In this document: piece by piece, positions 1 through 64,000 of the stretch
Layout of the letters: each line of letters begins with the position of its first letter
Position numbering within the stretch: the stretch's first letter is position 1
Source: an uncultured Victivallales bacterium
GTDB taxonomy: Bacteria; Verrucomicrobiota; Kiritimatiellia; UBA8416; JABMPJ01
Assembly: GCA_964345005.1 (NCBI GenBank)
Contig: CAYFPQ010000001.1
Coordinates: forward strand, 38,751 to 102,750
Direction of reading: 5' to 3'
DNA length: 64,000 nt
The notes under the pieces: model-generated
What the model saw: the letters and a program-made list of their open reading frames with translations, nothing else
What the model was told of the DNA's origin: nothing
Databases searched by the model: none
Program-made: the position numbers and the translations under genes

Positions 1-410
1 CAACTCTGACATATGCCAAGCTATGCAAGGCATGTTTGTTGCTGCAGGACCCGGATGTCGCCTACTGGGCCACACACTGCGATGTGGTCTGCCCAACGGA
101 AAATGGTGACATACCCGATATTGGGGCTACTATGGCGCTTATTGAGGCCGCTTGCGGTCGACGTCCGGACCGGGTATTCGGCAAACCCTCGATCGATATG
201 CTCAAGGCGGCGATGGATGCAAGGGGAGCAACTGCTTCGCAATGCTTGATGGTTGGCGATCGGGTTTACACTGACTACGAGATGGCGAAGAGGGCGGGTA
301 TACAGTTCATCGGTGTTTTGACAGGTGATTCAGATCTCGCCGCCTACCAGTCCTGTCAGAATACCATTGTTGTCCCTTCTGTCGCAGATCTGTTTGTCCA
401 AAATGCGTGA
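1..410 (+). CDS. HAD-superfamily hydrolase (HAD-IIA/NagD-like), 5'-partial; only the C-terminal part lies in the window
   Basis: Frame-3 ORF is open from nt 1. Translation carries the HAD motif III/IV region (...GKPS...MVGDRVYTDYEMAKRAGIQFIGVLTG...) typical of NagD-type sugar phosphatases. Confidence 0.6.
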   Translation, partial: TLTYAKLCKACLLLQDPDVAYWATHCDVVCPTENGDIPDIGATMALIEAACGRRPDRVFGKPSIDMLKAAMDARGATASQCLMVGDRVYTDYEMAKRAGIQFIGVLTGDSDLAAYQSCQNTIVVPSVADLFVQNA

Positions 411-1377
411 CTTAGCCCCCATACTCGTAAGTGTCTATGATCGCCGCTGGCACCTTGAGCAGTGCATCGAGGGGCTCAAGCGCAATGATCTCGCCAAGGA
501 CAGCATCCTCTATGTTGTCTCCGACGGTTCGGCCAAGCCCGAGCATGATGAGTCGGTTGCATCGGTTAGGGCGTACATCGACCAGATCACAGGCTTCAAA
601 GAGGTCCGCAAGATATATCGTCCCGAGAACTGGGGCGCGCACCGTTGTTGCATGGCGGCGAACAACCAGGTGCTTGCGGAGCACGGCCGGATGATCCGAA
701 TGGAGGACGATGTTGTATGTACCAAGTACTACCTGCAATATCTCAACCAAGCCCTTGATCTTTACGAGGATGATCCACGGATTTTCTCTGTGTGCGCTTA
801 CAGCTATGCTGGCCTAAAGATTCCGCGCAGCTACCCGAATGATGTGTTCTTGTGGTCGCGTCTCTCGACTTGGGGGTATGGGATATGGAAAGACAGATGG
901 AAGGCTGTGGACTTTGAGATGACTAGGTACCCAGAGTTTGTTGCCGACAGGTCTGCTGTCAAGAGATATAGGCGCATCGCACCAGATAGCGGGCATTTGG
1001 AGGATGACGCAAGGGGTCTGATCGAGGCGACTGATTCAAAGATGGGTTTTCACATGTTTCTTAATAACATGTACAGTGTCTACCCTGTACATTCTCTGAC
1101 TAAGAACATCGGAAATGATGGTACAGGTTGTCGTTGTGGCAAAAGCCGTCGCCTGCAGCGCCAGGCAATCGAAGATTGTCCGGTGGTGCTGACAGAACAT
1201 CTTGAGCCCAATAGGGCTATCCACAGGAGGCTCTACTGGAGTCGGTTTTCATTTTCCGTGCATGTGGTTGGGCGCGTGCTTAGGCGGCTAGGAGTATTCG
1301 ATTTGTGCTACCGTCTGTATCGACGCGCTAGAGGCCTAAGAGTCGAGCCGTCTGCCCGCAGTGATCGCAGTCGCTAG
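403..1377 (+). CDS. GT-A fold glycosyltransferase-like protein (family-2-like)
   Basis: 324-aa ORF. The ATG at 403 is the first in-frame start after the HAD stop; the longer track ORF from 325 overlaps the HAD gene. N-terminus 'ILVSVYDRRWHLEQCIEGL...YVVSDGS' resembles a GT2 nucleotide-binding fold with a degenerate DxD; assignment is weak. Confidence 0.5.
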   Translation: MRDLAPILVSVYDRRWHLEQCIEGLKRNDLAKDSILYVVSDGSAKPEHDESVASVRAYIDQITGFKEVRKIYRPENWGAHRCCMAANNQVLAEHGRMIRMEDDVVCTKYYLQYLNQALDLYEDDPRIFSVCAYSYAGLKIPRSYPNDVFLWSRLSTWGYGIWKDRWKAVDFEMTRYPEFVADRSAVKRYRRIAPDSGHLEDDARGLIEATDSKMGFHMFLNNMYSVYPVHSLTKNIGNDGTGCRCGKSRRLQRQAIEDCPVVLTEHLEPNRAIHRRLYWSRFSFSVHVVGRVLRRLGVFDLCYRLYRRARGLRVEPSARSDRSR

Positions 1378-1434
1378 CGTTGTGACTCTCTTGCCTCTGG
1401 GGTGGGGAGCCGCTGTTCTGCGCGCGCATGCTTA

Positions 1435-2175
1435 TCATGAGGAATAGCCCTTGGTATAGAGAACGTCGAAGCGATACTCGCTATTCACAAGGAAGTCAGC
1501 CTGCTCAATGACTTTCGCCTTCACGTCTTCCCGGTAGGCTGCGATGGCATCGAAGAACTCGCGGTCAAACCATGTACCTATCATGGGGCGGCACTCCAGA
1601 ATGCGTTGGATGTAATCCTTGCGAAACTCCGGCTTGTCCAAATACTGCCAAAGCTTGCGGGCATCAGGCACATCGCCGACCAGCAACCGTCCTCCAGGCC
1701 TCAGGAGTTCGATAGCTCTGTCAATCAAGCGAACGGCGTCTCGCTGGTCAAAATGCTGGATCGCGAAGTAGATTACAACGACATCGGCAGATGCTTCAGG
1801 CAGTTCGACTTCAAGCACATCACCGTGAAGTGTATCGAAGACGTTAGGGAAGAGCTCACGCGCTTGCGCAAGAAGCCCTTCGGAGAAATCGACGCCGACA
1901 GAACTCGCACATCTTTTCGCTAGTGGGCCTAGAAGCAATCCGTTGCCGCAACATAGCTCAACGAGGTCACTGCTTTCTTCCAGGCAAGTCAGCTTGGCAA
2001 CATACTCTACTGTCCGTTCCCATTGGTCCGCGGGAACGGGAACCCCGTTCCGGGTTCGGCCTACGTTCTTCTGTGGGCATCCGGCACACACGACGCTGCG
2101 ACGGTTCCAGAATTCTTGCCAGTATGCCGCACCACCCTCTCCAGCCTGGCTCGCGCAATCCGATACAGAACTCAC
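1435..2175 (-). CDS. class I SAM-dependent methyltransferase
   Basis: 246-aa ORF with the glycine-rich SAM motif 'LVELCCGNGLL' and an acidic loop (Methyltransf_11/25-like). Last gene of the minus-strand sugar operon. Confidence 0.75.
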   Translation of the reverse strand: MSSVSDCASQAGEGGAAYWQEFWNRRSVVCAGCPQKNVGRTRNGVPVPADQWERTVEYVAKLTCLEESSDLVELCCGNGLLLGPLAKRCASSVGVDFSEGLLAQARELFPNVFDTLHGDVLEVELPEASADVVVIYFAIQHFDQRDAVRLIDRAIELLRPGGRLLVGDVPDARKLWQYLDKPEFRKDYIQRILECRPMIGTWFDREFFDAIAAYREDVKAKVIEQADFLVNSEYRFDVLYTKGYSS

Positions 2176-2188
2176 ATCACCATCCGAT

Positions 2189-2857
2189 TCAGTTCAGTCT
2201 GATTTTGTTCCTGTTGACAGGGAGGGGAATATTCGCTGGCGCCTTTATGATTGCGCCCTCGTCGACGTTCTCAAGAATCATTGTTCCGGCCCCAACCACC
2301 GCTTCGCGACCGATCCGTACGTTCCCTCGCAACGCGGCGTTGATGCCAACAAAGGCGTGAGGCTCTATCACTACGCCGCCAGACATCGCCGCTCTCGGCG
2401 CAATGTAGCAGTACTCGCCCAACTTGACGTCGTGACCGATGTAGGCCATTGAGCGAACGATAACTCCATCGGAGATCTCCGTGAATGGCTCGATGACAGC
2501 TCCCGGACTGATAATCACGTTCTCGCCAATACTGACGCCTGGCGCGACTACTGCATCTTTGCTGACGTAGGAAAGGAGCGAATAGCCTTTCTCATGTACC
2601 TCTTCACATTTCTGCTTGTCCAGCATGCGGTTAGTCACTCTCTGAAGTGTGAGAACAACGAGTACCTTGCATTCTTCAGGAGAGATAAAATCATTCAGAT
2701 TCTCAAAGGCAACGACGGGCAAAGAATCCAGTTCCGATTCCTCGATATAGTCCCTGTCCACAGTGAACCCGACCATGGAATATCGATTATCATGTCTGAT
2801 ATAGTGTGCAACCGTGCGCGACAGTCCTCCAGCGCCAAATATCACAACCTTGGTCAT
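2189..2857 (-). CDS. NeuD/PglD-family sugar N-acyl/acetyltransferase (hexapeptide, left-handed beta-helix)
   Basis: 222 aa. N-terminal Rossmann-like 'KVVIFGAGG' followed by hexapeptide repeats (GVSIGENVIISPGAVI...), the typical NeuD/PglD architecture. Confidence 0.75.
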   Translation of the reverse strand: MTKVVIFGAGGLSRTVAHYIRHDNRYSMVGFTVDRDYIEESELDSLPVVAFENLNDFISPEECKVLVVLTLQRVTNRMLDKQKCEEVHEKGYSLLSYVSKDAVVAPGVSIGENVIISPGAVIEPFTEISDGVIVRSMAYIGHDVKLGEYCYIAPRAAMSGGVVIEPHAFVGINAALRGNVRIGREAVVGAGTMILENVDEGAIIKAPANIPLPVNRNKIRLN

Positions 2858-3729
2858 CAGTCCTCCCGTGGTGTTATCTCCAGGCTAAGCCGTCTGCGCA
2901 CATCGGCTGGCGAGGCTATTTCTATCTGGAATAGGTCGCAGAATTTCTTGATTCGTTTCAAGAGTGCCATGTTTGTTGCCAAGGTCTTGCGCTCAGGGGT
3001 AGCCCAGATATTGTCCTCCAAACCGATCCTGACTCCCCCACCATTGGTGATACCATTTAGGTTCATCTTCAGCTGTGAGTCACCGATTCCTGCTACAGAC
3101 CAAACTGAGTCTTCCGGAAGCTCAGACAGCATGACCCCGAGGTTCAAGACATTCGCCTGCGCGCAGGCGATATTCCCAAAGAGAAGATTGAAGTAAAAAG
3201 GGGGAGCCAACAGCTTTTTCTTGTAGAGGTACTTTGCATAGTTGATCATTCCCACGTCGAACGCCTCCAGTTCTGGTTTAATGCCGCGCTCAAGCATCTT
3301 CCGTGCAAGCTTCTGGATCGTGTCAGGGCTATTGACGCTGGCAATCCGATTGAAATTCAGGGAGCTCAGGGTCAAACTCGCCATGTCCGGTTTGCTCTTC
3401 CCATCGAGATCCAGGCACTCTGACCGTTTCTCAAAATCAGGCCAATTCCGTCCGCTTGTTGATACGCCAAGAACCAGGGAGCTGTTATCATACCCGTCGC
3501 TCTCGCGTATTCCGTCGATGATCTCCTTGTACACGGACTTAGAGAACGTCGGCACGCCATCCTTGTCCCGCGCGTGAAGGTGGACCATGGAGACACCGTA
3601 TCTGCGGGCTTCGAGGACCTCATCGATGATCTCCTGCGGAGAAACGGGCACGTGGGGAGTCATCTTCTTGGTGGGAATCATGCCCGTCGGGGTGAAATTG
3701 ATGATGACCCCCAGACCTTCTTCTCTCAT
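2857..3729 (-). CDS. BKACE-family enzyme (DUF849; 3-keto-5-aminohexanoate cleavage enzyme-like)
   Basis: TIM-barrel BKACE signature 'VIINFTPTGMIPTKKMTPHVP...VHLHARD...' . The start is set at ATG 3729 because a GGAGGT Shine-Dalgarno lies 7 nt upstream; the longer ORF to 3777 is less likely. Confidence 0.75.
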   Translation of the reverse strand: MREEGLGVIINFTPTGMIPTKKMTPHVPVSPQEIIDEVLEARRYGVSMVHLHARDKDGVPTFSKSVYKEIIDGIRESDGYDNSSLVLGVSTSGRNWPDFEKRSECLDLDGKSKPDMASLTLSSLNFNRIASVNSPDTIQKLARKMLERGIKPELEAFDVGMINYAKYLYKKKLLAPPFYFNLLFGNIACAQANVLNLGVMLSELPEDSVWSVAGIGDSQLKMNLNGITNGGGVRIGLEDNIWATPERKTLATNMALLKRIKKFCDLFQIEIASPADVRRRLSLEITPRED

Positions 3730-3929
3730 ATCAGGACCTCCGACCCGCTTTCTCCTATTGGCAACACTGAATAACACGTATCCTTGGCGGAACAGGCGTC
3801 GGGCGAGCCCCCGAATACCAGATTCTCAGACGTGCTGCCGATCCGCCAAGACCTTCAGGCGGAACCAAGCACCGAGCCAACTGAGAGGCAAGAGACGAAC
3901 ATGGCAGAATAGGCGTACCAACTCCTTCG

Positions 3930-4943
3930 CTAGTGCCGTTGACGGTTCTTCAGGACTCTCTCCAGGATTTCCTGGCGATAGGGATCAAGATGAACCAACT
4001 GAGTATACCGAAACATCTCGCAGTCCCGGCAGAAGGGCATTTCACTGCGCTCGCCCCTCAGGAACTTGACCTGATACTCAAAGAGGATGTCCGACTCCCA
4101 TACCTCCTTTATGCTCTGCTCCCGCAAGTCCCCCACAACGAGCTTGTGGTCCCAGTCGGCAGAGCACAGAATGGCCTTTCCATCTGAAGTGATTCGCATC
4201 TTGTAGAAAACAAACGGACACACTTCGGAAGATTCGAAGACTTCGTCGCCAAGCATGGTGTGCTGAACATCGGGCCATTCGATATCATGGGAAGGCCAAT
4301 AGGGAACGAGGTGTTCAAGGAAGATTTGGTCGCAGATGGGCGAGAAGGTCTCCAGGAACACCCGTTTCTGATCTTCATCGAGACACTCAGCCATTGCCTT
4401 GGTCGTAATCACACAGCCCTGACGGTGCTCAAATACATACTTGATGTTGCGCACATATTCTTGGAAATCAACCTGTTTGCCTGTGACCCGGTTGAAGTGC
4501 TCATCCGACGTGCCGTTCACTGAGATATCCAGTTGGTCCAGGCCCGCCTCGATCAGAGGAATGGCACGCTCTTGAGTCAGCAGGGATCCATTGGTAACAA
4601 GGCTGATGCGGTTGAGGTACGACTTCTCTTTCGCATATGCAACCATGTCGGGCAGGCGCGGGTTGATCAACGGCTCCCCATGCATGCCAAGTTCCAGCAT
4701 CTTTATGGGAACGCCGAATTCCTCTATGTCGTCGATAATCTTCTTGAAGAGGTCAAGTTCCATCAGGCCAGGCACGCGCTGGCTGGTGGTGGAATTCTTG
4801 TCGCTACACATTGGACAGAAGAAACACTCGAAATTACAGAGGCTGGAGGAATCCACCAAGATCGAATACGGTGCCGGGAGCGGAATTCGCTCGTGCAGCG
4901 GCTCGTAGTTCTCCTTCTTTGCTCTCGATTTGTACTTCGCCAT
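3930..4943 (-). CDS. radical SAM enzyme with C-terminal SPASM/twitch cysteine cluster
   Basis: CxxxCxxC motif 'CNFECFFC' near the N-terminus. C-terminal Cys-rich region '...CPFVFYKM...CSADWD...CRDCEMF' is SPASM-like. 337 aa. Confidence 0.8.
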   Translation of the reverse strand: MAKYKSRAKKENYEPLHERIPLPAPYSILVDSSSLCNFECFFCPMCSDKNSTTSQRVPGLMELDLFKKIIDDIEEFGVPIKMLELGMHGEPLINPRLPDMVAYAKEKSYLNRISLVTNGSLLTQERAIPLIEAGLDQLDISVNGTSDEHFNRVTGKQVDFQEYVRNIKYVFEHRQGCVITTKAMAECLDEDQKRVFLETFSPICDQIFLEHLVPYWPSHDIEWPDVQHTMLGDEVFESSEVCPFVFYKMRITSDGKAILCSADWDHKLVVGDLREQSIKEVWESDILFEYQVKFLRGERSEMPFCRDCEMFRYTQLVHLDPYRQEILERVLKNRQRH

Positions 4944-4987
4944 GGCGCGTCACTCCCTAAGAAGTTCATGCCGGTCAGGAGCCCCGA

Positions 4988-5719
4988 TCACTCGCCCTTG
5001 ATGATGTATGCCGTCGGTGTCCAGGAGTTGGGTATGGTTCGAACGACTGCACCGGGTAGACACTCATGCAATGCCGCAGTTTCTCCCGGGGCCAGCTCAA
5101 TGGAGTACTGATCGAAGATAATGATGCCCTTCTCGTTGAGTCTTTCCCAGAAGAATGGCAGACACGCTTTGACCACGTCGTACCGGCCACAGTCCATCAT
5201 GATGAGCTTGAAACGCAAATGACTGTTCTGCTCAAAGAACCCCGCGATATCCGCTCGCAGATCCAGGTTATGGAGTTTGAGGATATTGTCCATGCCCTGC
5301 ATCTTCACCATTTCCAGAACGTCTTCGTATTCCGCCCTATACCCTCCGTTGGCCGTCAGTTCGGAATCCTTATCGCCTGCAACCATGCCCTGGAACCAAT
5401 CGAAACCGTGACACAAGGTTAGCGCCTCCGATTCGAATATCTTGATGAGTTTTGCAAAGAGCAGTGAGGAACCGCCTTTGTAGACACCTACGTCTGCTAC
5501 GTGTCCGGCAATGCCCAGTACCTGCTTGTAGAGTTCATAGAGGGTAAAGCAACGATTGAGCGTCATGTGGCCGGTAAACGCGGTGAAGTGATAGATTAGA
5601 TCCTCGTGTGAGATGTTCCGCTCTCTTACGTACTCAACATAGCGATAGAACTCATCTCGACGATGGTCGAACTTGACGCTTTCCATCTTCCCATAAGTGT
5701 GCCCCTGAGACTCAGGCAT
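4988..5719 (-). CDS. TylF/MycF (macrocin-O-methyltransferase) family sugar O-methyltransferase
   Basis: 243 aa. 'DVGVYKGGSSLLFAKL...' SAM-binding region and overall TylF-like length and pattern. Confidence 0.75.
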   Translation of the reverse strand: MPESQGHTYGKMESVKFDHRRDEFYRYVEYVRERNISHEDLIYHFTAFTGHMTLNRCFTLYELYKQVLGIAGHVADVGVYKGGSSLLFAKLIKIFESEALTLCHGFDWFQGMVAGDKDSELTANGGYRAEYEDVLEMVKMQGMDNILKLHNLDLRADIAGFFEQNSHLRFKLIMMDCGRYDVVKACLPFFWERLNEKGIIIFDQYSIELAPGETAALHECLPGAVVRTIPNSWTPTAYIIKGE

Positions 5720-5915
5720 ATGACAGCCCCTTCTTGTTCACCCCTGTTCTGGAGGTATTCGTGATAGTCGACACAGCGCCTGCACCGAGGGGCCCAGAGC
5801 CCAAACAGGAGGCAGCCCTGTGCCGTTGGATTACCAATGCACGACGAATTGACATGAATCCAGAATCGCATAAGAGCGGACCTGAACACAAGGCGAGAAA
5901 AGGCGTGCAAGGGTC

Positions 5916-6650
5916 CTATCCAATCAACGAGTAGCTGGACAACAGTTTTCTTGTATCCTCAACGGAATTGAACATCATAACATCAACAATCGACAGGTTG
6001 GGCTCAAAGGGATTCCCGAATTGCCTGTAGGCTAGGTCTGGGTCCACGCGCAGGAATGCCAGATCGATGCCTGCATCTGAGAATGACTTGCTGTCGTACA
6101 GAGAGACTCCTCCTATTGGGTTGACGTAGGTCGCCGCGCCCTCATGCTGGCAGATAGCAATCACTCTGTCTTGGCCTTTGAGTGAATGGTCAACATCGAG
6201 GTGAGATGATATTGCCATCGAAGGTGTCATCTGCAGGTAGGAGCAGGCAGCCTTTAGAGAGTGAAGAATAAAGTCGAACAGATTCGTCTTGCTGTGCATC
6301 ACGCACTCCTCGACGAGGGGATAGGCATCGTCGAAGAAAGGGGCTCGCCGATACGCATTGCGAACTACGTTGAGGATCTTCTGTCTATCTCTATTGCTGT
6401 TCACGGCGATTTCTCGCTCGCAGACATGCAGTGTATCGGATGCATGCGCAACAGGTATGGTAAACACCCTTGGTGAACCGTGATCCAGAATGCGGTTTCG
6501 TTGGATCCATCCTTTCTTTGTGAACTCCACGTTGTCATAGACCACAAACCTGTCTGCACAGGTGAGTAGCTGGAAATACCCAATGTACGGAAGGAAGTAC
6601 GGCTGCATAATCGCCACTCTGGGCGCTTTGCATTGAGCAGGTTCAGGCAT
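5916..6650 (-). CDS. WbqC-family protein
   Basis: N-terminus 'VAIMQPYFLPYIGYFQLL...' is the conserved WbqC-like signature seen in O-antigen/perosamine-type clusters. 244 aa. Confidence 0.75.
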   Translation of the reverse strand: MPEPAQCKAPRVAIMQPYFLPYIGYFQLLTCADRFVVYDNVEFTKKGWIQRNRILDHGSPRVFTIPVAHASDTLHVCEREIAVNSNRDRQKILNVVRNAYRRAPFFDDAYPLVEECVMHSKTNLFDFILHSLKAACSYLQMTPSMAISSHLDVDHSLKGQDRVIAICQHEGAATYVNPIGGVSLYDSKSFSDAGIDLAFLRVDPDLAYRQFGNPFEPNLSIVDVMMFNSVEDTRKLLSSYSLIG

Positions 6651-7905
6651 GGGGATGTCCCTCCCTGATGCGCAGTATTGGCCGTAGAGGCTGATGCTGA
6701 CTGCGGGATCTGATCTGCTCCGCGTGTTCTCTAGCGAACGATATCAGACTGCATATGCGGCGGACCTGCGCCTGAGAAAGAAGGGGGCCCGTAGGTAGCA
6801 CTAGTACGCTATCGCAGGTTTGCCGCGTCGCTCCAAGGTTCCTGCCTCTCGCGTCTGGGGCACTGTGGCTGTGGTACGGCGCCATCATGTCACATCCCGG
6901 AAAGAAATAACGCCTCGCCATTATTCGCTCTGCCTCCAGGACGGCCAGCAATTCGTCACGCCTGAGGCCGAAGGTGTCAGCGGCCACCTCGGTGACCACG
7001 TAGTGATGCATGTTTGTCTGTGCCTCCTGGTACGTGACTAGGCCGATTCCGGGGATGTCCTTCAGGTGTTCGGCGTAGAGGGCGTGGTTCTCGCGATTGC
7101 GCTGGACGATACTGGGCAAGGCATCAAGCATGGACAGACCCATTACGGCTGAGACTTCGCTCATTTTGCCATTGGTGCCGAGGTAGATGACGTTGTCGCG
7201 ACCAGCGAAGCCAAAATTGGTCATTAGGCGTGCCTTCTCTGCCAGCTCTGCATTGTTCGTGACGATCGCGCCACCTTCAAACGTGCTGATGACTTTAGTG
7301 GCGTGGAAGCTGAAGACTTCGGCTTCGCCGAAATTGCCTATGTGTTTGCCATGGTAGGTGCTGCCGAAGGCGTGGGCGGCGTCGAAGATCAAGGGGAGGT
7401 CATGGCGTTTGGCGATGGTTTCAAGCGCGTCAGTATTGCATGGCTGTCCCCAGAGATGGGTTGCGCAGATGCCGCCGGTATTGGGGGTGATCAGGGATTC
7501 GACTTGCTCGGGGTCGATGTTGTGGGTTGCGGGATCAATGTCGCAGAACACCGGAGTCATGCCCTGCCACGCCATGGCGTGTGCAGTGGCGACGAAGGTA
7601 AAGGCGGGGACGATGATCTCGTTCCTAAAGCCGGCCGCACGGGCGGCGATTTCAAGGCCGATTGTTGCGTTGCAGACGGAGACGCAGTGCTTAGCGCCGG
7701 TGAATTCGCAGATGCGCTGCTCGAATTCGCGCACGTAGGGACCGAAGTTGGTGAACCAGCGGCTTTCAAGAATGTCGCGGAAACGGGCGAGGGTGGCGTC
7801 GATGTCGCCGACATTAGGGCGGCCGACGTGAAGGGGCTCGTCGAAGAGGGGGTTGCCTCCGAAGATGGCGAGGTCGTCGATGGTTTTCTTTTCGCGGTGA
7901 CTCAC
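6643..7905 (-). CDS. DegT/DnrJ/EryC1/StrS-family PLP-dependent sugar aminotransferase
   Basis: '...FDAAHAFGSTYHGKHIGNFGEAEVFSFHATKVISTFEGGAIV...' with the conserved Lys. First gene of the minus-strand operon; its stop overlaps the WbqC start by 8 nt. Confidence 0.85.
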   Translation of the reverse strand: MSHREKKTIDDLAIFGGNPLFDEPLHVGRPNVGDIDATLARFRDILESRWFTNFGPYVREFEQRICEFTGAKHCVSVCNATIGLEIAARAAGFRNEIIVPAFTFVATAHAMAWQGMTPVFCDIDPATHNIDPEQVESLITPNTGGICATHLWGQPCNTDALETIAKRHDLPLIFDAAHAFGSTYHGKHIGNFGEAEVFSFHATKVISTFEGGAIVTNNAELAEKARLMTNFGFAGRDNVIYLGTNGKMSEVSAVMGLSMLDALPSIVQRNRENHALYAEHLKDIPGIGLVTYQEAQTNMHHYVVTEVAADTFGLRRDELLAVLEAERIMARRYFFPGCDMMAPYHSHSAPDARGRNLGATRQTCDSVLVLPTGPLLSQAQVRRICSLISFAREHAEQIRSRSQHQPLRPILRIREGHPHA

Positions 7906-7914
7906 AGTGGTGTG

Positions 7915-7992
7915 GAGTATGTGGTCTGTGGGCGGGGGAGGTCAAGGATGGGGAGGAAATCTCGCGCGGAGGCGCAAGGTGGAGAGCTGGGA
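7915..7992. repeat. copy of a composite dispersed repeat (shares the 24-mer GGGGGAGGTCAAGGATGGGGAGGA with 25395-25418)
   Basis: Identical 24-mer at 7932 and 25395, and similar flanks '...tgggattatga...'. Lies between the DegT start and the HEPN stop. Confidence 0.5.
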
Positions 7993-8409
7993 TTATGACT
8001 GGGGCAGGAATCCGTTTGCGACGAGATATTGCTCTGCTGCGGTGAGTATGTCTTGGGCATGGCCAAGATCTGCTCTGGCATCCGCCTCATCAATGCTGAC
8101 ACCGATGTCATAGTCGCCTGTCTGCCGCTCGCGGAACAGGCGCGCTATCTTCTTGCCAAAATCCTTTGGGAATATGCCTGATACAACGAAATGCTTGCCG
8201 AATTCGGCAATGGTGCCACTGTGTGTGGAACAGGTGATGTCTCTGCTGAGTAGCAATGCCTCCAACGCATAGAAAGCAGTGTAATAGGCACGGGAGGCAC
8301 CGAAGTCGTAGTCACCCGCATCCACATCACGCTTTGCAGAAGCCATCGCTCGGCGTCCTTTGGTCAGCAAAGCTTGCAGTTGACTAGCCAGCTCGGGCGA
8401 AGGGGTCAT
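7993..8409 (-). CDS. HEPN domain protein (toxin-like partner of the upstream MNT)
   Basis: 138 aa. HEPN-type helical protein with 'R...AYYTAFYALEALL' and Rx4-6H-like features. Overlaps the MNT gene by 4 nt. Confidence 0.8.
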   Translation of the reverse strand: MTPSPELASQLQALLTKGRRAMASAKRDVDAGDYDFGASRAYYTAFYALEALLLSRDITCSTHSGTIAEFGKHFVVSGIFPKDFGKKIARLFRERQTGDYDIGVSIDEADARADLGHAQDILTAAEQYLVANGFLPQS

Positions 8410-8744
8410 ACAGGTACGCCTTCCTTCTCAATGTTCATGAAAAGTGGGTCAAACTTGCGGCCACGGGCAGTCGATTCGCTTGTCAAAAAGGCGGCCATGA
8501 CAACGCCAAACTGGTACAGCATTTGGCCCGCAATCTCATCGATTGCGTCTTTCATGTTGCGATTGACTTCGTCGACCACCACCAAGAGGTCATAATCGGA
8601 GTCGGGCTTGGCGTCCCCACGTGCACGTGAGCCAAACAGCACAATGCGTTTCAGGTGGCGGCCGAATTGTGCTTGGATACTGCCTCGGATGCGAGAGAGC
8701 ACCTGTGCTTGTTCGGCATGGTCATGTGCGCTTGTTTCAACCAT
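8406..8744 (-). CDS. nucleotidyltransferase (MNT) domain protein, HEPN-MNT module
   Basis: 'LFGSRARGDAKPDSDYDLLVVV' is the polymerase-beta-type NTase GS...D.D motif. 112 aa. Confidence 0.8.
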   Translation of the reverse strand: MVETSAHDHAEQAQVLSRIRGSIQAQFGRHLKRIVLFGSRARGDAKPDSDYDLLVVVDEVNRNMKDAIDEIAGQMLYQFGVVMAAFLTSESTARGRKFDPLFMNIEKEGVPV

Positions 8745-8856
8745 GTGTCTAGAGTGTCACACGCCCCGTTTCGGGTCAACGGCAAGATAAGCGATATCTG
8801 GTGGACGATTGCATGGATGAAATGCGAAGGTGAGCCGCAACGAAGGGGACAACGTG

Positions 8857-8940
8857 ATGCGTGAGCGGAATGCTTTGCTGTGGGCTGGAGTCGCAGCGCT
8901 TTTCTTGGTGGTGCTGCTCTCTGTGTTCTGGGAGCAGTAG
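8857..8940 (+). pseudogene. duplicated 5' fragment (27 codons + stop) of the YfhO-like membrane-protein gene that now starts at 9935
   Basis: 'MRERNALLWAGVAALFLVVLLSVFWEQ*' versus the intact N-terminus 'MRKRCFSRRAGVAALFLVLLLSVFWEP...'. About 85 bp of DNA is repeated, including the ATG. Confidence 0.6.
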
Positions 8941-9060
8941 TGGGTCTGGTTGCGAGCCGGAGATCAGAGATCAGAGTTCAGAGGGCGTAAGTCTGTAGCC
9001 GGAGCGGGAGTAAGAGGGGTCTCGTGCCCTCCGTCGCACGAGGCTATGGAGCGCGGGCCG
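8941..9060. repeat. composite dispersed repeat: heptamer array (GAGATCA/GCCGGAG units) plus the hairpin motif CTCGTGCCCTCCGTCGCACGAGGCTATGGAG
   Basis: 7-nt periodic units at 8956-9020. The hairpin-containing motif recurs at 12596-12630 and, in variant form, at 25500-25540. Confidence 0.6.
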
Positions 9061-9147
9061 AGATGCCAAGATGCAGAGCAGAAGAGCGGCACACGTTGGG
9101 AACAGGCACTTGTGGGCAGACGTCCGATTTGCTAGTCTCGATGCGTT

Positions 9148-9477
9148 ATGAGAGAGGTCGGAGAAGATGGTCTTGTCGAGGAGTTTGCCCGGCGGGTGCG
9201 AGCGGCCTTGCGTGACAAGGTTGCCGCCGTGATCTGGTTTGGGAGTCGGGTTCGTGGGCAGGCGCAAGAGGGTTCTGACTATGATCTGTTGGTGCAAACC
9301 CATCAGCCGATCAGTGCGACGGACCGTCATGCCGTAACCGATATCTCTATCGATCTCACCGCGCAATACAGGAAGTTGCTGGATGTGCACTATGCGGATG
9401 ACCGAAGAATGACCCCGAGCGAGGGAGTCCTGAGTCCTTTCCGTCTGACGGTCTTGCAGGAAGGGGTTCGCGTGTGA
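9148..9477 (+). CDS. nucleotidyltransferase (MNT) domain protein (second HEPN-MNT module)
   Basis: 'IWFGSRVRGQAQEGSDYDLLVQ' NTase motif. 109 aa. Overlaps the downstream HEPN gene by 4 nt. Confidence 0.8.
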   Translation: MREVGEDGLVEEFARRVRAALRDKVAAVIWFGSRVRGQAQEGSDYDLLVQTHQPISATDRHAVTDISIDLTAQYRKLLDVHYADDRRMTPSEGVLSPFRLTVLQEGVRV

Positions 9478-9878
9478 CGCTCTCGGATGAAGATCGTGCA
9501 GCCCTTATCTCGCAGCGACTAAGCACTGCTTCAGAGATGCTCGCCGATGCCGAGGTCCTTCTGGAGCGCGGATCTCTGCGAAGCGCCGCCAACCGCGCCT
9601 ACTACTGTGCTTACCACGCCCTCTCTGCACTCGCGATCAGTAATGCCCGGATCACAAAGACACATAGGGGCATCATTGGTTTCTTTCACTCGGAGTTTGT
9701 CTCAAAGGGCGTTTTCGACCGGCGTTTTGGACGTGCTGTCCAGGAGGCCTTTGAGGATCGCACCGAAGCCGATTACGAGGATATGCCGGATCTTGATCCT
9801 GATCAGATTCGGTGCCGACTGTCGGATCTCGGTGATCTTATCGTTCAGATTCGCGAGTACGTATCGGGTCGAGACTGA
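9474..9878 (+). CDS. HEPN domain protein (second module)
   Basis: 134 aa. 'RSAANRAYYCAYHALSALAIS...' matches the HEPN gene at 7993-8409 in architecture. Confidence 0.8.
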   Translation: MTLSDEDRAALISQRLSTASEMLADAEVLLERGSLRSAANRAYYCAYHALSALAISNARITKTHRGIIGFFHSEFVSKGVFDRRFGRAVQEAFEDRTEADYEDMPDLDPDQIRCRLSDLGDLIVQIREYVSGRD

Positions 9879-9934
9879 CATCTGTCTGCTTCCACAAATA
9901 CACACCATTGGAGCTGGTGAGAGGGCTACTTGGT

Positions 9935-12589
9935 ATGCGCAAACGATGCTTTTCGCGGCGGGCTGGAGTCGCAGCGCTTTTCTTGGTGCTGCTGCTCTCT
10001 GTATTCTGGGAGCCGTTGAATGGAGGGCGGTCGCTATACACAGGAGATTCGAATCTCGGCATCATCATGGCTCGGAAGGCCGGGCTGCCTGAACGTTGGT
10101 TCGGCGGTTGGGGAACACATGTGCTGCTCGGAGGTGCGGGCAGCACGCCGCTTACGCTGAGCCGGATGATGCACTGGTGGTTGCCTGCGGAGACATTCAA
10201 CGATCTGTCGTATGGTCTTTGTCTTCTTGTCGGCGCGCTATTGCTTGGGGCGTTTCTTCGGTTGCGGGGTGTTGGGTTTGTCGGAGTATGCCTTGCGGGG
10301 TTGGCAGCTTTCTGGACGGGCTCCAACCTGACGCTTCTCTATCCGGGGCATCTGGAAAAGTTCTTCTGTGTGATGTTGGGGACGGTGGTATTGGTGTGCC
10401 TGGAGAAGCTGGTCCTCACGCGACGGTGGCTGTGGGGGGGGCTGGCTGGTGGGGCTCTGGGCGGGATGTTTCTGGAGCAGCAGGATGTGGCGCTGTTCAT
10501 GGGGATCTTTCTGGGGGCGTATGCGGTGTATGCGATGCTGCGGGAGCAGCGGTTGCAGGAGGGCGGAGGTCAGAAGTCGGAAGTCGGAGGTCTGAGAAGA
10601 TCTGTGCGGTCACTAGGGGCTCTTGCTTTGCGTCTTGGACCGGTGGTGGCGGTGGCATTGTTGCTTGTGGGGCCGATTGTTGGGAAAACGTATCGGACGA
10701 AGGTTACGGAGACGGCTTCGGTTGGTGAAGGCGCCGGTGAGCAGCAGAAATGGGAATTCTGCACGCAGTGGAGTCTGCCGGTCGAGGAGTCACTGGATTT
10801 CATTGCTCCCAATTTCTTCGGGATCAGATCGGGCGCTCCCGCAGGTCCGTATTGGGGGCGGACCGGGCAATCGGCGGGATGGGAGCAGACGAAGCGGGGG
10901 CTGCGTAATCTGCGTACGGAAGGGATCTATATCGGGGTTATCCCGGTAGGGTTGGCGCTGCTCGGGGTGCTGTTGGCTCTGCTGGGTGGAGCAAACGAAG
11001 GCAATGAGAACACCGAACAGCCAACAAGGAACACCCAACTCCCAACGAACGGAAGAAGATGGGATGCGATCTTCTGGGGGGTAGTGGCGCTGGTGACGTT
11101 GCTGCTGTCGTATGGAAAGTTTGCGCCTTTCTATCGGTGGTTCTGGCAATTGCCGATGGTGCATCCGATTCGGAATCCCAACAAGCACCTGCACATGTTC
11201 CAGATTGCCATCGGCGTTCTTGCAGCGTTTGGTGTGGACGGTTTGCTGCGGGGGCAGTGGGCTGAGACAAGGCGTGGACGAGCGATCGTTTGGTGTGGTG
11301 CCGGGCTGTTTGTCTTGGCTGCCGTCGGGATGTTCATTGGCAGCGGGTTTACTCAAGGAACGAGTGGCGCTCTGGTGCAGGGGTTTATGAAGAACGGCTG
11401 GGGGCAGGCTGCTCCGGTGATCGTGCAGAACATGATTCGGGCGCTGGTGCATGGCGGGTGGATGGCGGTACTTGGATGTACTTGTGTTGCAGGGGTGGTG
11501 CTGGGAAGGATGGGAATGTTCTCGCGCAGAGGCGCGGAGGCGCAGAGAGGGAAATGGATCGGTGTTGGATGTGTTTGCGCCTTGGCCGTGGCGGTTGCAG
11601 CGGATTGCGTGTGGTATTCGCGTGATTACGTTAAGACGGTGGATGCCGATGCGGTTGTGGGTGAAAATGCGGTGACAGAGTACCTGAAGGAGAACCTTGG
11701 CTCACAGCGGGTGTTGTTCTTCTCTCAGTCGGGGTTCTACAACCAGTGGCTCTCAACGCTCTTTCGTGCGCATCTGATACCGTCACTTAACGCACCTTCA
11801 ATGGAAAGGCTGAGCAAGCAGTATCAGGAGTTTCTCGACACTGTGGGCAAGAATCCGCTTCGGCTTTGGGAGCTTGCAGGGATTCGGTATGCACTGGGGC
11901 CGGTGCAGGTCTGGTCGCAGATTCAAGGGCAGCCTGAATGGAAAGAGGCCTTTGAGCCAGTCATGGGGTTCAATGTCTTTCAGCGAAAGGGCGGCGTGGG
12001 TGTTGAGCCTGTGAGATCCGGACAGACGCCGCAGCATTTGGTTCTTAAGTACAAGCGGGGGATGGACAGGTATACCCTGGTGCCGTCTTGGCGGAGTGTG
12101 CCTGATGATATGGCTTGTGCAGAATTGGTGAAGGCGGGGTTTGATCCGCACACAGAGGCTTTGATGTCACCGACGTTTGCTCAAGAAATACCTGTTGGCG
12201 ATGCGACATCGCCCCCAGGGCGTGTAGATATTCTGAAGGAGACAGTTTCGTCGATGCGTGTCAAAACGCGGGCGCAAGGCGCACAGCTGATGGTTGTCAG
12301 TCAGCTCTATGATCAGGACTTCTGGGCAACTGTGGATGGTCAACCGGTACCAGTGGTGCGCTGTAATTTCTTGTGTCTGGGTGTTCCTGTTCCGGACGGC
12401 GAACATGATGTGGTTATTCGGTACCGCCCAAGTCTAGCGGGTTTCTTCGTCCAAGTGACTGGGGTGCTGGCTGTATTGGGGGCGGCGGTGGGCTTGGTGT
12501 TGTCAAGGAGGCCCCTCCGTCGCGCTGTGCGCTATGGAGGGCAAGCGGAGGCCGGAGGCCCGAGGTCGGAAGTCGAAGCAGAGAAGTGA
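9935..12589 (+). CDS. large polytopic membrane protein (YfhO-like / GT-C-like); function uncertain
   Basis: 884 aa with many hydrophobic segments and a large C-terminal soluble domain. Start set at ATG 9935; the track's TTG at 9908 gives an extension encoded by inserted DNA. Contains in-frame heptamer-repeat-derived segments at 10563-10596 (GGQKSEVGG), at ~10990-11050, and at the C-terminus (PRSEVEAEK*). Confidence 0.65.
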   Translation: MRKRCFSRRAGVAALFLVLLLSVFWEPLNGGRSLYTGDSNLGIIMARKAGLPERWFGGWGTHVLLGGAGSTPLTLSRMMHWWLPAETFNDLSYGLCLLVGALLLGAFLRLRGVGFVGVCLAGLAAFWTGSNLTLLYPGHLEKFFCVMLGTVVLVCLEKLVLTRRWLWGGLAGGALGGMFLEQQDVALFMGIFLGAYAVYAMLREQRLQEGGGQKSEVGGLRRSVRSLGALALRLGPVVAVALLLVGPIVGKTYRTKVTETASVGEGAGEQQKWEFCTQWSLPVEESLDFIAPNFFGIRSGAPAGPYWGRTGQSAGWEQTKRGLRNLRTEGIYIGVIPVGLALLGVLLALLGGANEGNENTEQPTRNTQLPTNGRRWDAIFWGVVALVTLLLSYGKFAPFYRWFWQLPMVHPIRNPNKHLHMFQIAIGVLAAFGVDGLLRGQWAETRRGRAIVWCGAGLFVLAAVGMFIGSGFTQGTSGALVQGFMKNGWGQAAPVIVQNMIRALVHGGWMAVLGCTCVAGVVLGRMGMFSRRGAEAQRGKWIGVGCVCALAVAVAADCVWYSRDYVKTVDADAVVGENAVTEYLKENLGSQRVLFFSQSGFYNQWLSTLFRAHLIPSLNAPSMERLSKQYQEFLDTVGKNPLRLWELAGIRYALGPVQVWSQIQGQPEWKEAFEPVMGFNVFQRKGGVGVEPVRSGQTPQHLVLKYKRGMDRYTLVPSWRSVPDDMACAELVKAGFDPHTEALMSPTFAQEIPVGDATSPPGRVDILKETVSSMRVKTRAQGAQLMVVSQLYDQDFWATVDGQPVPVVRCNFLCLGVPVPDGEHDVVIRYRPSLAGFFVQVTGVLAVLGAAVGLVLSRRPLRRAVRYGGQAEAGGPRSEVEAEK
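10563..10596. repeat. in-frame heptanucleotide tandem array (GGAGGTC AGAAGTC GGAAGTC GGAGGTC) inside a CDS
   Basis: Same GGAAGTC-type units as at 29384-29420, 29694-29721, 25419-25475 and 12546-12590. Confidence 0.7.
10990..11050. repeat. in-frame copy of the MITE-arm-like 7-nt-unit motif (gaacacc gaacagc caacaag gaacacc caactcc caacgaa)
   Basis: Shares the core CCAACAAGGAA with the MITE arms at 14900-14930 and with 35153-35189. Encodes 'NENTEQPTRNTQLPTNG'. Confidence 0.5.
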
Positions 12590-12700
12590 TATCTCGCGCC
12601 CTCCTTCGCACGAGGCTACGAAGGGCATACCACAACGCTGAGGCGCAAAGCAGGGAATAGGGACTGTGGGGCGGAAGTCCGAAAGCGGAAATCGGAGCCA
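12541..12700. repeat. composite dispersed repeat (heptamer array + CTCGCGCCCTCCTTCGCACGAGGCTACGAAGG motif + second heptamer array 12671-12700)
   Basis: Homologous to 8941-9060. The first 49 nt form the last codons and stop of the membrane-protein gene. Confidence 0.6.
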
Positions 12701-12732
12701 ACAGACGATCCTCCACCATCCCTTATTCGTCC

Positions 12733-13914
12733 TTGAAAAATGAAAGCCAAGCGTTCAATATTCAAGAAATGAAGGTTCGTAGAGACAGGTTGGAGTCGGC
12801 GGTTCGTGATGCGCTCAGGCGAGGGCGCTGCGTGGGACTCTCGGGTCCGCGACAGTGCGGCAAGAGCACGCTGGCAAGAGATATCGCGAGCCTGGAGTCG
12901 GCGGCTGCCTACTTCGACCTGGAAGACCCTGCGTCGGAAGCACGCCTGCAAGATCCAAAGCTAGCGCTACAGTCACTCCGGGGGCTGGTTGTTATCGATG
13001 AGATCCAGAGGCGCCCCGACCTGTTCCCGCTGCTGCGCGTGTTGCTGGATCGTGACCCGCTGCCAGCCAAGTTCCTTCTTCTGGGCAGTGCGTCACCGGA
13101 GCTGCTCCGAGGGGCATCGGAGAGCTTGGCGGGTCGGATCGAGTTCATCTCAATGAGTGGCTTCACACTGGACGAGACAGGAGATGACACCGCACGTCGG
13201 CTCTGGCAACGGGGTCGCTTCCCTCTGTCGTATCTGGCGTCAAATGACCATGACAGTATGAAATGGCGGTCAGCCTTCGTTCAGTCGTTCGTCGAGCGCG
13301 ATCTCAGACTTCTGGGGGTGGATCTGCCCCCCATGAGTGTACGGCGCCTGCTGACTATGCTTGCCCATTACCATGGCCAAACCTGGAATGCCTCAGAGAT
13401 AGGGAGAGCTCTTCAGCTATCGCACATGACCGTCAAGCGTTACCTGGACCTCCTCACCGGAGCCCTGCTTGTCAGACAGCTGCCTCCCTGGTTTGAGAAC
13501 GTGGGAAAGCGTGCAGTGAAGTCGGCAAAAGTCTACCTCAGAGACAGCGGGATATTGCACAGTCTCCTAGGGCTCGAGCAAATGGAAGATATGGAGAGCC
13601 ATCCCAAGCTCGGCGCTTCATGGGAGGGCTTTGCGCTTGAGATGCTCTTGGCGTGGAAGGGGGATGACAACGCGTTTTTCTGGGGGACACATGGTGGCGC
13701 CGAACTGGACCTCTGTTGGATGACCGGCAAGGAGCGCGTGGGGGTTGAGCTCAAGTACACAAGTCGTCCGGCTGTTACTCGCTCCATGCACATCGCCTTG
13801 GCGGACCTGAGACTCGATCATCTTTACGTCGTGCATCCCGGAACAGAGGACTATCCGCTCGCCGATCGGGTAACGGCAGCCAGTCTGGCAGCTATGCGTG
13901 GTATTTTGGGGTAG
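12733..13914 (+). CDS. ATP-binding protein, AAA_14 + DUF4143 family
   Basis: Walker A 'GPRQCGKST', Walker B 'VVIDEIQ', C-terminal '...VYLRDSGILHSLLG...' DUF4143 signature. About 50% identical to the paralogue at 16918-18084. Confidence 0.85.
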   Translation: MKNESQAFNIQEMKVRRDRLESAVRDALRRGRCVGLSGPRQCGKSTLARDIASLESAAAYFDLEDPASEARLQDPKLALQSLRGLVVIDEIQRRPDLFPLLRVLLDRDPLPAKFLLLGSASPELLRGASESLAGRIEFISMSGFTLDETGDDTARRLWQRGRFPLSYLASNDHDSMKWRSAFVQSFVERDLRLLGVDLPPMSVRRLLTMLAHYHGQTWNASEIGRALQLSHMTVKRYLDLLTGALLVRQLPPWFENVGKRAVKSAKVYLRDSGILHSLLGLEQMEDMESHPKLGASWEGFALEMLLAWKGDDNAFFWGTHGGAELDLCWMTGKERVGVELKYTSRPAVTRSMHIALADLRLDHLYVVHPGTEDYPLADRVTAASLAAMRGILG

Positions 13915-14252
13915 CTGACGATGCAAGAACTATGTGCGACACGATGACGCAAGTAGTCACCAACTGTCACAAATCTGAAGTCCCACTTTAGATCTGTCAT
14001 GGAGATGTACACAGAGCGCCGCGCGGGACGAACGCCCCGACTGTCGTAGGCGAGGCGGCCTCGCGGCTCAGGAATAGCTCGCCCCAGCTCTGAGGCCGTC
14101 TGAATCCACTCGTCAATGACGGTCTCTGCGTTGGCAAGCGCCTCATGGTATGTGCTGCCGTCAGCCATACAACCAGGGAGTTCGGGCACTTCAGCAACGA
14201 ACGCTTGATCCTCGTCGCTCCAGAAAATGATAATTTCATATCGGCTGGTCAT
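13851..14252 (-). CDS. hicB: HicB-family antitoxin (UPF0150 / RNase-H-like fold)
   Basis: N-terminus 'YEIIIFWSDEDQAFVAEVPELPGCMADGSTYHEALANAETVIDEWI' is canonical HicB. The ORF runs 133 aa and overlaps the 3' end of the ATPase gene, so the functional core may be shorter. Confidence 0.7.
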   Translation of the reverse strand: MTSRYEIIIFWSDEDQAFVAEVPELPGCMADGSTYHEALANAETVIDEWIQTASELGRAIPEPRGRLAYDSRGVRPARRSVYISMTDLKWDFRFVTVGDYLRHRVAHSSCIVSYPKIPRIAARLAAVTRSASG

Positions 14253-14254
14253 CG

Positions 14255-14400
14255 TTATTCCTCCAGATGGAGTCCATACTTCAGTATGATACCACGAATC
14301 TGTTTCACTTGGTATGGTTTTGCTTTGCTGTGTTTCGGTTTATGCCATGGTGGCGTCCAGGCTTGTGGCGGCCTCTGTTGGACGAGCGAGTCATTCTCGC
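14255..14400 (-). pseudogene. decayed HicA-like toxin remnant immediately upstream of hicB
   Basis: Minus-strand translation ends '...WHKPKHSKAKPYQVKQIRGIILKYGLHLEE*', aligning with the HicA C-terminal 'HPKKDIPIGTLKSILKQAGL' region. No start codon is present and the N-terminal half is degenerate, with a stop at 14471. Confidence 0.4.
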
Positions 14401-14480
14401 CGTCGCAGACCGAGAGCGGGAGGATTAATGTGTAGAAGCAAGTGCAGAAGTATGGCTGCTGTCCGTACTCTTACATACTC

Positions 14481-15201
14481 TTACACGTTGATCCTCTTTC
14501 TTTGGCCGACGTACTGTAGCTCATCGAGAAACATGACGAGTGCTGTGCCTGCTGCCGCCGCAGCCGTGCCGGCAGCTTGCAGGAGATCCTGTAGGTCATG
14601 TTCCAGATCGCCGTTGTCGGCGAGGCCCGGCTCTGGGGCGAGGTCCAGTCCCACTTCCAGATCCTGGTACTTGACCTTCAGTGCTTGTGCGAATCCAGCC
14701 AAGGCACGCAGCCCTCGCTGCGCCATGTCTCTGGCCTGTGCATGCTTGGAGAGTTTGATGAGCGCGATGCGCAGTTCAGGCGCCAGAAGGGCCGGTAACG
14801 AGCGGTTTTCCGGCGCTTCGGCCCGGATCCATGGCTGCAAGCTAGACCCTGTCCGAAAAGGGTTGGGACATCAGAAAGGGCGAATGACGGAGAGAATATC
14901 CAATATCCAACAAGGAATCTCCAATATCCAAGGTAAGACTTCGGTCGATACCGACGGAAACCGCGGAAGGTAGCGTGAAGTCCGGCAGAAGTTCCCCCCC
15001 TTGTAAATTGGATTTGAGTGTTGGCTGTTGGATATTGAGATTCCAAAGAGCGCAGATACCTTTTCGGACGACGTCTAGATAGTCGGGGTTGACGATGTGA
15101 TATAGAGGAATCTGTCGGGAGAGTTGCGCTACCAGTGTTGTCTTGCCAGACCCGTTTGGCCCGGCAAAAACTCTCAACCCAGGTATGCGCTCCGTTGTCA
15201 C
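14481..15201 (-). pseudogene. P-loop NTPase (ABC/RecF-type Walker A 'FAGPNGSGKTTL'; AAA_21-like) interrupted by a MITE insertion
   Basis: N-terminal 41 codons (15201-15079) carry the Walker A motif. The reading frame then enters MITE sequence. The C-terminal part resumes at 14840 and ends '...VMFLDELQYV...', a Walker B-like motif. Confidence 0.55.
14842..15078. mobile_element. MITE-like element, copy 1 (~237 bp; TIRs CTAGACCCTGTCCGAAAAGG / CCTTTTCGGACGACGTCTAG; arms built of 7-nt units)
   Basis: Near-identical to 36667-36908. Terminal inverted repeats of ~20 bp. Internal arms 'gaatatc caatatc caacaag gaatctc caatatc' and their complement. The track's spurious ORFs 'MESQYP(T/I)ANTQIQF...' occur in both copies. 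Confidence 0.8.
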
Positions 15202-15401
15202 CGGGGGATCTTGTAGGTGGGCTTTTTCGGTCTGACGTAGGCCTTCTCCAGTTCCATGACGGTTTCTTCGTGTCCTTCGGGCGAGCGCCGAATAATGCGT
15301 TTGCCTCGCTTGAAAGTCACGCTGAGCCCTCGTGCATATGCGTCACGTACGGCTGCGCGTGACGCTGTCTTGAATGCCTTGGCTATCTGTTGGCCTGTCA
15401 T
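15198..15401 (-). CDS. small basic protein (67 aa), translationally coupled (ATGA overlap) to the downstream P-loop NTPase; possible antitoxin-like partner
   Basis: The ORF ends 4 nt inside the ATPase start. No recognisable family. Confidence 0.35.
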   Translation of the reverse strand: MTGQQIAKAFKTASRAAVRDAYARGLSVTFKRGKRIIRRSPEGHEETVMELEKAYVRPKKPTYKIPR

Positions 15402-15652
15402 GAAGTGAACCTTAACATCGCGCTATGAGGGGTAAAGATGAAAGTGGTGTGGATTCATGTGCGAACGCCATGGGGCTTGCCTTTCGATAGCGACTGCGAT
15501 TCCTGCGATTCCGATTCCAACGAAACCGCTGGATCATACGAAGTCACTCTGCATCCTGACGAGAGTAGGCCGACCTTGTGTTTTCGAAATGCCAAAGAAA
15601 CGGAAATAACTGTGTTGCCTGTTTGCGTCTCTTATGATAGGGTGCTCCTGCG

Positions 15653-16801
15653 ATGAACGGAAGGCAACAGGGCTCGGGGAGAACGGTCATATGTCCTGGT
15701 GGTTACGAAGCGTACGTGCCGGATCCCCTTCCTCCTGAGATCGAACTCACTCCAGCCCTCCTTCGCTCGCTCTCCGATGCAGACCGCCTGCTGGGGAAGC
15801 TGGCCGGCGAGGGACGGGCGCTACGGAACCCGCATCTGCTTATGCGCCCCTTCATCAAGCAGGAGGCCGTTCTCTCAAGCCGCATTGAGGGTACGCAAGC
15901 CACACTTGGAGAGCTTCTGGCTTCCGATGCGGGGGCAACAGTGAGCAGGAGTCCTGCCGATTTGCGGGAAGTGGCGAATTACGTCACGGCCCTTGAATAT
16001 GGCATAGGCCGTCTATCTTCGCTCCCCCTGTCGCTCAGGCTTGTTGCCGAGCTTCACGGGAAACTGATGCAGGGCGTCCGAGGCGAGCAGATGACGCCGG
16101 GTGAATTCCGTCGCAGTCAGAACTGGATTGGGCCTCCGGGCTGCACGCTTCAAAATGCATCATACGTTCCGCCGCCCGTCGCGGAACTGATGTCGTGTCT
16201 GAGCGACTGGGAGACGTTCCTGCACGACCGCTCGCTCCCACCGCTGATCCAGGCGGCTCTCATGCACAGTCAGTTTGAGGCCATACACCCCTTTCTGGAT
16301 GGCAATGGTCGCGTTGGCCGGTTGTTGATCACGCTTTTCCTCGTGGAGCGGGATATTCTTCCAACGCCGCTTCTGTATCTTAGCGCTTTCTTCGAGGTCA
16401 CGCGTCGCGATTACTACGATCGACTCAATGGGGTCACCAGCAATGCAGCCTGGGAGCAATGGATTGAGTATTTCCTGAACGGCGTTGCCCGGATGTCTGA
16501 AGATGTCCTAGTGCGGGCCGAAAGAATCAACAACCTGTTCGAAGCATGGCGGAACCTGGCAGCGGGAAAGAGCAAGACCGCGCTGGAGATTCTTCACCTG
16601 CTGGAAGAGAATCCGTATTGCACGATCACAAAGACGGCAGAGAAGCTCGGAGTAGCCTTTACCACGGCTCAGCGTGGCATCGATCGCCTGGCAGCACTTG
16701 GGGTGCTGGAGCCGGTCGACGACGCAAGGCGGAATCGCGTTTTCTCTGCCCGGGAAGTCATGGATATACTGGATGCGCCTCCGGCTTTCGTTACGGCCTG
16801 A
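15653..16801 (+). CDS. Fic/Doc family protein (class II, with N-terminal inhibitory SxxxEG helix and C-terminal wHTH)
   Basis: Fic motif 'HPFLDGNGRVGR'. Inhibitory motif 'SSRIEG' upstream in the same polypeptide. 382 aa. Confidence 0.9.
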   Translation: MNGRQQGSGRTVICPGGYEAYVPDPLPPEIELTPALLRSLSDADRLLGKLAGEGRALRNPHLLMRPFIKQEAVLSSRIEGTQATLGELLASDAGATVSRSPADLREVANYVTALEYGIGRLSSLPLSLRLVAELHGKLMQGVRGEQMTPGEFRRSQNWIGPPGCTLQNASYVPPPVAELMSCLSDWETFLHDRSLPPLIQAALMHSQFEAIHPFLDGNGRVGRLLITLFLVERDILPTPLLYLSAFFEVTRRDYYDRLNGVTSNAAWEQWIEYFLNGVARMSEDVLVRAERINNLFEAWRNLAAGKSKTALEILHLLEENPYCTITKTAEKLGVAFTTAQRGIDRLAALGVLEPVDDARRNRVFSAREVMDILDAPPAFVTA

Positions 16802-16917
16802 ACGGGCGGATGTATCAGGAGACAACGATGCCGGCACTGCGGAAAAGAACTCAAATGGGTTGACGGGGCTCTTTGATGTGTTATTATCCATGTAAATAGA
16901 TTCAGGTAGAGCAAGAT

Positions 16918-18084
16918 ATGCATGGATATATAAGAAGAAGCGCTGAATCTGAGGTGTTGTCGGCTCTGGCACGATCACCTGCTGTAGCCATACTTGGGCC
17001 GAGGCAGTGTGGAAAATCCACGCTCGCAGAGCATATGTTGCGTGGAAGAGACGCCGTAAGTCTCGACCTACAGTCACGGCAGGACCTCGCCAAACTGGCG
17101 GAGCCCGAACTCTTCTTGGAGCAGCATCGGAGTCGCACGGTCTGCCTCGACGAGATTCAAAGACTCCCGGATTTCTTCACTATTCTGCGTTCTGAAATTG
17201 ATCGTGATCGTCGTCCGGGACGGTTTCTGATTCTTGGCTCTGCTTCCCGTGACCTGATCCGTCAGTCCAGCGAGACGTTGGCAGGCCGCATCGCGTATGT
17301 TCCGCTCACTCCGTTTCTGCTCCCCGAAGTGTCTTCCCGCGGCCCACTGTGGGACTTGTGGAGCCGAGGCGGTTTTCCTGAGAGTCTTCTGGCCTCGGAC
17401 GATGTGCAGAGTGCCGCCTGGCGGCGTGATTTCACGCAGACATTTCTGGAACGGGACATACCGGCCCTCGGGTTTTCGATACCGATGCCTGTCATGGATA
17501 GGCTCTGGCGACTACTTGCACACTACCATGGTCAGACGGCGAATTTCAGCAAGCTTGCCGAAGCAGCCGACATTTCCGTGCAGTCACTGCGTAAGTACCT
17601 GGCGCTTCTGGAGCAGACCTACATGTTGCGCATGTTGCCCCCCTACGAGGCGAATCTGAAGAAGCGCCTCGTGAAGGCGCCAAAACTGTACGTTAGAGAC
17701 AGCGGCGTCTTGCATTCCCTGTTGGAGATAGAGTCCTATGACCGTCTTCTTGGTCATAGCGTTGTGGGGGCATCCTGGGAGGGGTTTGCCTTGGAAAACA
17801 TCGTAGCTGGCCATCCGCTCTGGCGTTCTTCGTTTGTCAGGACGTCAAATGGCGCTGAGGTCGATCTGCTATTGGAGAGAGGGGGGATACGAAAGCTCTA
17901 CGAATTCAAGGCGTCCAAGGCGCCCAAACCTTCACGCGGTTTCCACCAACTGGTTCATGACCTCCTGCCTCAGTCTGCCGCCATTGTTGCGCCTGTCGAT
18001 GAGTCGTTTGCTATCGGGAAGGGCGTCCATGTTCTTACGTTGCTTGATGCGGTCGAAGGGCGCCGCGTGGGGCAGAGAGCTTGA
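16918..18084 (+). CDS. ATP-binding protein, AAA_14 + DUF4143 family (paralogue of 12733-13914)
   Basis: 'GPRQCGKST' ... 'VCLDEIQ' ... 'LYVRDSGVLHSLLE'. 388 aa. Confidence 0.85.
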   Translation: MHGYIRRSAESEVLSALARSPAVAILGPRQCGKSTLAEHMLRGRDAVSLDLQSRQDLAKLAEPELFLEQHRSRTVCLDEIQRLPDFFTILRSEIDRDRRPGRFLILGSASRDLIRQSSETLAGRIAYVPLTPFLLPEVSSRGPLWDLWSRGGFPESLLASDDVQSAAWRRDFTQTFLERDIPALGFSIPMPVMDRLWRLLAHYHGQTANFSKLAEAADISVQSLRKYLALLEQTYMLRMLPPYEANLKKRLVKAPKLYVRDSGVLHSLLEIESYDRLLGHSVVGASWEGFALENIVAGHPLWRSSFVRTSNGAEVDLLLERGGIRKLYEFKASKAPKPSRGFHQLVHDLLPQSAAIVAPVDESFAIGKGVHVLTLLDAVEGRRVGQRA

Positions 18085-18109
18085 CTGGGGTCATGGAGAA
18101 CGGAGTAAC

Positions 18110-19465
18110 ATGATGGGCATCAGGCAAACGATAAAGTCTCGCTTGGGGCCGCTGTGGTGGTATTCGGCGCTACAGTTTGTGTTCTCGAAAATTGAGAACT
18201 TGGTCAATCTGTTCGTCGGTGCCTTCTTGATGGTGGACTTGGTTGGCCAGGACGACCTCGGTGTAGTGGTTCCCTTCAAGATGATTATCGCTTTCGCGGC
18301 ACTGCCGATGGGCGTATTGACACGTACGGCCGTAAAGTTCATCAACGCATTCCATGTTGGCGAACAGAAGGGTGAGGTCAAGGCTCTGCTGCGGGACCTG
18401 GGTGCAGTGGCGCTGGTCCTGTCGATCTTTTCTGTCTTGGTGCTCTGGCTGGGGCAGGGGCCTTTCCAAGCGCGACTCAAGTTCGAGGATCCGCGTATCT
18501 ATTGGGTGATGGTAGCAACATTGGTGGTTTCTCTGTGGATGCCGGTGCTGGCCGTGGCGGCTCAGGGATTGATGCGCTTTCGGCATATGATCCTATCGAG
18601 CGTGGTCAGGCCACTGGTCTACCTCGTGCTGATGCTGATTCTGCTTAAGCAGTTCCAGTTAATGGGATATCTGATGGCCATGCTTGGAGCTTCATGTGCC
18701 GTGCTGCTGTATCTGCTTTGGTCGATCCGCGCGTACATCGGACCGGGAGTCAGGGCATTGAGCTATGGGGCGGAGTGGGGGCGGATTCGACGGTACGGTG
18801 TGAATGTTGGGTCCGTGACCTTGCTCCTTGGTTTCGCGGCGATCATTGAGCCGCTGACCATACGACACTTTGCATCGCGCGTCGACTCGGCCGCATACTA
18901 TGTGGCGTTCATGTTTGGGCAGATTCCTCTGTACCTGTCGGCGGCCTTCACGCCGTTTCTTTTCCCTTTGGTATCCCAGCGTTTTGAGAGAGGAGAGAAG
19001 ACGGATCATATGTTGATCCAGTCCGTGGTGGCCATGCTCGTTATCGGCGTACCTCTGCTGGTGTTCTTCATCTTTGGCGGGCGCTGGCTGTTGGGATTGC
19101 GCCTATCGTGGAGTCAATACGTGAGCTATGCTCCTCTGCTGTGGAAGATCGGTGTTGTTAGCATTCTACAGAGCCTGCTGATAGCGTTTATGGCTCATCA
19201 ACATGCGTGTAACCGGTTCCGGCACGTGCAGTGGTTTGTCGGTGTGCTCGTTCTGGAGATCGTTCTTCTCTACTTCTTCATGGGATGGCACGAGTTGCGC
19301 GGAGTGGTTCCGGGAGAGCTGTGGGAAACGGTCCAAGAAGTGGTGCAGCACAAGTTGGCGTTTGTCGTTTGGATGATGATTGGAACGAGGGCGCTGCTAA
19401 CTATGACTGCTGCATGGTGCTTCGTGAGGCAAAGACCCTTCTCCTCTACTCAGTTAATCGCGTGA
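18110..19465 (+). CDS. polysaccharide biosynthesis protein / Wzx-like flippase (MOP superfamily)
   Basis: 451 aa with ~12 predicted TM helices. Start set at the ATG directly after the preceding gene's stop; the track ORF from 17834 overlaps the upstream CDS. Confidence 0.65.
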   Translation: MMGIRQTIKSRLGPLWWYSALQFVFSKIENLVNLFVGAFLMVDLVGQDDLGVVVPFKMIIAFAALPMGVLTRTAVKFINAFHVGEQKGEVKALLRDLGAVALVLSIFSVLVLWLGQGPFQARLKFEDPRIYWVMVATLVVSLWMPVLAVAAQGLMRFRHMILSSVVRPLVYLVLMLILLKQFQLMGYLMAMLGASCAVLLYLLWSIRAYIGPGVRALSYGAEWGRIRRYGVNVGSVTLLLGFAAIIEPLTIRHFASRVDSAAYYVAFMFGQIPLYLSAAFTPFLFPLVSQRFERGEKTDHMLIQSVVAMLVIGVPLLVFFIFGGRWLLGLRLSWSQYVSYAPLLWKIGVVSILQSLLIAFMAHQHACNRFRHVQWFVGVLVLEIVLLYFFMGWHELRGVVPGELWETVQEVVQHKLAFVVWMMIGTRALLTMTAAWCFVRQRPFSSTQLIA

Positions 19466-21768
19466 GCTCGGAGCTCGGATTCGGTTCGCTCCGTGGCGGG
19501 CCCAGCTGAGTCCGACTGCATCGCTGACGGGTCAAGCGTCCACGACTGCCTCAGACGGACGCGCTTCGCATAGGGTCGGGGATGTGAGAAGTTCCAGGCA
19601 GAAACGACCTGGTTGCCGGATTGCATGCCCGGGAACCCATTGGGTTCGAACTGCCAGACTGTCATGTTCGGCAACTGAGAGCTTCCCTTGTACTTGTGCC
19701 CGGGTCTTCCGCCGGGGATCGTCTGTTGTTCTACCGTTTCCCATTCGCCGGCGGAGGTGATATCTCCCCATTTCGTCCGCAGGCAGAGGGAAACCAGGCT
19801 GCCCTGCACGGTCGGCTCAAAGTCCACTTCCCACGTATGCTTTCCGGGTAGGATATTCAGGCGTCGCACGTCGAGCCGGGCTTTCGAGTCACCCTTGGCG
19901 ATTTCGATGCCATCCAGCAAGAGGGCGTACTTGCCCCGCATATGGAACCCAATCAGCGCATGGCTCTCATCCTCGTGGAGCCAGATTAGATCCTTCGCTT
20001 GTCGGGCTGCCGGCGTGTAGCTGCTAGAGGAGATTTGCTCCAGTGTGGGGCGGATGGATTCGAATCCGTTAGCCCTCTCCCTATAGGCTGCAGCACGCAG
20101 GCGCAACAGGTCTGCCCACGGATAGCGGGCGTAGCGCGCTGCGAAGAAGTCGCATCGCGTCGCCGCATCAGCCCACAGGCCTTCTCGCTCAAGCGTGAAG
20201 AGCATAGCCATCAGCCCCGGGAGTTCGAACCGGTCGGCCGGGCGCCTGAGCAGCGGCTCTTGGTTGGCTGGTAATGTGCAATCTTGAGGTGTGTCCGCAT
20301 ACCAGTACGACACGCTTGAAAGGTATCCCTGGGCTCGGTGGCGATCCCCAAACTCGATCCCCACCGTAAGCGAATCTTCGAAATCAACTGCGTCGAGCCC
20401 GTGGAAGCGGTACTGGTCGGTTCGCATGGCGCCCTTTTCGATCAGCCCGTGGTAAGGGAGATCGAAAAGGCTGGTGTAGTAGTAGGCGCCGTTGAAGTAG
20501 TCCTCGAGACCGGTACCAAATTGTCCCGGCTGCTTGCCTTCGTCCGGGAGCACGAATTCGTCTCCTTCGAGGATGGTCCACGATCCATCCTGGCCAATGG
20601 CAGTGAGATAGCAGCCGATGTAGTGACCAGAGGATTTGGCAGTGCACAGCGTGAATGGCCGGCCGGATGTCGCAGATGCGGCCCAGTTTGCATGGAAGTA
20701 CCGGGCTGATGCAGAAGGTTCCGCATCGGAAACGTTCACGGCTGCCTCCACGCGCACGGGAACGGCCCCGTAGTTAGCCAACCCTACGCGCGCTCCCTGG
20801 TGGAAAGGCATGGGAAAGCGACAGAGAAACGTGTCGTTGAGACGGGCAAGAGGAAAAGCGGCAAACTCGCGGGTATAGAAGGCATTGCAGAAGAAATCGC
20901 CGATGGGAACATCCATGCTGGGACGCTGTTCTCCGTCCCACCACGCTTGCAGGCGGATGTTACGAAGTAAGGCGTGTTTGAGCTGATCGCGCGGGGATGG
21001 ATCGGCAATACGAAGCACCATGGATGTGATACTACCCGAACCGGTATGGTCGGAGACGACGGTACTTGCCCCAGGCTGAAGCGTATGGGTCTGGCCAGGG
21101 CTTTCACTGGACAGGGAAAGCATGGTCTGTCGGTCCTTTTCGAGTGCAGTGCTGGCCGCCACGATGGCGTTGCTCTGCGCTGGGGAGAGAGTGCTGGGCC
21201 AGGACTGAGCTGTCATGCTCGAGTCTGTCAGCGTATAGTTGATATGGAAGTAATTGCGGTCATTAATCTGCAGACGGGAAGGCTCCATCTCGATGCGAAG
21301 GCTCTTGGCGAACGGGATGGGAACCGTACAGAATCTCCCTCCGCCCGACTTGCCTGCAAGGGGACCGAGGAATGGGAACTCACCCCCAAACATCTCTTTG
21401 AGCGTCGGCGTTAGACGAGGCGTGGATTCACCGTCAAAGAAGAAGAACAGGCGTTTGGCATAGAATGTAGCGACCCAGATGCGCGAAATATAGCCGGGTC
21501 CATCTAAGTCCAAGATCGTTACCCGCCCACTTGAGTTTGTGCCGGACCAAACAGCCCAGTCCCTGTTGCCACCGGACCGGTCGTAAGAAGATTCAAGAAA
21601 TGATTCTCCGAGCGGTCGCTCGGAAAAAACATCAGGATTGGCCATTCGCATCACGAGCGACTCGACCGTCACGGGAACGTCCGGGGGTGGCGTTGGGCGG
21701 CGGCAGGAGGCGACCAAGGCGGCGAGAAGAATGGATAGGGCTAGAGTGGTGACACGCGGCGTCTTCAT
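19450..21768 (-). CDS. DUF2961 (glycoside hydrolase family 172-like) secreted lipoprotein
   Basis: 772 aa. Signal/lipobox 'LLAALVASC'. DUF2961 core segments such as '...GDFFCNAFY...' and 'GTGLEDYFNGAYYY'. Confidence 0.75.
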   Translation of the reverse strand: MKTPRVTTLALSILLAALVASCRRPTPPPDVPVTVESLVMRMANPDVFSERPLGESFLESSYDRSGGNRDWAVWSGTNSSGRVTILDLDGPGYISRIWVATFYAKRLFFFFDGESTPRLTPTLKEMFGGEFPFLGPLAGKSGGGRFCTVPIPFAKSLRIEMEPSRLQINDRNYFHINYTLTDSSMTAQSWPSTLSPAQSNAIVAASTALEKDRQTMLSLSSESPGQTHTLQPGASTVVSDHTGSGSITSMVLRIADPSPRDQLKHALLRNIRLQAWWDGEQRPSMDVPIGDFFCNAFYTREFAAFPLARLNDTFLCRFPMPFHQGARVGLANYGAVPVRVEAAVNVSDAEPSASARYFHANWAASATSGRPFTLCTAKSSGHYIGCYLTAIGQDGSWTILEGDEFVLPDEGKQPGQFGTGLEDYFNGAYYYTSLFDLPYHGLIEKGAMRTDQYRFHGLDAVDFEDSLTVGIEFGDRHRAQGYLSSVSYWYADTPQDCTLPANQEPLLRRPADRFELPGLMAMLFTLEREGLWADAATRCDFFAARYARYPWADLLRLRAAAYRERANGFESIRPTLEQISSSSYTPAARQAKDLIWLHEDESHALIGFHMRGKYALLLDGIEIAKGDSKARLDVRRLNILPGKHTWEVDFEPTVQGSLVSLCLRTKWGDITSAGEWETVEQQTIPGGRPGHKYKGSSQLPNMTVWQFEPNGFPGMQSGNQVVSAWNFSHPRPYAKRVRLRQSWTLDPSAMQSDSAGPATERTESELRAHAIN

Positions 21769-21897
21769 GGATGTGTTTATAGCAGACGATTCAGGTAGAA
21801 GGAAGAAGGGAAGCCGCTTGCCTTTGGTCCGTGCGTATGTCTATTCTGTAGTCAAGATAGGCTTCGGTCGGGGAGCTTGGTAGGAAGGAGAGGCGCG

Positions 21898-25311
<3,414 letters not shown>

Positions 25312-25379
25312 CTATATGAAACAGCGTAGCAAATAGTCAGAATACATGAGTTCAAGAAAGCGTATGAGGTGGTGATTCG

Positions 25380-25575
25380 GTGGGGCTGTGGGACGGGGGA
25401 GGTCAAGGATGGGGAGGAGGTCGAAGGCCGGAAGCCGGAAGCCGGAAGCCGGAAGTCGGAGGGCGGAGATCGGAATGGCCCCAGGCATTCTGCTTGGGTT
25501 ATGATCCTCCGTCGCCCTGTGGGCTATGGAGGACTCGTGTGCGACTCCTTTGGGGTGCGGGGGAGGATGACCTGT
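25380..25575. repeat. composite dispersed repeat containing an (RGYCGGA)8 heptamer array (25419-25475)
   Basis: 'ggtcgaa ggccgga agccgga agccgga agccgga agtcgga gggcgga gatcgga'. Flanks match 7932-7955 and 27880-27900 ('cctttggggtgcgg'). Confidence 0.7.
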
Positions 25576-25577
25576 AG

Positions 25578-25712
25578 AAGTATCCGTCTCCGCTGCGCTA
25601 CGCCGTGACAAGCGTGTGGAAGCATGGGGCGGAACAGCATCAGGAAGAGCTGCTTGAGGATTGGAAACTTGCCGAGAAGCACGGGGATCTCAAGGCGATT
25701 GAGCCACTACGA
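25578..25712 (+). pseudogene. C-terminal remnant of a DUF4160 protein (partner of the downstream DUF2442 gene), 5'-truncated by the repeat
   Basis: '...RYAVTSVWKHGAEQHQEELLEDWKLAEKHGDLKAIEPLR*' matches the conserved DUF4160 C-terminus (HQEELLENWELA...IEPL). A stop lies immediately upstream and there is no start. Confidence 0.5.
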
Positions 25713-25724
25713 TAATACGTCGAT

Positions 25725-26024
25725 ATGTACTGGGATATCACAGATGCTGAATATGAGGCTGAGTACCGGATTCGTGTTCGTTTCCGTGATGGAAATTCTG
25801 GTGTTGTCGATCTCAAGCCGTTGATCGAGAAGGGAGGCGTTTTCAGCGCCCTGCGCGACATGGAGGCGTTCAGGGCTTTCTCTGTCGATCCCGAATGGCA
25901 TGTTCTGTCCTGGGAAGACGGCCGGATTGATGTTGCCCCCGAAACAATCTATGAAGAGGCAACCGGAGAGAACGTTCTTCCGCTTGTTGCGGAGAGCCGC
26001 GCTTCCTACGGCACTCAAGCATAG
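25725..26024 (+). CDS. DUF2442 domain protein
   Basis: 99 aa. 'YRIRVRFRDGNSGVVDLKPLIEKGGVFSALRD...' is typical DUF2442. In most genomes it is paired with DUF4160. Confidence 0.75.
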   Translation: MYWDITDAEYEAEYRIRVRFRDGNSGVVDLKPLIEKGGVFSALRDMEAFRAFSVDPEWHVLSWEDGRIDVAPETIYEEATGENVLPLVAESRASYGTQA

Positions 26025-26235
26025 GCGGCATCCCTTTCATCGTCTTTTTTTACGGTTCGTCCGCAGAATCTATGGGTGGGCAACGGCACCTGCACAATCA
26101 GGAAGTGATTGCGAGGCGCGGAGAAAGAGGTGCAAATCTTGCGAAGAACGGGCAAGATTATTCCGTAACAGAATTGGCCGGGTCGCATAGAGCGGTTAAG
26201 CAGGTCGTTTAAGAGTAACCGGGCAAGGGTGGCGG

Positions 26236-26370
26236 TTAAGCAATCGAGTCAATGTCGGTCGTGGAACAGTTGCCCATTCTGATCCAGATTACCTTGGGTG
26301 GGAATCCGATGAGGGCACTGCGATCACTGTAATCCGCATCCTTTGTCACGATGATGAAATCGTTGCGCGG
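26236..26370 (-). pseudogene. C-terminal remnant of a DUF5615 protein
   Basis: '...NDFIIVTKDADYSDRSALIGFPPKVIWIRMGNCSTTDIDSIA*' matches the DUF5615 C-terminus (…VTKDADF…PPKVIWLRLGN…). The upstream part of the ORF is not DUF5615-like. Confidence 0.45.
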
Positions 26371-26679
26371 GCGAACGCCCATAGTTGGATGTCGTTTGCC
26401 CGGGCCAGCCCGAGGTCCTTCCCCTCGCAAGTAAAGCCAAGCTTATGCCTGGCGCACCCTCGTCTCGATCGCCGTCGACTGAACTCGCATGCCACAGTTG
26501 ACTCACAATAAACTCGCGACCGCAGAAACCCAGGGGTGGCGGTTTACTAAGACCTCTGGCATTGAAGCTCAACCCGGGGCAATCTTGTACTGTATGCCAT
26601 TATGCAGATATAGATAAAATGGTCTTGATGTTGCTCGGATAAGCATTATGCTGACTTGTGTAAACGAAGGGAATAGACC

Positions 26680-27798
26680 ATGAATCCATTCAAGTATGGG
26701 CAAGTTGTGCGTGGACGCGATTTCTGCCCGCGTCCGGAGTTACAAACGGCTCTTGCGAGTCATGTGGAGTCACGGCAGAACGTCCACGTGACAGGAGAGC
26801 GACGCACTGGGAAGACGTCGCTTATTCTTGAAACAGTTTCGAAACTGAAGCTGTCTCTCATTCACGTCGACCTGTTTCAGGTTAAGTCGACGCATGACGT
26901 GTACATGAGGATGCTTGACGGGGTTCTCACCCACAACACTTCGACCGCTTTCGTCAAGAGGTTGATGCAGGGCATCGCTTCGTTGAGGCCGACCATGAGT
27001 TACGACCAAGTCTCGGGAGCGCCCTCCATCAGTATTGCCCCTTCTGAGAACGTCATGCCGGCAACCGTTGTTGGATTGCTCGATTTCATCAGAGAGAAGC
27101 TGGGCCAACGTGGGCTGGTGGTCTTTATCGATGAGTTCCAGGATGTGACCGAGCTGAAAGAAAAGGATGAGATGCTCGCGCTGATGAGAAGTCGAATCCA
27201 GTTACATGCGGATATCACCTATGTCTATGCCGGAAGCGTCAGAAGACGGATGGATGACATTTTCTACAATCCGGACAGCCCTTTCTACAAATCGGCCCTT
27301 CCCGTTAAGGTGGAGAGTCTCAACAGCCTGACATTCAGCAACTATCTGATGCAGCGCTTTGCATCCGGAGGAAGACCCGTTTCCGGTGAGATCATTGAAC
27401 AGATATTCGATCTGACTCATTCGAATCCCGGTGATGTTCAAGAACTCTGTAACGCGTTATGGGATGTGACGGCTGATGAGTCGGCCATTCGCGACGATGA
27501 CGTTGGCCGGGCAGTTATGGAGATCTTCATCAGGGAGAAGCCCTATTACGAACAGGTTGTCAGCGCGATCAGCGATACTCAGCTCAGGTTTCTGCGGGGA
27601 TTGGCTGAATTCGATGGCAAGCAGATCTACTCCAGAGCATTTCTTGAGTACACGGGAATCAAGCAGCCTGCGTCTGTTACGCGTGCGCTCAAGCGAATGG
27701 TGGATCTCAAAGTCGTCTATACCTATGGCAAGCAACACAAGTTCGCCAGCCCGTTCTTCCGGCTGTGGCTGCTCGACGCCGTAGGGGGCAAGTCTTGA
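26680..27798 (+). CDS. AAA ATPase of the PF01637 ('archaeal ATPase') type with C-terminal DUF234
   Basis: Walker A 'GERRTGKTS', Walker B 'VVFIDEFQ', C-terminal '...KFASPFFRLWLLD' DUF234 signature. Preceded by an AT-rich promoter-like region at 26580-26680. Confidence 0.8.
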   Translation: MNPFKYGQVVRGRDFCPRPELQTALASHVESRQNVHVTGERRTGKTSLILETVSKLKLSLIHVDLFQVKSTHDVYMRMLDGVLTHNTSTAFVKRLMQGIASLRPTMSYDQVSGAPSISIAPSENVMPATVVGLLDFIREKLGQRGLVVFIDEFQDVTELKEKDEMLALMRSRIQLHADITYVYAGSVRRRMDDIFYNPDSPFYKSALPVKVESLNSLTFSNYLMQRFASGGRPVSGEIIEQIFDLTHSNPGDVQELCNALWDVTADESAIRDDDVGRAVMEIFIREKPYYEQVVSAISDTQLRFLRGLAEFDGKQIYSRAFLEYTGIKQPASVTRALKRMVDLKVVYTYGKQHKFASPFFRLWLLDAVGGKS

Positions 27799-27834
27799 TG
27801 TGGCTGAGTAGAAGTGGGTAGGGTCAGATAATAG

Positions 27835-27915
27835 CATTCTCCCGTCTGGGTCGTGGGAGAGGGGCGGGGGGAGGGCTATGATGTGGCACCCCTTTGGGGT
27901 GCGGTAGGAAGAGGG
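27835..27915. repeat. partial copy of the composite repeat (shares 'cctttggggtgcgg' and 'ggctatgatg' segments)
   Basis: Similarity to 25540-25560 and 7960-7985. Lies adjacent to the DUF2283 stop. Confidence 0.4.
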
Positions 27916-28137
27916 TCAGGCAGGCTGAAGCACCTTCTTGTCTACATCTAGGATGTAGGAGAGGATGGTGCGTATGTCAAAGCGCTTGGAGGCATCCAGA
28001 ATCTCGATGCCGACCAGGCGACCGTTGGTTGTTGTATCGAGGTTGACGCCTTCGGTCAGCTCGGAGACGCCATCCGGCGTTTCGTCGCCCAAACGCAGGT
28101 AGAGCGCGTCGACTTCTTTATCGTAATGTACTTTCAT
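27916..28137 (-). CDS. DUF2283 domain protein (antitoxin-like partner)
   Basis: 73 aa. 'KVHYDKEVDALYLRL...GRLVGIEILDAS' is typical DUF2283. Confidence 0.75.
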   Translation of the reverse strand: MKVHYDKEVDALYLRLGDETPDGVSELTEGVNLDTTTNGRLVGIEILDASKRFDIRTILSYILDVDKKVLQPA

Positions 28138-28358
28138 CGCGTCGCCTTCTTCACTGGATACGCTGTGATCACAACCGTTTCTTCAGTCTTTACCTCATAG
28201 ACAACCTTGATCGGCAACCTGCGGCCGGGAAGATGACGTGTTACACTCTGACGACCAGGTTCATCGGCCAGCGGCAGGAGCTTGGTAACGGCTTCCTCGT
28301 TGATGTCATACAGCTTCATCCTCCTTCGCGCATGTCGGGAGAATCGAACTTGTGCCAT
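28134..28358 (-). CDS. DUF4258 domain protein (toxin-like partner), overlapping DUF2283 by 4 nt
   Basis: 74 aa. 'FSRHARRRMKLYDINEEAV' is DUF4258-like. Confidence 0.7.
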   Translation of the reverse strand: MAQVRFSRHARRRMKLYDINEEAVTKLLPLADEPGRQSVTRHLPGRRLPIKVVYEVKTEETVVITAYPVKKATR

Positions 28359-28434
28359 GCGGTGCTCCGATTGTCCTGCTCTGACTAAGATTATGCACTG
28401 GGGCAGAAGCGATGTCCAGATGTTAGACAGGGCA

Positions 28435-28917
28435 CTAATCCCCGAACTTGGCGGCGAGATGAGCCTGAACGGAGGGGGGGACGAACTCGCTGGTGTCGCC
28501 GCCGAGCTGGGCGACTTCGCGGACCGTACTGGAGCTGACGTAGCTGTGGATTTCTTTGGGCATCATGAAGAGCGTTTCGATCTCGGGTTCGAGCTTACGG
28601 TTGGTCAGGGCCATCTGGAACTCGTACTCGAAGTCGGAATAGGCGCGCAACCCGCGAATCAGTATCCCTGCGCCCTTGGCGCGGGCGTACTTCACGAGCA
28701 GATCGTTAAACGTGTCGACTTCGACGTTTTCGAACTGCGCCGTCACCTCGCTGGCCATGGCCAGGCGCTCTTCCACACTGAAAAGTGTCGATTTCGGCGT
28801 CGATTCCGCAACGGCGAGTACGACGCGCTCGAAAATCTCGGACGAGCGTTCGATAAGGTCGAGATGTCCCAATGTGATGGGGTCGAATGTACCTGCGTAG
28901 ACAGCGGTCGTTCTCAT
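28435..28917 (-). CDS. coaD: phosphopantetheine adenylyltransferase
   Basis: 'AVYAGTFDPITLGHLDLIERS' contains the H/TxGH motif. 160 aa. Confidence 0.9.
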   Translation of the reverse strand: MRTTAVYAGTFDPITLGHLDLIERSSEIFERVVLAVAESTPKSTLFSVEERLAMASEVTAQFENVEVDTFNDLLVKYARAKGAGILIRGLRAYSDFEYEFQMALTNRKLEPEIETLFMMPKEIHSYVSSSTVREVAQLGGDTSEFVPPSVQAHLAAKFGD

Positions 28918-29074
28918 AGTAGGACTCCTCTTGTCTGTTCGTGGCTGTTAGGAGCGAGTCATGGACGTTCCGGCATTTCCCTCGCGCAATCCAGCCGCAG
29001 ATACTGTGGCGATCCCCCTCTTCAGTGATCGGGGGATCATTGACTCCTGCCGGGTAAACCGGCAGGGGGTCAGA

Positions 29075-29668
29075 TTACGTGCTGTCAGTGCGTGCAAATG
29101 CTCTTATGCGTGTCTTTCCGTATTCACGATCGACCACAGTCTGCCAACCCTCGGGCGCCTCGGTCTTAGATGCGCGGCGTCCACCGGGTGATTCATACAT
29201 GAAAATGCCGTCCTTGGCCAGCACCTGTCCTTCACGGATCAGCTCAAGCAGCTCGGTGAGCGGATCCTGCTGACCTGTCCGGGCATCAGCATAGGGCGGG
29301 TCGGCGTAAATGATGTCGTAAGGGGGACGTCCCGCGGCGCGGCGCAGGAAGCGCAATGCGTCGTCTGCGACCACTCTTGTGTTGCTTCCGACTTCTGACC
29401 TCTGGCCTCCGACCTCCGACACATTGGCGCGTAGCACGGCCAATGTGGAACGGTTCTGCTCTACCCAGGTGATTTCAGCGGCGCCGCGACTGAGCGCTTC
29501 AAGGCCGACAGCTCCGGAACCGGCGTACAGATCCAGAAACCGCGCGTCCGGTACACGAGACATCAGGATGTTGAACACGGCCTGGCGTACCATGTCCTGC
29601 GTGGGGCGCACGCCAGACTTCGGTGTCCGCAGATTCCTGCCCCTGTACTGACCTCCTGTGATGCGCAT
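29075..29668 (-). CDS. rsmD: 16S rRNA (guanine966-N2)-methyltransferase RsmD, carrying an in-frame heptamer-repeat segment
   Basis: 'DLYAGSGAVGLEALSRGA' ... 'ADPPY' motifs. The segment 'SEVGGQRSEVGS' is encoded by the GGAAGTC-type array at 29384-29420. Confidence 0.85.
   Translation of the reverse strand: MRITGGQYRGRNLRTPKSGVRPTQDMVRQAVFNILMSRVPDARFLDLYAGSGAVGLEALSRGAAEITWVEQNRSTLAVLRANVSEVGGQRSEVGSNTRVVADDALRFLRRAAGRPPYDIIYADPPYADARTGQQDPLTELLELIREGQVLAKDGIFMYESPGGRRASKTEAPEGWQTVVDREYGKTRIRAFARTDST
29384..29420. repeat. heptanucleotide array (reverse complement GGAGGTC GGAGGCC AGAGGTC AGAAGTC GGAAGC) in-frame inside rsmD
   Basis: Same units as 10563-10596. Read in place of the normally conserved inter-motif loop of RsmD. 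Confidence 0.7.
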
Positions 29669-29693
29669 GGCGGGACTGTATAATAAGGGATAC

Positions 29694-29721
29694 AGAAGTC
29701 GGAAGTCAGAAGTCGCAAGAA
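29694..29721. repeat. heptanucleotide tandem array (AGAAGTC GGAAGTC AGAAGTC GCAAGAA) in the divergent rsmD/yceD promoter region
   Basis: Direct reading of the sequence. Intergenic, between divergently transcribed genes. Confidence 0.7.
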
Positions 29722-29766
29722 CGCTTTCCCTTGCCGGGAATTGGGCGGGCGCGGTAGATTGAAGGC

Positions 29767-30231
29767 ATGGAAGCGATCATCATTGCGCGGCTGCCCGAGG
29801 AGGGCGAGCAGTTCAAGGGCGAGGATCCGCCAGAGGTTCTGGAGGTGCAGCCGGACGATGCGGTGGTTTCGGTGGGACCACTGCGCTATGACCTCACGGC
29901 GACACCGCTGATGGGGGATGAGCTGCTGGTGAGGGGAAATGTTCGGTGTGAAGTCGTCTTCCGATGCTCCCGCTGTGCTGCAGAGTTCGCCCGGGAGGTG
30001 GCCGAAGACCCCTATGTGCGGTCCTACGAACTGCACGATGAAACCGAATCTGTGGACTTGACCCCCGATATGCGTGAGGCTACACTCCTCGCCTTTCCTG
30101 CATACCCGGTGTGCGATTCGGACTGTTTGGGACTATGTTCGAAGTGTGGGAAGGACCTGAACGAGGGCCCGTGTGAGTGCGTCCCTGAACCGGATGCGCG
30201 TTGGGACCAGCTCAGGGGTTTAGAGCTTTAG
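29767..30231 (+). CDS. yceD: YceD/DUF177 family protein (23S rRNA accumulation / large-subunit assembly)
   Basis: 154 aa. Cys cluster 'CSRCAAEF...CDSDCLGLCSKCGKDLNEGPCEC'. Conserved position directly upstream of rpmF. Confidence 0.8.
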   Translation: MEAIIIARLPEEGEQFKGEDPPEVLEVQPDDAVVSVGPLRYDLTATPLMGDELLVRGNVRCEVVFRCSRCAAEFAREVAEDPYVRSYELHDETESVDLTPDMREATLLAFPAYPVCDSDCLGLCSKCGKDLNEGPCECVPEPDARWDQLRGLEL

Positions 30232-30240
30232 GGGGAAAAC

Positions 30241-30423
30241 ATGGCAGTACCGAAAAGAAAGTCATCGAAAAGCAAGATTCGTACACGCAGGGCGTCTCAT
30301 AAGACGACTGTGAATCCTGCCAAGCCCTGCCCTGAGTGTGGCGCTGCACAGCAGCCGCACCGCGCCTGTCCGTCCTGCGGTTACTATCGCGGCCGACAGG
30401 TTGTCTCAGTTTCGGCAGAGTAG
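30241..30423 (+). CDS. rpmF: 50S ribosomal protein L32
   Basis: 'MAVPKRKSSKSKIRTRRA...CPECGAAQQPHRACPSCGYY'. 60 aa. Confidence 0.9.
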   Translation: MAVPKRKSSKSKIRTRRASHKTTVNPAKPCPECGAAQQPHRACPSCGYYRGRQVVSVSAE

Positions 30424-30469
30424 CTGAATCGGATCCAGGAGTGCCCGAGACAGGGACACTTCGCGTTAA

Positions 30470-30495
30470 CCCAGGGCGATAGCCCTGGGTTTTCC
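30470..30495 (+). terminator. putative intrinsic terminator/attenuator after rpmF (CCCAGGG-loop-CCCTGGG + TTTTCC)
   Basis: 7-bp GC stem followed by a T-run. plsX follows 45 nt downstream, so termination may be partial. Confidence 0.45.
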
Positions 30496-30539
30496 ATAGG
30501 TTGGCAGAAGCGCCACGGGGCGCGGGAGAGACAACTCGC

Positions 30540-31547
30540 ATGCGAATTGCGGTAGATGCCATGGGAGGGGATCATGCCCCCCGCGAGATCGTACGAGGCG
30601 CAGTGGATGCGGCCCGGCGACTGGAGGGAGTGACCCAGATACTCCTGGTTGGAATCGAGGACGCCGTACGTGCGGAGCTGTCCGAGCTAAGCAGTATTCC
30701 TTCGAAGATCGAGGTCGTCCATGCCTCCGAAGTAGTGGATATGGACGAGAAGCCCGTTGAAGCGTTGCGCCGCAAGAAGGACTCCTCCATTGCACGGGCC
30801 GTCGATCTCGTCAAGAAGGGCGACGCCGATGCTGTTGTTTCTGCCGGAAACACCGGTGCGGTCATGGTGTCGGCGACACTCCGGCTCCGTAAGCTCGAAG
30901 CCGTGGAACGTCCCGCCATTGCCACGGTCATGCCGACCCGTAATCGACCTTTCGTATTGCTCGATGCCGGGGCGAACACGGACTGCACGCCGAAGTTCCT
31001 GGCCCAGTTTGGCGTTATGGGGCAGGTCTACTCGCGGCTGATCCTCGGCCAGGAGAACCCCATCGTTGGGTTGCTCAGCATCGGTGGCGAGGAGGTCAAG
31101 GGCAACGATATGACCCGCGAAACCTTCAAGCTTCTCTCCGATTCCGGTCTCAACTTTCGGGGCAATGTCGAGGGACATGACCTCTTCGAGGGCGAGACTG
31201 ACGTGGTCGTGTGCGATGGCTTCGTTGGCAACGTGGTTCTCAAAACCGCCGAGAGCGTGAGCATGGCCATTGGCCATTGGCTGAAGAAGGAGTTTAAGAA
31301 GAATCCGATCCGAATGCTGGGTGCAGTGCTTCTCGGTGGTGCACTCCGCACGATGAAGAAGAAACTGGATCCCGAAAGCTATGGTGGCGCACCGTTGCTC
31401 GGCGTGAACGGCGTGTGTATCATCACACACGGTTCGTCGAGCGCCCGGGCAATTTACCATGCCATTCGCGTCGCAAAGGACTCGGTCGTGGGCCATCTGA
31501 ATGACGCGATTGTGGAGAAGATCAAGGCTTTGGACGGCAGGCTGTAG
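30540..31547 (+). CDS. plsX: phosphate acyltransferase PlsX
   Basis: 'MRIAVDAMGGDHAPREIVRGA...' is the canonical PlsX N-terminus. The ATG at 30540 is preferred over the track's upstream start. Confidence 0.9.
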   Translation: MRIAVDAMGGDHAPREIVRGAVDAARRLEGVTQILLVGIEDAVRAELSELSSIPSKIEVVHASEVVDMDEKPVEALRRKKDSSIARAVDLVKKGDADAVVSAGNTGAVMVSATLRLRKLEAVERPAIATVMPTRNRPFVLLDAGANTDCTPKFLAQFGVMGQVYSRLILGQENPIVGLLSIGGEEVKGNDMTRETFKLLSDSGLNFRGNVEGHDLFEGETDVVVCDGFVGNVVLKTAESVSMAIGHWLKKEFKKNPIRMLGAVLLGGALRTMKKKLDPESYGGAPLLGVNGVCIITHGSSSARAIYHAIRVAKDSVVGHLNDAIVEKIKALDGRL

Positions 31548-31594
31548 AGGATTAGCCGCGAAAGAGCGCAGCGAACGCAAAGAAAGAAGATTAC

Positions 31595-32581
31595 ATGACA
31601 CGCGCAGTCAGGATATCAGGTACCGGTTCTTATCTTCCCGAGAAGGTTCTGACCAATTACGACCTCGAGAAGATGGTCGATACGACGCATGAGTGGATTC
31701 ATACGCGGTCGGGTATCTCCGAGCGTCACATTGCGGCGGAAGGCGAGGCAACGTCGCATATGTCTGCCGTGGCGGCAAGGAACGCTCTCGATGAGGCGGG
31801 AATCAAGGCCGAAGAGCTGGACATGATCATCGTCGGCACGATTACGCCTGACATGGTCTTCCCCAATACGGCGTGCTTTGTGCAGGACCAGATCGGGGCC
31901 AAGAACGCCTTCTGTTTCGATGTCGAGGCCGCATGCTCCGGCTTTCTCTACTCGATAGACATCGCCCGTAACTACATCTCCAACGGTTCGGCAAACAACG
32001 TCCTTGTTATCGGAGCCGAAAAGCTGAGCAGCATTACGGACTGGGAAGATCGCGCTACCTGTGTCCTGTTTGGCGATGGCGCCGGTGCGGTGGTGCTGAG
32101 TGCTGCCGAAGAAGGGCAGCGCGGCATCATGGGAACGGTCATGGGGTCGGACGGCAGCCTGAACGAATTGCTCAACGTGCCCGGAGGCGGCAGCCGTCAT
32201 CCCGCATCGCACCAGACGATCGACGATCGGATGCACTACATGAAGATGACGGGGCGCGAGGTATTCAAGCACGCGGTCCGTTGCATGTCGGACGCGGCCG
32301 TTACAGTGCTGGAGAAGGCGGGGCTGACGGTAGATGATGTCGCCTGCATCATCCCGCACCAGGCCAATGCCCGCATCATCAACGCGATTGCCTCCCGTCT
32401 CGGCACCGAAGACGGTAAGGTCTATATGAATCTGGAACGCGTGGGCAACATGTCGGCGGCGTCTGTGCCCGTTGCGCTGGACGAAGCCGTTCGTTCCGGT
32501 CGGATCAAGCGTGGCGATGTCGTGCTGTTTGTGGTGTTTGGCGGTGGATTCACGTGGGGGGCGTCGGTCCTTGAATGGTAG
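31595..32581 (+). CDS. fabH: 3-oxoacyl-ACP synthase III
   Basis: Active-site 'EAACSGFLY', 'HQAN', 'GNMSAASVP'. 328 aa. Confidence 0.9.
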   Translation: MTRAVRISGTGSYLPEKVLTNYDLEKMVDTTHEWIHTRSGISERHIAAEGEATSHMSAVAARNALDEAGIKAEELDMIIVGTITPDMVFPNTACFVQDQIGAKNAFCFDVEAACSGFLYSIDIARNYISNGSANNVLVIGAEKLSSITDWEDRATCVLFGDGAGAVVLSAAEEGQRGIMGTVMGSDGSLNELLNVPGGGSRHPASHQTIDDRMHYMKMTGREVFKHAVRCMSDAAVTVLEKAGLTVDDVACIIPHQANARIINAIASRLGTEDGKVYMNLERVGNMSAASVPVALDEAVRSGRIKRGDVVLFVVFGGGFTWGASVLEW

Positions 32582-32798
32582 AGCCGCTCCGGCCCGGGGG
32601 AAGGTCCTCCGCCCGGCCGTCCCGGAATACCGGGCCGCCAAGGAGCGGGTGACCTTCCCCCGGGCCTCCGCTGGGGGTAGGTAGGTCCCTGGTGAGGTCG
32701 GAAGGCCTCCGCTGGGGGTACTACCTTTCTGCGGGTGTGGGGGGTATAGGGGGGTATGGAGAATAGGCGCGGCGGAGGGCCGCACGGGGAGTGAGAGT
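32582..32798. repeat. repetitive GC-rich intergenic insert between fabH and fabD (direct repeat of CCTCCGCTGGGGGTA, 2 copies)
   Basis: 'ggcctccgctgggggtaggtagg...ggcctccgctgggggtactacc'. Spacers this long are unusual inside fab operons. Confidence 0.5.
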
Positions 32799-33710
32799 AT
32801 GAGTGCTGCATTGATTTTCTCGGGCCAGGGCGCCCAGTCGGTGGGAATGGGTAAGGATCTGGCGGACAAGTATCCGGTTTGCGCCGATCTCTATGCCAAG
32901 GCAGATGAGGTCATTGGCTACGAGCTGTCGAAGATTTGCTTTGAAGGGCCGGACGAGGAACTGACGAAGTCGAATCATTGCCAGCCGGCCATCTTCGTCA
33001 CAAGCGTGGCATGTGCCAAGGCGCTGGAGGCTGAGGGCGTGGGGCCCCAGGCTGTCGCCATGGCTGGTCTGAGTCTGGGCGAGTGGACTGCGCTGCACAT
33101 GGCAGGCGTGTTGAGCTTTGAGGACACGGTCAAGGTGCTTGAGGCGCGTGGTCGTTTCATGCAGGAGGCTTGCGATGAGCAGGCGGGCGGTATGGTCAGC
33201 ATCATTGGGCTCTCACGTGAACAGCTTGACGGTATCTGCGCCGAAGCGGGCGTGACAGTAGCGAATCTCAACTCGTCGGCCCAGACGGTGTTGTCGGGGC
33301 CGAAAGCGGGAATCGAGAAGGCTGAAGCGTTCGCCACAGAGGCAGGCGCGAAGCGGGCGATCATCCTGAACGTGGCTGGGGCGTTCCACTCGCCACTGAT
33401 GGCCTCAGCCGCGACCAAGCTGGACGAAGTGTTGGCCGGTGTCACTTTCAATGAGCCGACTGTCCCCGTATTGTCTAATGTCATGGGTGAGCCGCATGCA
33501 GGCGCGGACGCGATCCGGGCCAATATGGTCCGCCAGGTGACGGACTCGGTCTTATGGCTGTCGTGCGTTGAGTGGATGCAGGCGCAGGGCGTGAACCGGT
33601 ACGTCGAGTGTGGACCAGGCAGGGTTCTGACGGGGCTGATCAAGCGGATTGCGGCCGGTGCCACGCTGCAAAACGTGAATGATGTCGCGTCGGCGCTCCG
33701 GCTAAGGTAA
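32799..33710 (+). CDS. fabD: malonyl CoA-ACP transacylase
   Basis: 'GLSLGEWTALHMAG' contains the GxSxG active site. 303 aa. Confidence 0.9.
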   Translation: MSAALIFSGQGAQSVGMGKDLADKYPVCADLYAKADEVIGYELSKICFEGPDEELTKSNHCQPAIFVTSVACAKALEAEGVGPQAVAMAGLSLGEWTALHMAGVLSFEDTVKVLEARGRFMQEACDEQAGGMVSIIGLSREQLDGICAEAGVTVANLNSSAQTVLSGPKAGIEKAEAFATEAGAKRAIILNVAGAFHSPLMASAATKLDEVLAGVTFNEPTVPVLSNVMGEPHAGADAIRANMVRQVTDSVLWLSCVEWMQAQGVNRYVECGPGRVLTGLIKRIAAGATLQNVNDVASALRLR

Positions 33711-33789
33711 GCCATTCTTGGCTGGAGATCGCGGAATACCGCGCTCAAAGGCCTGCGAAGGGCTCACCTTAGCCTTCGCTTGGGGTAGG

Positions 33790-33950
33790 TTGAAGGCACG
33801 GCACAGACATACCCAATGACGAAATGCCCAAAGAAACCAAGCAGCGAAATGCGAAACATGCGGTGTGCTTTCGTCCGGGCTTCGTCATTCGTCATTCCTT
33901 GGGTATTCGGGTACTTGGGTGTTTCGTCATTTCCGAGTCCTTAGCATAGC
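33790..33950. repeat. palindromic element with 7-nt-unit arms (ATGACGA AATGCCC ... / ...TCGTCAT TCGTCAT TCCTTGG) between fabD and fabG
   Basis: Left arm 'cccaatgacgaaatgcccaaagaaaccaagcagcgaaatgcgaaac', right arm 'ttcgtcattcgtcattccttgggtattcgggtacttgggtgtttcgtcatttc'. The arms are inverted, complementary and 7-nt periodic. Confidence 0.6.
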
Positions 33951-34023
33951 GTGTAGAGTCTGATGTGGTTTACCCCAGCATTCACTGGGGGATGGGGTAG
34001 ATGATAGGGGAAGGAGTGAGGAA

Positions 34024-34767
34024 ATGGGTGCGTTAGACGGTAAGGTTGCGATAGTGACGGGTGCAGCGCGCGGAATCGGCGCGGCGATCGCGGTTCGCCT
34101 GGCGAACGAAGGCTCGGATATTGCGCTGTGCGATCTTCAGGAGGACTGGCTGACGGAAACGGCCGAGGCCGTGAAGGCGGCGGGTCGTGACGTGGGGTGT
34201 TTTGGCGTGGATGTCAGCGACTCGGACGGCGTCAATGGGGTGGTCGAGAAGGTGGTGTCGGCACATGGCGGCGTCGATATACTGGTCAACAATGCGGGGA
34301 TCACACGCGACACGCTGATGATGCGAATGTCGGACGAAGATTGGGATGCGGTCCTGAACGTGAATCTGAAGGGAACCTTCCTGTTCACGCGTGCCGTAGC
34401 TCGCCCGATGATGAAGAAAAAGGCCGGTACAGTGGTCAATATCGCATCGATTATTGGCTTGATAGGTAATGCCGGTCAGTGTAACTATTCGGCGTCAAAG
34501 GCCGGGGTTATAGCACTCACGAAGTCCTCAGCGAAGGAGATGGCCTCGCGAAACATCCGCGTAAATGCGGTTGCACCGGGCTTCATACAGTCGAAAATGA
34601 CCGACGCATTGTCGGAGGACATTCGGGACAAGATGCTGGGGGCTATTCCGATGAAGCGTTTCGGAACTCCGGAAGACGTGGCAGATGTTGTAGTGTTCCT
34701 CGCGGGGGATACGTCCGGCTATATGACTGGGCAGGTTTTGACCGTGAGTGGCGGAATGGTAATGTAG
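34024..34767 (+). CDS. fabG: 3-oxoacyl-ACP reductase
   Basis: 'VTGAARGIG' ... 'NAG' ... 'YSASKAG' SDR catalytic motifs. 247 aa. Confidence 0.9.
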
Positions 34768-34794
34768 AGTCCAACCTATAGAAGGAGAAGTAAC

Positions 34795-35034
34795 ATGGCT
34801 CTTGAGGACAAAGTAAAAGAGATCATCGTGGAACAGCTCGGCGTTAACGCCGACCAGGTTACCGCCGAGGCCTCGTTCATTGAGGATCTGGGTGCCGACT
34901 CGCTCGATACGGTCGAGCTGGTTATGGCGTTCGAAGAAGAGTTCGGTGCCGAGATTCCGGATGAGGACGCTGAGAAGCTCACGAGCGTGGGTGCTGTCCT
35001 CAGCTACCTGAAGGAAAAGGGCTTTGACGCCTAA
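34795..35034 (+). CDS. acpP: acyl carrier protein
   Basis: '[20 protein letters not shown]' contains the phosphopantetheine-attachment Ser. Confidence 0.9.
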
Positions 35035-35052
35035 AGGCTTGAGGTGATCGTA

Positions 35053-35095
35053 ACCGGGAGGACCCAGTGATGGTTCTCCCGGTTATTTCATTTCT
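35053..35095 (+). terminator. intrinsic terminator after acpP (AACCGGGAG-loop-CTCCCGGTT + T-rich tail)
   Basis: 9-bp perfect stem at 35053-35061 / 35076-35084 followed by TATTTCATTT. Confidence 0.6.
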
Positions 35096-35149
35096 GGGTA
35101 CTTGCGGGCTTCATGACGTGGGAGATGTAAGGCCCGGTTCGCTGCAATG

Positions 35150-35292
35150 CAGCAAGAACATCGAACATCGAACAAGGAACATCCAACGCAGAACTGAACG
35201 AGTCTTGAGGATAAGCGGTTGTCAGGCCGACTATTCGCCGACTCTCGCAGCGTTGGATGTTGGGAGTTCCTTGTTGGCTGTTGGATGTTCAA
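35150..35292. repeat. palindromic MITE-related element with 7-nt-unit arms (gaacatc gaacatc gaacaag gaacatc caacgc / complement)
   Basis: Arms at 35153-35189 and 35249-35290 are reverse complements. They share the CCAACAAGGAA core with the MITE arms but have a different central segment. Confidence 0.65.
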
Positions 35293-35366
35293 AGCAGTGA
35301 GACTGGCGCGCACTTAAGCAGCAGTACAGTGCGCTGACTGGTGTTGATGAAGGAAAGGGCGTAACG

Positions 35367-36599
35367 ATGAGACGAGTAGTCATTACGGGGCTGGGTGTTG
35401 TTTCTCCTCTTGGCTGTGACCTGTCGACGGTGTGGCAGAAGTTGCAGGCAGGGGAATCGGGCATTGGCCCAATCACGAAGTTCGACGCGACGGACTTCGA
35501 TAGCAAGATCGCTGGTGAAGTGTCCGATTTCGATCCGAGCGTGGCAATCGATCGCAAGGCCATGCGTCGCATGGACGAGTTTTCGATCTTCGCCATGGCA
35601 GCGGCCAAGTCGGCCGTTGAGGATTCCGGCGTCGATTTCTCGGCGGAAGATCCAACCCGTATGGGCGTGATTGTCTCCTCCGGTATCGGTGGGCTGAGAA
35701 CTCTTGAAGTACAGGCCAAGAGCATGCTGGAGCGCGGTCCGGGCCGCTGTTCCCCGTTCATGATCCCGCAGATGATCATCAACATGGCGGGTGGCCTGAT
35801 TGCCATCGAGTACGGCTGTCAGGGCCCCAACTACGCAGTGGTTACAGCCTGTGCCTCGGCTTCACACGGCCTCGGTCTCTCCATGCAGAGCATTCAGCGC
35901 GGTGAAGCCGACGTGATCATCAGCGGAGGCAGCGAGGCCTCGGTTACCACGCTGGGCGTGGGCGGTTTCTGTGCGATGAGGGCGCTGAGTACGCGGAACG
36001 ACGATCCTACGGCGGCGAGCCGTCCGTTCGACGTTGACCGTAACGGTTTCGTTATCGCCGATGGTGGCGCTATCATTATCCTCGAGGAACTTGAGCACGC
36101 CAAGGCGCGCGGCGCCAAGATCTACTGCGAGCTGGCGGGCTTTGGCATGACCTGCGACGCCTACCACATAACGGCGCCAACCGAGAGTGGTGATGGCGCT
36201 GCGCGCGCCATGAAGATGGCGATGGATAGCGCCGACGTAGCACCGGCGGACGTCAGCTACATCAACGCGCACGGTACGAGCACGCAGCTCAATGACGTCA
36301 TGGAAACAGCGGCCATCCGCGGGGCGCTGGGCGATGCAGCGGATAACGTGATGGTGAGCTCAACGAAATCGATGACCGGACACATGCTCGGTGCAGCGGG
36401 AGGGTTCGAAGCTGCGGTCGTAAGCCTGGCGCTGCGTGACCAGGTGGTGCCGCCGACAATCAATCACAAGCAGCCCGATCCGAAATGCGATCTCGACTAC
36501 GTTCCGAACGAGGCGCGTGAGGCGGCCGTGAACGTCTGTCTGAGCAACTCGCTGGGATTCGGTGGCCACAACGCCTGTCTGGCCTTCAAGAAGATTTAG
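35367..36599 (+). CDS. fabF: 3-oxoacyl-ACP synthase II
   Basis: 'VVTACASASHGLG' active Cys region, 'NAHGTST', 'SNSLGFGGHNACL'. 410 aa. Confidence 0.9.
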   Translation: MRRVVITGLGVVSPLGCDLSTVWQKLQAGESGIGPITKFDATDFDSKIAGEVSDFDPSVAIDRKAMRRMDEFSIFAMAAAKSAVEDSGVDFSAEDPTRMGVIVSSGIGGLRTLEVQAKSMLERGPGRCSPFMIPQMIINMAGGLIAIEYGCQGPNYAVVTACASASHGLGLSMQSIQRGEADVIISGGSEASVTTLGVGGFCAMRALSTRNDDPTAASRPFDVDRNGFVIADGGAIIILEELEHAKARGAKIYCELAGFGMTCDAYHITAPTESGDGAARAMKMAMDSADVAPADVSYINAHGTSTQLNDVMETAAIRGALGDAADNVMVSSTKSMTGHMLGAAGGFEAAVVSLALRDQVVPPTINHKQPDPKCDLDYVPNEAREAAVNVCLSNSLGFGGHNACLAFKKI

Positions 36600-36620
36600 A
36601 GGCAGGAAAGACTGCCATGC

Positions 36621-36941
36621 TTGCGGCTCGCTGGGGACAGCTCGCCCTACCTGGCATTCGATGTGTCTAGATCGACCCTGTCCGAAAAGGGTTGGGACAT
36701 CAGAAAGGGCGAATGACGGAGAGAATATCCAATATCCAACAAGGAATCTCCAATATCCAAGGTAAGACTTCGGTCGATACCGACGGAAACCGCGGAAGGT
36801 AGCGTGAAGTCCGGCAGAAGTTCCCCCCCTTGTAAATTGGATTTGAGTGTTGGCTATTGGATATTGAGATTCCAAAGAGCGCAGATACCTTTTCGGACGA
36901 CGTCTAGATCGTGGCTGGGGTAGCTCTCCGAGCGAGCCGTG
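36621..36941. repeat. REP-like hairpin element (GGCTCGCTGGGGACAGCTCGCCCTACCT family) split by a nested MITE insertion
   Basis: Left arm at 36624-36651. A degenerate right arm ('ggctggggtagctctccgagcgagcc') resumes at 36910 after the MITE. Confidence 0.55.
36667..36908. mobile_element. MITE-like element, copy 2 (near-identical to 14842-15078)
   Basis: More than 97% identity over ~235 bp and the same TIRs (…CTAGA[TCG]ACCCTGTCCGAAAAGG … CCTTTTCGGACGACGTCTAGAT). Confidence 0.8.
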
Positions 36942-36962
36942 TCAGCGCTTGGGACTCCTCCT

Positions 36963-37889
36963 CTACTCTGTCGCGAAGACGGACATGCCCTTCCTGATCT
37001 TGTCGGCTCCGCTCAATGGGGTCAGGTAGGCGATCTTCTCTTTGACTTTGGCGGCTTTGGCGGTCGCGATGGTGGTCAATTCGGTGTCGAGCACTTCGCC
37101 GGTGTCCTCGTCCACAAGCTCCTCGACCTCTCCGATGGAGAACTCCGCGCCCTTGGTAACGCCTTCGCGTGAGCCGCGATTCATGATGATTTTGCCTTTC
37201 TTGGCCATCATGATGGTGCCTTCCCAGGGGATGTCCTCAAGCTGCTCAACCAGGAACTCGAGACCTTGGCCGACGGCATCCTCGCACGCCTTGCCGACGT
37301 TATCCTTCTTGAATCCCGCTAAATCCCCGCGCAGACCGCCCAGCTTGGAGCCGTGATAGCCAACGGAGAGGCCCTTGCGACCGGACTTGCCCACCAGCTT
37401 CGTGGAGGCGACGACCTGGCCTGTCTCGGAATCGACAACATACATCGTGATGTTCACTTCCGCGCTGTCTTTGCTGCCGCCAAGGCTGATCCCCTTGAAG
37501 CTGAATCGCCCTTTTCCTCCCTTGGTGCTCGACTGCACGTGTGTGATCTCGCCCTTGACCAGAAGCTGGGCAGGCGTCATTCGTCCGATCTTCGGAGCCT
37601 TCTTTCCACCGGCCACGCGCCCGCTGGCGGCGAAGTCCTGTTCTGCCATGGCTTCGACCCGCATCTCCTTGTCACCCAGCACAATGAACCAGCCGGACTG
37701 CTGGAGTGCGTCGGTGAGAATCGATGTGAAGCCATCCCCGATAGCCCACTGCCCGCGCCACCCCGCCTTGTTTCTGAAGGTGCTGACCGTAATGGAATAA
37801 CGTAGGTTCCCCTTGTTCTCGGGAATTCCGGCCAGGCATACCGTGGCCAGCGTCAACAATGCGAGGGAGAGAAGAAGGCATCTCTTCAT
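36963..37889 (-). CDS. CsgG-family (curli production/transport component-like) outer-membrane lipoprotein
   Basis: Lipoprotein signal 'LALLTLATVCLAG'. CsgG-like body with glycine-rich 'GKSGRKGLSVGYHGSKLGG'. 308 aa. Confidence 0.7.
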   Translation of the reverse strand: MKRCLLLSLALLTLATVCLAGIPENKGNLRYSITVSTFRNKAGWRGQWAIGDGFTSILTDALQQSGWFIVLGDKEMRVEAMAEQDFAASGRVAGGKKAPKIGRMTPAQLLVKGEITHVQSSTKGGKGRFSFKGISLGGSKDSAEVNITMYVVDSETGQVVASTKLVGKSGRKGLSVGYHGSKLGGLRGDLAGFKKDNVGKACEDAVGQGLEFLVEQLEDIPWEGTIMMAKKGKIIMNRGSREGVTKGAEFSIGEVEELVDEDTGEVLDTELTTIATAKAAKVKEKIAYLTPLSGADKIRKGMSVFATE

Positions 37890-37984
37890 AGCGTGTGCTC
37901 CTGTGGGTTGGTTTCCTATGCGCTCATGCTAACGGGATGGGTAGGGAGGGGCAACCGAGATTTTCCGCCGTTACGAAAAATCAG

Positions 37985-38092
37985 GTTGTTAGACTGTAGG
38001 CTGTAGGCTATAGGATTAGAGACCGGAAGGATCAATGTCCTGCACTATGTCAGACCTTCAGCCTACAGTCTACAGCCTATAGCCTTCTCCCC
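37985..38092. promoter_or_regulatory. symmetrical heptamer arrays (CTGTAGG CTGTAGG CTATAGG ... CCTACAG TCTACAG CCTATAG) flanking a ~45-bp core, immediately upstream of the wHTH gene
   Basis: Direct reading of the sequence. The two arrays are mutually complementary and lie in a divergent promoter region. Confidence 0.5.
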
Positions 38093-38677
38093 ATGAACGG
38101 ACTGGATTTTCTGCTCGCGAATCGCACACACCTGCGCGTGTTGCGTGTTCTGTTCGAGGCGGAAGGACAGATGACAGGGCGAGCCGTACAGCGTGCGGCG
38201 GGGCTTTCAAATAAGGTCACGATGGACGCGCTTCACAGGCTCGTGGAGCTCCGAGCACTCCACGTTGAACCTCATGGGCGGTCGCAACTCTACGAGATCA
38301 ACAGGAACCACTACCTCGTTGATCGGGCCCTGACGCCGGCGTTCGACGCTGAGGAGCATTTCTGGGAGGATGTGGCACGTACAGTCCGGCGTATCATCCG
38401 CCCTCGCCCGATCGCCGCAGTGGCCACCGGGCCGCTCGCGCGCGACGAGACCCAGTATGGCGGACGGCTCATGTTGACCATGCTGTTCTCAACCGGCCGC
38501 AACCGGCTGCGCGCGCTGCAGACCGTGGGCGCCCTGGCAAGACAGATTCAAGACCGGTATGCCCTCAGCCTTGAGCAGCAACTGCTGGATCTCAAGACGA
38601 TGGACCGTGACGAGTACATCCCGCTCTGGCGAAGGGTTGAGCGCGAGGGCATCCTGCTGTTTGGCTCGCTGCCTTAG
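38093..38677 (+). CDS. winged-helix DNA-binding protein of unknown function
   Basis: N-terminal 'LRVLRVLFEAEGQMTGRAVQRAAGLSNKVTMDALHRLVELRAL' is MarR/ArsR-like wHTH. The C-terminal ~120 aa are uncharacterised. Confidence 0.5.
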   Translation: MNGLDFLLANRTHLRVLRVLFEAEGQMTGRAVQRAAGLSNKVTMDALHRLVELRALHVEPHGRSQLYEINRNHYLVDRALTPAFDAEEHFWEDVARTVRRIIRPRPIAAVATGPLARDETQYGGRLMLTMLFSTGRNRLRALQTVGALARQIQDRYALSLEQQLLDLKTMDRDEYIPLWRRVEREGILLFGSLP

Positions 38678-38681
38678 GGGT

Positions 38682-40037
38682 TCAATCTTTGCCGATTTGG
38701 GAGCGAACCAGGTCGGCGAGGGTGTTGGCGATGCGGTTGGCGTCTTCGTCTGTGGGGGCTTCCACCATGACGCGGCAGATGGCCTGGGTGCCGGAATAGC
38801 GGTTAAGCACACGTCCGCCGCTCCCGAGTTCGGTTTCAGCGGCGGCCAAGGCTTCGCTGTAACCGTCCAACGACTCAAGCGGTGGCTTATCCCGGACAGG
38901 GATGTTGATCAGGATCTGCGGCGATTCCGTCATGATCGTGGCCAGCTCGGACAGCGACTTGCCGGAACGACGAATCGTGGCGACGACCTGCAGAGCCGAC
39001 AGAATGCCGTCCCCGGTCGTATGATGGTTGCGGAAGATGATATGTCCGGACTGCTCGCCCCCAAGTACGGCGTCTTCCTCCATCATAAGCTCCAGCACAT
39101 TGCGGTCGCCGACATCGGCCTCGGGATAGGTAATACCCATATCGTCAAACGCACGGTGCAGCCCCACATTACTCATGCATGTGATTACGACTTTGTCGTT
39201 CTTCAGCTCCCCGGCCTGCTGCAAGCCCTGGGCGCAGATGGCGAGGAGGAAGTCTCCCGTGATCTCACGTCCGGTTTCGTCAACCGCTATCAGGCGGTCG
39301 CCATCGCCATCGAAGGCGAGCCCCAGATCAGCTCCGTTCTCGCGAACGGCGGTCTTCAGGTCACTGGTGTACTGCGAGCCGCAGTCCGAGTTAATGTTGC
39401 GGCCATTCGGCTTGTTGTGGATGGCAATAACGTCTGCTCCGAGTTCCTGGAAGATGATGGGGGCCACCTTGTAGGTGGCCCCGTTCGCGCAGTCGAGCAC
39501 GATGGTCATGCCTTCCAGGTTCATATCGGCCGGGAAGGTGTTCTTGCAGAACACGATGTAGCGTCCAATAGCGTCATCGATACGCTTGGCGCGGCCAACC
39601 TCCGACGCGGTAGGGCGGATATCATTGATCTTCCCGGTCGAAACCAGCATCTCAATCTCGGCCTCGTCCGCATCAGAGAGTTTGAAGCCCGCCCCTGAGA
39701 ATATCTTGATGCCGTTGTCCTGGTAGGGATTGTGCGAGGCGGAGATGACGATGCCGGCGTCGGCGCGCATGCTGCAGGTCGTGAACGCAATGCCCGGGGT
39801 GGGGAGGGGGCCCAGCAGGAGTACGTCCACACCCATTGAGCAAATACCGGCAGTCAGTGCGTTCTCCAGCATGTAGCCGCTCAACCGGGTATCCTTGCCG
39901 ATGACGATACGATGGCGTCCCTCGTGCCGCCTACAGATGTGAGCTGTAGCACGACCAATTGCCAGGGCGGTCTCAACAGTCATGGGCGCAATGTTGGCCA
40001 CGCCGCGTACGCCATCGGTTCCAAACAGTTTACTCAT
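38682..40037 (-). CDS. glmM: phosphoglucosamine mutase
   Basis: 'LFGTDGVRG' N-terminus and active-site Ser region 'GIVISASHNP'. 451 aa. Confidence 0.9.
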   Translation of the reverse strand: MSKLFGTDGVRGVANIAPMTVETALAIGRATAHICRRHEGRHRIVIGKDTRLSGYMLENALTAGICSMGVDVLLLGPLPTPGIAFTTCSMRADAGIVISASHNPYQDNGIKIFSGAGFKLSDADEAEIEMLVSTGKINDIRPTASEVGRAKRIDDAIGRYIVFCKNTFPADMNLEGMTIVLDCANGATYKVAPIIFQELGADVIAIHNKPNGRNINSDCGSQYTSDLKTAVRENGADLGLAFDGDGDRLIAVDETGREITGDFLLAICAQGLQQAGELKNDKVVITCMSNVGLHRAFDDMGITYPEADVGDRNVLELMMEEDAVLGGEQSGHIIFRNHHTTGDGILSALQVVATIRRSGKSLSELATIMTESPQILINIPVRDKPPLESLDGYSEALAAAETELGSGGRVLNRYSGTQAICRVMVEAPTDEDANRIANTLADLVRSQIGKD

Positions 40038-40075
40038 GATTCGGGTCCTGTTGCTTTGTTCAGTGCCAGTGGTCG

Positions 40076-40170
40076 ATTGCGGCTCGCTGGGGACAGCTCG
40101 CCCTACCTCATCCTGCGCATGTCTTCACCCGGGCCCAGGTAGGGCTCGCCCTCCGGGCGAGCCGTTCGCC
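40076..40170. repeat. REP-like imperfect hairpin (GGCTCGCTGGGGACAGCTCGCCCTACCT ... AGGTAGGGCTCGCCCTCCGGGCGAGCC)
   Basis: Same family as 53609-53702 and 36621-36651. Overlaps the 3' end of the LbH protein ORF. Confidence 0.65.
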
Positions 40171-41372
40171 ACTTCATCCACGACTGTTTGTAGCCACTCT
40201 GTGCCTGTAAGTCGAGCCGGTCCGGATAGCCCCTTAATTGCATCCAAGTATGGGGCGGTGGTGTCGATCGCGTCCAGGAACGCATCCCGCCTGGTTTCAT
40301 CGCCGGCATGAATCGAAGCGGCGTCGACCTGTACCTTCAGGGCGGGCCACTGGGCAACGAACTGCTCATGCAGTGCGAACGGAGTCGCGGGAAGGTCGCC
40401 GTCGTGTTCGGACCGGGCTCGGTCGAGCGACTCGGTCAGACGGAGTGCGAGGCGGTCGAGTTGCTTGATCCGTTCCTCGATCAGTTCGTCCAGTCTCAAC
40501 AGGGCACCGGCATGGCAGTGCGCGGCAGAACCGGCGGTCATGAAACGCGCCCTGACATGCCGGTACCATTCGCGAAGCGCGTGCAGGTTGCCGAGATAGA
40601 TCCAGTTGTTGCGCAGTACGCGCGAGATGTTGCCGTAGGTCCCGGGCTGGTAGGGCCGGGGACGCGCCTTCGGCGCCGTCGAGCCGGTGAAAAGCAGTCC
40701 GGGATCGAGCACATCACGCCGATGTATCGTGCCGGCGGCGAGCACAGTACCGTAGGCGATTCGCACCGGACCGACGATGCCGCCCTGTCCGCCGAGGAAG
40801 ATGGGAGGCTGGTCCAGCATTACACCTTGCGGGACGTCCCCCATCAGTGAGGGAGTGGCCTTGTCGCGATGTGGGGTGTAGTTGAAATGAATGTATGAAG
40901 ACCCGACTTCACTATGATCGGAGCGGCTGGTTCCTCCGGCCATCAGGCAGTCGCAGAAGTTGATCAGGCTGCCGAGAACAACGTGGGGCATCAGGATGGT
41001 CTGCTTGAGACCGACGCTGTGTGCGCACGAGGAGCCCTCCTCCAGCAGGCATCCGTGCCGGATGTGCGCTCCGGGTCCAACCTCGACGCCGTCAAGGAAT
41101 GTACAGCGCGAGAAGGTGCCGCTCCCAAGTCTAACACCCGCCCCGAGCTGGCAGTTGTCGAGAACGACCGGACCGTCGAGCCCAACGATGCTGCCGGGTC
41201 CGATGGCGAGATCGGCGCCGCTGAGTCGGGTGCCGGGGTGGAGAACGCTGCCGGCGGCGATGCGCCCCGAATCCACGTCCTCCGCCACATACACCAGGTC
41301 CGGCGCCGGAATGATAACGCCGGAGTTCTTGAGGGATGTAACCGGCTCGCTCATAGGCCAATCCTGGGACAA
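40125..41372 (-). CDS. hexapeptide-repeat (left-handed beta-helix) protein with uncharacterised C-terminal helical domain, encoded between glmM and glmS
   Basis: Long run of hexapeptide repeats (…IGPGSIVGLDGPVVLDNCQLGAGVRLGSGTF…). No nucleotidyltransferase domain, so not a complete GlmU. 415 aa. Confidence 0.6.
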   Translation of the reverse strand: MSQDWPMSEPVTSLKNSGVIIPAPDLVYVAEDVDSGRIAAGSVLHPGTRLSGADLAIGPGSIVGLDGPVVLDNCQLGAGVRLGSGTFSRCTFLDGVEVGPGAHIRHGCLLEEGSSCAHSVGLKQTILMPHVVLGSLINFCDCLMAGGTSRSDHSEVGSSYIHFNYTPHRDKATPSLMGDVPQGVMLDQPPIFLGGQGGIVGPVRIAYGTVLAAGTIHRRDVLDPGLLFTGSTAPKARPRPYQPGTYGNISRVLRNNWIYLGNLHALREWYRHVRARFMTAGSAAHCHAGALLRLDELIEERIKQLDRLALRLTESLDRARSEHDGDLPATPFALHEQFVAQWPALKVQVDAASIHAGDETRRDAFLDAIDTTAPYLDAIKGLSGPARLTGTEWLQTVVDEVANGSPGGRALPGPG

Positions 41373-41488
41373 GGAAGAGGATCAATGTGTAAGAGTATGT
41401 GTACGAGTATGGTCTTGGGTATTCCGTACTTATACACGTACTCGTACACGTCAATCCTCCCGGCGCCGTCAGGCGCCACACGCTCCCG

Positions 41489-43333
41489 CTATTCCACTGT
41501 TACGGACTTGGCCAGGTTGCGTGGCTGATCGATCTCACATCCCCGGGCCTTGGCCACGTAGTAGGCGAAGATCTGTTCCGCAATGACGACGGGTATTGGG
41601 GAGACGAACTCCTGGCACCGCGGAATCCGGATGATGTCATCGCAGTATGCGTCGATCTCGTTGTCGCCCTCGGTGGCGATGGCGATAACGGGGGACTTGC
41701 GCGCGCGACACTCCTGCATATTCCCGATGGTCTTCTCCTTGTCCGGCAGATCCGGAACGGGCACGATCACCGGCACGTTCTCGTCGAGCAGGGCGATCGG
41801 GCCGTGCTTCAGCTCAGCCGCGTGATAGCCCTCGGCGTGCATGTACGAGATTTCCTTCAGCTTCAATGCGCCCTCGAGCGCTGCGGGGAACATATAGCCG
41901 CGCCCAATGAAGAACGAATCTTCGGCAGAGGCGTACTTCTCGGCTATGGTTTTGATCTCATTCTCACGCTCCAGCACAGCCGCTGCAATATCGGGTAGGC
42001 GACCCAGCTCGCGCACCATCTCGCGCCCCGCGCTGGCCGACAGGCGGCGCGTTCGACCAAACATGATGGCCATCTCGGCCAGCACTGCTACCTGGCAGGT
42101 GAATGCCTTGGTAGATGCCACACCGATTTCCGGTCCGGCGTGAAGGTACACCCCGCGCCCGGTTTCCCGCGCAATGGTCGATCCCACCACGTTACAGATG
42201 CCGAGAACCACCGCGCCCTTCATGAGAGCCTCACGCACGGCCGCCAGTGTGTCGGCTGTCTCGCCCGACTGGCTGATAGCGACCATGCAGGCGTTCGGTT
42301 CGATGATCGGGTTGCGGTAGCGAAATTCGGCGGCTTGCTGGATGTCGGCCGGAATGCCGGCGAAGTCCTCGAAGTAGTACTTCCCCACCATACCGGCATA
42401 GAAGGAGGTGCCACAGGCGGCAAGTATCATGCGGGGAATGCGCGCCATGTCGAGTGGGGTCATACGAAGTCCGCCGAGACGAACCGTGCCCTCTGCCTCA
42501 TCCAGGCGCCCACGGAGACCGGTGGCAATGGCGGCAGGCTGCTCGTGGATCTCCTTAAGCATGAAATGGTCGTAGCCGCCCTTCTCGATCTCATCGACAT
42601 CCCAGTCGATCAGGGTGGACTCACGAGTGACGGACGAGCTCGACGTGGACGAGATATCTATGTCCCCACCGGCGGCGGTGACGATATCGCCGTCGTTCAG
42701 AAACACAACCTGTTTGGTACGACTGACAATGGCGCTCACGTCGGAAGCGATGATGGTTTCGTCGTCGTGCAGCCCAACGACGATTGGACTCCCGCTGCGT
42801 GCTGCCACGATCATGCCCGGGTGCTTGGTCGATATAACGGCAATGCCATACGTGCCGGTCAGCTTCTTGACGGCGGCGGTGACAGCTGCACGCAGGTCGC
42901 CCTGATAGCACTGTTGAATCAGGTGGGCGATAACCTCCGAGTCGGTTTCACTGTTGAACGTGCATCCGTCCTGAATCAGGTGGGCCTTCAGTTCGGCGTA
43001 GTTCTCGATAATACCGTTGTGAACGACAGCGATCTCCTTGTTCTCACTCCAATGCGGATGGGCATTGGCCTGGGTGGGTGCGCCATGCGTGGCCCAGCGT
43101 GTATGGCCTATCCCCATCGACGTGAACGACTTGGAGTCCGGCAATTCAGCCTGCATGCTGGATTCAAGGTCGGCGATCTTGCCGGAGGTCTTCACTATCG
43201 TAAGATCAGGATCGCCGTCGGCGTAGAGTGCTACCCCGGCAGAGTCATATCCGCGGTATTCCAAGCGTCTCAATCCAGAGACCAAGATGCCCCCCACGTC
43301 GGCTTTTCCTGTGTAACCTACTATTCCGCACAT
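41489..43333 (-). CDS. glmS: glutamine--fructose-6-phosphate aminotransferase
   Basis: 'MCGIVGY' N-terminal nucleophile. SIS-domain motifs. C-terminal '...AKSVTVE'. Start taken at the Met preceding Cys. Confidence 0.9.
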   Translation of the reverse strand: MCGIVGYTGKADVGGILVSGLRRLEYRGYDSAGVALYADGDPDLTIVKTSGKIADLESSMQAELPDSKSFTSMGIGHTRWATHGAPTQANAHPHWSENKEIAVVHNGIIENYAELKAHLIQDGCTFNSETDSEVIAHLIQQCYQGDLRAAVTAAVKKLTGTYGIAVISTKHPGMIVAARSGSPIVVGLHDDETIIASDVSAIVSRTKQVVFLNDGDIVTAAGGDIDISSTSSSSVTRESTLIDWDVDEIEKGGYDHFMLKEIHEQPAAIATGLRGRLDEAEGTVRLGGLRMTPLDMARIPRMILAACGTSFYAGMVGKYYFEDFAGIPADIQQAAEFRYRNPIIEPNACMVAISQSGETADTLAAVREALMKGAVVLGICNVVGSTIARETGRGVYLHAGPEIGVASTKAFTCQVAVLAEMAIMFGRTRRLSASAGREMVRELGRLPDIAAAVLERENEIKTIAEKYASAEDSFFIGRGYMFPAALEGALKLKEISYMHAEGYHAAELKHGPIALLDENVPVIVPVPDLPDKEKTIGNMQECRARKSPVIAIATEGDNEIDAYCDDIIRIPRCQEFVSPIPVVIAEQIFAYYVAKARGCEIDQPRNLAKSVTVE

Positions 43334-43377
43334 ATAGCGACTCCCGTTTCCCATGAAGAGTAGCGACGATTGCTGTC

Positions 43378-44535
43378 TTAGGCAAGATCGACGCAGTCAG
43401 GCTTGGCGGTGTCCGCAGCCAACCACTCGTAGACGCTACGCATCTGCATGGCAACACGATCGGTTGAGTAGCAATCTTCCACCAACTGACGCCCGCGTTG
43501 ACCCATCTCGTGCCGCTCGGCATCGGAGATCGACATGGCGTGGCGCAGGGCCTCGATGAGTGACGACTCACTCAGCTCTGTCCACCAACCCGCTCGCCGA
43601 TCTTCCATGATCTGCCACGGCGCGCCCTTGGTCGTGACGACCGGGGTCCCGTATCCAAGGGCTTCGGCCACAACAATGCCGAAGTTCTCGCTCAGGGTCG
43701 GCAGTACGAACAGGTCCGCATCGCGCAGGAATGCGGCCTTCTCTTGGTCAAAGAGGGGGCCGGGAAACCGCACGGTCTCCTGTACGCCCAGCTCCATCGC
43801 GAGCCGCTTCAGTTCATTCTGGTGCCCGTTTTCGTCTGTGCCGGCGATCTCGATCTGCCAGCTTGGAAAGTCGGTCTGCAGGGCCTGCCAGGCCGTGAGT
43901 AGCATGGGAAGGCCTTTCTTGGGGTGAATGCGCGAAAGGAACGCCATCCGCCGCACGCGTTCGTTCGCATCGGGGAGCACGGCCATATCGGTCGCGGGGG
44001 GGAGATCGATGCCGTTCGGAATGATACAGATCGGCGGGCGTAGCCCCATGGCGCGAAAATTATCGGCTTCGGCATCGGCCGTCGCGTGGAGGCAGGAGGC
44101 GCCCTGCAGGTCGCGCCACTGGAAGACGGCGTTTGCCAACAACTTCTTCCAGCGCGAGAACTGCATCGCCCCCGGCTCCAGCATGCCCCGCGGAGTCAGG
44201 ACAGTGGGAATGCCGCGCTGTCGCCCCGCCCGCATGGCATAGTGGACGGGGTACTGCCACAGCCCGTGACCATGGAAGATGTTTGCTTCCAGCGTTGCCG
44301 ACCGCTGCTTCATCTCGGAGGACAGGCACAATGGTGTCCGAAACAGTTCGTCACTGAAATGAATCCCCACGCCCCTGTCCTGAAGGTGCGTTGTATCAAC
44401 CGGGGCCGGACTCTTGAGGGTCTCGATCGACACCGCTGTGCCGTGCCGTGCCAAGGCTTCGCAAAGGGTCGGCACGCTTCGTGCCGGACCTCCATCGCTG
44501 ATATCCAGGGACCTGATGAAATGGATCGCTCTCAC
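43378..44535 (-). CDS. glycosyltransferase family 4
   Basis: GT-B C-terminal motif '...LSENFGIVVAEALGYGTPVVT' (E-x7-E). 385 aa. Confidence 0.8.
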   Translation of the reverse strand: MRAIHFIRSLDISDGGPARSVPTLCEALARHGTAVSIETLKSPAPVDTTHLQDRGVGIHFSDELFRTPLCLSSEMKQRSATLEANIFHGHGLWQYPVHYAMRAGRQRGIPTVLTPRGMLEPGAMQFSRWKKLLANAVFQWRDLQGASCLHATADAEADNFRAMGLRPPICIIPNGIDLPPATDMAVLPDANERVRRMAFLSRIHPKKGLPMLLTAWQALQTDFPSWQIEIAGTDENGHQNELKRLAMELGVQETVRFPGPLFDQEKAAFLRDADLFVLPTLSENFGIVVAEALGYGTPVVTTKGAPWQIMEDRRAGWWTELSESSLIEALRHAMSISDAERHEMGQRGRQLVEDCYSTDRVAMQMRSVYEWLAADTAKPDCVDLA

Positions 44536-44592
44536 TGCTGCAACTCCCTAAAGGCGTCGCCATCCTACACCATGAACGCCGTTGCACACCAC

Positions 44593-44620
44593 CTTGAACC
44601 TTGAACCGTGAACCCCGAAC
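44593..44620. repeat. heptanucleotide tandem array (CTTGAAC CTTGAAC CGTGAAC CCCGAAC) in the divergent promoter between two GT4 genes
   Basis: Four 7-nt units by direct reading. A further 'CATGAAC' lies 20 nt upstream. Confidence 0.75.
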
Positions 44621-44635
44621 CTGCATAGTCATTTC

Positions 44636-45841
44636 ATGCGTGTGGCAGCGATATTCTTGCGGTTTGGCCCGTATCATATTGCGCGCTTGGAAGCGGCGGG
44701 GCGGCAGCTTGCCGCGGCGGGCCATGAGTTGGTTGGTATCGAGTCGGCCTCGGTGGGCCGGGTGTATGCGTGGGACAGTGTTTCCGGGGGGCAGCACTTC
44801 AAGAAGGTCACTCTGTTCAAGGGGGCGGTTTACGAGGACATTCCGAAGCAAGACGTGTGTGACGCGGTCAGAAAGGTACTCACCGAGACCGGTCCGGATG
44901 TCATCGCGTTGCTCGGTTGGAGTTTTCGTGAACCGGTGACGGCGTTGCAGTGGGCGCTACGCCACGACGTGCCGACGATCATGATGAGCGAGAGTTCTCG
45001 CAGCGATTTCCCTCGGCGGTGGTGGTTGGAGCGGATCAAGAAGGCCGCGGTCGGATGCTGTAATGCAGGCTTGGTTGGCGGCAGTCGTCATGCTGATTAT
45101 CTCGTCGAGCTTGGCATGTCGCGCGACCGGATCTTCCTTGGCTACGACGCGATCGACAACGATTACTTCCGCACGCGTGCAGATGCCGTGCGTGAACAGG
45201 AGCGCAGCCTTCGCAAGCGTTACGAGCTGCCATCGCGCTTTTTTCTCGGTTCAAGTCGCTTCATTCCGAAGAAAAACCTGGCCCGCCTGCTCACAGCATA
45301 TGCTTCCTACCGGCGGAATGTAGGTGAGGGGGCATGGGATCTCGTTTTGTGTGGGGATGGCCCGCTACGCGGTGAGCTGGAAACCATGGTCGACCAGCTG
45401 GACGTTCGTGCTTCGGTCCATTTTCCCGGGTTCGTGCAGTATGACGATCTACCGGTCTATTACGGGCTTGCTTCCGCATTCGTGCACGTGAGTACGGTTG
45501 AGCAGTGGGGGCTGGTCGTGAACGAGGCGGCATCTGCCGGTCTGCCTCTTCTCGTGTCGAACCGGTGTGGCTGTGTACCGGAACTGGTGATCGAGGGCCG
45601 CAACGGGTGGATACTGGATCCCTTGGATGAAGACGGGATGGCGACCGCTATGAAGGCCCTGAGTGACGATCCCGGCACTGCGATCCGGATGGGACAGGAA
45701 TCGCAGGAGGTCGTGGCGGCGTTTTCTCCTCAACGCTTTGCTGACGGCATGGCGTCGGCTGTGTCGTGTGCGCAGGAAATGCCGGCTGCTGCCCGGACGG
45801 GCGTGAACAGGCTCCTGGTGAACTTGATGGCGCTTCGCTAG
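44636..45841 (+). CDS. glycosyltransferase family 4
   Basis: '...VSTVEQWGLVVNEAASAGLPLLVS' GT4 EX7E region. 401 aa. Confidence 0.8.
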   Translation: MRVAAIFLRFGPYHIARLEAAGRQLAAAGHELVGIESASVGRVYAWDSVSGGQHFKKVTLFKGAVYEDIPKQDVCDAVRKVLTETGPDVIALLGWSFREPVTALQWALRHDVPTIMMSESSRSDFPRRWWLERIKKAAVGCCNAGLVGGSRHADYLVELGMSRDRIFLGYDAIDNDYFRTRADAVREQERSLRKRYELPSRFFLGSSRFIPKKNLARLLTAYASYRRNVGEGAWDLVLCGDGPLRGELETMVDQLDVRASVHFPGFVQYDDLPVYYGLASAFVHVSTVEQWGLVVNEAASAGLPLLVSNRCGCVPELVIEGRNGWILDPLDEDGMATAMKALSDDPGTAIRMGQESQEVVAAFSPQRFADGMASAVSCAQEMPAAARTGVNRLLVNLMALR

Positions 45842-45848
45842 TGTCCTG

Positions 45849-46424
45849 CTATGACGCCGTGCCGATATCCATCGGATCGCGATCCTTGATCGGTCGGGCC
45901 GGATTGCCGGCTACAACGGTCCACGGTTCCACGTTCCGGGTGACGACGGCCCTTGCCCCGACCACGGCGCCGTCACCGACCTCGATATTCGGGCCCACAA
46001 AAGCGTCGGCGGCAATCCAAGCGTGTTTTCCGACTCGGATAGTGCCTCGCCTGAGCGGGAAAGCGGGGTCTGTGTAGTCATGCGTGCCGGCACACAGGTG
46101 CGCGCCTTGGGAGACGACCGTATCATCGCCGATCGATATCTCGCCCAGGTTGTAGATCTTCACGTCTTCGCCAAGAAGACAGCGGTCACCCAAAGCAAGT
46201 TGCCAGGGCATCTCGATCCAGGTGGACGCCCGCAGGGCCGTGCCGCGGCCCACGCGGGCACCAAAGACACGCAAAATGACGGACCGCACCCCGATCAGCC
46301 GCCAATGTGCCAGCCGCCAGACGGTAAACCAGACTAAACGCCAAACGGCACGTCGCAGATACGTGACGGGCGAATAGGGCCAGCGCTCGCGTTGAACCGG
46401 TTTCGGGCCGTTTTCTGAGCTCAT
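45849..46424 (-). CDS. hexapeptide-repeat acetyltransferase (WcaF/CysE-like sugar O-acetyltransferase)
   Basis: 'IGDDTVVSQGAHLCAGTHDY...VGKHAWIAADAFVGPNIEVGDGAVVGARAVV'. 191 aa. Confidence 0.7.
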   Translation of the reverse strand: MSSENGPKPVQRERWPYSPVTYLRRAVWRLVWFTVWRLAHWRLIGVRSVILRVFGARVGRGTALRASTWIEMPWQLALGDRCLLGEDVKIYNLGEISIGDDTVVSQGAHLCAGTHDYTDPAFPLRRGTIRVGKHAWIAADAFVGPNIEVGDGAVVGARAVVTRNVEPWTVVAGNPARPIKDRDPMDIGTAS

Positions 46425-46434
46425 GGTCTCCTTC

Positions 46435-48042
46435 TCAAGGGTTTCTCTCGGCTACATCGTGGGTTGCCCGGCCACGATACCCGCGCCAGGAGGTTTTAGC
46501 GTTAACCAGTGTCCGCCGCAGATCCTCGCGGTCCGTCCGCGTTAACGAAACAAACCAGATACCGGGCAAGTAGGCAAGGCCGCAAAGGAAGAACTGCGCC
46601 ACGATCTGAAGCAGGCTTGCGGGGGTCCAGACTTGGCGGAGCAGGAGACAGGCCGCGACCAACGGGACGGCTCCCAACAAGGCTCTTCCGGCGCCGCGTA
46701 GGAAGACACTACACCCCAGGGAGAAATGCTTGCAGAGCAGGTAGGGCAGGCAGATCACTTCGAGTAGAAACAGCGAGACCAAGCTACCGGTAGCGATGCC
46801 AAGGAGTCCCATCTTCGCCACTTTTACCAATGTGATGCTGAGGACGACGTTGAGTATGCCTCCCAGAAGCGTTGCGAAGACAGCACCCCGAATTCGCTGG
46901 TAGGCATAAAGGGCTTCCTTCGATACGATGCCTGCCCCGCTCAACAGCAAGGCGCACATAATGGTCCGCATTACCGGCACGCTTTCCATGGCGAAGGATG
47001 ACCTCAGCCACAGGCGAAGGAACGCCTCAGCCTCGATGAAGAGCAGAAGGCAGGGACAGGCCAGTACGATATAACAGTAACGCGTTGCGCGTGTGACCAT
47101 CGTGCGAACCTGATCGAACTGGTGAACGGCTATCTTGGCAATCATGGCTGGACCCAGAATCAGGACGAAAGAGGATGCAAACATGCTGATCTGCAGATAC
47201 CATCGCTGGGCCACGTTGTAGTTCACAACCTGCTGAATTCCTCCCAATTCCTCCAAGTTTGATATCATGATCGAGTCAGTCGCGAAGTAGAGCAGTATAC
47301 CCAGGCTTCCCACAACGGTTAGACCCCCAAAATTGACCAGTTCCCGCATCTCCCTACGGAACCCGGGGGCAAAAAGCCGAATCTTGAGTTGTGAGAGCCC
47401 ACGATATCCGAAAGGGATAACGATCGTCCACAGGCAGATCAATCGCGCAGTGACGGAAAGCCCTACCCATATGACAATGGAAGATCGCCAGAACAGAAAC
47501 AGGGGAATAACAATAACAGCGGGAAGGATCACGCTCATCATGTTGGAGATAGCGTCCAGGTAGAGGCGCTGAGTCATATAGACCGGTGAGCGAAACACGC
47601 AACTGACTATCTGGAAGGCTGCACCTACGCCGAAGATGGCGAATACTCGCCGGGCGGGTGCGACAAGCTCTGCTTCCAGGCCAAAAAGTGAGTGGGCGAA
47701 CATGGAAATCAGTATTGCTGCTCCAGCGATCATGAGGCCCACGAGAATGGAAAGTGCCAATCCGGCCGACAGGACTGCATTCATGCGGTCATACTCGCCG
47801 CGGGCGTAATGGCGTGCTGCAATCCGGTCGTATGACATCCCAACCGCCACGGCAAGGATCGTAACAAACTCAAGTGACTGATGCGCAACCGCCTGCAGCG
47901 CGTAGGCTGGCTTGCCGATGTGACGGAGCAGGAAAGGCAGCAGCAAGAAGCCGACCACCATCGTGATCGACATCGCGACGTAACGACTAATCGTGTGGAA
48001 TGCGACGCGTTGGTCGGGGGGGTTCTGATCGGGAATCTCCAT
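46435..48042 (-). CDS. polysaccharide flippase (Wzx-like, MOP superfamily)
   Basis: Multi-pass membrane protein, ~12-14 TM. Start set at 'MEIPDQ' (ATG 48042); the track ORF extends 37 aa further. Confidence 0.65.
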   Translation of the reverse strand: MEIPDQNPPDQRVAFHTISRYVAMSITMVVGFLLLPFLLRHIGKPAYALQAVAHQSLEFVTILAVAVGMSYDRIAARHYARGEYDRMNAVLSAGLALSILVGLMIAGAAILISMFAHSLFGLEAELVAPARRVFAIFGVGAAFQIVSCVFRSPVYMTQRLYLDAISNMMSVILPAVIVIPLFLFWRSSIVIWVGLSVTARLICLWTIVIPFGYRGLSQLKIRLFAPGFRREMRELVNFGGLTVVGSLGILLYFATDSIMISNLEELGGIQQVVNYNVAQRWYLQISMFASSFVLILGPAMIAKIAVHQFDQVRTMVTRATRYCYIVLACPCLLLFIEAEAFLRLWLRSSFAMESVPVMRTIMCALLLSGAGIVSKEALYAYQRIRGAVFATLLGGILNVVLSITLVKVAKMGLLGIATGSLVSLFLLEVICLPYLLCKHFSLGCSVFLRGAGRALLGAVPLVAACLLLRQVWTPASLLQIVAQFFLCGLAYLPGIWFVSLTRTDREDLRRTLVNAKTSWRGYRGRATHDVAERNP

Positions 48043-48215
48043 ATCGGGTGTCCCTGGCAAGCGTGCTCCTTCAGGCATGAGTGGATATTGACATGCCCTG
48101 GATTGAGACTGCCCGAGTTTACATTGACGCGCAACAGCTTTCTTCAGCATCATAGTCGGGCGTGTGAAGGCATGCGCGGGGTAGAGGCAACAACAAGAAA
48201 ACAGAAGGGAATGTT

Positions 48216-49034
48216 GTGCGTATACTTACTGGCCGCCCCCTCAGGTTTTCACTATTGGTGTTCTTAATCGCATTTCTGTGCACGCTGACGGGCTGCGACG
48301 ACAGTTCGTCCTCCCCCTCCTCCTCGGCGCCGGCGAATGTCTCCTCAACATTTACCGGGCAAGCCGTGTCTTGTACCCCGGTGCTTGATCCACCAACAGG
48401 CCAGCACGGTCACGAGCTGACTGTGAACGGGGACGTCGTGCGCTTCCTCCTCTTCATCCCGAGGCAATACGCGGAGCAAGATGCATGGCCGCTTATCCTG
48501 TTCCTGCACGGATCCGGCGAGCGGGGAACCAACGTTGACAGTATCAAGAAGCATGGGACACCGAGGTATGTGGACAGTAACCCGAGTTTCCCCTTCATCG
48601 TGGTGTCCCCACAATTGCCGACATCGCTCAGCCGTTGGGAGACCTCTGCATTGGCTGACCTGCTGGATGAGGTGGTCTGTCGCTATGCGGTTGACGTCAA
48701 CCGCATTTACGTTACAGGGCTGAGCATGGGAGGGATTGGCACTTGGGCAATGGCCATCAGCTACCCGGACAAGATTGCGGCGATCGCACCGGTGAGTGGC
48801 TGGGGCTTCCCGGACGAGGCCGCAACCATCCGCCATATTCCCGCATGGGTTTTTCATGGTAGCGATGACACGGCGGTTCCCTTACGGCGTGCCCAGGAGA
48901 TGGTGGACGCTTTGCGGGCAGTGGGAGGCAACGTGACGTTTACGGTCTACCCGGGCCTGGACCATTCCGACACATGGCCGCCAACCTACGAAGCATCAGC
49001 TCTGTATGACTGGTTCCTGGGCTGGTCGCTCTGA
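48216..49034 (+). CDS. alpha/beta-hydrolase fold esterase lipoprotein (carbohydrate-esterase/PHB-depolymerase-like)
   Basis: Lipobox 'LTGC'. 'LFLHGSGE' and nucleophile elbow 'GLSMGG'. Confidence 0.7.
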   Translation: MRILTGRPLRFSLLVFLIAFLCTLTGCDDSSSSPSSSAPANVSSTFTGQAVSCTPVLDPPTGQHGHELTVNGDVVRFLLFIPRQYAEQDAWPLILFLHGSGERGTNVDSIKKHGTPRYVDSNPSFPFIVVSPQLPTSLSRWETSALADLLDEVVCRYAVDVNRIYVTGLSMGGIGTWAMAISYPDKIAAIAPVSGWGFPDEAATIRHIPAWVFHGSDDTAVPLRRAQEMVDALRAVGGNVTFTVYPGLDHSDTWPPTYEASALYDWFLGWSL

Positions 49035-49043
49035 GGGTGATGC

Positions 49044-49679
49044 GTGAAAGCCTCTGAATATACCGACGTGGTGTGGGATTGGAACGGCACGCTGCTCGAC
49101 GACGCCTGGCTTTGCCGCGATATCATGAACGAGCAGCTCGTGTCACGGGGGCTTCCCGCGCTCAGTATGGAGCGCTACGGCGCCATCTTCGGTTTCCCTG
49201 TTAAGACCTACTATGAGCGGGCCGGGTTCGACTTCTCGGCTGAACCATTCGAGAAACCGGCCCGCGAGTTCATCGCTGTCTACGAGGCGCGCCGCCACGA
49301 GGCGGGCCTTCGCGACGGAGCAGTCGAGATGTTGAAACGGTTGCGGGAAGCGGGGATTCGGCAGCACCTGCTTTCGGCCTATTCGCATGACTCCCTCAGC
49401 ACGATCGTGGCGGCTCATGGACTGACCAGTTTCTTCACGACGCTTGCCGGCATCCCGGATGTGTTTGCGGCCAGCAAGCTTCAGAGAGGCCTTGAACTGG
49501 CGGCCGCCATTGCGGGACCGAATCACCGTGCGCTGTTGATCGGCGACACGGACCATGACCGCGAGGTCGCCGCGGAAATGGGTATCGACTGTGTCTTGAT
49601 TCCTGCCGGACATCAATCACTCGAACGGCTGCAGGCTTGCGGTGTTCCCGTTCTTAACTCGCTGGAGGATCTGTTCTGA
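49044..49679 (+). CDS. HAD-family hydrolase (phosphoglycolate-phosphatase-like)
   Basis: Motif I 'VVWDWNGTLLDD'. Motif IV 'GDTDHD'. 211 aa. Confidence 0.75.
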   Translation: MKASEYTDVVWDWNGTLLDDAWLCRDIMNEQLVSRGLPALSMERYGAIFGFPVKTYYERAGFDFSAEPFEKPAREFIAVYEARRHEAGLRDGAVEMLKRLREAGIRQHLLSAYSHDSLSTIVAAHGLTSFFTTLAGIPDVFAASKLQRGLELAAAIAGPNHRALLIGDTDHDREVAAEMGIDCVLIPAGHQSLERLQACGVPVLNSLEDLF

Positions 49680-49699
49680 AACCGCTTGTCTACAGCCCA

Positions 49700-49770
49700 A
49701 TATTGTGACATTGTGCAAGATACTTGACGATTACAGTCTCTCTGGGTACATTTTGTGACATCATTTGGTC
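49700..49770 (+). promoter_or_regulatory. AT-rich promoter-like region with direct repeats of TTGTGACAT (x2, plus a third partial TATTGTGAAG) upstream of Fic-2
   Basis: 'aatattgtgacattgtgcaag ... acattttgtgacatcatttgg'. GC content falls sharply here. Confidence 0.35.
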
Positions 49771-51248
49771 TTGGGGACTGTATTGTGAAGAAAAATCTAC
49801 CGGAAATCGTCTTTTCATCGTCCGACAGCACCCGCTCCAAGCAGATAAGCCGGCTTGTGCAGGCGGGCCGCCTGCTAAAGATTGCGCCCAGAGTCTACAC
49901 ATCCAACCTCTCTGACACAGCCGACCGAATTGTGCAGCGCAACCTCTACCCGATCCTCGGGCACCGGTTCCCTGGAGCCTTGATCAGCCATAGATCAGCT
50001 CTTGAGGGGCGCCCCACCGATACAGGCGAGATCTTCCTTACCTATTCCTATACCAGGCAGATTGGGCTGCCGGGTGTTCGCGTTCATCTGTTGAAAGGGA
50101 CCGGGCCGACCTCGGACGATCTACCTTTCATGAACGGACTGTTCATCTCGTCGCGCCCGCGGGCATTGCTCGAGAACCTGCAGACGGCCCGCAGCCGGAT
50201 AGGTGCCCCCAAGACACTCGGGAGAGCGGAGATTGAGCGGCGGCTGGACCGTATTTGTCAGGCGCAAGGGGAGCAGGCTCTCAACACCATCCGCGATGCA
50301 GCTCGAAAGCTCTCGACGGAGCTTGGAATGGAGGCGCAATACAAAGCGCTGGACGGCATGATCGGTGCGATTCTGCGAACACGTCCCGCAGCGTCGCTTC
50401 TTTTGCCCGAAGCACGAGCCCGGTCCATGGGGTTTCCTTACGATGCCATGCGCCTGGACATCTTCAACGCTCTTTTCTCAGCACTCATGCAGGCCGATCT
50501 TCCCGTGCGCAGGGAGACGCGCCGGTCGAACGCCGAAACGCAGCACCTGGCGTTCTTCGAGGCTTACTTCTCGAACTACATCGAGGGTACGGAGTTCGAG
50601 ATCGACGAGGCATACGGGATCATTTTCGAAAACAAGATCCCCGGCAATCGACCGGAGGATGCGTACGATGTGATGGGCACGTTTCGCGTGGCGGTTGCGC
50701 TGGATGCAGAGTCGGGCCCTCCGGCATCTTTCGGTGATTTCGTTCAGCAGCTACAGTCTCGGCATCATGATGTCATGGAAGCGCGCCCCGACAGGTTTCC
50801 CGGCGAATTCAAGCTGGAGGTGAACCGCGCCGGACGAACGGTTTTCGTCGAGCCTGAACTCGTGCAGGGAACCCTGCTGAAGGGATTCGAGATGTTGGCT
50901 GCTGTCGAACCAGGATTGCCGCGCGCAATCCTGATCATGTTCCTGGTCGCCGAGGTCCACCCTTTTCTGGACGGCAACGGACGTCTGGCACGTCTCATGA
51001 TGAATGCCGAGCTGGTGCAGGCAGGGCTCAGCCGCATCATTCTGCCTACCGTCTTTCGAGACGACTATCTTCTCGCGTTGCGCGCTCTCTCTCGTTCGCA
51101 TAATCCAGATCCGCTCTTGAAGGCGATGGATTATCTCCAGGAGTACACCAGTCGCCTCCCCATGTTCTCCTACCCGGAAGCGATGCGCGCTCTGACAGGC
51201 AGCAACGCTTTCGCCGAGCCCGAAACGGCACGCCTGAGGATGCTGTAG
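49755..51248 (+). CDS. Fic family protein with long N-terminal domain (AbiEi-antitoxin-like N-terminal segment by inference)
   Basis: Fic motif 'HPFLDGNGRLARL' near the C-terminus. The N-terminal 'ISRLVQAGRLLKIAPRVYT' resembles the AbiEi_4-type wHTH. The track start is a GTG; the true start may be downstream. Confidence 0.75.
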   Translation: MTSFGLGDCIVKKNLPEIVFSSSDSTRSKQISRLVQAGRLLKIAPRVYTSNLSDTADRIVQRNLYPILGHRFPGALISHRSALEGRPTDTGEIFLTYSYTRQIGLPGVRVHLLKGTGPTSDDLPFMNGLFISSRPRALLENLQTARSRIGAPKTLGRAEIERRLDRICQAQGEQALNTIRDAARKLSTELGMEAQYKALDGMIGAILRTRPAASLLLPEARARSMGFPYDAMRLDIFNALFSALMQADLPVRRETRRSNAETQHLAFFEAYFSNYIEGTEFEIDEAYGIIFENKIPGNRPEDAYDVMGTFRVAVALDAESGPPASFGDFVQQLQSRHHDVMEARPDRFPGEFKLEVNRAGRTVFVEPELVQGTLLKGFEMLAAVEPGLPRAILIMFLVAEVHPFLDGNGRLARLMMNAELVQAGLSRIILPTVFRDDYLLALRALSRSHNPDPLLKAMDYLQEYTSRLPMFSYPEAMRALTGSNAFAEPETARLRML

Positions 51249-51332
51249 AACGCGATCCACCATTCAGGCTGAAACTCAGGAGCGTCTTCTACGCTCGCCC
51301 ATGCCTAACTTGTTTGGCATTGTCCTTTCTCA

Positions 51333-52355
51333 ATGAAGCCGCTCATCTACAGCTTGAACCCGTCGGAGCTTGAGGCGATTTGTGCCGAGCTCGACCAGCC
51401 TCGGTTTCGCGCCGGACAGATATGGCGCTGGCTGTATGTGCAGCGCGTATCGGACTGGGCGGGGATGCGCAACATCCCCGGCGAACTGCGCACCGCGCTG
51501 GCAGACATGTTTGCGCTGCCGGCGGCGGAAGCGCTCGAGATCCAGGGACGGGAGAACGAGACGCGCAAGCTGCTTATTGGTCTTGAGGACGGAGAGTGTG
51601 TGGAGGCGGTTATGATCCCCGCGGCCGACCGCCGAACGCTCTGTCTGTCTTCACAGGTCGGCTGCCGCTTCCATTGCACGTTTTGCGCCAGTGGACAGGG
51701 CGGGTTCCAGCGTCAACTCAGCAGCGGGGAGATTGTGCAACAGGTGATCCTCGCCTCGCGCCTCTGGGGCGAGCGTCCCACGCATGTTGTCTACATGGGG
51801 GTGGGGGAGCCGTTCGATAACTACGATGAGGTCCTGAAGTCGGTCCGAATACTGAACGACGCCGATGGTCTCGGTATCGGCGCGCGCCGCATCACGATCA
51901 GCACATGCGGCGTGGTACCCGGCATCGCGCGACTGGCCGGGGAGTCCATCCAGATTGAACTGTCAGTTTCACTGCATGCGCCGAACGATGCGGTCCGCTC
52001 TGTGCTAATGCCGGTCAATAAGACCTGGCCAATGGCGACCTTACTCGAGACATGCCATGCGTATGCGAAGCAAACGCGCCGTATCGTCACATTCGAGTAC
52101 ACGCTCATCGGAGGAGTCAACGACAGCGAGAATCACGCCCGCGAACTGGCTACACGCCTTGAGGGGCTCCCCTGTCGCGTCAACCTTATCCCGCTGAGTG
52201 ATGTGCCCGAGTTCGATGGAAGACCGTCGTCGCCCGCGGTAGCCGATCTCTTCATCCGGACGCTCGCCGCCCGCCATATCAACGCCACGTTACGTGCTTC
52301 CAAGGGGTCTCGTCTGAAGGCGGCTTGCGGTCAGCTCCGGTCTCAACACCGCTAG
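51333..52355 (+). CDS. rlmN: 23S rRNA (adenine2503-C2)-methyltransferase RlmN (radical SAM)
   Basis: 'SSQVGCRFHCTFCASG' radical-SAM cluster. C-terminal Cys 'AACGQL'. Confidence 0.9.
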   Translation: MKPLIYSLNPSELEAICAELDQPRFRAGQIWRWLYVQRVSDWAGMRNIPGELRTALADMFALPAAEALEIQGRENETRKLLIGLEDGECVEAVMIPAADRRTLCLSSQVGCRFHCTFCASGQGGFQRQLSSGEIVQQVILASRLWGERPTHVVYMGVGEPFDNYDEVLKSVRILNDADGLGIGARRITISTCGVVPGIARLAGESIQIELSVSLHAPNDAVRSVLMPVNKTWPMATLLETCHAYAKQTRRIVTFEYTLIGGVNDSENHARELATRLEGLPCRVNLIPLSDVPEFDGRPSSPAVADLFIRTLAARHINATLRASKGSRLKAACGQLRSQHR

Positions 52356-53527
52356 TGTTGTGTGATGCATTCGGCGGCTTCGATGGCCTGTTGTTCCAGT
52401 GCAGCAACATCGAGATTTGCCTCGTCCGCCTCCATGTTCGCGATCTTCGCACGCGTTTCCGGGTGCTTGGGCAGGAAGACCGAACAGCAGTCCTGTGCCT
52501 CTTCGATACTGGTCTCGTAGGTCCCGATCTGGCGGGCGACACCGATGATCTGGACCTTATCCATGCAGAGGAGAGGACGATAGACGGGGGCTGCCACCGT
52601 TGTGTCGACGGCCCGCAGGTTCTCAAGTGTCTGGGAGGCCACCTGTCCAATGTTCTCCCCGGTCACCAATCCGAGGCAGCGGTGCTTGCGCATGAGTCTT
52701 TCAGCAATGCGGTACATGAAGCGGCGGTAGAGCACCACGCGGTTACGCGGTTCACAGCGGTCCCGAATGGCCACTTGAATGTTCGAGAAGGGCACGGCCG
52801 TCAAAGTGGACTTGCCCTGATAATGGGCGAGTTGTTTGGCGAGTCGTTCGACCTTGTCGAACGCACCACGCCCCAGAAAAGTGCGGTTTTCGAAGAATAC
52901 ATGGTGTGTCTTGCAGCCGCGTCGAATCATCTGCCATGCTGCGACGGGGCTGTCGATACCCCCGCTCAGAAGGCACATCACATTGCCGCCCGTGCCCACC
53001 GGCAGTCCGCCCACGCCCGGCTCGACGACCAGGTAGACCGCCGCGAAGTCGCCGTGTATCTCGATATGCAGGTTCAGTTCCGGGTCGGTGAGATTGACCG
53101 AGAGCAGACCGTCTGGACTGTTGCCGAGAATGTGAGCACCCAATTCCCGGCTGACCTCCTCGCTGCGCATCGGGTAACGTTTGTCAGCGCGGCGGGTCGA
53201 CACCCGGAACCGTGCCGGGCTCTCGCCCGACCACGCGGCGCGAAAGGTCTCCAGTCCCTGTTCCTTCAGTGTGTCGATGTTGTTCGGGCAACGGCGGGCA
53301 AGGCTGAAGCTCTGGATGCCCGGTAAGAGTTGCAGCTCGCCCCGAATCTTCTCGCGATGAGCGGGGGCGTCATCGATCCAGAGGCGACCGTGTGTCCGCG
53401 TAACGGCGGGAGCACCGCACGAGGCCAGGCGCCGCTTGATATCGCGTACCAGCGCCTGCTCGAAAAACGCGCGATTGCCGCCCTTCAGCGCAATCTCCGC
53501 GTAACGCACTATCCAGATGTTTGTCAT
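52352..53527 (-). CDS. thiI: tRNA 4-thiouridine synthase ThiI (THUMP + PP-loop ATPase)
   Basis: 'IWIVRYAEIALKGGNR' THUMP N-terminus. PP-loop 'LLSGGIDSPVAAW'. Start set at 'MTNIWIV'. Confidence 0.85.
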   Translation of the reverse strand: MTNIWIVRYAEIALKGGNRAFFEQALVRDIKRRLASCGAPAVTRTHGRLWIDDAPAHREKIRGELQLLPGIQSFSLARRCPNNIDTLKEQGLETFRAAWSGESPARFRVSTRRADKRYPMRSEEVSRELGAHILGNSPDGLLSVNLTDPELNLHIEIHGDFAAVYLVVEPGVGGLPVGTGGNVMCLLSGGIDSPVAAWQMIRRGCKTHHVFFENRTFLGRGAFDKVERLAKQLAHYQGKSTLTAVPFSNIQVAIRDRCEPRNRVVLYRRFMYRIAERLMRKHRCLGLVTGENIGQVASQTLENLRAVDTTVAAPVYRPLLCMDKVQIIGVARQIGTYETSIEEAQDCCSVFLPKHPETRAKIANMEADEANLDVAALEQQAIEAAECITQH

Positions 53528-53608
53528 AGGGGAAGAGAGTAACCGCGAAAGAGCGCAAAGAACACAAAGAAGGATCACTGTGCTGATAACCCCCGATCCT
53601 CTGCAATC

Positions 53609-53702
53609 GGCGGCTCGCTGGGGACAGCTCGCCCTACCTCACCATCGGTTGAGATGCACCCATGATCAGGTAGGGCGAGCTGTCCCCAGCGAGCCGGGGT
53701 TC
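53609..53702. repeat. REP-like perfect hairpin (28-bp arms GGCTCGCTGGGGACAGCTCGCCCTACCT / AGGTAGGGCGAGCTGTCCCCAGCGAGCC, ~34-nt loop)
   Basis: Perfect inverted repeat in the intergenic region between the thiI start and the cysteine desulfurase stop. Confidence 0.75.
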
Positions 53703-53716
53703 AACAGGGGTGATGA

Positions 53717-54838
53717 TCAAGCACTGAAAAAACGTTTCAGCTCGCGCCATTGCTCGACGAGTGCTCGCCACGCAGCGTCGAGCTGGGCCTGGTCTTGGCC
53801 GGGAAACGTGCTCCAGCGCACTGTGCACCGACTGGCTTTAGCATCCATTCCCAGTGCCTTGTTGATGGGCGAGAGACTCTTCTTGGCGGAACTGCAGGCG
53901 CTTCCCGTCCCGAGAAAGATCCCCTTCTCCTCGAGGTGGTGCTGCAGCACTTCCCCTTCAACCGGTGCCACGTTGAGCATGGTGATGCAGGGAGAATAGG
54001 TGCCCTCCGGCGATTGTATTGGCTGCGGTACTCCCCCATCGTCGATTGGCTCGAATGCGTAGGGCTCGGCTTGCTGTTCGGAAATCACATTCAGCGCGTT
54101 GCAGAAAGCTCGAATCAATGGAACTGCTACCGTGCCGGGGCGCCAGCCCCTTTCCTGCCCGCCGCCCCGTGTCAATGGCACAAACTTCAGCGAGGGCCTC
54201 AGCACCATGCCTCCAATCCCGACCGGGGCGCCGATCTTGTGTCCCGCGAATGTGAATACGGCCAGGTGAGTCATGTCCGGCGGAGGCAGCTTGCCAAGGC
54301 CTTGGGCTCCGTCGACCAGGACGCAGACATTTGGGTTACGGACAACGGCCTCGGCAGCAATCTCTGCTACTGGCTGCACAAAACCGGCTTCATTATTGAC
54401 CCACTCGATGACGACAACATCCGGTACTGGCAGATGCGCAAGTGACCCGGTGTCAACAGCGCCGCCGCCGTCGAGAGGCATTGGGACGATCTGCCACGAG
54501 TCGTCGAGGGCGTTCACCGGTCCGGCAAGACTCGGGTGTGTTGTAGCCGAGTTCCAGAGAACGCCGCCAGCCGCAAACTGGCCGCAGCAGGCATGAATAC
54601 CGATGTTGTTGGACTCTGTACCACCGGAGGTGAAGATCACTTCGTCAGGATCGCATCCCAGGTACCTCGCAACCTGTTTGCGACATGCATCCAGCGCCTT
54701 GCGGGCCGTCAGCCCCAGCTCGTAACGTGTCCCCGCGTTCCAGCCCAGCTCCTGCAAATCGCGCGCCAACTGGTCAGCAACTTCGGCGCAGACCGGTGAT
54801 GTGGCTGCATGGTCGAGATACGTGATTTCCTCTGGCAT
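53717..54838 (-). CDS. cysteine desulfurase (class V aminotransferase, NifS/IscS-like)
   Basis: 'YLDHAATSP' N-terminus. PLP Lys region 'AGHKIGAPVGIGGMV'. Start set at ATG 54838 ('MPEEITYLDHAA'). Confidence 0.85.
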   Translation of the reverse strand: MPEEITYLDHAATSPVCAEVADQLARDLQELGWNAGTRYELGLTARKALDACRKQVARYLGCDPDEVIFTSGGTESNNIGIHACCGQFAAGGVLWNSATTHPSLAGPVNALDDSWQIVPMPLDGGGAVDTGSLAHLPVPDVVVIEWVNNEAGFVQPVAEIAAEAVVRNPNVCVLVDGAQGLGKLPPPDMTHLAVFTFAGHKIGAPVGIGGMVLRPSLKFVPLTRGGGQERGWRPGTVAVPLIRAFCNALNVISEQQAEPYAFEPIDDGGVPQPIQSPEGTYSPCITMLNVAPVEGEVLQHHLEEKGIFLGTGSACSSAKKSLSPINKALGMDAKASRCTVRWSTFPGQDQAQLDAAWRALVEQWRELKRFFSA

Positions 54839-54899
54839 GGAGAGAAGTATGACACACCCCTCCAAGTCCGTGAACCGTTTTCAGATTCAGCATACCGGG

Positions 54900-54960
54900 T
54901 TGCGATCTTCGATTCTCTGGTTGGGTATTGGATATTGGGTTCCCTTTCGCTATAACACCG
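54900..54960. repeat. half-copy (right-arm-like) of the MITE family (…TTGGGTATTGGATATTGGGTTCC…)
   Basis: Similarity to MITE arm 'ttggctgttggatattgagattcc'. Lies just upstream of the debranching-enzyme start. Confidence 0.4.
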
Positions 54961-54962
54961 CC

Positions 54963-57900
54963 ATGCCAGTCGCCCAAACTCCAAGAGCTGGATCACGATT
55001 TCGCCTCTTTCGCGGCGATACGGTCACGTTCACGCTGACGTGTCACCCGGGCTGCGAAGGGGCTGCGTACCTGCGTACGAATATCGGTTGGGCGGCCGTT
55101 CGCCGGCAGGAGATCATATCGTTCGTAGAAGAACAGACTCCCGTTCTCGACCGCGACTGGCACGATGTACCGATGCGGCAGGTGGGGTCGAACCGCTGGG
55201 AACTGTCTCTTGGTTTATGCGAGGTCGGGCGGTTCGAAGCAAAACCATACCTGCTGCCGGGTCCCGGCCAGCAGCCGGTGTGGGACCATGGCGAGAATGT
55301 CGTCATTAAGGTTGAGCCGGCCGAGACGGTCTGCGGCAACTCGGTCTACAGCGCGTTCGTGCGCCAGTTCGGCCCGAACCGCACGTCAGGGGCTGTGTCC
55401 GAGGAACAGGACGCGGCGGCCGCGACACTGGACAAGGATGGGTTCACAGTCATTCCGCGTTCCGGTACCTTCCGCGAGTTGATCCAGGAGCTCGACCATA
55501 TCATCGGTACGCTGGGTTTTCGAACACTTCACCTCTTGCCGGTTCATCCTGTGCCCACGACCTACGCGCGGATGGGACGGTTCGGGAGTCCGTTCGCACC
55601 GCTCGACTTCATGGATGTGGATCCGGCGATGGCCGAGTTCGATCGACGCACCACGCCGCTTGACCAATACATCGAGTTGATCGATGCGATCCATGCGCGC
55701 GGCGGACGCCTGCTCATGGATATTCCAGCCAACCACACCGGCTGGGCATCTCACCTGCAGAACGAGCATCCGGAATGGTTTGCCCGCCACCATGACAGCA
55801 GCTTCCGCTCTCCCGGGGCGTGGGGCGTTACGTGGGAAGACCTTTCGGAGCTGGACTATGGGACAGGAAAGGCGCTGTGGGAGGCCATGGCAGATGTGTT
55901 CCTGCGCTGGTGTCGTCTTGGCGTCGACGGTTTCCGCTGCGATGCCGGCTATATGGTGCCCTACGACGTGTGGAACTACATCATCTCCAGAGTTCGTGCG
56001 CAGTTCCCCGACACAATCTTCCTGTTGGAGGGACTCGGTGGACCGCGGGCAGCGACCGAACAGCTTCTCGATGGCGCCAACATGAACTGGGCCTACTCCG
56101 AGCTGTTTCAGAGCTACTCGTCTCGCCAGGTGGAGGCGGAAGTCATGGGCGGGGCACGGATGGCCGATACGCGCGGGCTGATGGTGCATTACGCTGAGAC
56201 GCACGACAACACCCGCATGGCCGCCAGCTCCCCGGCCTATTCCCGCATGCGTACTGCCTTGACGGCCCTGACCTCAACAGAGGGTGCGTTCGGCATCACG
56301 GCAGGTGTCGAGTGGTTTGCCACTGAACGCGTCGATGTGCATGGAGCCCCATCGCTCAACTGGGGAAGCAGTGAAAACCAGGTGACGGAAGTGGGACGCC
56401 TCAACGGGCTCCTGGCCACGCATCCGGCCTTTGGCCCGGGCACCGAATTCGAGTGGGTTTCCCAAGCTGACGGGCACACCGTGGCTGTGCTGCGGAGTCG
56501 TCGGGATGGCGAGTGCGTCCTGGTGCTTGCGAATCTGGACTGCGACCACCAGCGCCACGTCCAGTGGGCGCGCACGCGTTTTGAGGTGGACGGAGACGTG
56601 GTCGACCTGCTCTCGGGCCACACCGTGGTACCGGCAGAAGAGGGCAACCACTACCGCATAACGCTTGAACCAGCCGCCGTCCTCTGTCTTGGATGTGAGC
56701 AGGCCGCGAACGGTCCCGCAGACGAGCCGGCTGCCGTCCTTCGGCAGCGCGCACGCGCGGCTGTCCTCGAGCTGTATACCACGATCACCGGCTGCGGCGA
56801 TGTGGGTGATCTCGATCTGGACGATGCGACAAGCTGCTATCTGGCCGATCCGGTAGCCTACTGGCGGACGCTCTCGCCGTATGGTTCGTTTGCACTGACG
56901 ACATGGCAGTGGCCACAGGACCTCTCCCGCGATGTCATGTGGCCGGATGGGCACGCGCTGCTTGTGCAGTGTGAACACCCGTTCCGGATCGACCTGGCGG
57001 AGGGTGGGGCGGTTACCTATCGCGCCCGCAGCTTTGAAATCGAGAGGGGTCACGTGGTACTGATTCCGCCGCGCGCGACTCCCGACGACCATGCCATCCG
57101 CCGTGCCGTGCTGTATCTCCGCGTGCACGACCCGAAAGGAACACAGCGTGGGGAGGACACCCTTCTGCTTCTCCCTTCCGCCAGCCTGGCGCCGGCAACG
57201 ACCGTGGACGGGGCCGTGGCGGTTGAACGTCGCTGCTACGCGCTCTGCACGAACGGCCGGGGCGCGATGGCGCAGGTGCGAGGCGCCTGGGGCGAACTCG
57301 AAAGCCAGTACGATGCGCTTCTTGCGGGGAACTGTCATCCCGGCTACCCGGTCGATCGGCAGGTGATGCTCACGCGTTGTCGTGTGTGGGTGGTCTACCA
57401 GGGCTACTACCAGGAATTGGGCCGTACCTGTTTGCGCTCGTTCGGGCAGCAGCCGGATGGCGAAGTGCGGTGGCGGTTCGATGTTCCGGTGGGGCGAGGG
57501 AAGGTTATGGCGCTTGACGTTGCGTTGCGGATGTTGCGCGGGGAGAACGCCGTTGAGCTGGTATTTTCCCGGATCGAAGAAGCGTGGGGCGAGGGTGTGT
57601 TGTCCGGAGATGAGCCCGTACGCCTGGTCATCAGGCCGGACGTTGAGGATCGCATCAACCATGGCAAGACCAAGGCGTTTGCCGGGCCGGAAGCTCACTG
57701 GCCGCAAGCAGTCGAACGTACGAGAGAGGGTTTCCTGTTCCGGCCGGACAAACAGCGCGCCCTGCGCGTAGCCGTGTCGGAAGGACGCTTCCAGTGGGAG
57801 CCCGAGTGGACTTACATGGTTCATCATCAGCACGAAGCCGACCGGGGGCTTGATGCCGTTTCCGATCTGTTCAGTCCTGGGTATCTGGACTGCGAACTGA

Positions 57901-59192
57901 CCGGAGGCGAGTCGACGATGCTTCGGGCGTCGATCGAGGGCCCGAAGCGTCCCCACATCGACCCGGTTGATTTGGCCGAACCCGTTGACGCCGACACGGT
58001 CTCGCTGCTCGCGGTACTGCGGAGGGCGATGGACGTCTATGTCGTCCGGCGTGACGATTCGCTGACGGTCATTGCCGGCTACCCGTGGTTTCTTGATTGG
58101 GGGCGCGATACGTTGATCTGCCTGCGCGGCATGATCGCGGCGGGGATGCATGCGGAGTGTCGCGACATTCTGCGGCAGTTCGCCCGGTTCGAGAGGCAGG
58201 GCACGCTGCCGAACATGATCCGGGGCGGCGATGACTCCGACCGCGACACCTCCGATGCGCCGCTCTGGTTCATCGTGTCATGTGAAGACCTTTTCGATAC
58301 CGGCGAGTCCACGTTACTGGATGTGGATTGCGATGGGCGATCGCTCAAGGAGGTCGTCCGTTCGATTGTCGATCACTATCTGAGGGGCACACCGAACGGA
58401 ATTGTTGTGGATGCCGACAGCGGGTTGGTGTTCAGTCCTTCACACTACACCTGGATGGATACGAACCATCCGGCCGGTACCCCGCGCGAAGGGTACCCCG
58501 TTGAGATACAGGCGCTCTGGTACCGTGCACTCTCGTTCGTGGCGAGGATCGATGACGATGCGGAACTGGCGGAGCTGGCGAAGCATGTACAGGCGTCGAT
58601 CGCTTCCCACTATGTCCGCGCCGACGGATCGGGCCTCGCCGATTGCCTGCACGCGGCTCCCGGCATTCCCGCGGCAGCTGCCGTTGCCGACGACCATGTG
58701 CGCTCCAATCAGCTTTTGGCCGTGACGCTCGGCGCCATTACCTCTCCAGACGACTGTATGGCGGTCTTGCATGCCTGCGAGCAGCTCCTGGTGCCGGGTG
58801 CTATCCGCAGCCTGGCGGATCGTCCCGTTGAGCATGCGTTGCCGGTCCGCCGGGAAGGCGAACTACTCAACGACCCGCACCGCCCCTACCAGGGCCAGTA
58901 CCGCGGGGATGAGGACACACGGCGTAAACCGGCCTACCATAACGGAACGGCTTGGACGTGGCCGTTCCCCTCCTACTGCGAGGCGCTGGTCCAGATCCAT
59001 GGACCAGCCGCGCGTGACACGGCCCTGGCGCTGCTGCGGAGCAGTGAGGTGCTGCTCGGCCGGGGTTGCATTGGGCAGATTCCAGAAATCCTTGATGGCG
59101 ACGCCCCGCACATGGATCGAGGGTGTGGAGCCCAGGCCTGGGGCGTCACAGAGCTCTATCGTGTGCTTGCACTTCTGCAGCGAAACTCATAG
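54963..59192 (+). CDS. eukaryote-type two-domain glycogen debranching enzyme (N-terminal GH13-like 4-alpha-glucanotransferase + C-terminal amylo-alpha-1,6-glucosidase/GDE_C)
   Basis: N-terminal GH13 catalytic motifs 'LLMDIPANHTGWAS', 'GVDGFRCDAGYMVP', 'LLEGLG'. C-terminal six-hairpin glucosidase motifs 'GYPWFLDWGRDTLI', 'HYTWMDTNHPAGTPREGYPVEIQALWY'. 1,409 aa from ATG 54963. Confidence 0.8.
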   Translation: MPVAQTPRAGSRFRLFRGDTVTFTLTCHPGCEGAAYLRTNIGWAAVRRQEIISFVEEQTPVLDRDWHDVPMRQVGSNRWELSLGLCEVGRFEAKPYLLPGPGQQPVWDHGENVVIKVEPAETVCGNSVYSAFVRQFGPNRTSGAVSEEQDAAAATLDKDGFTVIPRSGTFRELIQELDHIIGTLGFRTLHLLPVHPVPTTYARMGRFGSPFAPLDFMDVDPAMAEFDRRTTPLDQYIELIDAIHARGGRLLMDIPANHTGWASHLQNEHPEWFARHHDSSFRSPGAWGVTWEDLSELDYGTGKALWEAMADVFLRWCRLGVDGFRCDAGYMVPYDVWNYIISRVRAQFPDTIFLLEGLGGPRAATEQLLDGANMNWAYSELFQSYSSRQVEAEVMGGARMADTRGLMVHYAETHDNTRMAASSPAYSRMRTALTALTSTEGAFGITAGVEWFATERVDVHGAPSLNWGSSENQVTEVGRLNGLLATHPAFGPGTEFEWVSQADGHTVAVLRSRRDGECVLVLANLDCDHQRHVQWARTRFEVDGDVVDLLSGHTVVPAEEGNHYRITLEPAAVLCLGCEQAANGPADEPAAVLRQRARAAVLELYTTITGCGDVGDLDLDDATSCYLADPVAYWRTLSPYGSFALTTWQWPQDLSRDVMWPDGHALLVQCEHPFRIDLAEGGAVTYRARSFEIERGHVVLIPPRATPDDHAIRRAVLYLRVHDPKGTQRGEDTLLLLPSASLAPATTVDGAVAVERRCYALCTNGRGAMAQVRGAWGELESQYDALLAGNCHPGYPVDRQVMLTRCRVWVVYQGYYQELGRTCLRSFGQQPDGEVRWRFDVPVGRGKVMALDVALRMLRGENAVELVFSRIEEAWGEGVLSGDEPVRLVIRPDVEDRINHGKTKAFAGPEAHWPQAVERTREGFLFRPDKQRALRVAVSEGRFQWEPEWTYMVHHQHEADRGLDAVSDLFSPGYLDCELTGGESTMLRASIEGPKRPHIDPVDLAEPVDADTVSLLAVLRRAMDVYVVRRDDSLTVIAGYPWFLDWGRDTLICLRGMIAAGMHAECRDILRQFARFERQGTLPNMIRGGDDSDRDTSDAPLWFIVSCEDLFDTGESTLLDVDCDGRSLKEVVRSIVDHYLRGTPNGIVVDADSGLVFSPSHYTWMDTNHPAGTPREGYPVEIQALWYRALSFVARIDDDAELAELAKHVQASIASHYVRADGSGLADCLHAAPGIPAAAAVADDHVRSNQLLAVTLGAITSPDDCMAVLHACEQLLVPGAIRSLADRPVEHALPVRREGELLNDPHRPYQGQYRGDEDTRRKPAYHNGTAWTWPFPSYCEALVQIHGPAARDTALALLRSSEVLLGRGCIGQIPEILDGDAPHMDRGCGAQAWGVTELYRVLALLQRNS

Positions 59193-59305
59193 AGTCGCTC
59201 CACATCTTGAATGAATTGGATTGCCTCCGTACTGCCCCGTTTCCTATGGGCGCTGGATCTTGGGCTCAGGGCGGCGAAACCAACAATGTTGGGAGATTCG
59301 TGCGT

Positions 59306-59578
59306 ATGGGTGCACAGGTAAAACGCCGGCGGGTCAAGTTCCAGATCCGCGCCGAAGAGAACAGCAAGGTGTCTATAGCAGGCACCTTCAACGGGTGGAA
59401 TCCGGACAAGCACATTCTCAAGAAGAAGGGCGACATGTTCGAACTGAACGTGCTGCTGGAGCCCGGTCAATATCAATACAAGTTTGTTGTGAACGGCATC
59501 TGGTGTGTCGATCCGGAACGTCCGGACTGGTCGCCGAACGAGTATGGTTCACTGAATAGCGTGGTCACAGTAACGTAG
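59306..59578 (+). CDS. small CBM48/AMPK-beta-like glycogen-binding domain protein
   Basis: 'VKFQIRAEENSKVSIAGTFNGWNPDKHILKK..GDMFELNVLLEPGQYQYKFVVNGIWCVDPE' is a classic CBM48/E-set fold signature. Start ambiguous; the track ORF begins at 59123. Confidence 0.6.
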   Translation: MGAQVKRRRVKFQIRAEENSKVSIAGTFNGWNPDKHILKKKGDMFELNVLLEPGQYQYKFVVNGIWCVDPERPDWSPNEYGSLNSVVTVT

Positions 59579-59659
59579 TCCATCCCCTCCACGAACGTGG
59601 CGTGCCAGACTGCCGGTCATCCAGTGACTTCCATTGCAAGATAGAAAGAGTCTTACTCA

Positions 59660-62218
59660 ATGAAGAATATCCAACTTTTCAACGTGGCGCCGTCGGTGCC
59701 TAAAGAGGTCCGTTTTCTCGAAACCTTGGCCAACAACCTCTGGTGGTGTTGGTGTCCCGATGCCATCGACCTGTTTCGGCGTATCGATCCAGCGTTGTGG
59801 ACGGAGTGCAAGCACAGCCCGCTTAAGTTTTTCAGCAAGCTGCCGCCTGAGCGGTTGGCCGAGCTCCCTTCCGACGACGGGTTCATCGCGCATATGGAAG
59901 AGGTGCGTGAACTGTTCGAGGCTCAAGTTCGCAAGGACTGTAAGGGCGAGGATACCTGTGCCGCCCGCGATGGTGTTGCCTACTTCTCGCTTGAGTATGG
60001 CATTCATGAGAGCGTGCGTCTCTACTCCGGCGGGCTGGGGTGTCTGGCAGGCGACCACCTGAAGTCGGCCTCCGATCTGAACCTGCCCCTTGTGGCTGTC
60101 GGGCTTATGTACCGTCAGGGCTATTTCCAGCAGTATCTCGACGAAGACGGGATGCAGCGGGAATTCTATCCCGAGAGCGAAATGCACCACATGCCCATGA
60201 AGAAGGTCTGCGACGGCGACAACAGCCCCATCCAGATCGGTGTGCCCTTCCCGGATGGGGAACTGCGCGCCGAGATATGGCAGCTCAACGTGGGGCGTGT
60301 GCCTCTCTTCCTTCTGGATGCCAATATCCCGGCCAACAAGCCCGAGTACCGTGGCATAACGGCTCAGCTCTACGGTGGCGACCAGGTTATGCGTATCCGC
60401 CAGGAGATGCTCCTGGGTGTCGGCGGCGTACGTGCGTTGCTGGCCATGGGCTTCGATCCGCATGTCTACCATCTCAATGAGGGGCATGCCGCATTTCTCG
60501 GACTGGGTCGTATTGCGCACCTGGTCCAGTCGCAGGGCATCGACACCAAGACCGCGTTCGAGGTGATGTCGCGGACCAACATCTTCACCACGCATACGCC
60601 GGTACCGGCCGGGAACGAGACTTTTCCCGCCACGATGCTTAAGCCGTACTTCAAGGCATTGGAGGCGGAGGTGGGTGTCAAAGCCACCGATGCCATCAAG
60701 TGGGGGCAGACTCCGGGCACCAATCCCGACGAGGACGTGTCCATGACCATTCTTGGCATGCGCTGTGCCCACTTCTACAACGCCGTCAGCAAGCTGCACG
60801 GCGTTGTCGCGCGAAAGATGTGGTCTTATCTCTGGCCGGACCTCCCCAACGAGGAAGTGCCGATCGGACATGTCACGAACGGCGTTCACATTTCGTCGTG
60901 GCTATCGACCGACATCGCGGCACTGTTCGACCGCTACCTCGGACGTGACTGGCGAGATCATCTCGGCAATGAGAACGTCGTCAAGCGTATCGACCGCATT
61001 CCGGCTGACATGCTCTGGCGCACACACGAACTGGGGCGTGCCCGACTGGTCCGCGCCACGCGCGAGCATGGCGAGCAGCAGTATAAGGCCCGCAACGCGA
61101 CGCGGCAGGAACTCGATGCCATATCGTCGGTGTTCGATGCGGACACACTGACGATCGGTTTCGCACGACGTTTTGCCTCGTACAAGCGCGCGACGCTGCT
61201 CCTGAAACACCCGGAACGCTTCGAGGAACTGTTGACTAGCGAGGAGCGTCCGGTGCAGCTCGTATTCGCCGGGAAGGCGCATCCGGCAGACGAGGCCGGC
61301 AAGAACCTGATCAAGGAGATCATTGCTTTTTCGCGCAAGCCCTCGGTACGGCACAAGATCATCTTTCTCGAGAACTACGATATTCAGCTTGCCCGCTACA
61401 TGGTGCAGGGCGTTGACGTCTGGATGAACACGCCGCGCCGTCCGCAAGAGGCGAGCGGTACTTCGGGCATGAAGGCGGCGGCCAACGGCGGCCTGCATTG
61501 CAGCATCCTCGATGGCTGGTGGGACGAGGGTTACACCCCCGATACCGGCTGGGCCATCGGAAACCGTGCGGACTACGTCAACAGCGACTACCAGGACCAG
61601 GTCGAGTCACAAGCGCTCTACAACCTGCTTGAGAACGAGGTCATTCCGACATTTTATACGCGCTCCAAGAGCGACGTGCCCGAGCGGTGGGTGGAGATGA
61701 TGAAGGCGTCGATGAAGATGACGCTTGGTTTTTTCACCACGCATCGTATGCTCGAGGAGTACCGTGATCGGTACTACAGTGCCGCGCTCGATGTCTATGA
61801 CCGCTTGATCGGGGATGACGCGAAGGAGGCGAAGGCACTGGTATCGCAGCGGAAACGGCTTGAGTCGTGCTGGGGCGGTGTGAATATCGAGCTGCCTGTG
61901 CCGGATCGTGACCTGGCCGGTTTGCACGTGGGTGACACGTTCGTCGTAACCAGTCTGGTTGAGCTGGGCGAGCTGACACCGGACGAGGTAGACGTGGAGG
62001 TCTACTACGGGATCGCCGATTCGCAGAACGAGATTGTTGAGAGCGAGGTCCAGGAGATGACCATGGCGGAGGAGCAAGGTGACGGGCGATACCTCTATCG
62101 CCAGGAGTTGCCGTGCAGCAGGGCGGGCCGCTATGGACTGACGGCCAGGGTGGTCCCGAAGGGGTCTGACTGGTCGAGCACGATGCCCGGCTATACCACC
62201 TGGGCCAACGGGGCATAA
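59660..62218 (+). CDS. glgP: alpha-glucan (glycogen/maltodextrin) phosphorylase, GT35, ~850-aa type
   Basis: 'YFSLEYGIHESVRLYSGGLGCLAGDHLKSASDL' N-terminal signature. PLP Lys region '...GTSGMKAAANGGL'. Confidence 0.9.
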   Translation: MKNIQLFNVAPSVPKEVRFLETLANNLWWCWCPDAIDLFRRIDPALWTECKHSPLKFFSKLPPERLAELPSDDGFIAHMEEVRELFEAQVRKDCKGEDTCAARDGVAYFSLEYGIHESVRLYSGGLGCLAGDHLKSASDLNLPLVAVGLMYRQGYFQQYLDEDGMQREFYPESEMHHMPMKKVCDGDNSPIQIGVPFPDGELRAEIWQLNVGRVPLFLLDANIPANKPEYRGITAQLYGGDQVMRIRQEMLLGVGGVRALLAMGFDPHVYHLNEGHAAFLGLGRIAHLVQSQGIDTKTAFEVMSRTNIFTTHTPVPAGNETFPATMLKPYFKALEAEVGVKATDAIKWGQTPGTNPDEDVSMTILGMRCAHFYNAVSKLHGVVARKMWSYLWPDLPNEEVPIGHVTNGVHISSWLSTDIAALFDRYLGRDWRDHLGNENVVKRIDRIPADMLWRTHELGRARLVRATREHGEQQYKARNATRQELDAISSVFDADTLTIGFARRFASYKRATLLLKHPERFEELLTSEERPVQLVFAGKAHPADEAGKNLIKEIIAFSRKPSVRHKIIFLENYDIQLARYMVQGVDVWMNTPRRPQEASGTSGMKAAANGGLHCSILDGWWDEGYTPDTGWAIGNRADYVNSDYQDQVESQALYNLLENEVIPTFYTRSKSDVPERWVEMMKASMKMTLGFFTTHRMLEEYRDRYYSAALDVYDRLIGDDAKEAKALVSQRKRLESCWGGVNIELPVPDRDLAGLHVGDTFVVTSLVELGELTPDEVDVEVYYGIADSQNEIVESEVQEMTMAEEQGDGRYLYRQELPCSRAGRYGLTARVVPKGSDWSSTMPGYTTWANGA

Positions 62219-62247
62219 GCCCACATGCCGAAGGGGCAGAGAGGCAG

Positions 62248-63783
62248 ATGATGCAACGAAATCCGCGCATCCTGATCGTCACTCCGGAGATCACCTACCT
62301 GCCCAACGGCATGGGAAATGCCGCCAACCACATGCGCGCCAAGGCCGGTGGTCTGGCCGACGTTTCGGCTTCTCTGGTCTCGGCGCTTTTCGAGCTTGGC
62401 GCAGAGGTCCATGTGGCGCTCCCGCACTATCGGCGCATGTTCAACGTGGATGTCGGTCGCCTAATCAATGACGAGCTGCGCATCTACAAGCAGGTGCTCC
62501 CCGATTCGCGAATCCACCTGGCCCAGGACCGAATCTTCTACTATCAGAGCGAGGTCTACAGCTCGTCGGTGGACACCAGTAAGCGGCTGGCGCTCGTCTT
62601 TCAGCGCGAGGTGATCAACAACATCGTTCCCAAGGTCAATCCCGACCTGATTCACTGCAACGATTGGATGACAGGGCTGATCCCCGCCATGGCAAGGCGC
62701 CACGGCATTCCTTCCCTGATGACCATTCACAACATCCACACCCAGGAAGTCACGCTCGACCAAGTCGAGGAAACGGGAATCGACGCGGCCGAGTTCTGGC
62801 AGGACCTGTTCTACAAGTGGTATGCCGGCGACTACGAATCGACGCGCTGGAGCAACCCGGTTGACCTGCTCGCCAGCGGTATTTTTGCCTCCCATTTCGT
62901 GAACACCGTGAGTCCTTCCTTCCTCTATGAGGTGTGCGACGGTCAGCACGCCTTCGTACCGCCCTCCGTCCGTAGCGAGATTGCCCAGAAGATGATGGCG
63001 GGCTGTGCTTCCGGTATTCTCAACGCTCCCGATCCCTCGTTCGATCCGGCAACCGACGAGCTGATCCAGCACCGGTTCGGCCCCGACACCCACACCGAAG
63101 CGAAACGGAAGAACAAGCTGCATCTGCAGGAGCGGCTGGGGCTTGTACAGGATGCCGATGCCCCGATGCTCTTCTGGCCGTCACGTCTCGATCCCGTCCA
63201 GAAGGGCTGCCAGATTCTGGCCGATATTCTCTACAACCTGGTTTCGCACTACGAGGACGAGAACCTCCAAGTGGTCTTCGTGGCAGCCGGGCCGTTTCAG
63301 ATCTGGTTTCGTGGGATTGTCAACCAGCACAAACTGCATGATCGAGTGGCGGTGTACGGCTTTGACGAAGAGACCTCGCACCAGGCCTATGCGGGTTCGG
63401 ACTTCATGCTGATGCCATCCCTGTTTGAACCGTGCGGCCTGCCGCAGATGGTGAGTTCCATCTACGGGTCGCTCCCGGTTGTGCATGATACTGGGGGGTT
63501 GCATGATACCGTGACCATGCTCGATGCAGGTCGGGGCACCGGGAACGGCTTCCCCTTCGCGACGTACGACGGAAACGGGCTTTGGTGGGCGATCGAGCGG
63601 GCGATGAATTTCTACCGGCTGCCGGCCGAAGTAAAGGAGGCGCAAATCAGCCGCATCATGCGCGAAAGCACGGCGCGGTTCACCCATGCCAACACTGCGC
63701 GGGAGTACATTGATATCTATGAACGCATGCTCGAACGCCCCCTTGTCGCTCATAAGACGGGACCCGTGGCTGGAACCCTATAG
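62248..63783 (+). CDS. glgA: glycogen synthase (GT5)
   Basis: 'ILIVTPEITYLP...KAGGLADV' matches the KTGGL-type motif. Glycos_transf_1 C-terminal domain. 511 aa. Confidence 0.85.
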   Translation: MMQRNPRILIVTPEITYLPNGMGNAANHMRAKAGGLADVSASLVSALFELGAEVHVALPHYRRMFNVDVGRLINDELRIYKQVLPDSRIHLAQDRIFYYQSEVYSSSVDTSKRLALVFQREVINNIVPKVNPDLIHCNDWMTGLIPAMARRHGIPSLMTIHNIHTQEVTLDQVEETGIDAAEFWQDLFYKWYAGDYESTRWSNPVDLLASGIFASHFVNTVSPSFLYEVCDGQHAFVPPSVRSEIAQKMMAGCASGILNAPDPSFDPATDELIQHRFGPDTHTEAKRKNKLHLQERLGLVQDADAPMLFWPSRLDPVQKGCQILADILYNLVSHYEDENLQVVFVAAGPFQIWFRGIVNQHKLHDRVAVYGFDEETSHQAYAGSDFMLMPSLFEPCGLPQMVSSIYGSLPVVHDTGGLHDTVTMLDAGRGTGNGFPFATYDGNGLWWAIERAMNFYRLPAEVKEAQISRIMRESTARFTHANTAREYIDIYERMLERPLVAHKTGPVAGTL

Positions 63784-64000
63784 CGAGTGCCTTCAGCGGC
63801 GCTGGAACCGTGTCAACGAGGCTGCGGCGCGACTGGCAGCCGACCGGGATCTTTCCGACCACTCCCTGAGCTACGATTACTACGGCCTGCACCGTACGCC
63901 GGATGGCTGGGTCTTTCGCGAGTGGGCTCCGAACGCGACAGCCATCCATCTGCTGGGTCCGTTCAATGACTGGAGCGAGTCTGACGCCTTCTTGATGCGT
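63743..64000 (+). CDS. glgB: 1,4-alpha-glucan branching enzyme, eukaryote-like GH13_8 type, 5' part only (runs off window)
   Basis: Frame-2 translation '...DPWLEPYSECLQRRWNRVNEAAARLAADRDLSDHSLSYDYYGLHRTPDGWVFREWAPNATAIHLLGPFNDWSES' aligns with the N-terminal region of GH13_8 branching enzymes (cf. human GBE1 'DPYLKPY...FQRR...GYESFGVHR...KEWAPGA...GDFNGWN'). No ATG after the upstream stop at 63710; TTG 63743 is assumed. Overlaps the glgA 3' end. Confidence 0.55.
   Translation, partial: MSLIRRDPWLEPYSECLQRRWNRVNEAAARLAADRDLSDHSLSYDYYGLHRTPDGWVFREWAPNATAIHLLGPFNDWSESDAFLMR

Follow-up and report, generated by a model that had tools for sequence, protein, structure and literature searches.

A seven-gene row with a paired BKACE enzyme and NeuD-like acyltransferase, predicted to tailor a surface amino sugar in an uncultured Victivallales bacterium

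Results

Gene content and layout of the locus

ORF calling in the window, i.e., the whole 64-kb stretch of DNA that was analysed, gave seven ORFs at 1435-7905, all on the minus strand, with domains assigned by Pfam and NCBIfam (Table 1). A preliminary description of the stretch had named DegT, WbqC, TylF, radical SAM/SPASM, BKACE and NeuD-like domains in seven co-directional genes, and all of these were borne out. The tight spacing that it described holds only for parts of the row. The end of the DegT gene and the start of the WbqC gene share 8 nt, the TGA of the BKACE gene and the ATG of the acyltransferase gene share one base (TGATG), and spacings of 44 nt and 13 nt separate the TylF-like gene from the radical SAM gene and the NeuD-like gene from the last methyltransferase gene. 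On the other hand, gaps of ~196 nt (5720-5915) and ~200 nt (3730-3929) cut the row into three sub-blocks.

Table 1. Features of the locus with coordinates in the window.
Feature	Coordinates	Strand	Basis
DesI-type PLP sugar 4-aminotransferase, DegT family; opens the row	6643..7905	-	Pfam, NCBIfam, solved relatives
WbqC-family protein	5916..6650	-	Pfam WbqC
TylF/CalS11-like SAM-dependent sugar O-methyltransferase	4988..5719	-	Pfam Methyltransf_24 and TylF
Radical SAM enzyme, twitch-type C-terminal domain (single auxiliary cluster)	3930..4943	-	Pfam Radical_SAM and SPASM
BKACE (DUF849) enzyme	2857..3729 (originally 2857-3777)	-	Pfam BKACE; start revised
NeuD/PglD/VioB-type hexapeptide N-acyltransferase	2189..2857	-	TIGR03570, PglD_N, Hexapep
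Class I SAM methyltransferase (Methyltransf_11/25); closes the row	1435..2175	-	Pfam
Weak match to a sigma-70-like promoter, immediately ahead of the DegT start	7916..7945	-	Consensus scan, 9/12 matches
Family-2 glycosyltransferase, convergent with the row	325..1377	+	Pfam Glycos_transf_2

We looked for a terminator or promoter between the DegT and WbqC genes on one side and the BKACE and radical SAM genes on the other. The sigma-70 consensus and terminator scans gave no promoter-like or terminator-like site in either gap, which favours reading the row as one operon, and no unusual RNA structure was found in the gaps. Both gaps could hide promoters invisible to a sigma-70 scan. The match upstream of the DegT start is a possible operon promoter, coming from a scan in which the total number of sites was not above the shuffled expectation.

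The convergent family-2 glycosyltransferase (GT2) gene probably belongs to the same glycan locus, which extends beyond the window on the left; GT2 genes also come after the homologous genes in relatives. A search of the whole 64 kb for genes encoding a dehydratase, an epimerase, NeuB or a nucleotidyltransferase found none, in agreement with the earlier remark that no dehydratase or epimerase was visible. With neither of the precursor genes (nucleotidyltransferase, 4,6-dehydratase) in this stretch, its gene content does not specify which nucleotide and which hexose are used.

Aminotransferase, methyltransferases and WbqC protein

The aminotransferase matched the Pfam model DegT_DnrJ_EryC1 at 364 bits. 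Its best solved relative was DesI (2po3, E 5e-117), at 394.7 bits compared to 186 for the next solved relative, with perosamine synthetase far behind (1e-53). The NCBIfam model TIGR04427 (PLP_DesI) gave 491.8, which is under its equivalog cut-off of 650, and the PseC and LegC models scored far lower. Judged by sequence, the enzyme is DesI-like and not a proven DesI.

For the methyltransferase at 4988-5719, the TylF match (PF05711) was marginal, at 29.5 against a gathering score of 23, while Methyltransf_24 scored 36.6; the best solved relative was CalS11, a TDP-rhamnose 3'-O-methyltransferase (E 1e-7). In all close relatives, the TylF-like gene lies next to the radical SAM gene or nearly so. 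The Methyltransf_11/25 gene directly follows the NeuD-like gene in the window as well as in three related loci (L001, L087, L173).

The 244-aa WbqC protein matched PF08889 over its full length (233.3 bits, cut-off 21.3). To our knowledge, no function has been assigned to this family. No solved relative was found by sequence, and the only fold match of the AF2 model (pLDDT 91.5) was to BshC (4wbd), a weak one (E 8e-3, TM 0.37) without sequence support. BshC adds cysteine to an amino sugar. The closest homologues of the WbqC protein (50-56%) were found in dTDP-sugar and flagellin-glycosylation loci. An assignment as an acetamidino synthase of the PtmG type was rejected, PtmG being an amidotransferase of ~45 kDa.

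Radical SAM enzyme

The radical SAM protein matched Radical_SAM (PF04055) at 62.5 bits (cut-off 29.5) and the Pfam SPASM model at 45.9 bits. The cysteines of the CX3CX2C motif (C36, C40, C43) were nearly invariant in the family; among 31 family members, the only further invariant cysteines were C242, C260, C305 and C308, and no cysteine followed the CX2C. The two-cluster SPASM subfamily, which needs seven or eight conserved C-terminal cysteines, was therefore rejected: with only four, the enzyme has the twitch pattern of the single-cluster type. Thus, of what the preliminary description had proposed, the SPASM/twitch domain stands as a twitch domain, and the single auxiliary cluster argues for redox or lyase chemistry like that of BtrN or DesII and against C-methylation.

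By sequence, the best solved relatives were BtrN (E 1e-14) and DesII (5e-7). The AF2 model (pLDDT 90.9) had BtrN, DesII, MoaA, SuiB and BlsE as its top Foldseek matches, with SpeY at rank 36. The fold match to BtrN had E 4e-14 and TM 0.56, with an identity of only 18%.

The family comprises about 540 clusters at 50% identity. Its upstream same-strand neighbour was an NAD-dependent sugar epimerase/dehydratase in 34 of 75 genome loci; downstream, we found a GT1-type (Pfam Glycos_transf_1) glycosyltransferase in 29 of 70 loci and FkbM methyltransferases in 11. The family is glycan-linked, and its usual place is between nucleotide-sugar SDR and glycosyltransferase genes.

BKACE enzyme

The BKACE model (PF05853) matched at 259.7 bits (cut-off 24.8) over profile positions 2-274 of 274. 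The start of the gene is most likely the ATG at 3729, since GGAGG precedes this codon and the database product has 290 aa. In NCBIfam, the protein fell below the cut-off of all four models matched (three equivalogs and one exception-type): 227 against 382 for the Kce model NF052387, and 175 against 350, 150 against 430 and 130 against 725 for the other three. The protein retains the metal-binding and catalytic motifs HLHARD, STSGR, ELEAFD and R..GLEDN. Its residues H50, H52, E155, R234, E238 and D239 (290-aa numbering) line up with the conserved motifs of solved BKACEs and do not vary among 13 subfamily members; by analogy with Kce, they would be the metal HxH and Glu and the catalytic Glu, Arg and Asp.

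Residue F157 aligns with the Tyr of 'FECYD' in 3e49, and this Phe is invariant in the subfamily. The Tyr that it replaces contacts the CoA sulfur (Tyr145 in CcaKce and Tyr173 in PdKce; flavophos study). The same study describes BsfD, a Phe-bearing BKACE relative that transfers acetyl without releasing an acyl-CoA, which, together with the invariant Phe157, counts against acyl-CoA release by the window's BKACE; that the Phe causes the altered chemistry of BsfD could not be shown there.

The window's BKACE belongs to a tight, widespread subfamily that is regularly found in glycan loci. The earlier view that such enzymes are abnormal in glycan clusters does not hold for this subfamily, and the literature searched contained no prior report of a BKACE in glycan loci.

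Acyltransferase and its pairing with BKACE

The acyltransferase scored 169.8 with TIGR03570 (NeuD/PglB/VioB; cut-off 160.8). PglD_N covers its residues 3-67 and is followed by hexapeptide repeats (Pfam). Its solved relatives are PerB (E 8e-21), PglB/PglD and VioB.

To count the neighbours of the BKACE gene, we took the 31 metagenome loci in which it is flanked by 700 nt or more in either direction and applied a strict phmmer adjacency criterion. A same-strand hexapeptide or GNAT acyltransferase was directly beside BKACE in 18 loci. The remaining 13 had no adjacent acyltransferase by this criterion, although several of them, e.g., L088, L137 and L168, have a hexapeptide acyltransferase nearby or fused. 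In L001, L087, L089 and L173 the pair either overlaps or is separated by a few nt. In L137, a single 535-aa ORF is a BKACE-PglD_N-Hexapep fusion, followed by a DesI-like DegT gene whose product scores 506 bits against the DegT of the window, and by GT2 genes and a Methyltransf_11 gene, with an adenylation and carrier protein gene nearby. Conversely, L003 and L007, which lack BKACE, also lack an orthologous NeuD (best ~50 bits compared to 373-389 in the others).

The conserved adjacency, the stop/start overlap and the natural fusion support the earlier suggestion that BKACE feeds the NeuD-like acyltransferase; on these grounds, the most likely role of BKACE is to provide an unusual acyl group for that enzyme.

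The cassette in other genomes

We found the block TylF, radical SAM, WbqC, BKACE, NeuD and Methyltransf_11 in the same order in two other lineages, one with a radical SAM enzyme 81% identical to the window's (L001/L002) and one with 66% identity (L087/L173/L174; at least 24 contigs). In both lineages the cassette is always inside glycan loci, in keeping with the reading as a sugar-tailoring operon that had been proposed. In L001, L087 and L173/L174 it stands amid NeuB, CTP_transf_3, Epimerase_2, Aminotran_3 and a Maf-like gene, and the DegT of both lineages is of a different type (~260 bits to the window's). The BKACE-hexapeptide pair of L089, 65% identical, lies beside NeuB, CTP_transf_3, a formyltransferase and WbqC. 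Loci L137 and L171, in turn, have a window-like DesI-type DegT with BKACE-NeuD or with WbqC, along with RmlA/RmlC or GT2 genes and no NeuB.

For both the BKACE and the radical SAM families, across lineages and phyla, homologous clusters co-occurred with sugar genes in every case examined, a co-occurrence on which the sugar-tailoring interpretation had been said to depend. Genes 2-7 behave as a portable cassette, plugged into nonulosonic-acid loci in other bacteria.

Discussion

Comparison with known systems

One close parallel is the island vioA, vioB, vioM, vioS, vioR, acp, vioT of Pseudomonas syringae pv. tabaci, which makes dTDP-N-(3-hydroxy-1-oxobutyl)-2-O-methylviosamine (PMC3927599). Both loci have a DegT-type 4-aminotransferase, a sugar methyltransferase, a NeuD/VioB-type N-acyltransferase of ~213-222 aa with a non-acetyl acyl group (predicted for the window), and, within the locus itself, genes devoted to providing the acyl donor. 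In the island these encode a KAS III, ACP and ketoreductase trio, whereas in the window BKACE takes that place: Pfam found none of the three in the seven-gene row, and whatever fabH, fabG and related genes the window has are all in the housekeeping fab operon at 30.5-36.6 kb. The window has, in addition, a radical SAM enzyme, WbqC and a second methyltransferase. Among the solved structures compared, its aminotransferase is closest to DesI.

The desosamine pair DesI/DesII of Streptomyces venezuelae offers a second parallel, in that a DesI-type aminotransferase is encoded together with a radical SAM enzyme matching DesII in sequence and fold. However, the window's enzyme, a 337-aa protein that has a twitch domain, is only ~15-18% identical to DesII, resembles BtrN more closely and is not a DesII orthologue. 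Unlike the DesII pathway, the window has an N-acyltransferase, an enzyme that would serve no purpose after loss of the amine. With BtrN and SpeY the enzyme shares one auxiliary 4Fe-4S cluster, the C...GX4C...CX2C pattern, small size and, by prediction, a carbohydrate-like substrate. BtrN likewise operates alongside a DegT-family aminotransferase, BtrS. Apart from the low identity and moderate TM score, the window's enzyme differs from BtrN in its presumed substrate, a nucleotide sugar and not a cyclitol.

The window's BKACE shares with Kce, other BKACEs and BsfD the TIM-barrel DUF849 fold family, the HxH and Glu metal site and the catalytic Glu/Arg/Asp; it differs from Kce and other characterised BKACEs in the Phe for the CoA-contacting Tyr and in its glycan-linked biosynthetic context beside an acyltransferase, theirs being mostly catabolic. 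The acyltransferase has the PglD_N domain and left-handed beta-helix of PglD, PerB and VioB of the bacillosamine, perosamine and viosamine pathways. These enzymes use acetyl-CoA, whereas the genetic tie to BKACE suggests another acyl-CoA for the window's enzyme.

Proposed pathway and alternatives

The seven genes are a real cluster, predicted to decorate a cell-surface amino sugar; the arrangement is not due to chance, since contigs that are unrelated to one another carry the same set. We propose, as the reading that is probably right, that they make up one glycan-precursor tailoring unit of three sub-blocks. From homology, the DesI-type aminotransferase would convert an NDP-4-keto-6-deoxyhexose, made elsewhere, to an NDP-4-amino-4,6-dideoxyhexose of the viosamine type. 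BKACE would convert a beta-keto acid and acetyl-CoA to acetoacetate and a non-acetyl acyl-CoA, with which the NeuD/PglD-type enzyme, its observed gene partner and coupled to it in translation, would N-acylate the 4-amino group. Canonical BKACEs release acetoacetate as a by-product and form an acyl-CoA two carbons shorter than the keto acid (flavophos study); nothing specific points to the 3-hydroxybutanoyl or acetoacetyl donor suggested in the preliminary description. The CalS11/TylF-like enzyme would O-methylate a ring hydroxyl at the nucleotide-sugar stage, and the second methyltransferase, always beside the acyltransferase, may methylate the acyl side chain or another position. The twitch radical SAM enzyme may carry out a radical oxidation, epimerisation or deamination/deoxygenation of the sugar, like BtrN or DesII, and WbqC would be an obligatory partner of the unit.

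The acceptor may not be a simple hexose, since the other whole-cassette lineages are NeuB/CMP-transferase loci with a different DegT type. By the same mechanism, the cassette would then decorate a nine-carbon, CMP-activated sugar at its N5/N7 acyl groups, through a precursor of the legionaminic/pseudaminic type, with the core genes outside the window. The company of the L089 pair is in line with this, as is a locus running off the window's left edge. We consider such an acceptor unlikely here: the DesI-type DegT of the window is unlike the DegT of NeuB loci, it recurs in L137 and L171 without NeuB, and genes for NeuB, a CMP-transferase and a 2-epimerase were not found in the 64 kb.

It is less probable still, and in our view quite doubtful, that BKACE has no part in supplying an acyl-CoA donor. 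As in BsfD, it would transfer acetyl from acetyl-CoA onto a beta-keto acid, forming a C-C bond before decarboxylation, and the resulting branched or diketo acid would be activated and attached by another enzyme, a WbqC ligase being one candidate. The invariant Phe157 would fit, given the link drawn in the flavophos study between Phe at this position and non-canonical chemistry, and so would the adenylation and carrier protein gene of L137 and the fold match of WbqC to BshC, an ADP-binding enzyme. However, a causal role of the Phe was not established in that study and the BshC match is weak, whereas both partner types, hexapeptide and GNAT, use acyl-CoA and one is fused to BKACE, so a shared CoA thioester fits best.

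That BKACE and the radical SAM enzyme serve unrelated functions (keto-acid or lysine-type catabolism and SPASM peptide maturation), with the sugar genes as mere neighbours, is hardly credible: although characterised BKACEs are mostly catabolic, SPASM enzymes are mostly peptide maturases (NCBIfam match lists) and the two gaps flank the TylF-radical SAM pair, the synteny of both families with sugar genes across lineages and phyla already contradicts it. Also against it are the fusion to a sugar acyltransferase, the scores of BKACE, which stay under all the NCBIfam equivalog cut-offs for BKACEs, the structures nearest to the radical SAM enzyme, namely BtrN and DesII, which act on carbohydrates, and a neighbourhood where no lysine-fermentation or precursor peptide genes were found.

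Under the tailoring-unit reading, we put forward more tentatively that the BKACE-acyltransferase pair, sometimes fused, may be an unrecognised and widespread route to unusual N-acyl groups on surface amino sugars, that the twitch radical SAM family may be a new class of nucleotide-sugar/glycan radical enzymes, and that together with WbqC they may build a chemically undescribed methylated acyl-amino sugar. If so, the N-acyl groups would be drawn from metabolic beta-keto acids, and not from fatty-acid-type enzymes.

The gene row and its surroundings

Seven open reading frames on the minus strand form the row, as had been proposed in the preliminary description, and all the domains named there were recovered in searches against Pfam and NCBIfam.

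Genes of the row in the order of transcription
Order	Feature	Coordinates (strand)	Evidence	Remark
1	DegT aminotransferase	6643-7905 (-)	Pfam/NCBIfam	
2	WbqC	5916-6650 (-)	Pfam	
3	TylF / Methyltransf_24 methyltransferase	4988-5719 (-)	Pfam	
4	Radical_SAM + SPASM protein	3930-4943 (-)	Pfam	
5	BKACE	2857-3777 (-)	Pfam	start revised to ATG at 3729
6	NeuD/PglD-type hexapeptide acyltransferase	2189-2857 (-)	Pfam/NCBIfam	
7	Methyltransf_11/25 methyltransferase (MT11)	1435-2175 (-)	Pfam	

The BKACE start was revised because a GGAGG motif precedes the new start and the product listed in the database has 290 aa. The stop codon of BKACE and the start codon of NeuD have one base in common (TGATG), with GGGAGGA situated just 5' of it. 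The DegT and WbqC genes share 8 nt. The row consists of three sub-blocks, DegT-WbqC, TylF-radical SAM and BKACE-NeuD-MT, which are separated by gaps of about 200 nt at 5720-5915 and 3730-3929. In neither gap did a site scan find promoter-like or terminator-like matches; folding showed no more RNA structure than random, and the repeats were not unusual. The Rfam and tRNA scans gave no match.

The G+C content was 52-53% over positions 1-6000, in the sugar row, compared to 56-64% elsewhere (58-61% in most of the window). Variable glycan islands typically show such a low value as was found in the first 6 kb, and over the row it is compatible with horizontal acquisition of the cassette, the six-gene block described below. 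At the left edge of the window, downstream of the row and convergent with it, we found a GT2 glycosyltransferase gene and a HAD fragment; the glycan locus probably continues beyond this edge. For the 124-aa ORF at 36-410 (+), the sole match was to the C-terminal portion of HAD hydrolases; a gene at the margin of the glycan locus may have been truncated or frameshifted here. No genes for NeuB, a CMP-transferase, RmlA/B or a sugar SDR were found within the 64-kb window.

On the other side, upstream of DegT by 88 nt and on the same strand, lie the overlapping genes of a HEPN toxin and an MNT-type nucleotidyltransferase antitoxin (7993-8744, -), placed between the sugar row and a divergent gene for an 893-aa membrane protein (9908-12589, +). 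The only match of this protein was a C-terminal one to YfhO, at 27.7 bits against a Pfam cut-off of 28.5. YfhO-type proteins are cell-envelope glycan transferases, and this one could be a user of the modified sugar. Farther along the plus strand (12733-18084), paralogous AAA_14 + DUF4143 ATPases (12733-13914 and 16918-18084) flank a Fic_N/Fic/HTH protein (15653-16801); another protein with a Fic domain is at 49755-51248. A pair of very large proteins, one of 772 aa with DUF2961 (-) and one of 1075 aa with Laminin_G_3 (+), is encoded face to face at 19450-25104. Otherwise the window holds chromosomal housekeeping genes (fab operon, glmM, glmS, rlmN) and a second small glycosyltransferase region. 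Besides GlmM and GlmS, a second envelope-sugar region at 38682-48153 encodes a hexapeptide protein (40125-41372), two glycosyltransferases of the GT4 type, a small hexapeptide acetyltransferase and a 572-aa protein that matched MatE weakly and may be a flippase.

A BKACE subfamily paired with acyltransferases

The BKACE protein of the row retains the HxH/Glu metal site and the catalytic residues, scores under all NCBIfam BKACE cut-offs and has an invariant Phe in place of the canonical CoA-contacting Tyr. It belongs to a tight and populous subfamily, whose members are 53-86% identical to the window protein; at least 589 relatives were detected in one metagenome scan.

To count neighbors we used 80 metagenome loci and four others, of which 31 had flanks of 700 nt or more on either side. 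An acyltransferase gene, hexapeptide or GNAT, was directly adjacent to BKACE on the same strand in 18 of these 31 well-flanked loci. The GNAT-paired loci often contained genes for a 'sugar-transfer associated' ATP-grasp protein, a FemAB-like protein and a UDP-GlcNAc 2-epimerase. In this flavor of the module, BKACE is followed by a GNAT of about 215 aa in place of the hexapeptide transferase; it was seen, mostly in low-GC genomes, in the related loci L100, L101, L102, L118, L123, L135, L153, L155 and others (L-numbers denote loci found by homology in other genomes or metagenomes). In L088 and L089 the BKACE-acyltransferase pair is situated within LPS-core and nonulosonate loci.

A natural fusion of the two proteins was found in L137 (JGI contig Ga0315281_10000121). 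The 535-aa product of L137:9995-11602 has BKACE at residues 3-275, a linker of about 45 residues, and PglD_N with hexapeptide repeats at 321-512. The fusion gene is followed by a gene for a DesI-like DegT (506 bits to the window DegT), three GT2 genes and MT11. Upstream of it are a gene for an adenylation and a carrier protein domain (2217-4100) and a FemAB/GNAT-like gene.

No statement of this analysis is better supported than a functional link of BKACE with the acyltransferase, given the adjacency, the translational coupling, the natural fusion and the loss of both genes together in L003 and L007. The catabolic reading of BKACE was rejected on synteny.

The cassette in related loci

The gene order TylF, radical SAM, WbqC, BKACE, NeuD, MT11 was observed in L001 and L002 (radical SAM protein 81% identical to that of the window) and in L087, L173 and L174 (66%), the latter type being present on at least 24 contigs. 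These cassettes sit among genes for NeuB, CTP_transf_3, Epimerase_2, Aminotran_3, glycosyltransferases and a Maf-like protein. In the more distant L003 and L007 (58-59%), WbqC, radical SAM, TylF and MT11 are retained; BKACE and the orthologous NeuD are both missing. Homologous gene sets thus do occur in glycan loci, and the neighborhood comparison supports, with corrections, the sugar-tailoring role first read from the sequence.

Directly after the last cassette gene, the marine relatives carry a 50-aa fragment of a Tn5-type transposase (L087:11916-12068, L173:10237-10389, L174:7749-7901), which hints that the six-gene block is mobile as a unit.

The radical SAM protein

The CX3CX2C cysteines of the radical SAM protein are C36, C40 and C43. 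Only four more cysteines are conserved (C242, C260, C305 and C308), so the C-terminal domain is of the single-cluster twitch type and not a complete SPASM domain. By sequence, the nearest solved relatives are BtrN and DesII; the structural model (pLDDT 90.9) had its top fold matches in BtrN, DesII, MoaA, SuiB and BlsE, with SpeY lower, all at about 15-18% identity.

Clustering at 50% identity gave about 540 clusters for the family (E <= 1e-30), which spans many phyla, and a scan built on a close 11-sequence alignment found 361 relatives among species-representative genomes. All close relatives are accompanied by the same partner genes. Across the family, the same-strand upstream neighbor was an NAD-dependent sugar epimerase/dehydratase in 34 of 75 loci, while the downstream one was a GT1-type glycosyltransferase (Pfam Glycos_transf_1) in 29 of 70 and an FkbM methyltransferase in 11 of 70. 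Three loci that we inspected had CDP- or dTDP-6-deoxyhexose gene sets and flagellar or Maf contexts. The reading of the SPASM enzyme as a RiPP maturase was rejected on synteny.

Paralogs of this family often stand in tandem or nearly so, in groups of two to five, interspersed with glycosyltransferase and FkbM methyltransferase genes; this was seen in L005 and L006 and in about 4-9 of the 70-75 genome loci. Such arrays suggest serial glycan modification.

WbqC and the remaining proteins

No solved relative of WbqC was found by sequence, and its model (pLDDT 91.5) had BshC as the sole, weak fold match (E 8e-3, TM 0.37). Identity with PtmG (Cj1324), the legionaminic-acid acetamidino synthase, was rejected, as PtmG is described as an amidotransferase and has about 45 kDa, while WbqC has 244 aa.

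Unlike its counterpart in the cassette of the relatives, the window WbqC adjoins DegT. Both proteins are closer to the WbqC and DesI-like DegT of L171, a dTDP-sugar locus, than to the cassette versions; we infer that the row is a mosaic with one copy of each function kept. In the loci of the closest WbqC homologs the next gene encodes a protein of about 328 aa without a clear Pfam family (L171:9795-10781; L172:9744-10730), which is missing from the window. In L172, WbqC comes directly after flagellin, FliD and FliS genes.

Judged by sequence, the window DegT is DesI-like: its closest structure is DesI (2po3, E 5e-117; the next structure at 1e-53), and it scored 492 against the NCBIfam DesI model, under the cut-off of 650. 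The best solved relative of the TylF-like methyltransferase is CalS11, which methylates TDP-rhamnose. The acyltransferase passes the NeuD/PglB/VioB cut-off and is similar to PerB, PglD and VioB.

Proposed pathway

Canonical BKACE enzymes convert a beta-keto acid and acetyl-CoA to acetoacetate and an acyl-CoA two carbons shorter. Since BKACE is partnered with three kinds of acyl-CoA-dependent transferase, a CoA thioester is the simplest link between them. The DesI-like enzyme would make a 4-amino group, and the BKACE-derived acyl-CoA would be the acyl source for that amine, in line with the donor role suggested in the preliminary description. The radical SAM step on the sugar could be an oxidation, an epimerization or a DesII-like deamination.

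A like pathway is encoded in the viosamine island of Pseudomonas syringae pv. tabaci, where VioA, VioB and VioM, with donor supply by KAS III, ACP and a reductase, produce dTDP-N-(3-hydroxybutanoyl)-2-O-methylviosamine (PMC3927599). The row, too, would encode a dedicated acyl-donor supply, with BKACE in place of the fatty-acid-type donor enzymes.

The nonulosonate context of the cassette relatives leaves room for a nine-carbon sugar as the acceptor. Similarly, the Tyr-to-Phe change in BKACE leaves room for non-canonical chemistry like that of BsfD, the BKACE relative of flavophos biosynthesis.

Significance

The overall kind of locus, with DegT, a NeuD-type acyltransferase and methyltransferase tailoring, is already known. 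In the literature searched we found no description of the BKACE donor module, its fusion form, the glycan-linked family of twitch radical SAM proteins or the obligatory WbqC partner. That literature held no report tying BKACE/DUF849 to glycan loci, and nothing relevant on WbqC, on BKACE with radical SAM, or on a radical SAM twitch protein with nucleotide sugars.

The analysis flags two sizeable uncharacterized families, the twitch radical SAM group and WbqC, both consistently linked to glycans, and WbqC now has a confident structural model. Viosamine, bacillosamine, legionaminic acid and pseudaminic acid can carry unusual N-acyl groups that shape the antigenicity of O-antigen, capsule and flagellin, and for most of these groups we know of no established donor source. 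The pairing of a BKACE subfamily with sugar acyltransferases provides a concrete hypothesis for such a source, testable in vitro. It would also give a biosynthetic function to much of a family known chiefly from catabolism.

Follow-up and report, generated by a model that had tools for sequence, protein, structure and literature searches.

Heptanucleotide repeats have been known since 1990 as STRR and, since 2007, as the dominant class of long SSR in prokaryotes. Cyanobacterial STRR heptameric repeats were reportedly described by Mazel in 1990, and Elhai and colleagues are said to have found in 2008 that the SDR of Nostoc punctiforme, 21-27 nt in length, lie in or beside tandem heptameric repeats and hairpins. 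To our knowledge, no enzyme mobilising the SDR is known. Mrazek 2007, as cited in PMC4679880, found heptamers to be the most frequent type of long SSR in prokaryotes, and the same source relays a proposal of Mrazek et al. that a property of DNA polymerase favours 7-nt slippage, while TAACTGA repeats were proposed to be elements of a post-transcriptional network (MacGregor, PMC4679880). Some Xanthomonas GGGAATC arrays form convergent inverted pairs, and at a given spacer the arrays differ from species to species (PMC4692102), and Geobacter metallireducens carries a 4x heptamer element, consensus GGACCGG, in 49 inter- and intragenic copies (Aklujkar 2009, PMC2700814). Rickettsia palindromic elements (RPE) insert in frame into unrelated genes, housekeeping ones included, where surface loops tolerate them (PMC10969869), and the hmw1A/hmw2A tracts of Haemophilus influenzae, built of 13-24 perfect units, differ from isolate to isolate (PMC8262952).

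We analysed a 64-kb stretch of DNA from an uncultured Victivallales bacterium of the Kiritimatiellia (the window), and compared in total about 115 kb of sequence of this lineage and its relatives. Arrays of period 7 proved to be a genuine, strongly enriched property of this genome. TRF reported 21 period-7 rows in the window versus about 1.3 in 40 second-order Markov shuffles, and a sliding lag test, a check proposed in an initial annotation of the sequence and run here on the window, gave 10 strong segments at lag 7 versus 0-2 at each other lag between 4 and 14. The pattern GGARNYC x2.5 matched 25 times (1.3 expected) and CCAAN3 x3 eight times (0.3 expected). Lag-7 density was 1.56 per 10 kb in the window and 1.15 in the cyanobacterial loci sampled; among mixed unrelated bacteria lag 7 was the commonest non-3n lag with 0.34 per 10 kb, lags 8, 10 and 11 staying at or below 0.04. 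As in heptameric long SSR of the STRR type, head-to-tail 7-nt units thus exceed chance and other periods, are mostly intergenic (13 of 17 robust arrays are housed in spacers, by a tally of TRF and lag arrays against the gene calls) and come in several unit types per genome (GGAAGTC, GAGATCA, AACACCC, AATATCC, CTGTAGG, ACCTTGA). Most tracts comprise 3.4-5.4 units and the longest about 8; they are significant as a class, but much shorter than the cyanobacterial tracts of 10-20 units (L057, L069, L076).

Positions of heptamer arrays, palindromes and hairpin elements in the window
Feature	Position	Strand	Context
GGAGATC/GAGATCA-type array	8956-8998	+	within mini-remnant of YfhO-like gene (copy of its 5' end at 8857-8940)
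H palindrome	9026-9053		downstream of array 8956-8998
GGARNYC array	10555-10597	+	in frame in YfhO-like membrane protein gene (9935-12589); encodes EGGGQKSEVGGLR in a variable loop
Solo CCAAC-type 40-nt arm	11008-11047	+	in frame in YfhO-like gene; encodes NENTEQPTRNTQLPTN
H palindrome, CCCTCCGTCGC-N-GCTATGGAGGG	12511-12541	+	internal, 3' end of YfhO-like gene
GGARNYC array	12544-12586	+	last codons (GQAEAGGPRSEVEAEK) of YfhO-like gene; TGA stop 12587-12589
Second H palindrome (12598-12625) and degenerate GGARNYC array (12668-12700)	12598-12700	+	left edge of 5.5-kb accessory island
244-nt nested hairpin element, copy A	14840-15083	+	inner CCAAC-type arms 14895-14931, 15010-15036
Largest array, ~8 GGARNYC units	25413-25475	+	near-perfect (GCCGGAA)x4.9 core at 25427-25460
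H palindrome	25504-25533		downstream of array 25413-25475
GGARNYC array	29385-29420	-	in frame in rsmD (29075-29668, minus strand); encodes SEVGGQRSEVGS
AGAAGTC/GGAAGTC array	29693-29719	+	rsmD|yceD spacer
Spacer hairpin element	35153-35290	+	acpP/fabF spacer; CCAAC-type arms 35153-35187, 35251-35290; loop 64 nt
244-nt nested hairpin element, copy B	36669-36912	+	arms 36724-36760, 36839-36865
CTGTAGG/CCTACAG inverted array pair	37987-38087	+	arrays 37987-38018, 38054-38087
ACCTTGA-type array, 4.6 imperfect units	44587-44623	+	between divergent GT4 genes (43378-44535, minus; 44636-45841, plus)
Weak solo TTGGNTA array (CCAAC-type, reverse)	54910-54940	+	spacer

All arrays named in the initial annotation were recovered at, or within a few bases of, the places it had assigned to them, and its observation that they occupy spacers as well as in-frame positions inside genes was borne out. 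The array at the 3' end of the YfhO-like gene does supply the final codons and stop, and the one in the mini-remnant exists, with its periodic part stopping near 8998 and not at 9020. The arrays that we added to its list are the solo arm in the YfhO-like gene, the degenerate array next to the second H palindrome, and the paired arms of the acpP-fabF element and of both 244-nt copies.

In all seven GGARNYC arrays the G-rich, purine-rich strand is the sense strand of the host or of the adjacent or downstream gene, including the single minus-strand case (rsmD), and the units include the core SD GGAGGU. This bias hints at a constraint at the RNA level, which a purely selfish model does not predict. 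What was initially designated the largest array is indeed so, and the gene remnant noted beside it was confirmed as the ~50 N-terminal codons of a WbpB-like oxidoreductase (25110-25266, minus strand); the array lies about 150 nt upstream of it. Shared unit order among the GGARNYC arrays is no compelling evidence statistically, given the small number of unit types. A non-periodic palindrome of about 33 nt, H, is present four times (0 expected), with a GGARNYC array no more than about 45 nt away from each copy, and it also inserts alone, as in fabD of the relative L003. The H copy inside the YfhO-like gene belongs to a C-terminal extension that orthologues do not have, and the accessory island edged by the second H is missing from the close relative L163. 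The array in the rsmD|yceD spacer lies in sense orientation 48 nt upstream of yceD and is overlapped by the sole sigma-70-like match of that spacer (-35 CTGACT), a possible rsmD promoter. A sigma-70-like promoter was found neither in the GT4 spacer nor in the spacer in front of 38093.

The second family consists of hairpins with CCAAC-type heptamer arms. Eight such arms from five loci and three genomes align without gaps over about 40 nt, and five of the eight have in common an irregular, non-periodic CAACAAGG core. Complementarity is 88% between the solo arm of the YfhO-like gene and the right arm of the acpP-fabF element. The two copies of the 244-nt element are 98% identical and carry outer inverted ends (CTAGAC..GTCCGAAAAGG; 17/20 by our count), and copy B is nested in the loop of a REP-like palindrome (arms 36621-36652 and 36913-36940) that is intact elsewhere. 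This element resembles a MITE in that it has inverted repeats at its ends, codes for nothing and is present in more than one nearly identical copy, and the CCAAC-arm hairpins are likewise MITE-like in their inverted arms of about 40 nt; H (~33 nt) and the CGGCTCGCTGGGGACAGCTCGCCCTACC palindromes are REP-like in size and shape, H occurring also within coding DNA. The CTGTAGG and CCTACAG arrays, formerly thought to flank a promoter, turned out to be an inverted pair that folds as one hairpin and ends 7 nt before the ATG of 38093-38677; the only support for the wHTH assignment of that gene is a sub-threshold ArsR/SmtB match. Hairpin potential was shown by z = -6.4, -5.2 and -3.5 in the window and -6.3 for the L002 orthologue of the acpP-fabF element. 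The repeat elements matched no Rfam family, the 64-kb window contains no transposase, RAYT or other candidate mobilising gene, and the flanks of both 244-nt copies yielded no consistent or clear target-site duplication.

Comparison with orthologues gave the polarity of several insertions. The rsmD array (net +18 nt) is absent in L163, where the loop is a native, unrelated sequence of the ELVDSDAG type with no proto-repeat; the loop had been regarded as normally conserved, and we found it to be variable in RsmD. At the solo arm (+45 nt) L163 has the arm and the YfhO-like orthologue of L165 a 45-nt gap, and H in L003 fabD is an exact, clean, in-frame insertion of 33 nt. Judged against these orthologues, the in-frame copies are lineage-specific insertions, and as initially suggested the coding copies survive because their net inserts (+18, +45 and +33 nt) are multiples of three. 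Among spacers, that of rsmD|yceD in L163 holds another kind of element, some 330 nt long and bounded by inverted ends (estimated by eye from the alignment), L002 has no hairpin at the orthologue of the CTGTAGG/CCTACAG spacer, and the acpP-fabF element is missing in L003 and present in L002 with changed arms and a 144-nt loop. The arm changes keep the pairing (GAACATC/GATGTTC versus GAATATC/GATATTC, the loops being unrelated), one arm differs by about one unit as seen by eye, and the left and right arms of the L002 element match the respective arms of the 244-nt element at another locus of the window.

Once present, the arrays are stable in length. Both YfhO-like coding arrays are equally long in the window and L163, with substitutions only; 32 of 38 (84%) and 28 of 40 (70%) bases are identical in a gene of 73% nucleotide identity, a pattern consistent with neutral decay of once-perfect arrays. 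Differences in unit number were found neither between the window and L001 at the three arrays compared, nor between L163 and L164 (100% identity over 10.8 kb), nor among the four assemblies of P0003, a small set of assemblies. In coding sequence, the variation in unit number that the initial annotation proposed to look for among orthologues was not seen: an array was either absent, as in rsmD of L163, or identical in length, as in the YfhO-like gene.

We favour, with a probability of roughly 60%, the explanation that several families of tiny, non-coding dispersed elements have proliferated in this lineage and that the heptamer arrays form their internal structure. The first would be a hairpin in which two degenerate CCAAC-type arrays, each about 40 nt long, serve as arms and enclose a variable loop, the second the purine-rich GGARNYC arrays travelling with H, and the third would include other paired arrays such as CTGTAGG/CCTACAG. 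New copies would arise from existing ones, by transposition in trans or by gene conversion or template switching at hairpins, and would land mostly in intergenic spacers and in loops of other palindromes; coding landings would survive only as 3n inserts in tolerant loops or termini. In-situ amplification of units may occasionally refresh a tract, as in the core of the largest array, and ordinary point substitution would later erode it. Paired arrays are predicted to fold into long DNA or RNA hairpins and might incidentally affect mRNA processing or stability. Copying by descent appears clear from the gapless arms, the CAACAAGG core, the duplicated 244-nt element and the association of H with arrays. 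The earlier view that the repeats stem from a process acting across the genome, and not from isolated slippage, agrees with the in-register dispersed copies, the duplicated 244-nt carrier and the orthologues without the rsmD array or the CCAAC arm; its "active repeat-seeding process" holds in spirit, and the arrays are not independent slippage products.

The alternative that survives best, which we nevertheless regard as unlikely, is that replication or repair favours 7-nt slippage and that chance proto-repeats expand and decay locally, the likeness between arrays being convergence. Slippage has been put forward in the literature, as summarised in PMC4679880 and PMC4692102, and would be in keeping with the prevalence of lag 7 among mixed unrelated bacteria, but the rsmD array supplanted a native sequence that holds no proto-repeat. 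Likewise, the near-perfect GCCGGAA core amid older degenerate units resembles recent local amplification, and the difference of about one unit between window and L002 (by eye) points in the same direction, but simple slippage does not yield inverted pairs of one unit, nor would it account for a non-periodic core and distinct left and right arms common to several loci and genomes, or for a non-periodic palindrome that accompanies GGARNYC arrays and inserts alone as well. Many unrelated units occur within the window, and given how strongly the units vary from site to site (GAGATCA, GGAAGTC, CTGTAGG, ACCTTGA), some arrays at least may have been born in situ.

We consider it improbable that the arrays are functional cis-elements, selected as a post-transcriptional network of multivalent binding sites or structured RNA; candidates would be tandem SD-like GGAGGU/GGAAGU, GGA motifs for a CsrA-, S1- or Csp-type protein, and RNase III or stability hairpins. 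The sense orientation of 7/7 GGARNYC arrays and the SD core in their units would suit such a role, for which the TAACTGA repeats are a precedent (MacGregor, PMC4679880), as would the arm that ends just before a start codon, but the same spacers are empty of elements in the close relatives L003, L002 and L163, copies also sit within coding loops and at a C-terminus, and no Rfam family matches. The acpP-fabF hairpin is kept at one site in two species with pairing-preserving arm changes and unrelated loops, yet this "compensatory" change could equally be replacement or conversion by a copy of another subfamily, and the orthologous arrays (84% and 70% identity, gene 73%) have diverged no less than neutral decay would predict.

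A bolder extension of the preferred reading, to which we give little credence, would make heptamer-array hairpins one cross-phylum class of elements, spanning cyanobacteria, Xanthomonas, Geobacter, Beggiatoaceae, Kiritimatiellia and Omnitrophota and produced by a dedicated 7-nt-step copying activity that targets hairpin loops, conceivably a polymerase that slips or is templated, or else an HUH-type enzyme acting on ssDNA. If true, it would explain why long SSRs in prokaryotes have 7 as their dominant period, why inverted array pairs are nested within other palindromes and how arrays are written into coding loops, and the window would be a tractable case in which donor-recipient pairs are visible.

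The initial annotation had also proposed that the promoter arrays are a substrate for phase variation. On such a reading, gain or loss of units would switch GT genes and others on or off, and coding arrays would shift the frame; arrays do lie in two divergent spacers (rsmD|yceD, GT4|GT4), an array covers the -35 hexamer and part of the promoter spacer of the one sigma-70-like match, and heptanucleotide promoter switches exist (hmw1A, PMC8262952), but this reading is not supported, and in our view very improbable, because the tracts are short and mostly imperfect (3-8 units versus 13-24 perfect ones in hmw1A; the best anywhere has 4.9 units at 96% match, and the GT4 array, which has no promoter-like site, only two identical adjacent units), because independent assemblies (window/L001, L163/L164, four P0003), few as they are, show no length polymorphism, and because orthologous coding arrays kept their length despite about 27% divergence, while arrays lie equally at housekeeping sites (rsmD, acpP-fabF) and gain or loss of 7 nt would simply inactivate rsmD or the YfhO-like gene.

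The kind of element is known from heptameric SSRs/STRR and from MITE-, REP- and RPE-like elements; new are the Kiritimatiellia lineage and the clear evidence for copying by descent. The phenomenon is thereby extended to the Kiritimatiellia and, in passing, to the Omnitrophota. The origin of heptanucleotide repeats is still unexplained, and the window offers unusually clean evidence of how arrays behave: they appear to be copied from locus to locus within small hairpin elements, to colonise loops of housekeeping proteins in frame (RsmD, FabD, the YfhO-like protein) and, after insertion, to stay fixed in length and decay by substitution. For the annotation of MAGs, short imperfect 7-mer arrays should not be called phase-variation switches; they flag insertion-tolerant spacers and protein loops. 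Short-read assemblies may break at arrays. Weak evidence for such breaks comes from contig L082, whose end lies about 33 nt downstream of an array.

With the SDR, the elements of the window share the appearance of mobile repeats of a few tens of nucleotides associated with heptameric arrays and hairpins, whereas the SDR are cyanobacterial and reportedly 21-27 nt long and H is a palindrome of about 33 nt with unrelated sequence. The hmw1A/hmw2A tracts likewise consist of 7-bp tandem units upstream of surface or glycosylation-related genes, but the window has at most 4.9 near-perfect units, with no variation seen and housekeeping genes included. The GGARNYC arrays in the YfhO-like gene and rsmD recall the intragenic copies of the Geobacter metallireducens element, which differs in unit sequence and phylum, has no companion palindrome reported and was interpreted as regulatory RNA, without comparison of orthologues. 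RPE and intragenic MITEs are resembled by the in-frame palindromic repeats absent in orthologues (H in L003 fabD, the 45-nt arm in the YfhO-like gene, the rsmD array), but RPE measure about 100-150 bp, lack a periodicity of 7 nt and occur only in Rickettsia, while the intragenic elements here are 33-45 nt long, of other sequence and in a Kiritimatiellia host; the resemblance is an analogy rather than membership. Another likeness is to STRR and long SSR, including those of Rehm 2015 (Xanthomonas GGGAATC and Nostoc GGGGAYT): both have over-represented tandem 7-nt units, mostly intergenic and with several units per genome, convergent inverted pairs able to form stem-loops, and related species in which the same spacers are occupied with much changed length and sequence. 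A full-text literature search found no report of heptameric repeats in Kiritimatiellia. The window differs from the known STRR in this host, a member of the PVC group, in tracts that fall short of the long cyanobacterial ones and are more degenerate, and in arrays that serve as arms or companions of larger dispersed elements and also lie in frame within genes.

The window is rich in heptanucleotide-periodic arrays: period 7 made up 21 of the 55 Tandem Repeats Finder rows for the whole window, against a mean of 1.3 such rows in 40 second-order Markov shuffles run with the same parameters. In a sliding lag test with a threshold of 16 or more matches out of 21 between positions i and i+p, lag 7 gave ten segments and each other lag from 4 to 14 gave 0-2. 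The lag-7 enrichment that the initial annotation had proposed to look for is thus present within the window, and all the arrays it named were recovered, with coordinates right to within a few bases, together with others that it had overlooked (marked in the table). The same arrays occur in independent assemblies (L001, a tiny contig of the same strain, from ENA; L163 and L164, loci of Kiritimatiellia relatives, from JGI) and are therefore not assembly artefacts. Over the fetched loci, the density of strong lag-7 segments per 10 kb was 1.56 in the window, 1.15 in Cyanobacteria, 0.78 in Kiritimatiellia relatives, 0.77 in Omnitrophota and 0.34 in a mixed metagenomic set; a metagenome scan with PlsX (best match 59% identity, no close relatives) served as a background set only. 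Period-7 arrays are abundant in the Omnitrophota contigs (L010, L017, L021, L033, L045, L068, L070), often as adjacent inverted pairs (e.g. L033 7015-7081, L017 2173-2302) and often immediately upstream of rsmD, and weak arrays in L021 (3804-3824) and L029 (2576-2605) fall in the same RsmD loop as that of the window.

Coordinates of repeat features and gene remnants in the window
Feature	Position	Setting or remark
GGARNYC array, unpaired	8956	
GGARNYC array, unpaired	10555	
GGARNYC array, unpaired	12544	
GGARNYC array, unpaired	12668 (12668-12700)	overlooked by the initial annotation
GGARNYC array, unpaired	25413	
GGARNYC array, unpaired	29385	minus strand
GGARNYC array, unpaired	29693	
(GCCGGAA)x4.9 core	25427-25460	
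Solo CCAAC arm	11008-11047	in frame; overlooked
Inverted array pair	14895-14931 / 15010-15036	duplicated at 36724-36865; overlooked
Inverted array pair	36724-36760 / 36839-36865	overlooked
Inverted array pair	35153-35187 / 35251-35290	acpP-fabF spacer; overlooked
Inverted array pair	37987-38018 / 38054-38087	ends 7 nt 5' of the ATG at 38093
244-nt element	14840-15083	
244-nt element	36669-36912	
CGGCTCGCTGGGGACAGCTCGCCCTACC palindrome, split	36621-36652 + 36913-36940	after fabF, 244-nt element between the halves
CGGCTCGCTGGGGACAGCTCGCCCTACC palindrome, intact	40077-40165	
CGGCTCGCTGGGGACAGCTCGCCCTACC palindrome, intact	53608-53696	
H-array-H-array cluster	12511-12700	left edge of island
Island, 5.5 kb	12590-18134	
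YfhO-like gene mini-remnant	8857-9053	between two HEPN/MNT cassettes
WbpB-like N-terminal remnant	25110-25266	minus strand
28-nt motif GGGCGGGGGAGGTCAAGGATGGGGAGGA	7930-7957	upstream of DegT/WbpE-like gene 6643-7905
28-nt motif GGGCGGGGGAGGTCAAGGATGGGGAGGA	25391-25418	upstream of WbpB-like remnant
(GACGAT/GACGAC)n	24723-24784	in frame
ACATACTCTTACACGTTGATCCTCTTTCTT repeat	14466-14502	
ACATACTCTTACACGTTGATCCTCTTTCTT repeat	41371-41451	
38-nt direct repeat GATTAGCCGCGAAAGAGCGCAGCGAACGCAAAGAAAGA	31550-31587	right after plsX
38-nt direct repeat GATTAGCCGCGAAAGAGCGCAGCGAACGCAAAGAAAGA	53537-53574	thiI start

The window (G+C ~58%) carries the gene order rsmD, yceD-plsX-fabH-fabD-fabG-acpP-fabF, and because the closest genomic relatives of its FabF are Kiritimatiellae/Kiritimatiellia MAGs (92% and 88% amino-acid identity) its source is a Kiritimatiellia (PVC) bacterium. 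A cyanobacterial origin was ruled out, with three copies of HIP1 (GCGATCGC) against 3.4 expected and with Kiritimatiellia as fab-cluster neighbours and nearest genomes. When the window is compared with L163, a compact syntenic contig, the interval between 7.9 and 29 kb stands out for its many accessory cassettes (two HEPN/MNT, two DUF4143 ATPases, Fic, HicB and a LamG protein), and all purine-rich arrays lie within it. Across the whole window we found no transposase-like gene, no tRNA or tmRNA and no Rfam match at the gathering threshold; at E<=1 the hairpin region gave nothing beyond one chance S15 match. The 5.5-kb island, missing in L163, comprises two DUF4143 ATPases, HicB-like and Fic/HTH genes and a 244-nt element. 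The mini-remnant joins 84 nt of the 5' end of the YfhO-like membrane-protein gene (91% identical to 9952-10016) to an array and an H palindrome (described below) resembling those at the 3' end of that gene, and looks like a duplicate of the gene that has lost its interior, with the deletion ends at the repeats. The WbpB-like oxidoreductase remnant (~50 codons) matched PDB 3oa2 (E = 8e-14) in a PDB sequence search and nothing in Pfam; the 28-nt motif, 96% identical between its two copies, records an ancient duplication or rearrangement among the sugar-amination genes. The poly-Asp run of the LamG-domain protein (1075 aa) is encoded by the (GACGAT/GACGAC)n array, with period 6/12 and ~10 units, a coding repeat of the ordinary 3n type.

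We consider it probable, at roughly 0.6, that the arrays are parts of small non-autonomous dispersed repeat elements that spread by copying and were then stable and decaying. The array pairs form long imperfect hairpins (z = -6.4, -5.2 and -3.5 against dinucleotide shuffles). Eight CCAAC-type arms, taken from five loci of the window including the solo in-frame copy and from the relatives L002 and L163, align without gaps over ~40 nt (consensus GAACATCCAACAGCCAACAAGGAACACCCAACANCCAA), and five of the eight have in common a non-periodic core, CAACAAGG. In L002, each arm of the acpP-fabF element, left or right, matches its counterpart in the 244-nt element of the window, which lies at a different locus. 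Independent slippage cannot yield such an arm pattern, which indicates that new copies were made from older ones. The two copies of the 244-nt element are 98% identical and have outer inverted ends of their own (CTAGAC..GTCCGAAAAGG). The second copy is a nested insertion in the loop of a REP-like palindrome (arm CGGCTCGCTGGGGACAGCTCGCCCTACC), which is uninterrupted at two other sites. Members of this palindrome family are found in the spacer that follows fabF, in the one separating glmM from the next gene and beside thiI, and L002 also has one (~5141-5227).

Unpaired GGARNYC arrays did not outperform shuffled sequences in folding (z = -0.2 to +1.9), and structured RNA was dropped as an explanation for the G-rich arrays; their G4 potential, judged by eye, is weak because they contain GG runs only. 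All seven arrays, the minus-strand one in rsmD included, are oriented with their purine-rich strand in the sense direction of the host or neighbouring gene. Close to these arrays lies H, a palindrome of ~33 nt (CCCTCCGTCGC-N(4-10)-GCTATGGAGGG), with four copies in the window against none expected, every one within ~45 nt of an array. Covariation in H was unsupported, one variant copy (12598) altering both arms non-compensatorily. Common unit order among GGARNYC arrays was judged not significant as proof of descent because unit types are few; the CCAAC arms and H are the stronger evidence. Other families include ACATACTCTTACACGTTGATCCTCTTTCTT, whose 30-nt arms are 93% complementary between distant sites and which is accompanied locally by period-10/12 mini-arrays (TACTCTTACA, ATGTGTAAGAGT), and a direct repeat with 84% identical copies.

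Orthologous loci differ in which elements they hold. The RsmD loop, SEVGGQRSEVGSNT in the window, is in the close relative L163 the unrelated, native-looking NA-ELVDSDAG-RVV, a net difference of +18 nt in the window. In fabD of L003, a related Kiritimatiellia MAG, an inserted H (CCTCCGTCGCCCCCGGGGCTATGGAGGGCAAGT; 7960-8010) adds exactly 33 nt in frame compared with the window, which gives this essential enzyme ~11 extra residues. The YfhO-like gene of L165 is without the CCAAC arm (45-nt gap) and has an H-like insert in the loop of array 1, and the C-terminal extension of H plus array is confined to the window among the orthologues compared. The acpP-fabF hairpin is present in the window and L002, where it has another arm subfamily and a loop of 144 vs 64 nt (z = -6.3), and missing in L003; L002 is also without the 37987-38087 hairpin. 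Between rsmD and yceD, L163 carries another element with inverted ends (~330 nt). In L002 the fabF-csgG spacer (1660-1975) holds yet another element, ~300 nt long and bounded by inverted ends of 26 nt (GGAGAATGGCAGAATCATTTACAGCA); each lineage has filled this spacer with a separate hairpin element. In L163 (3800-3835) and L165 (1650-1690), the YfhO-like loop contains a different in-frame repeat of ~33 nt with period 9 (ACAGGATCA-type, encoding SDRINGV/SDRINRI), which is absent from that of the window; its unit also makes up an inverted array pair in a spacer of L163 (10424-10448 / 10550-10574).

The elements would multiply by copying, we infer either through transposition in trans or through conversion/template switching directed by hairpins, with a preference for spacers and hairpin loops. 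Occasional coding landings would be admitted by selection only as 3n-nt inserts in tolerant loops or termini (+18, +33, +45 nt), and would afterwards pass down unchanged in length while decaying. Amplification of units in place would be rare; only the (GCCGGAA)x4.9 core has the look of a recent one. Transcripts may be affected incidentally, the candidates being the long hairpins in the acpP-fabF spacer or next to a start codon and the SD-like GGAGGU repeats.

Purely in-situ slippage of 7-nt units, which would generate each array where it stands, is unlikely, as independent events cannot give the CCAAC arm pattern across loci. It is still less probable that the arrays or hairpins are selected cis-regulatory features. 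L163 carries both repeats of the YfhO-like gene, GGARNYC array and CCAAC arm alike, at matching positions and with exactly equal lengths, and they differ by substitutions only (32/38 and 28/40 identical vs 73% for the gene). A decay simulation found the present periodicity of orthologous coding arrays compatible with arrays that were once perfect and have since changed by neutral substitution, so that selective constraint on them cannot be claimed. Array lengths are also stable between samples: three arrays are unchanged in length between the window and L001, which share 99.9% identity, L163 and L164 are 100% identical over 10.8 kb, and the L165-type protein is identical in four assemblies. 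Exact-protein look-ups for population comparison returned only the same-strain tiny contigs L001 and L082, with no record for GT4b, p38093 or P0001. Phase variation, which the initial annotation had read from heptamer arrays in promoters, is very improbable, as the tracts are short and mostly imperfect (the hmw1A tract has 13-24 perfect units; PMC8262952), none of these sample comparisons revealed unit-number polymorphism, coding arrays of orthologues are equal in length, and no promoter-like site was found in the spacer between the divergent GT4 glycosyltransferase genes. The lone sigma-70-like match overlapping an array, at rsmD, is a consensus match only.

The main value of these loci is clean evidence of array copying between loci, followed by stable length. 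A full-text literature search found no paper connecting Kiritimatiellia with heptamers. The arrays belong to an already known class: among long SSRs, those with heptanucleotide units are the most abundant in many prokaryotes (Mrazek et al. 2007, summarised in PMC4679880). Related cases are the cyanobacterial STRR and the GGGAATC arrays of Xanthomonas and GGGGAYT arrays of Nostoc, which include convergent inverted pairs and recur, varying in sequence, at the same spacers of related species (PMC4692102), the TAACTGA repeats of Beggiatoaceae (PMC4679880) and a 4x heptamer element of Geobacter metallireducens whose 49 copies lie both between and within genes (PMC2700814). The palindromic RPEs of Rickettsia likewise colonise genes in frame (PMC10969869), and it is in this in-frame colonisation that the likeness to the present elements lies.

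Follow-up and report, generated by a model that had tools for sequence, protein, structure and literature searches.

A hairpin mini-element, heptamer arrays and a duplicated promoter-like block near toxin-antitoxin-like genes of an uncultured Victivallales bacterium

In a 64-kb stretch of DNA from an uncultured Victivallales bacterium (the window), an earlier note described a composite dispersed repeat at five sites, combining a 24-mer block, a heptamer array and a hairpin, and placed a copy at one border of every small toxin-antitoxin (TA)-like module. Is this one element, and do the cassettes recombine or move at it? We found that the “composite repeat” falls apart into three distinct components, namely a promoter-like block present twice, tandem arrays of an unstable 7-base unit, and a hairpin mini-element. 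The hairpin and the arrays are probably fillers of non-essential DNA generally, rather than a dedicated border signal of TA cassettes. Copy counts for this genome refer to the window (source contig, 134 kb); coordinates are collected in Table 1.

Dissection of the composite repeat

The sequences behind the claim are present, but a single five-copy composite family is not. The quoted 24-mer, GGGGGAGGTCAAGGATGGGGAGGA, occurs exactly at 7934-7957 and 25395-25418, and the quoted hairpin motif at 9021-9051, with no matches to either expected in shuffles; heptamer arrays were likewise borne out at 8958-8984, 12545-12567, 12663-12705 and 25416-25475. A covariance model of the hairpin (R1), however, found it only at 9022, 12508, 12594 and 25500, all on the plus strand, and the five sites are not copies of one composite element. 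Site 7915-7992 carries the 28-nt block and neither hairpin nor heptamer array. None of the three modules is found at 27835-27915, which shares only CCTTTGGGGTGCGG (27891-27904) with 25548-25561; the plain GC-rich hairpin there (fold, -13.8 kcal/mol) was rejected as a family member, having no R1 match, and no T-tract terminator was called at it.

The 24-mer is part of a shared block of 28 nt with two copies only in the window, and a 20-mer scan of JGI metagenomes for it returned unrelated coding matches only. It overlaps a candidate DegT promoter that was found independently by a promoter scan, and the identical TTGACC-N18-CATACT lies upstream of the DegT orthologue in a relative (L142, 2618-2670). 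The block would not be a dispersed repeat; the DNA next to the promoter of a DegT sugar-modification operon would simply have been duplicated, giving two copies. The degenerate motif found downstream of HEPN-1 also brackets hairpin H3 (12590-12652) and follows the HEPN/MNT pair of another relative (L144, about 11822-11860).

Table 1. Repeats, gene remnants and associated features in the window
Feature	Position	Strand	Remarks
Candidate sigma-70-like promoter, TTGACC-N18-CATACT	7916-7945	-	promoter scan; just upstream of DegT start codon (7905)
28-nt block, copy 1 (GGGCGGGGGAGGTCAAGGATGGGGAGGA)	7930-7957		two-copy match
Degenerate ATCTCGCGC...GGCGCAAGG motif	7958-7985	+	downstream of HEPN-1; direct reading of sequence
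yfhO original 5' end remnant (MRERNALLWAGVAALFLVVLLSVFWEQ)	8857-8940	+	27 codons and stop
Heptamer array, CAGAGAT type	8958-8984	+	degenerate continuation to 9019; resumes after hairpin
Hairpin H1	9022-9063	+	R1 40.2 bits, E = 2e-8; left junction of MNT-2/HEPN-2 insertion
MNT-2/HEPN-2 pair	9148-9878	+	Pfam; synteny with L142 places the insertion at codon 27 of yfhO
In-frame heptamer array in yfhO	10555-10597	+	encodes QEGGGQKSEVGGLRR
Second heptamer array in yfhO	10998-11046		
Hairpin H2	12508-12551	+	R1 44.5 bits; within 3' end of yfhO ORF
Heptamer array, CGGAGGC/CGGAAGT	12544-12586	+	directly 3' of H2
Degenerate hairpin H3 (CCTCCTTCGC...GCTACGAAGG)	12594-12635	+	R1 18.4 bits, E = 0.01
Heptamer array, CGGAAGT type	12663-12705	+	upstream of first AAA_14/DUF4143 gene
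Gfo/Idh/MocA N-terminal fragment (weak match)	25120-25272	-	PF01408 E = 0.036, model positions 2-36 of 120
28-nt block, copy 2	25391-25418		abuts heptamer array; upstream (- strand) of Gfo/Idh/MocA fragment
Heptamer array, GCCGGAA	25416-25475	+	about 7 units
Hairpin H4	25500-25543	+	R1 40.8 bits; between two gene remnants
DUF4160 C-terminal remnant	25629-25715	+	last 28 codons and stop; directly upstream of intact DUF2442 gene (25725-26024)
Plain GC-rich hairpin, GCACCCC-TTT-GGGGTGC	27886-27902		between convergent ATPase and DUF2283 genes
In-frame heptamer array in rsmD	29385-29420	-	+7 aa vs 77%-identical orthologue

The hairpin family and the heptamer arrays

The hairpin family is genuine. 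It has the form Y-CCTCCGTCGC-short covarying apical stem-loop-GCTATGGAGG-R-CARG, is about 30-35 nt long and occurs at no fewer than 120 loci, most of them in phyla of the superphylum that unites Planctomycetes, Verrucomicrobia and Chlamydiae (PVC), including Verrucomicrobiota, with Patescibacteria and Bacteroidota well represented and other phyla present too. In the 121 copies aligned among the matches listed, pairing was present in 97.9% of cells, the outer pair was CG in 52, UA in 46, AU in 3 and GC in 3, and the apical pairs used at least four pair types; the observed covariation was reached in 0 of 500 shuffles. The 3' tail, G-R-C-A-R-G, is conserved and has no 5' counterpart. Within the window, H2 and H4 yielded folds of -20.8 kcal/mol (z = -3.6) and -21.1 kcal/mol (z = -4.3), the apical stem of H4 (GCCC/GGGC) being compensatory with respect to that of H2 (GCGC/GCGC), while the minimum-free-energy fold predicted for H1 is an alternative stem, CTCGTGC/GCACGAG (-15.4 kcal/mol).

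Such a structure might be a cis-acting RNA element (a terminator, processing site, mRNA stabiliser or SD-sequestering element) serving adjacent genes, including TA operons. Consistent with this are the strong covariation, with a G-U pair and a C/U mismatch both conserved, the stability of the folds (-21 kcal/mol, z about -4), the co-orientation of all four window copies with the local plus-strand genes, the Bacteroidota copies that lie 5-8 nt past tRNA and tmRNA 3' ends, and the one copy that makes up the outer portion of helix P12 in an RNase P RNA. We nevertheless consider a cis-acting role unlikely, because the intergenic copies are randomly oriented to their flanking genes (++ in 12, -- in 17, -+ in 13 and +- in 10, among the matches listed) and many others lie inside long ORFs on either strand (51, as against 67 intergenic, among the matches listed, with ORFs in foreign loci called crudely, as the longest available). 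The hairpins are not followed by a T-tract, no Rfam 15 family matched them even at E <= 10, and the flanking direct heptamers and the filled and empty sites point to insertion rather than to a locally evolved regulator. Copies are also present in coding loops, and no GC-skew bias was detected (59 vs 43, among the matches listed).

The heptamer arrays, for their part, are not specific to the sites first named: about 13 loci across the window carry them, including in frame within yfhO and rsmD and beside housekeeping genes, with further arrays at 10555, 10998, 14895, 15010, 29385, 29693, 35146, 35251, 36724, 36839, 37989, 38055, 44590 and 54921. A 75%-identical yfhO orthologue (P0122/L142) has arrays in the same two loops (L142 3372-3413 and 3864-3895), and homologues at about 40% identity lack those loops. 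The rsmD array has an inverted partner in the rsmD leader (29693-29719), where the array is conserved in L141 (2572-2606). At the rsmD loop itself, the window has seven additional amino acids, P0002 has nothing, P0006/L139 has a 49-nt hairpin block between TCGGAGG repeats, and L145 shows one TCGGTGG only; the RsmD proteins of L139 and L140 are the same, the two loci differing by an array copy-number change of 64 nt. Identical heptamers often enclose the hairpin in phase: of 123 copies among the matches listed, 15 are flanked at -8..-2 and +7..+13 by heptamers agreeing at 5/7 positions or better (null, 2.3 +/- 1.5 copies, maximum 8), and the heptamer 5' of H2 (AGGAGGC) matches the array 3' of it at 6/7 positions. 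We suggest that the arrays are tandem repeats resembling microsatellites, specific to their locus and widespread in this Verrucomicrobiota genome, that would occupy intergenic spacers and permissive protein loops and change in length by slippage.

Insertions, junctions and TA modules

Synteny with relatives shows 7.9-28.4 kb to be a conserved backbone (DegT, YfhO, orf543, DUF2961, CoaD and RsmD) filled by inserted accessory genes, namely two MNT/HEPN pairs, two AAA_14/DUF4143 ATPases, Fic and a LamG protein. In L142, DegT, YfhO, orf423, GH172, Mem_trans, CoaD and RsmD lie within about 10 kb, and the same DegT-RsmD span takes up 21 kb in the window. The native yfhO leader (8790-8856) aligns with that of L142, and the yfhO 5' remnant duplicates 9935-10015 (91-96% over 54-65 nt). 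At the other end of yfhO, DNA similarity to L142 stops at 12486, the last ~27 codons (RRPLRRAVRYGGQAEAGGPRSEVEAEK) are encoded by the repeat, and the C-terminus of the protein is unlike that of all homologues. The HEPN/MNT-1, MNT/HEPN-2, DUF2442, DUF2283 and DUF4258 gene calls stand (Pfam), as do two of the remnants reported with them: the DUF5615 C-terminal fragment matches model positions 46-87 of 110, and the last 28 aa of the DUF4160 remnant share 75% identity with the C-terminal end of P0152, which belongs to PF13711. The match of the Gfo/Idh/MocA fragment falls below the family cut-off. All three hairpin loci are at insertion or truncation junctions: left of the MNT-2/HEPN-2 insertion, left of the 5.6-kb insertion that follows yfhO, and in the stretch that separates the Gfo remnant from the DUF4160 one.

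There is no TA enrichment around either the hairpin or the heptamers. Among window gaps, the hairpin occurs in 2/9 that are TA-adjacent vs 1/30 others (Fisher p = 0.13) and heptamers in 2/9 vs 7/30 (p = 1.0), so the enrichment is not significant in the window, and no TA module adjoins the 12.5-kb site of the earlier note (12541-12700). For about 100 loci elsewhere, 150 flanking ORFs were tabulated; a Pfam scan of the 73 of <=200 aa produced three TA-family matches in the listed loci (two PIN and one MqsA/YokU-type). Neighbours of <150 aa made up 39% beside the hairpin vs 42% for control genes, among the matches listed.

The earlier note had also offered the repeat as the recombination or mobilisation site of TA cassettes. 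Put more broadly, the hairpin/heptamer element would be a recombination substrate that makes the junctions, with accessory modules (TA pairs, AAA_14/DUF4143) entering or leaving at or between copies, as in REP-mediated rearrangements or attC-like cassette capture. The coincidence of 3/3 hairpin loci with synteny-defined junctions or truncated genes is consistent with this, and so are the MNT-2/HEPN-2 insertion, which opens with the repeat and is bracketed by the duplicated yfhO 5' ends, and the L144 HEPN/MNT pair, which lies at a different place and is again followed by heptamers and a TCTCGCGC...GGCGCAAGG motif. Yet the hairpin stands on just one border of any module or insertion, the right borders (9879-9934 and about 18085-18110) being without it; a Pfam scan that took in most of the window ORFs, though not every one, turned up no recombinase, integrase or transposase; and a GTTRRRY-type core site is absent. 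Ordinary genes lie beside the hairpin in the approximately 100 other loci listed, the DUF4258/DUF2283 pair is inherited stably without it, its position being shared with three related genomes (aa identity 88-90% and 65-74%), and L141 has an inserted AAA_14/DUF4143 gene with a duplicated target end in a locus with no hairpin match. The mobilisation claim is not supported; a role as a cassette recombination site is unproven, and we regard the recombination-substrate explanation as improbable.

That there is no element, only chance matches among G+C-rich, purine-rich low-complexity spacers, would accord with the shortness of the in-window pairwise matches (25-27 nt; blastn-short E 0.003-0.013 for hairpin pairs) and with two of the five claimed sites sharing almost nothing with the others, but is scarcely credible given the absence of expected matches in shuffles for both 24-mer and hairpin motif, the 40-44 bits of the three good copies under a model built mostly from other genomes, and the conservation and covariation of unselected positions in the 121 listed copies; it is refuted for hairpin and arrays and stands only for 27835-27915.

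A probable reading, small repeats in flexible DNA, and known systems

On balance we favour the reading that REP/SDR-like small repeats accumulate in flexible DNA. The hairpin and heptamer arrays would be selfish or neutral repeats of this type that come and go between short direct repeats, persisting where insertion is tolerated. Insertions would have left unconstrained junction DNA and gene remnants, and the repeats would be concentrated in 7.9-28.4 kb because the backbone there took accessory-gene insertions. The elements may themselves be mobile or selfish, and are presumably passengers at the junctions, not their cause. The earlier alternative of a REP-type element in recombination-prone spots fits the backbone with its insertions and the 3/3 hairpin loci at junctions. 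Some observations run against the favoured reading. The position of 3/3 hairpin loci exactly at junctions is more specific than “any intergenic DNA” (n = 3), and the element could take part in rearrangements. No mobilising enzyme was found in the window ORFs scanned. Exact conservation of at least 19 nt across phyla is unusual for a selfish repeat and may instead reflect some host function that is conserved.

Cyanobacterial STRR heptamer arrays and small dispersed repeats (SDR) reportedly combine locus-specific tandem heptamers in spacers with nested structured repeats of 20-30 nt, and are said to occur inside genes and in helix P12 of RNase P RNA; we know of no enzyme that mobilises them. The repeats described here are similar in their locus-specific heptamers, nested small hairpin and copies in genes and RNase P P12, but they belong to Verrucomicrobiota/PVC, Patescibacteria and Bacteroidota rather than heterocystous cyanobacteria, their sequences are unrelated, and a single hairpin sequence is nearly invariant from phylum to phylum. 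Rickettsia palindromic elements are reportedly selfish elements of 100-150 bp, confined to Rickettsia, that lie in frame in protein genes, where surface loops tolerate them, and in structural RNA genes. The hairpin element is likewise palindromic and present in coding genes and structural RNA, but is about 30-35 nt long and linked to heptamer arrays. Integron attC sites, the model implied by cassette borders, are imperfect hairpins with unpaired bases beside small promoterless genes, often TA pairs; the hairpin shares that imperfect form and lacks the GTTRRRY/RYYYAAC core, intI and attI, and there is neither one hairpin per cassette nor a co-oriented cassette array.

REP/BIME/REPIN elements are mobilised by RAYT transposases (Bertels and Rainey 2011, PMC3116915). 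Like REPs, which are short imperfect palindromes, dispersed, folding better on one strand, accumulating in spacers and known as rearrangement join-points and insertion hot spots (PMC3116915), the hairpin is a small dispersed palindrome; unlike them, it lacks both a flanking GTAG tetranucleotide and inverted doublets (every window copy is in direct orientation), occurs inside ORFs and RNA genes with no RAYT seen in the window ORFs scanned, and is common to several phyla where REP sequences are species-specific. The TAACTGA intergenic direct repeats described from Beggiatoaceae, Cyanobacteria and Bacteroidetes (MacGregor 2015, PMC4679880) resemble the heptamer arrays in their location in spacers, their patchy cross-phylum spread and the lack of a known mechanism, but consist of a single fixed heptamer just upstream of start codons (PMC4679880), whereas the arrays described here have units that vary by locus and extend into coding loops.

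Composition of the five sites

The earlier note had proposed that one composite repeat, recurring at 7915-7992, 8941-9060, 12541-12700, 25380-25575 and 27835-27915, forms the border or recombination site of toxin-antitoxin (TA) cassettes, or else is a REP-type element. The underlying gene calls (DegT, HEPN/MNT-1, MNT/HEPN-2, the YfhO-like protein, DUF2442, the DUF5615 fragment and DUF2283/DUF4258) were upheld. The DUF4160 remnant, recognised by homologue search, is genuine, its 28 C-terminal residues being 75% identical to the end of a 73-aa PF13711 protein, and the Gfo/Idh/MocA fragment, recognised at a relaxed Pfam threshold (E = 0.036), is retained tentatively; neither this fragment nor the 45-aa DUF4160 fragment matched Pfam at the default threshold. 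The five sites do not, however, represent one repeat family. They contain three separate modules, a 24/28-mer block (module A), heptamer arrays (module B) and a hairpin (module C), with module A alone at 7915-7992 and none of the three at 27835-27915, and in a whole-window self-comparison they share only short pairwise matches. The 27835-27915 site consists of a plain GC hairpin between convergent genes. It was rejected as a terminator (hairpin present, T-tract not called), and an Rfam match to Acido-Lenti-1 at 27865-27901 was attributed to chance (14.9 bits vs a cut-off of 37).

Features of the window referred to in the text (I1-I4, insertions; H2-H4, hairpin copies)
Feature	Coordinates	Strand	Basis or remark
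DegT gene	6643-7905	-	gene call
HEPN/MNT-1	7993-8744	-	gene call
MNT/HEPN-2	9148-9878	+	gene call
YfhO-like membrane protein gene	9935-12589	+	gene call
DUF2442 gene	25725-26024		gene call
DUF5615 C-terminal fragment	26236-26430	-	gene call
DUF2283/DUF4258	27916-28358	-	gene call
Self-match pair	7933-7957 vs 25394-25418		whole-window self-comparison
Self-match pair	9020-9046 vs 12592-12618		whole-window self-comparison
Self-match pair	12514-12540 vs 25506-25532		whole-window self-comparison
Heptamer arrays in yfhO	10555-10597, 10998-11046
Heptamer array in rsmD	29385-29420
Heptamer array in rsmD leader	29693-29719
Heptamer arrays in acpP-fabF spacer	35146-35290
Heptamer arrays 3' of fabF			within 236-nt MITE-like repeat
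Heptamer array adjoining CsgG-like gene	37989-38085
Heptamer array between two glycosyltransferase genes	44590-44615
I1			HEPN-1/MNT-1 in DegT-yfhO spacer
I2	8941-9934		hairpin/heptamer block and MNT-2/HEPN-2, at yfhO codon 27
I3	12487 to ~18090		H2/H3 and arrays at its start, in place of the YfhO C-terminus
I4	21769-28434		LamG protein, gene remnants, H4, an ATPase

The 24-mer of module A, GGGGGAGGTCAAGGATGGGGAGGA, is present twice in the window (7934-7957 and 25395-25418; 0 copies expected by chance), and the block common to both sites extends to 28 nt. At the first site the 28-mer overlaps a promoter-like TTGACC-N18-CATACT on the - strand (7945 to 7916), immediately 5' of the DegT start; this site was picked up independently by a promoter scan, and it also lies 5' of the DegT orthologue in a related contig, L142. 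The second copy is upstream of the Gfo/Idh/MocA fragment. Gfo/Idh/MocA genes commonly precede DegT-type aminotransferases in sugar-modification operons. A scan of JGI metagenomes with the 20-mer GGAGGTCAAGGATGGGGAGG returned seven stretches, all unrelated purine-rich coding sequence, suggesting that the block is not dispersed. On these grounds we read module A as a putative duplicated promoter region rather than a dispersed repeat.

The heptamer arrays of module B were located with a period-7 scan and Tandem Repeats Finder. Of the five sites, three have them (8958, 12545/12663 and 25416-25475), as do about ten further loci elsewhere in the window. Those in the acpP-fabF spacer are inverted (35146-35194 / 35251-35290, GAACATC / GATGTTC type), giving a stem of ~40 bp with a loop of ~57 nt, and the same unit type is found in the second yfhO loop array (88% complementary). 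The coding and 5'-leader arrays of rsmD, 285 nt apart, are 80% complementary over 25 nt, and the leader array is conserved in the relative L141; judged by this complementarity, the leader of the rsmD mRNA could pair over a long range with its coding region.

Three other repeats were encountered in the window. The first, 236 nt long, is present in two copies that are 99.6% identical (14845-15080 and 36674-36909), with imperfect terminal inverted repeats (GACCCTGTCCGAAAAGG / CCTTTTCGGACGACGTC) and CTAGA(TC) on each side; it encloses a pair of inverted heptamer arrays (AATATCC x5 / GGATATT) and looks like a recently active MITE. The second, a separate 30-32-nt repeat (GGCTCGCTGGGGACAGCTCGCCCTACC), adjoins fabF, glmM and thiI and has four copies, of which one is inverted and the others direct (36621-36652, 40077-40108, 53608-53639 and 53667-53696); the copies at 53611-53696 form a hairpin with 39-nt arms that are 92% complementary. 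The third is a 10-12-nt tandem motif (TACTCTTACA / ACGTGTAAGAGT) located 3' of genes at 14466-14485 and 41385-41451, as well as in L141 (6432-6467), and it occurs in both orientations (14473-14502 is inverted at 41371-41400, 93%).

The hairpin and the turnover of heptamer arrays

The 31-nt hairpin motif quoted in the earlier note has a single exact occurrence in the window (9021-9051). A covariance model built mostly from other genomes (R1) recovered four copies, all on the + strand: H1 (9022-9063), H2 (12508-12551) and H4 (25500-25543) at 40-44 bits, and a degenerate H3 (12594-12635) at 18 bits. The hairpin has 11-13 pairs including one G-U pair, plus one C/U mismatch, and the variant forms GCTACGGCGG/GCTACGGAGG call for a model broader than R1. 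Across one genome per GTDB species, the pattern CCTCCGTCGC-N3-9-GCTATGGAG was found in at least 120 stretches, relative to a chance expectation of ~30 matches over all 596 Gb of the collection (our own estimate, uniform composition). Positions that the pattern did not select, counted from the motif ends, are also conserved among the 123 copies listed (G at +1 in 116, C at +3 in 104, A at +4 in 87). These matches are clearly not due to chance.

Positions -1 and +2 covary among the copies listed (CG 52, UA 46, AU 3, GC 3), and the apical stem, closed by loops of 3-4 nt, contains UA, CG, GC and AU pairs; pairing holds in 97.9% of cells for the copies listed, and the observed covariation was reached by 0/500 shuffles. 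This covariation suggests that the hairpin acts at the RNA level, an explanation weakened by its orientation relative to flanking genes, which is random among the copies listed (++12, --17, -+13, +-10), and by signatures of insertion. As an intrinsic terminator the hairpin was likewise rejected, its copies not being called by a terminator scan and facing either way. Nor did GC skew indicate a replication-strand preference (59 motif-oriented loci positive vs 43 negative among those listed, p = 0.17).

Hosts among the matches listed belong mostly to PVC phyla (Verrucomicrobiota, Kiritimatiellia, Lentisphaeria/Victivallales, Planctomycetota), with Patescibacteria and Bacteroidota also well represented and few from other phyla. 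One carrier is a cultivated verrucomicrobium, Verrucomicrobiaceae bacterium E54 (L107). Viral contigs yielded the pattern in only 7 stretches, giving no link to phages. By crude ORF calling, 67 of the 124 foreign copies listed are intergenic and 51 lie within long ORFs, and in one planctomycete the distal part of RNase P RNA helix P12 is a hairpin copy. In four Bacteroidota loci (L014, L019, L037 and L072) the motif lies 5-8 nt past tRNA/tmRNA 3' ends, antisense to the strand defined here in 4/4. The sequence of the hairpin is nearly identical, base by base, in several phyla, and copies lie within proteins and an RNase P RNA. Rfam 15 holds no family for it; Rfam gave no match at gathering thresholds over the whole window or at E <= 10 on 7.8-13 kb, and chance matches only at E <= 10 on 25.2-28 kb. 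The motif was not found in the searchable literature, which likewise held nothing relevant on heptamer repeats in PVC phyla.

The hairpin is tied to the heptamers by its flanks, in which a period-7 signal continues in phase across the element. The heptamers at -8..-2 and +7..+13 are at least 5/7 identical in 15/123 copies listed (~12%), as compared with 2.3 +/- 1.5 (maximum 8) in 1000 shuffles, which places the bounds of the unit at -1..+6. This unit is 30 or 33 nt long in 77% of the copies listed, a length that would let it fit coding loops and RNA helices such as P12.

Comparison of homologues revealed turnover at fixed sites. In the window the RsmD loop has the sequence SEVGGQRSEVGSN, as against SEVAGQ in a 77%-identical orthologue and SSSAEASSFAKATEDESEGRRN in the homologue P0006. 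The DNA of the latter (L139) holds 49 nt there that give a 36-bit hairpin match and have TCGGAGG repeats on either side. At this position L145 has one TCGGTGG, with a further 5-nt difference nearby, although this filled/empty comparison is a single pair, L139 vs L145, and a deletion between direct repeats gives the same picture. Both yfhO loops also carry arrays in a 75%-identical orthologue, have hairpin-type sequence (PPSPRLRRTSG) in a 65%-identical orthologue, and are absent from 40%-identical homologues. Direct evidence of array variation between close strains comes from the rsmD-coaD spacer, in which a tandem array (units ACGGATGGGG, spacer ~30 nt) differs by a 64-nt copy-number change between L139 (3676-3739) and L140, the RsmD proteins being identical. 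Sites that are shared while length and sequence differ indicate that the arrays are old as sites and unstable as sequence.

Short-read metagenome contigs of the same organism (PRJEB17505 in ENA; L001-L004 of 561, 589, 703 and 2185 nt) include three, the 589-, 703- and 2185-nt contigs, that carry the 25.5-kb hairpin and have their first base inside its heptamer array or next to it. Arrays and hairpins are a probable cause of breaks in short-read assemblies. They also add spurious low-complexity peptides, e.g., SEVGGQRSEV and RYGGQA, to predicted proteins, for which annotation pipelines for PVC and candidate phyla should allow.

Insertions, junctions and toxin-antitoxin genes

Related contigs were reached through RsmD and YfhO homologues, which also show the organism to be a verrucomicrobium. 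In L142 the order DegT / YfhO / orf423 / GH172 / Mem_trans / CoaD / RsmD / YceD occupies ~10 kb, and in the window the matching backbone stretches over 7905-29075, with four insertions relative to L142 and L144. I2 left the native yfhO leader and first 27 codons as a remnant (8790-8940), and the 5' end is duplicated at 9935-10015. I3 contains two AAA_14/DUF4143 genes, Fic and the MITE-like repeat; the two ATPase genes (12733-13914 and 16918-18084), which share 42% identity, frame the 5.6-kb yfhO-orf543 insertion, and a third such gene is found in L141 at another location.

Two insertions of accessory genes have one end of the target gene in duplicate, with a copy on either side: (i) MNT-2/HEPN-2 at yfhO codon 27 (8857-8940 vs 9935-10015) and (ii) the AAA_14/DUF4143 gene of L141 (3808-6428) at the Mem_trans 3' end, of which the last 46 codons are present twice (27 aligned residues, 85% aa identity). 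This arrangement suggests either an att-like mechanism or the integration, by a single crossover, of a circle that contained part of the target.

All three hairpin loci in the window coincide with junctions, as would be expected if the hairpin were a recombination substrate that generates them. We consider this quite improbable, as the hairpin stands at only one border per insertion, the window ORFs scanned included no recombinase, and the similar AAA_14/DUF4143 insertion in L141 has no hairpin match at its locus. Three related genomes have the DUF2283/DUF4258 pair conserved close to CoaD/RsmD (identities of 88-90% and 65-74%), and in none of them does a hairpin follow it; the pair is therefore a stable resident rather than a repeat-delimited cassette. 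Orthology between the LamG protein of the window and the Laminin_G_3 protein beside DUF2283 in L139 was not found.

The proposed role as a TA-cassette border was not supported by enrichment beside TA genes, either in the window or at foreign loci. Among the 39 window spacers of at least 30 nt, 9 of which border TA-like genes, the hairpin is present in 2/9 TA-bordering spacers vs 1/30 others (Fisher p = 0.13), and heptamers in 2/9 vs 7/30 (p = 1.0). At the foreign loci listed, 39% of nearest neighbours were under 150 aa vs 42% of the control genes, taken two positions beyond the neighbours. Of 150 nearest-neighbour ORFs tabulated, the 73 of at most 200 aa were scanned with Pfam, yielding only two PIN and one MqsA/YokU-type TA matches; the others were ordinary genes, e.g., those for ribosomal protein S16 and aspartate decarboxylase. 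The small repeats are therefore of little consequence for the original question: they do not define TA cassettes and thus are no guide to predicting or delimiting them.

Nature of the repeats and comparison with known systems

Modules B and C are best interpreted as small repeats of a REP/SDR-like type that populate whatever DNA tolerates them, in agreement with the fallback reading of the earlier note, a REP-type element in recombination-prone spots. The repeat density of the 7.9-28.4 kb region would then reflect the accessory, junction-rich nature of that stretch. A bolder and rather unlikely reading takes the hairpin for an undescribed mobile mini-element of ~30-35 nt shared across phyla, with ends at Y (-1) and CARG (+3..+6), whose 7-nt duplications build the heptamer arrays. 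Such an element would insert between pre-existing 7-nt direct repeats or create them, and repeated gain and loss would leave duplicated heptamers behind, making the locus-specific arrays its footprints; the mover might be a host- or IS-encoded activity common to PVC bacteria, Patescibacteria and Bacteroidota. If mobile, the hairpin would be among the smallest known mobile DNAs and might explain bacterial heptamer microsatellites.

Among known systems, REP/REPIN elements are imperfect palindromes associated with junction hot spots, both features being paralleled here (PMC3116915). The hairpin resembles them as a highly repeated, imperfect palindrome of 20-40 nt, with four copies in 64 kb, but fails their defining tests. 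REP/REPIN are strictly extragenic, whereas the hairpin lies inside the yfhO 3' end (12508), the L139 rsmD loop and an RNase P RNA, in addition to the foreign copies within long ORFs. It lacks a conserved flanking GTAG (CTAC), its conserved tail being GRCARG, with CTAT/CTAC within the stem. Unlike inverted REPIN doublets, the window copies share one strand, those at 12508 and 12594 are direct neighbours, and L034 and L008 have tandem pairs that are also direct; no RAYT (Y1 transposase) gene was present among the window ORFs scanned. The hairpin equally fails as an integron attC site: its consensus is without the GTTRRRY core, the accessory modules are on both strands with at most one hairpin each, and the window ORFs scanned include no integrase domain.

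Further parallels are found in the STRR/SDR repeats of cyanobacteria, which share heptamer arrays in spacers, small structured repeats nested within them and an occurrence in RNase P P12, although the hosts here are Verrucomicrobiota and other phyla. To our knowledge, the STRR1-3 sequences are not those of the heptamers or hairpin described here. In-frame insertion recalls the Rickettsia palindromic elements. Viewed as a MITE, the hairpin has arms readable as terminal inverted repeats, but these are imperfect and the apical stem covaries; 7-nt direct repeats flank ~12% of the copies listed, and a parent IS was not found. In behaviour the hairpin is thus like several known systems, and in sequence like none of them.
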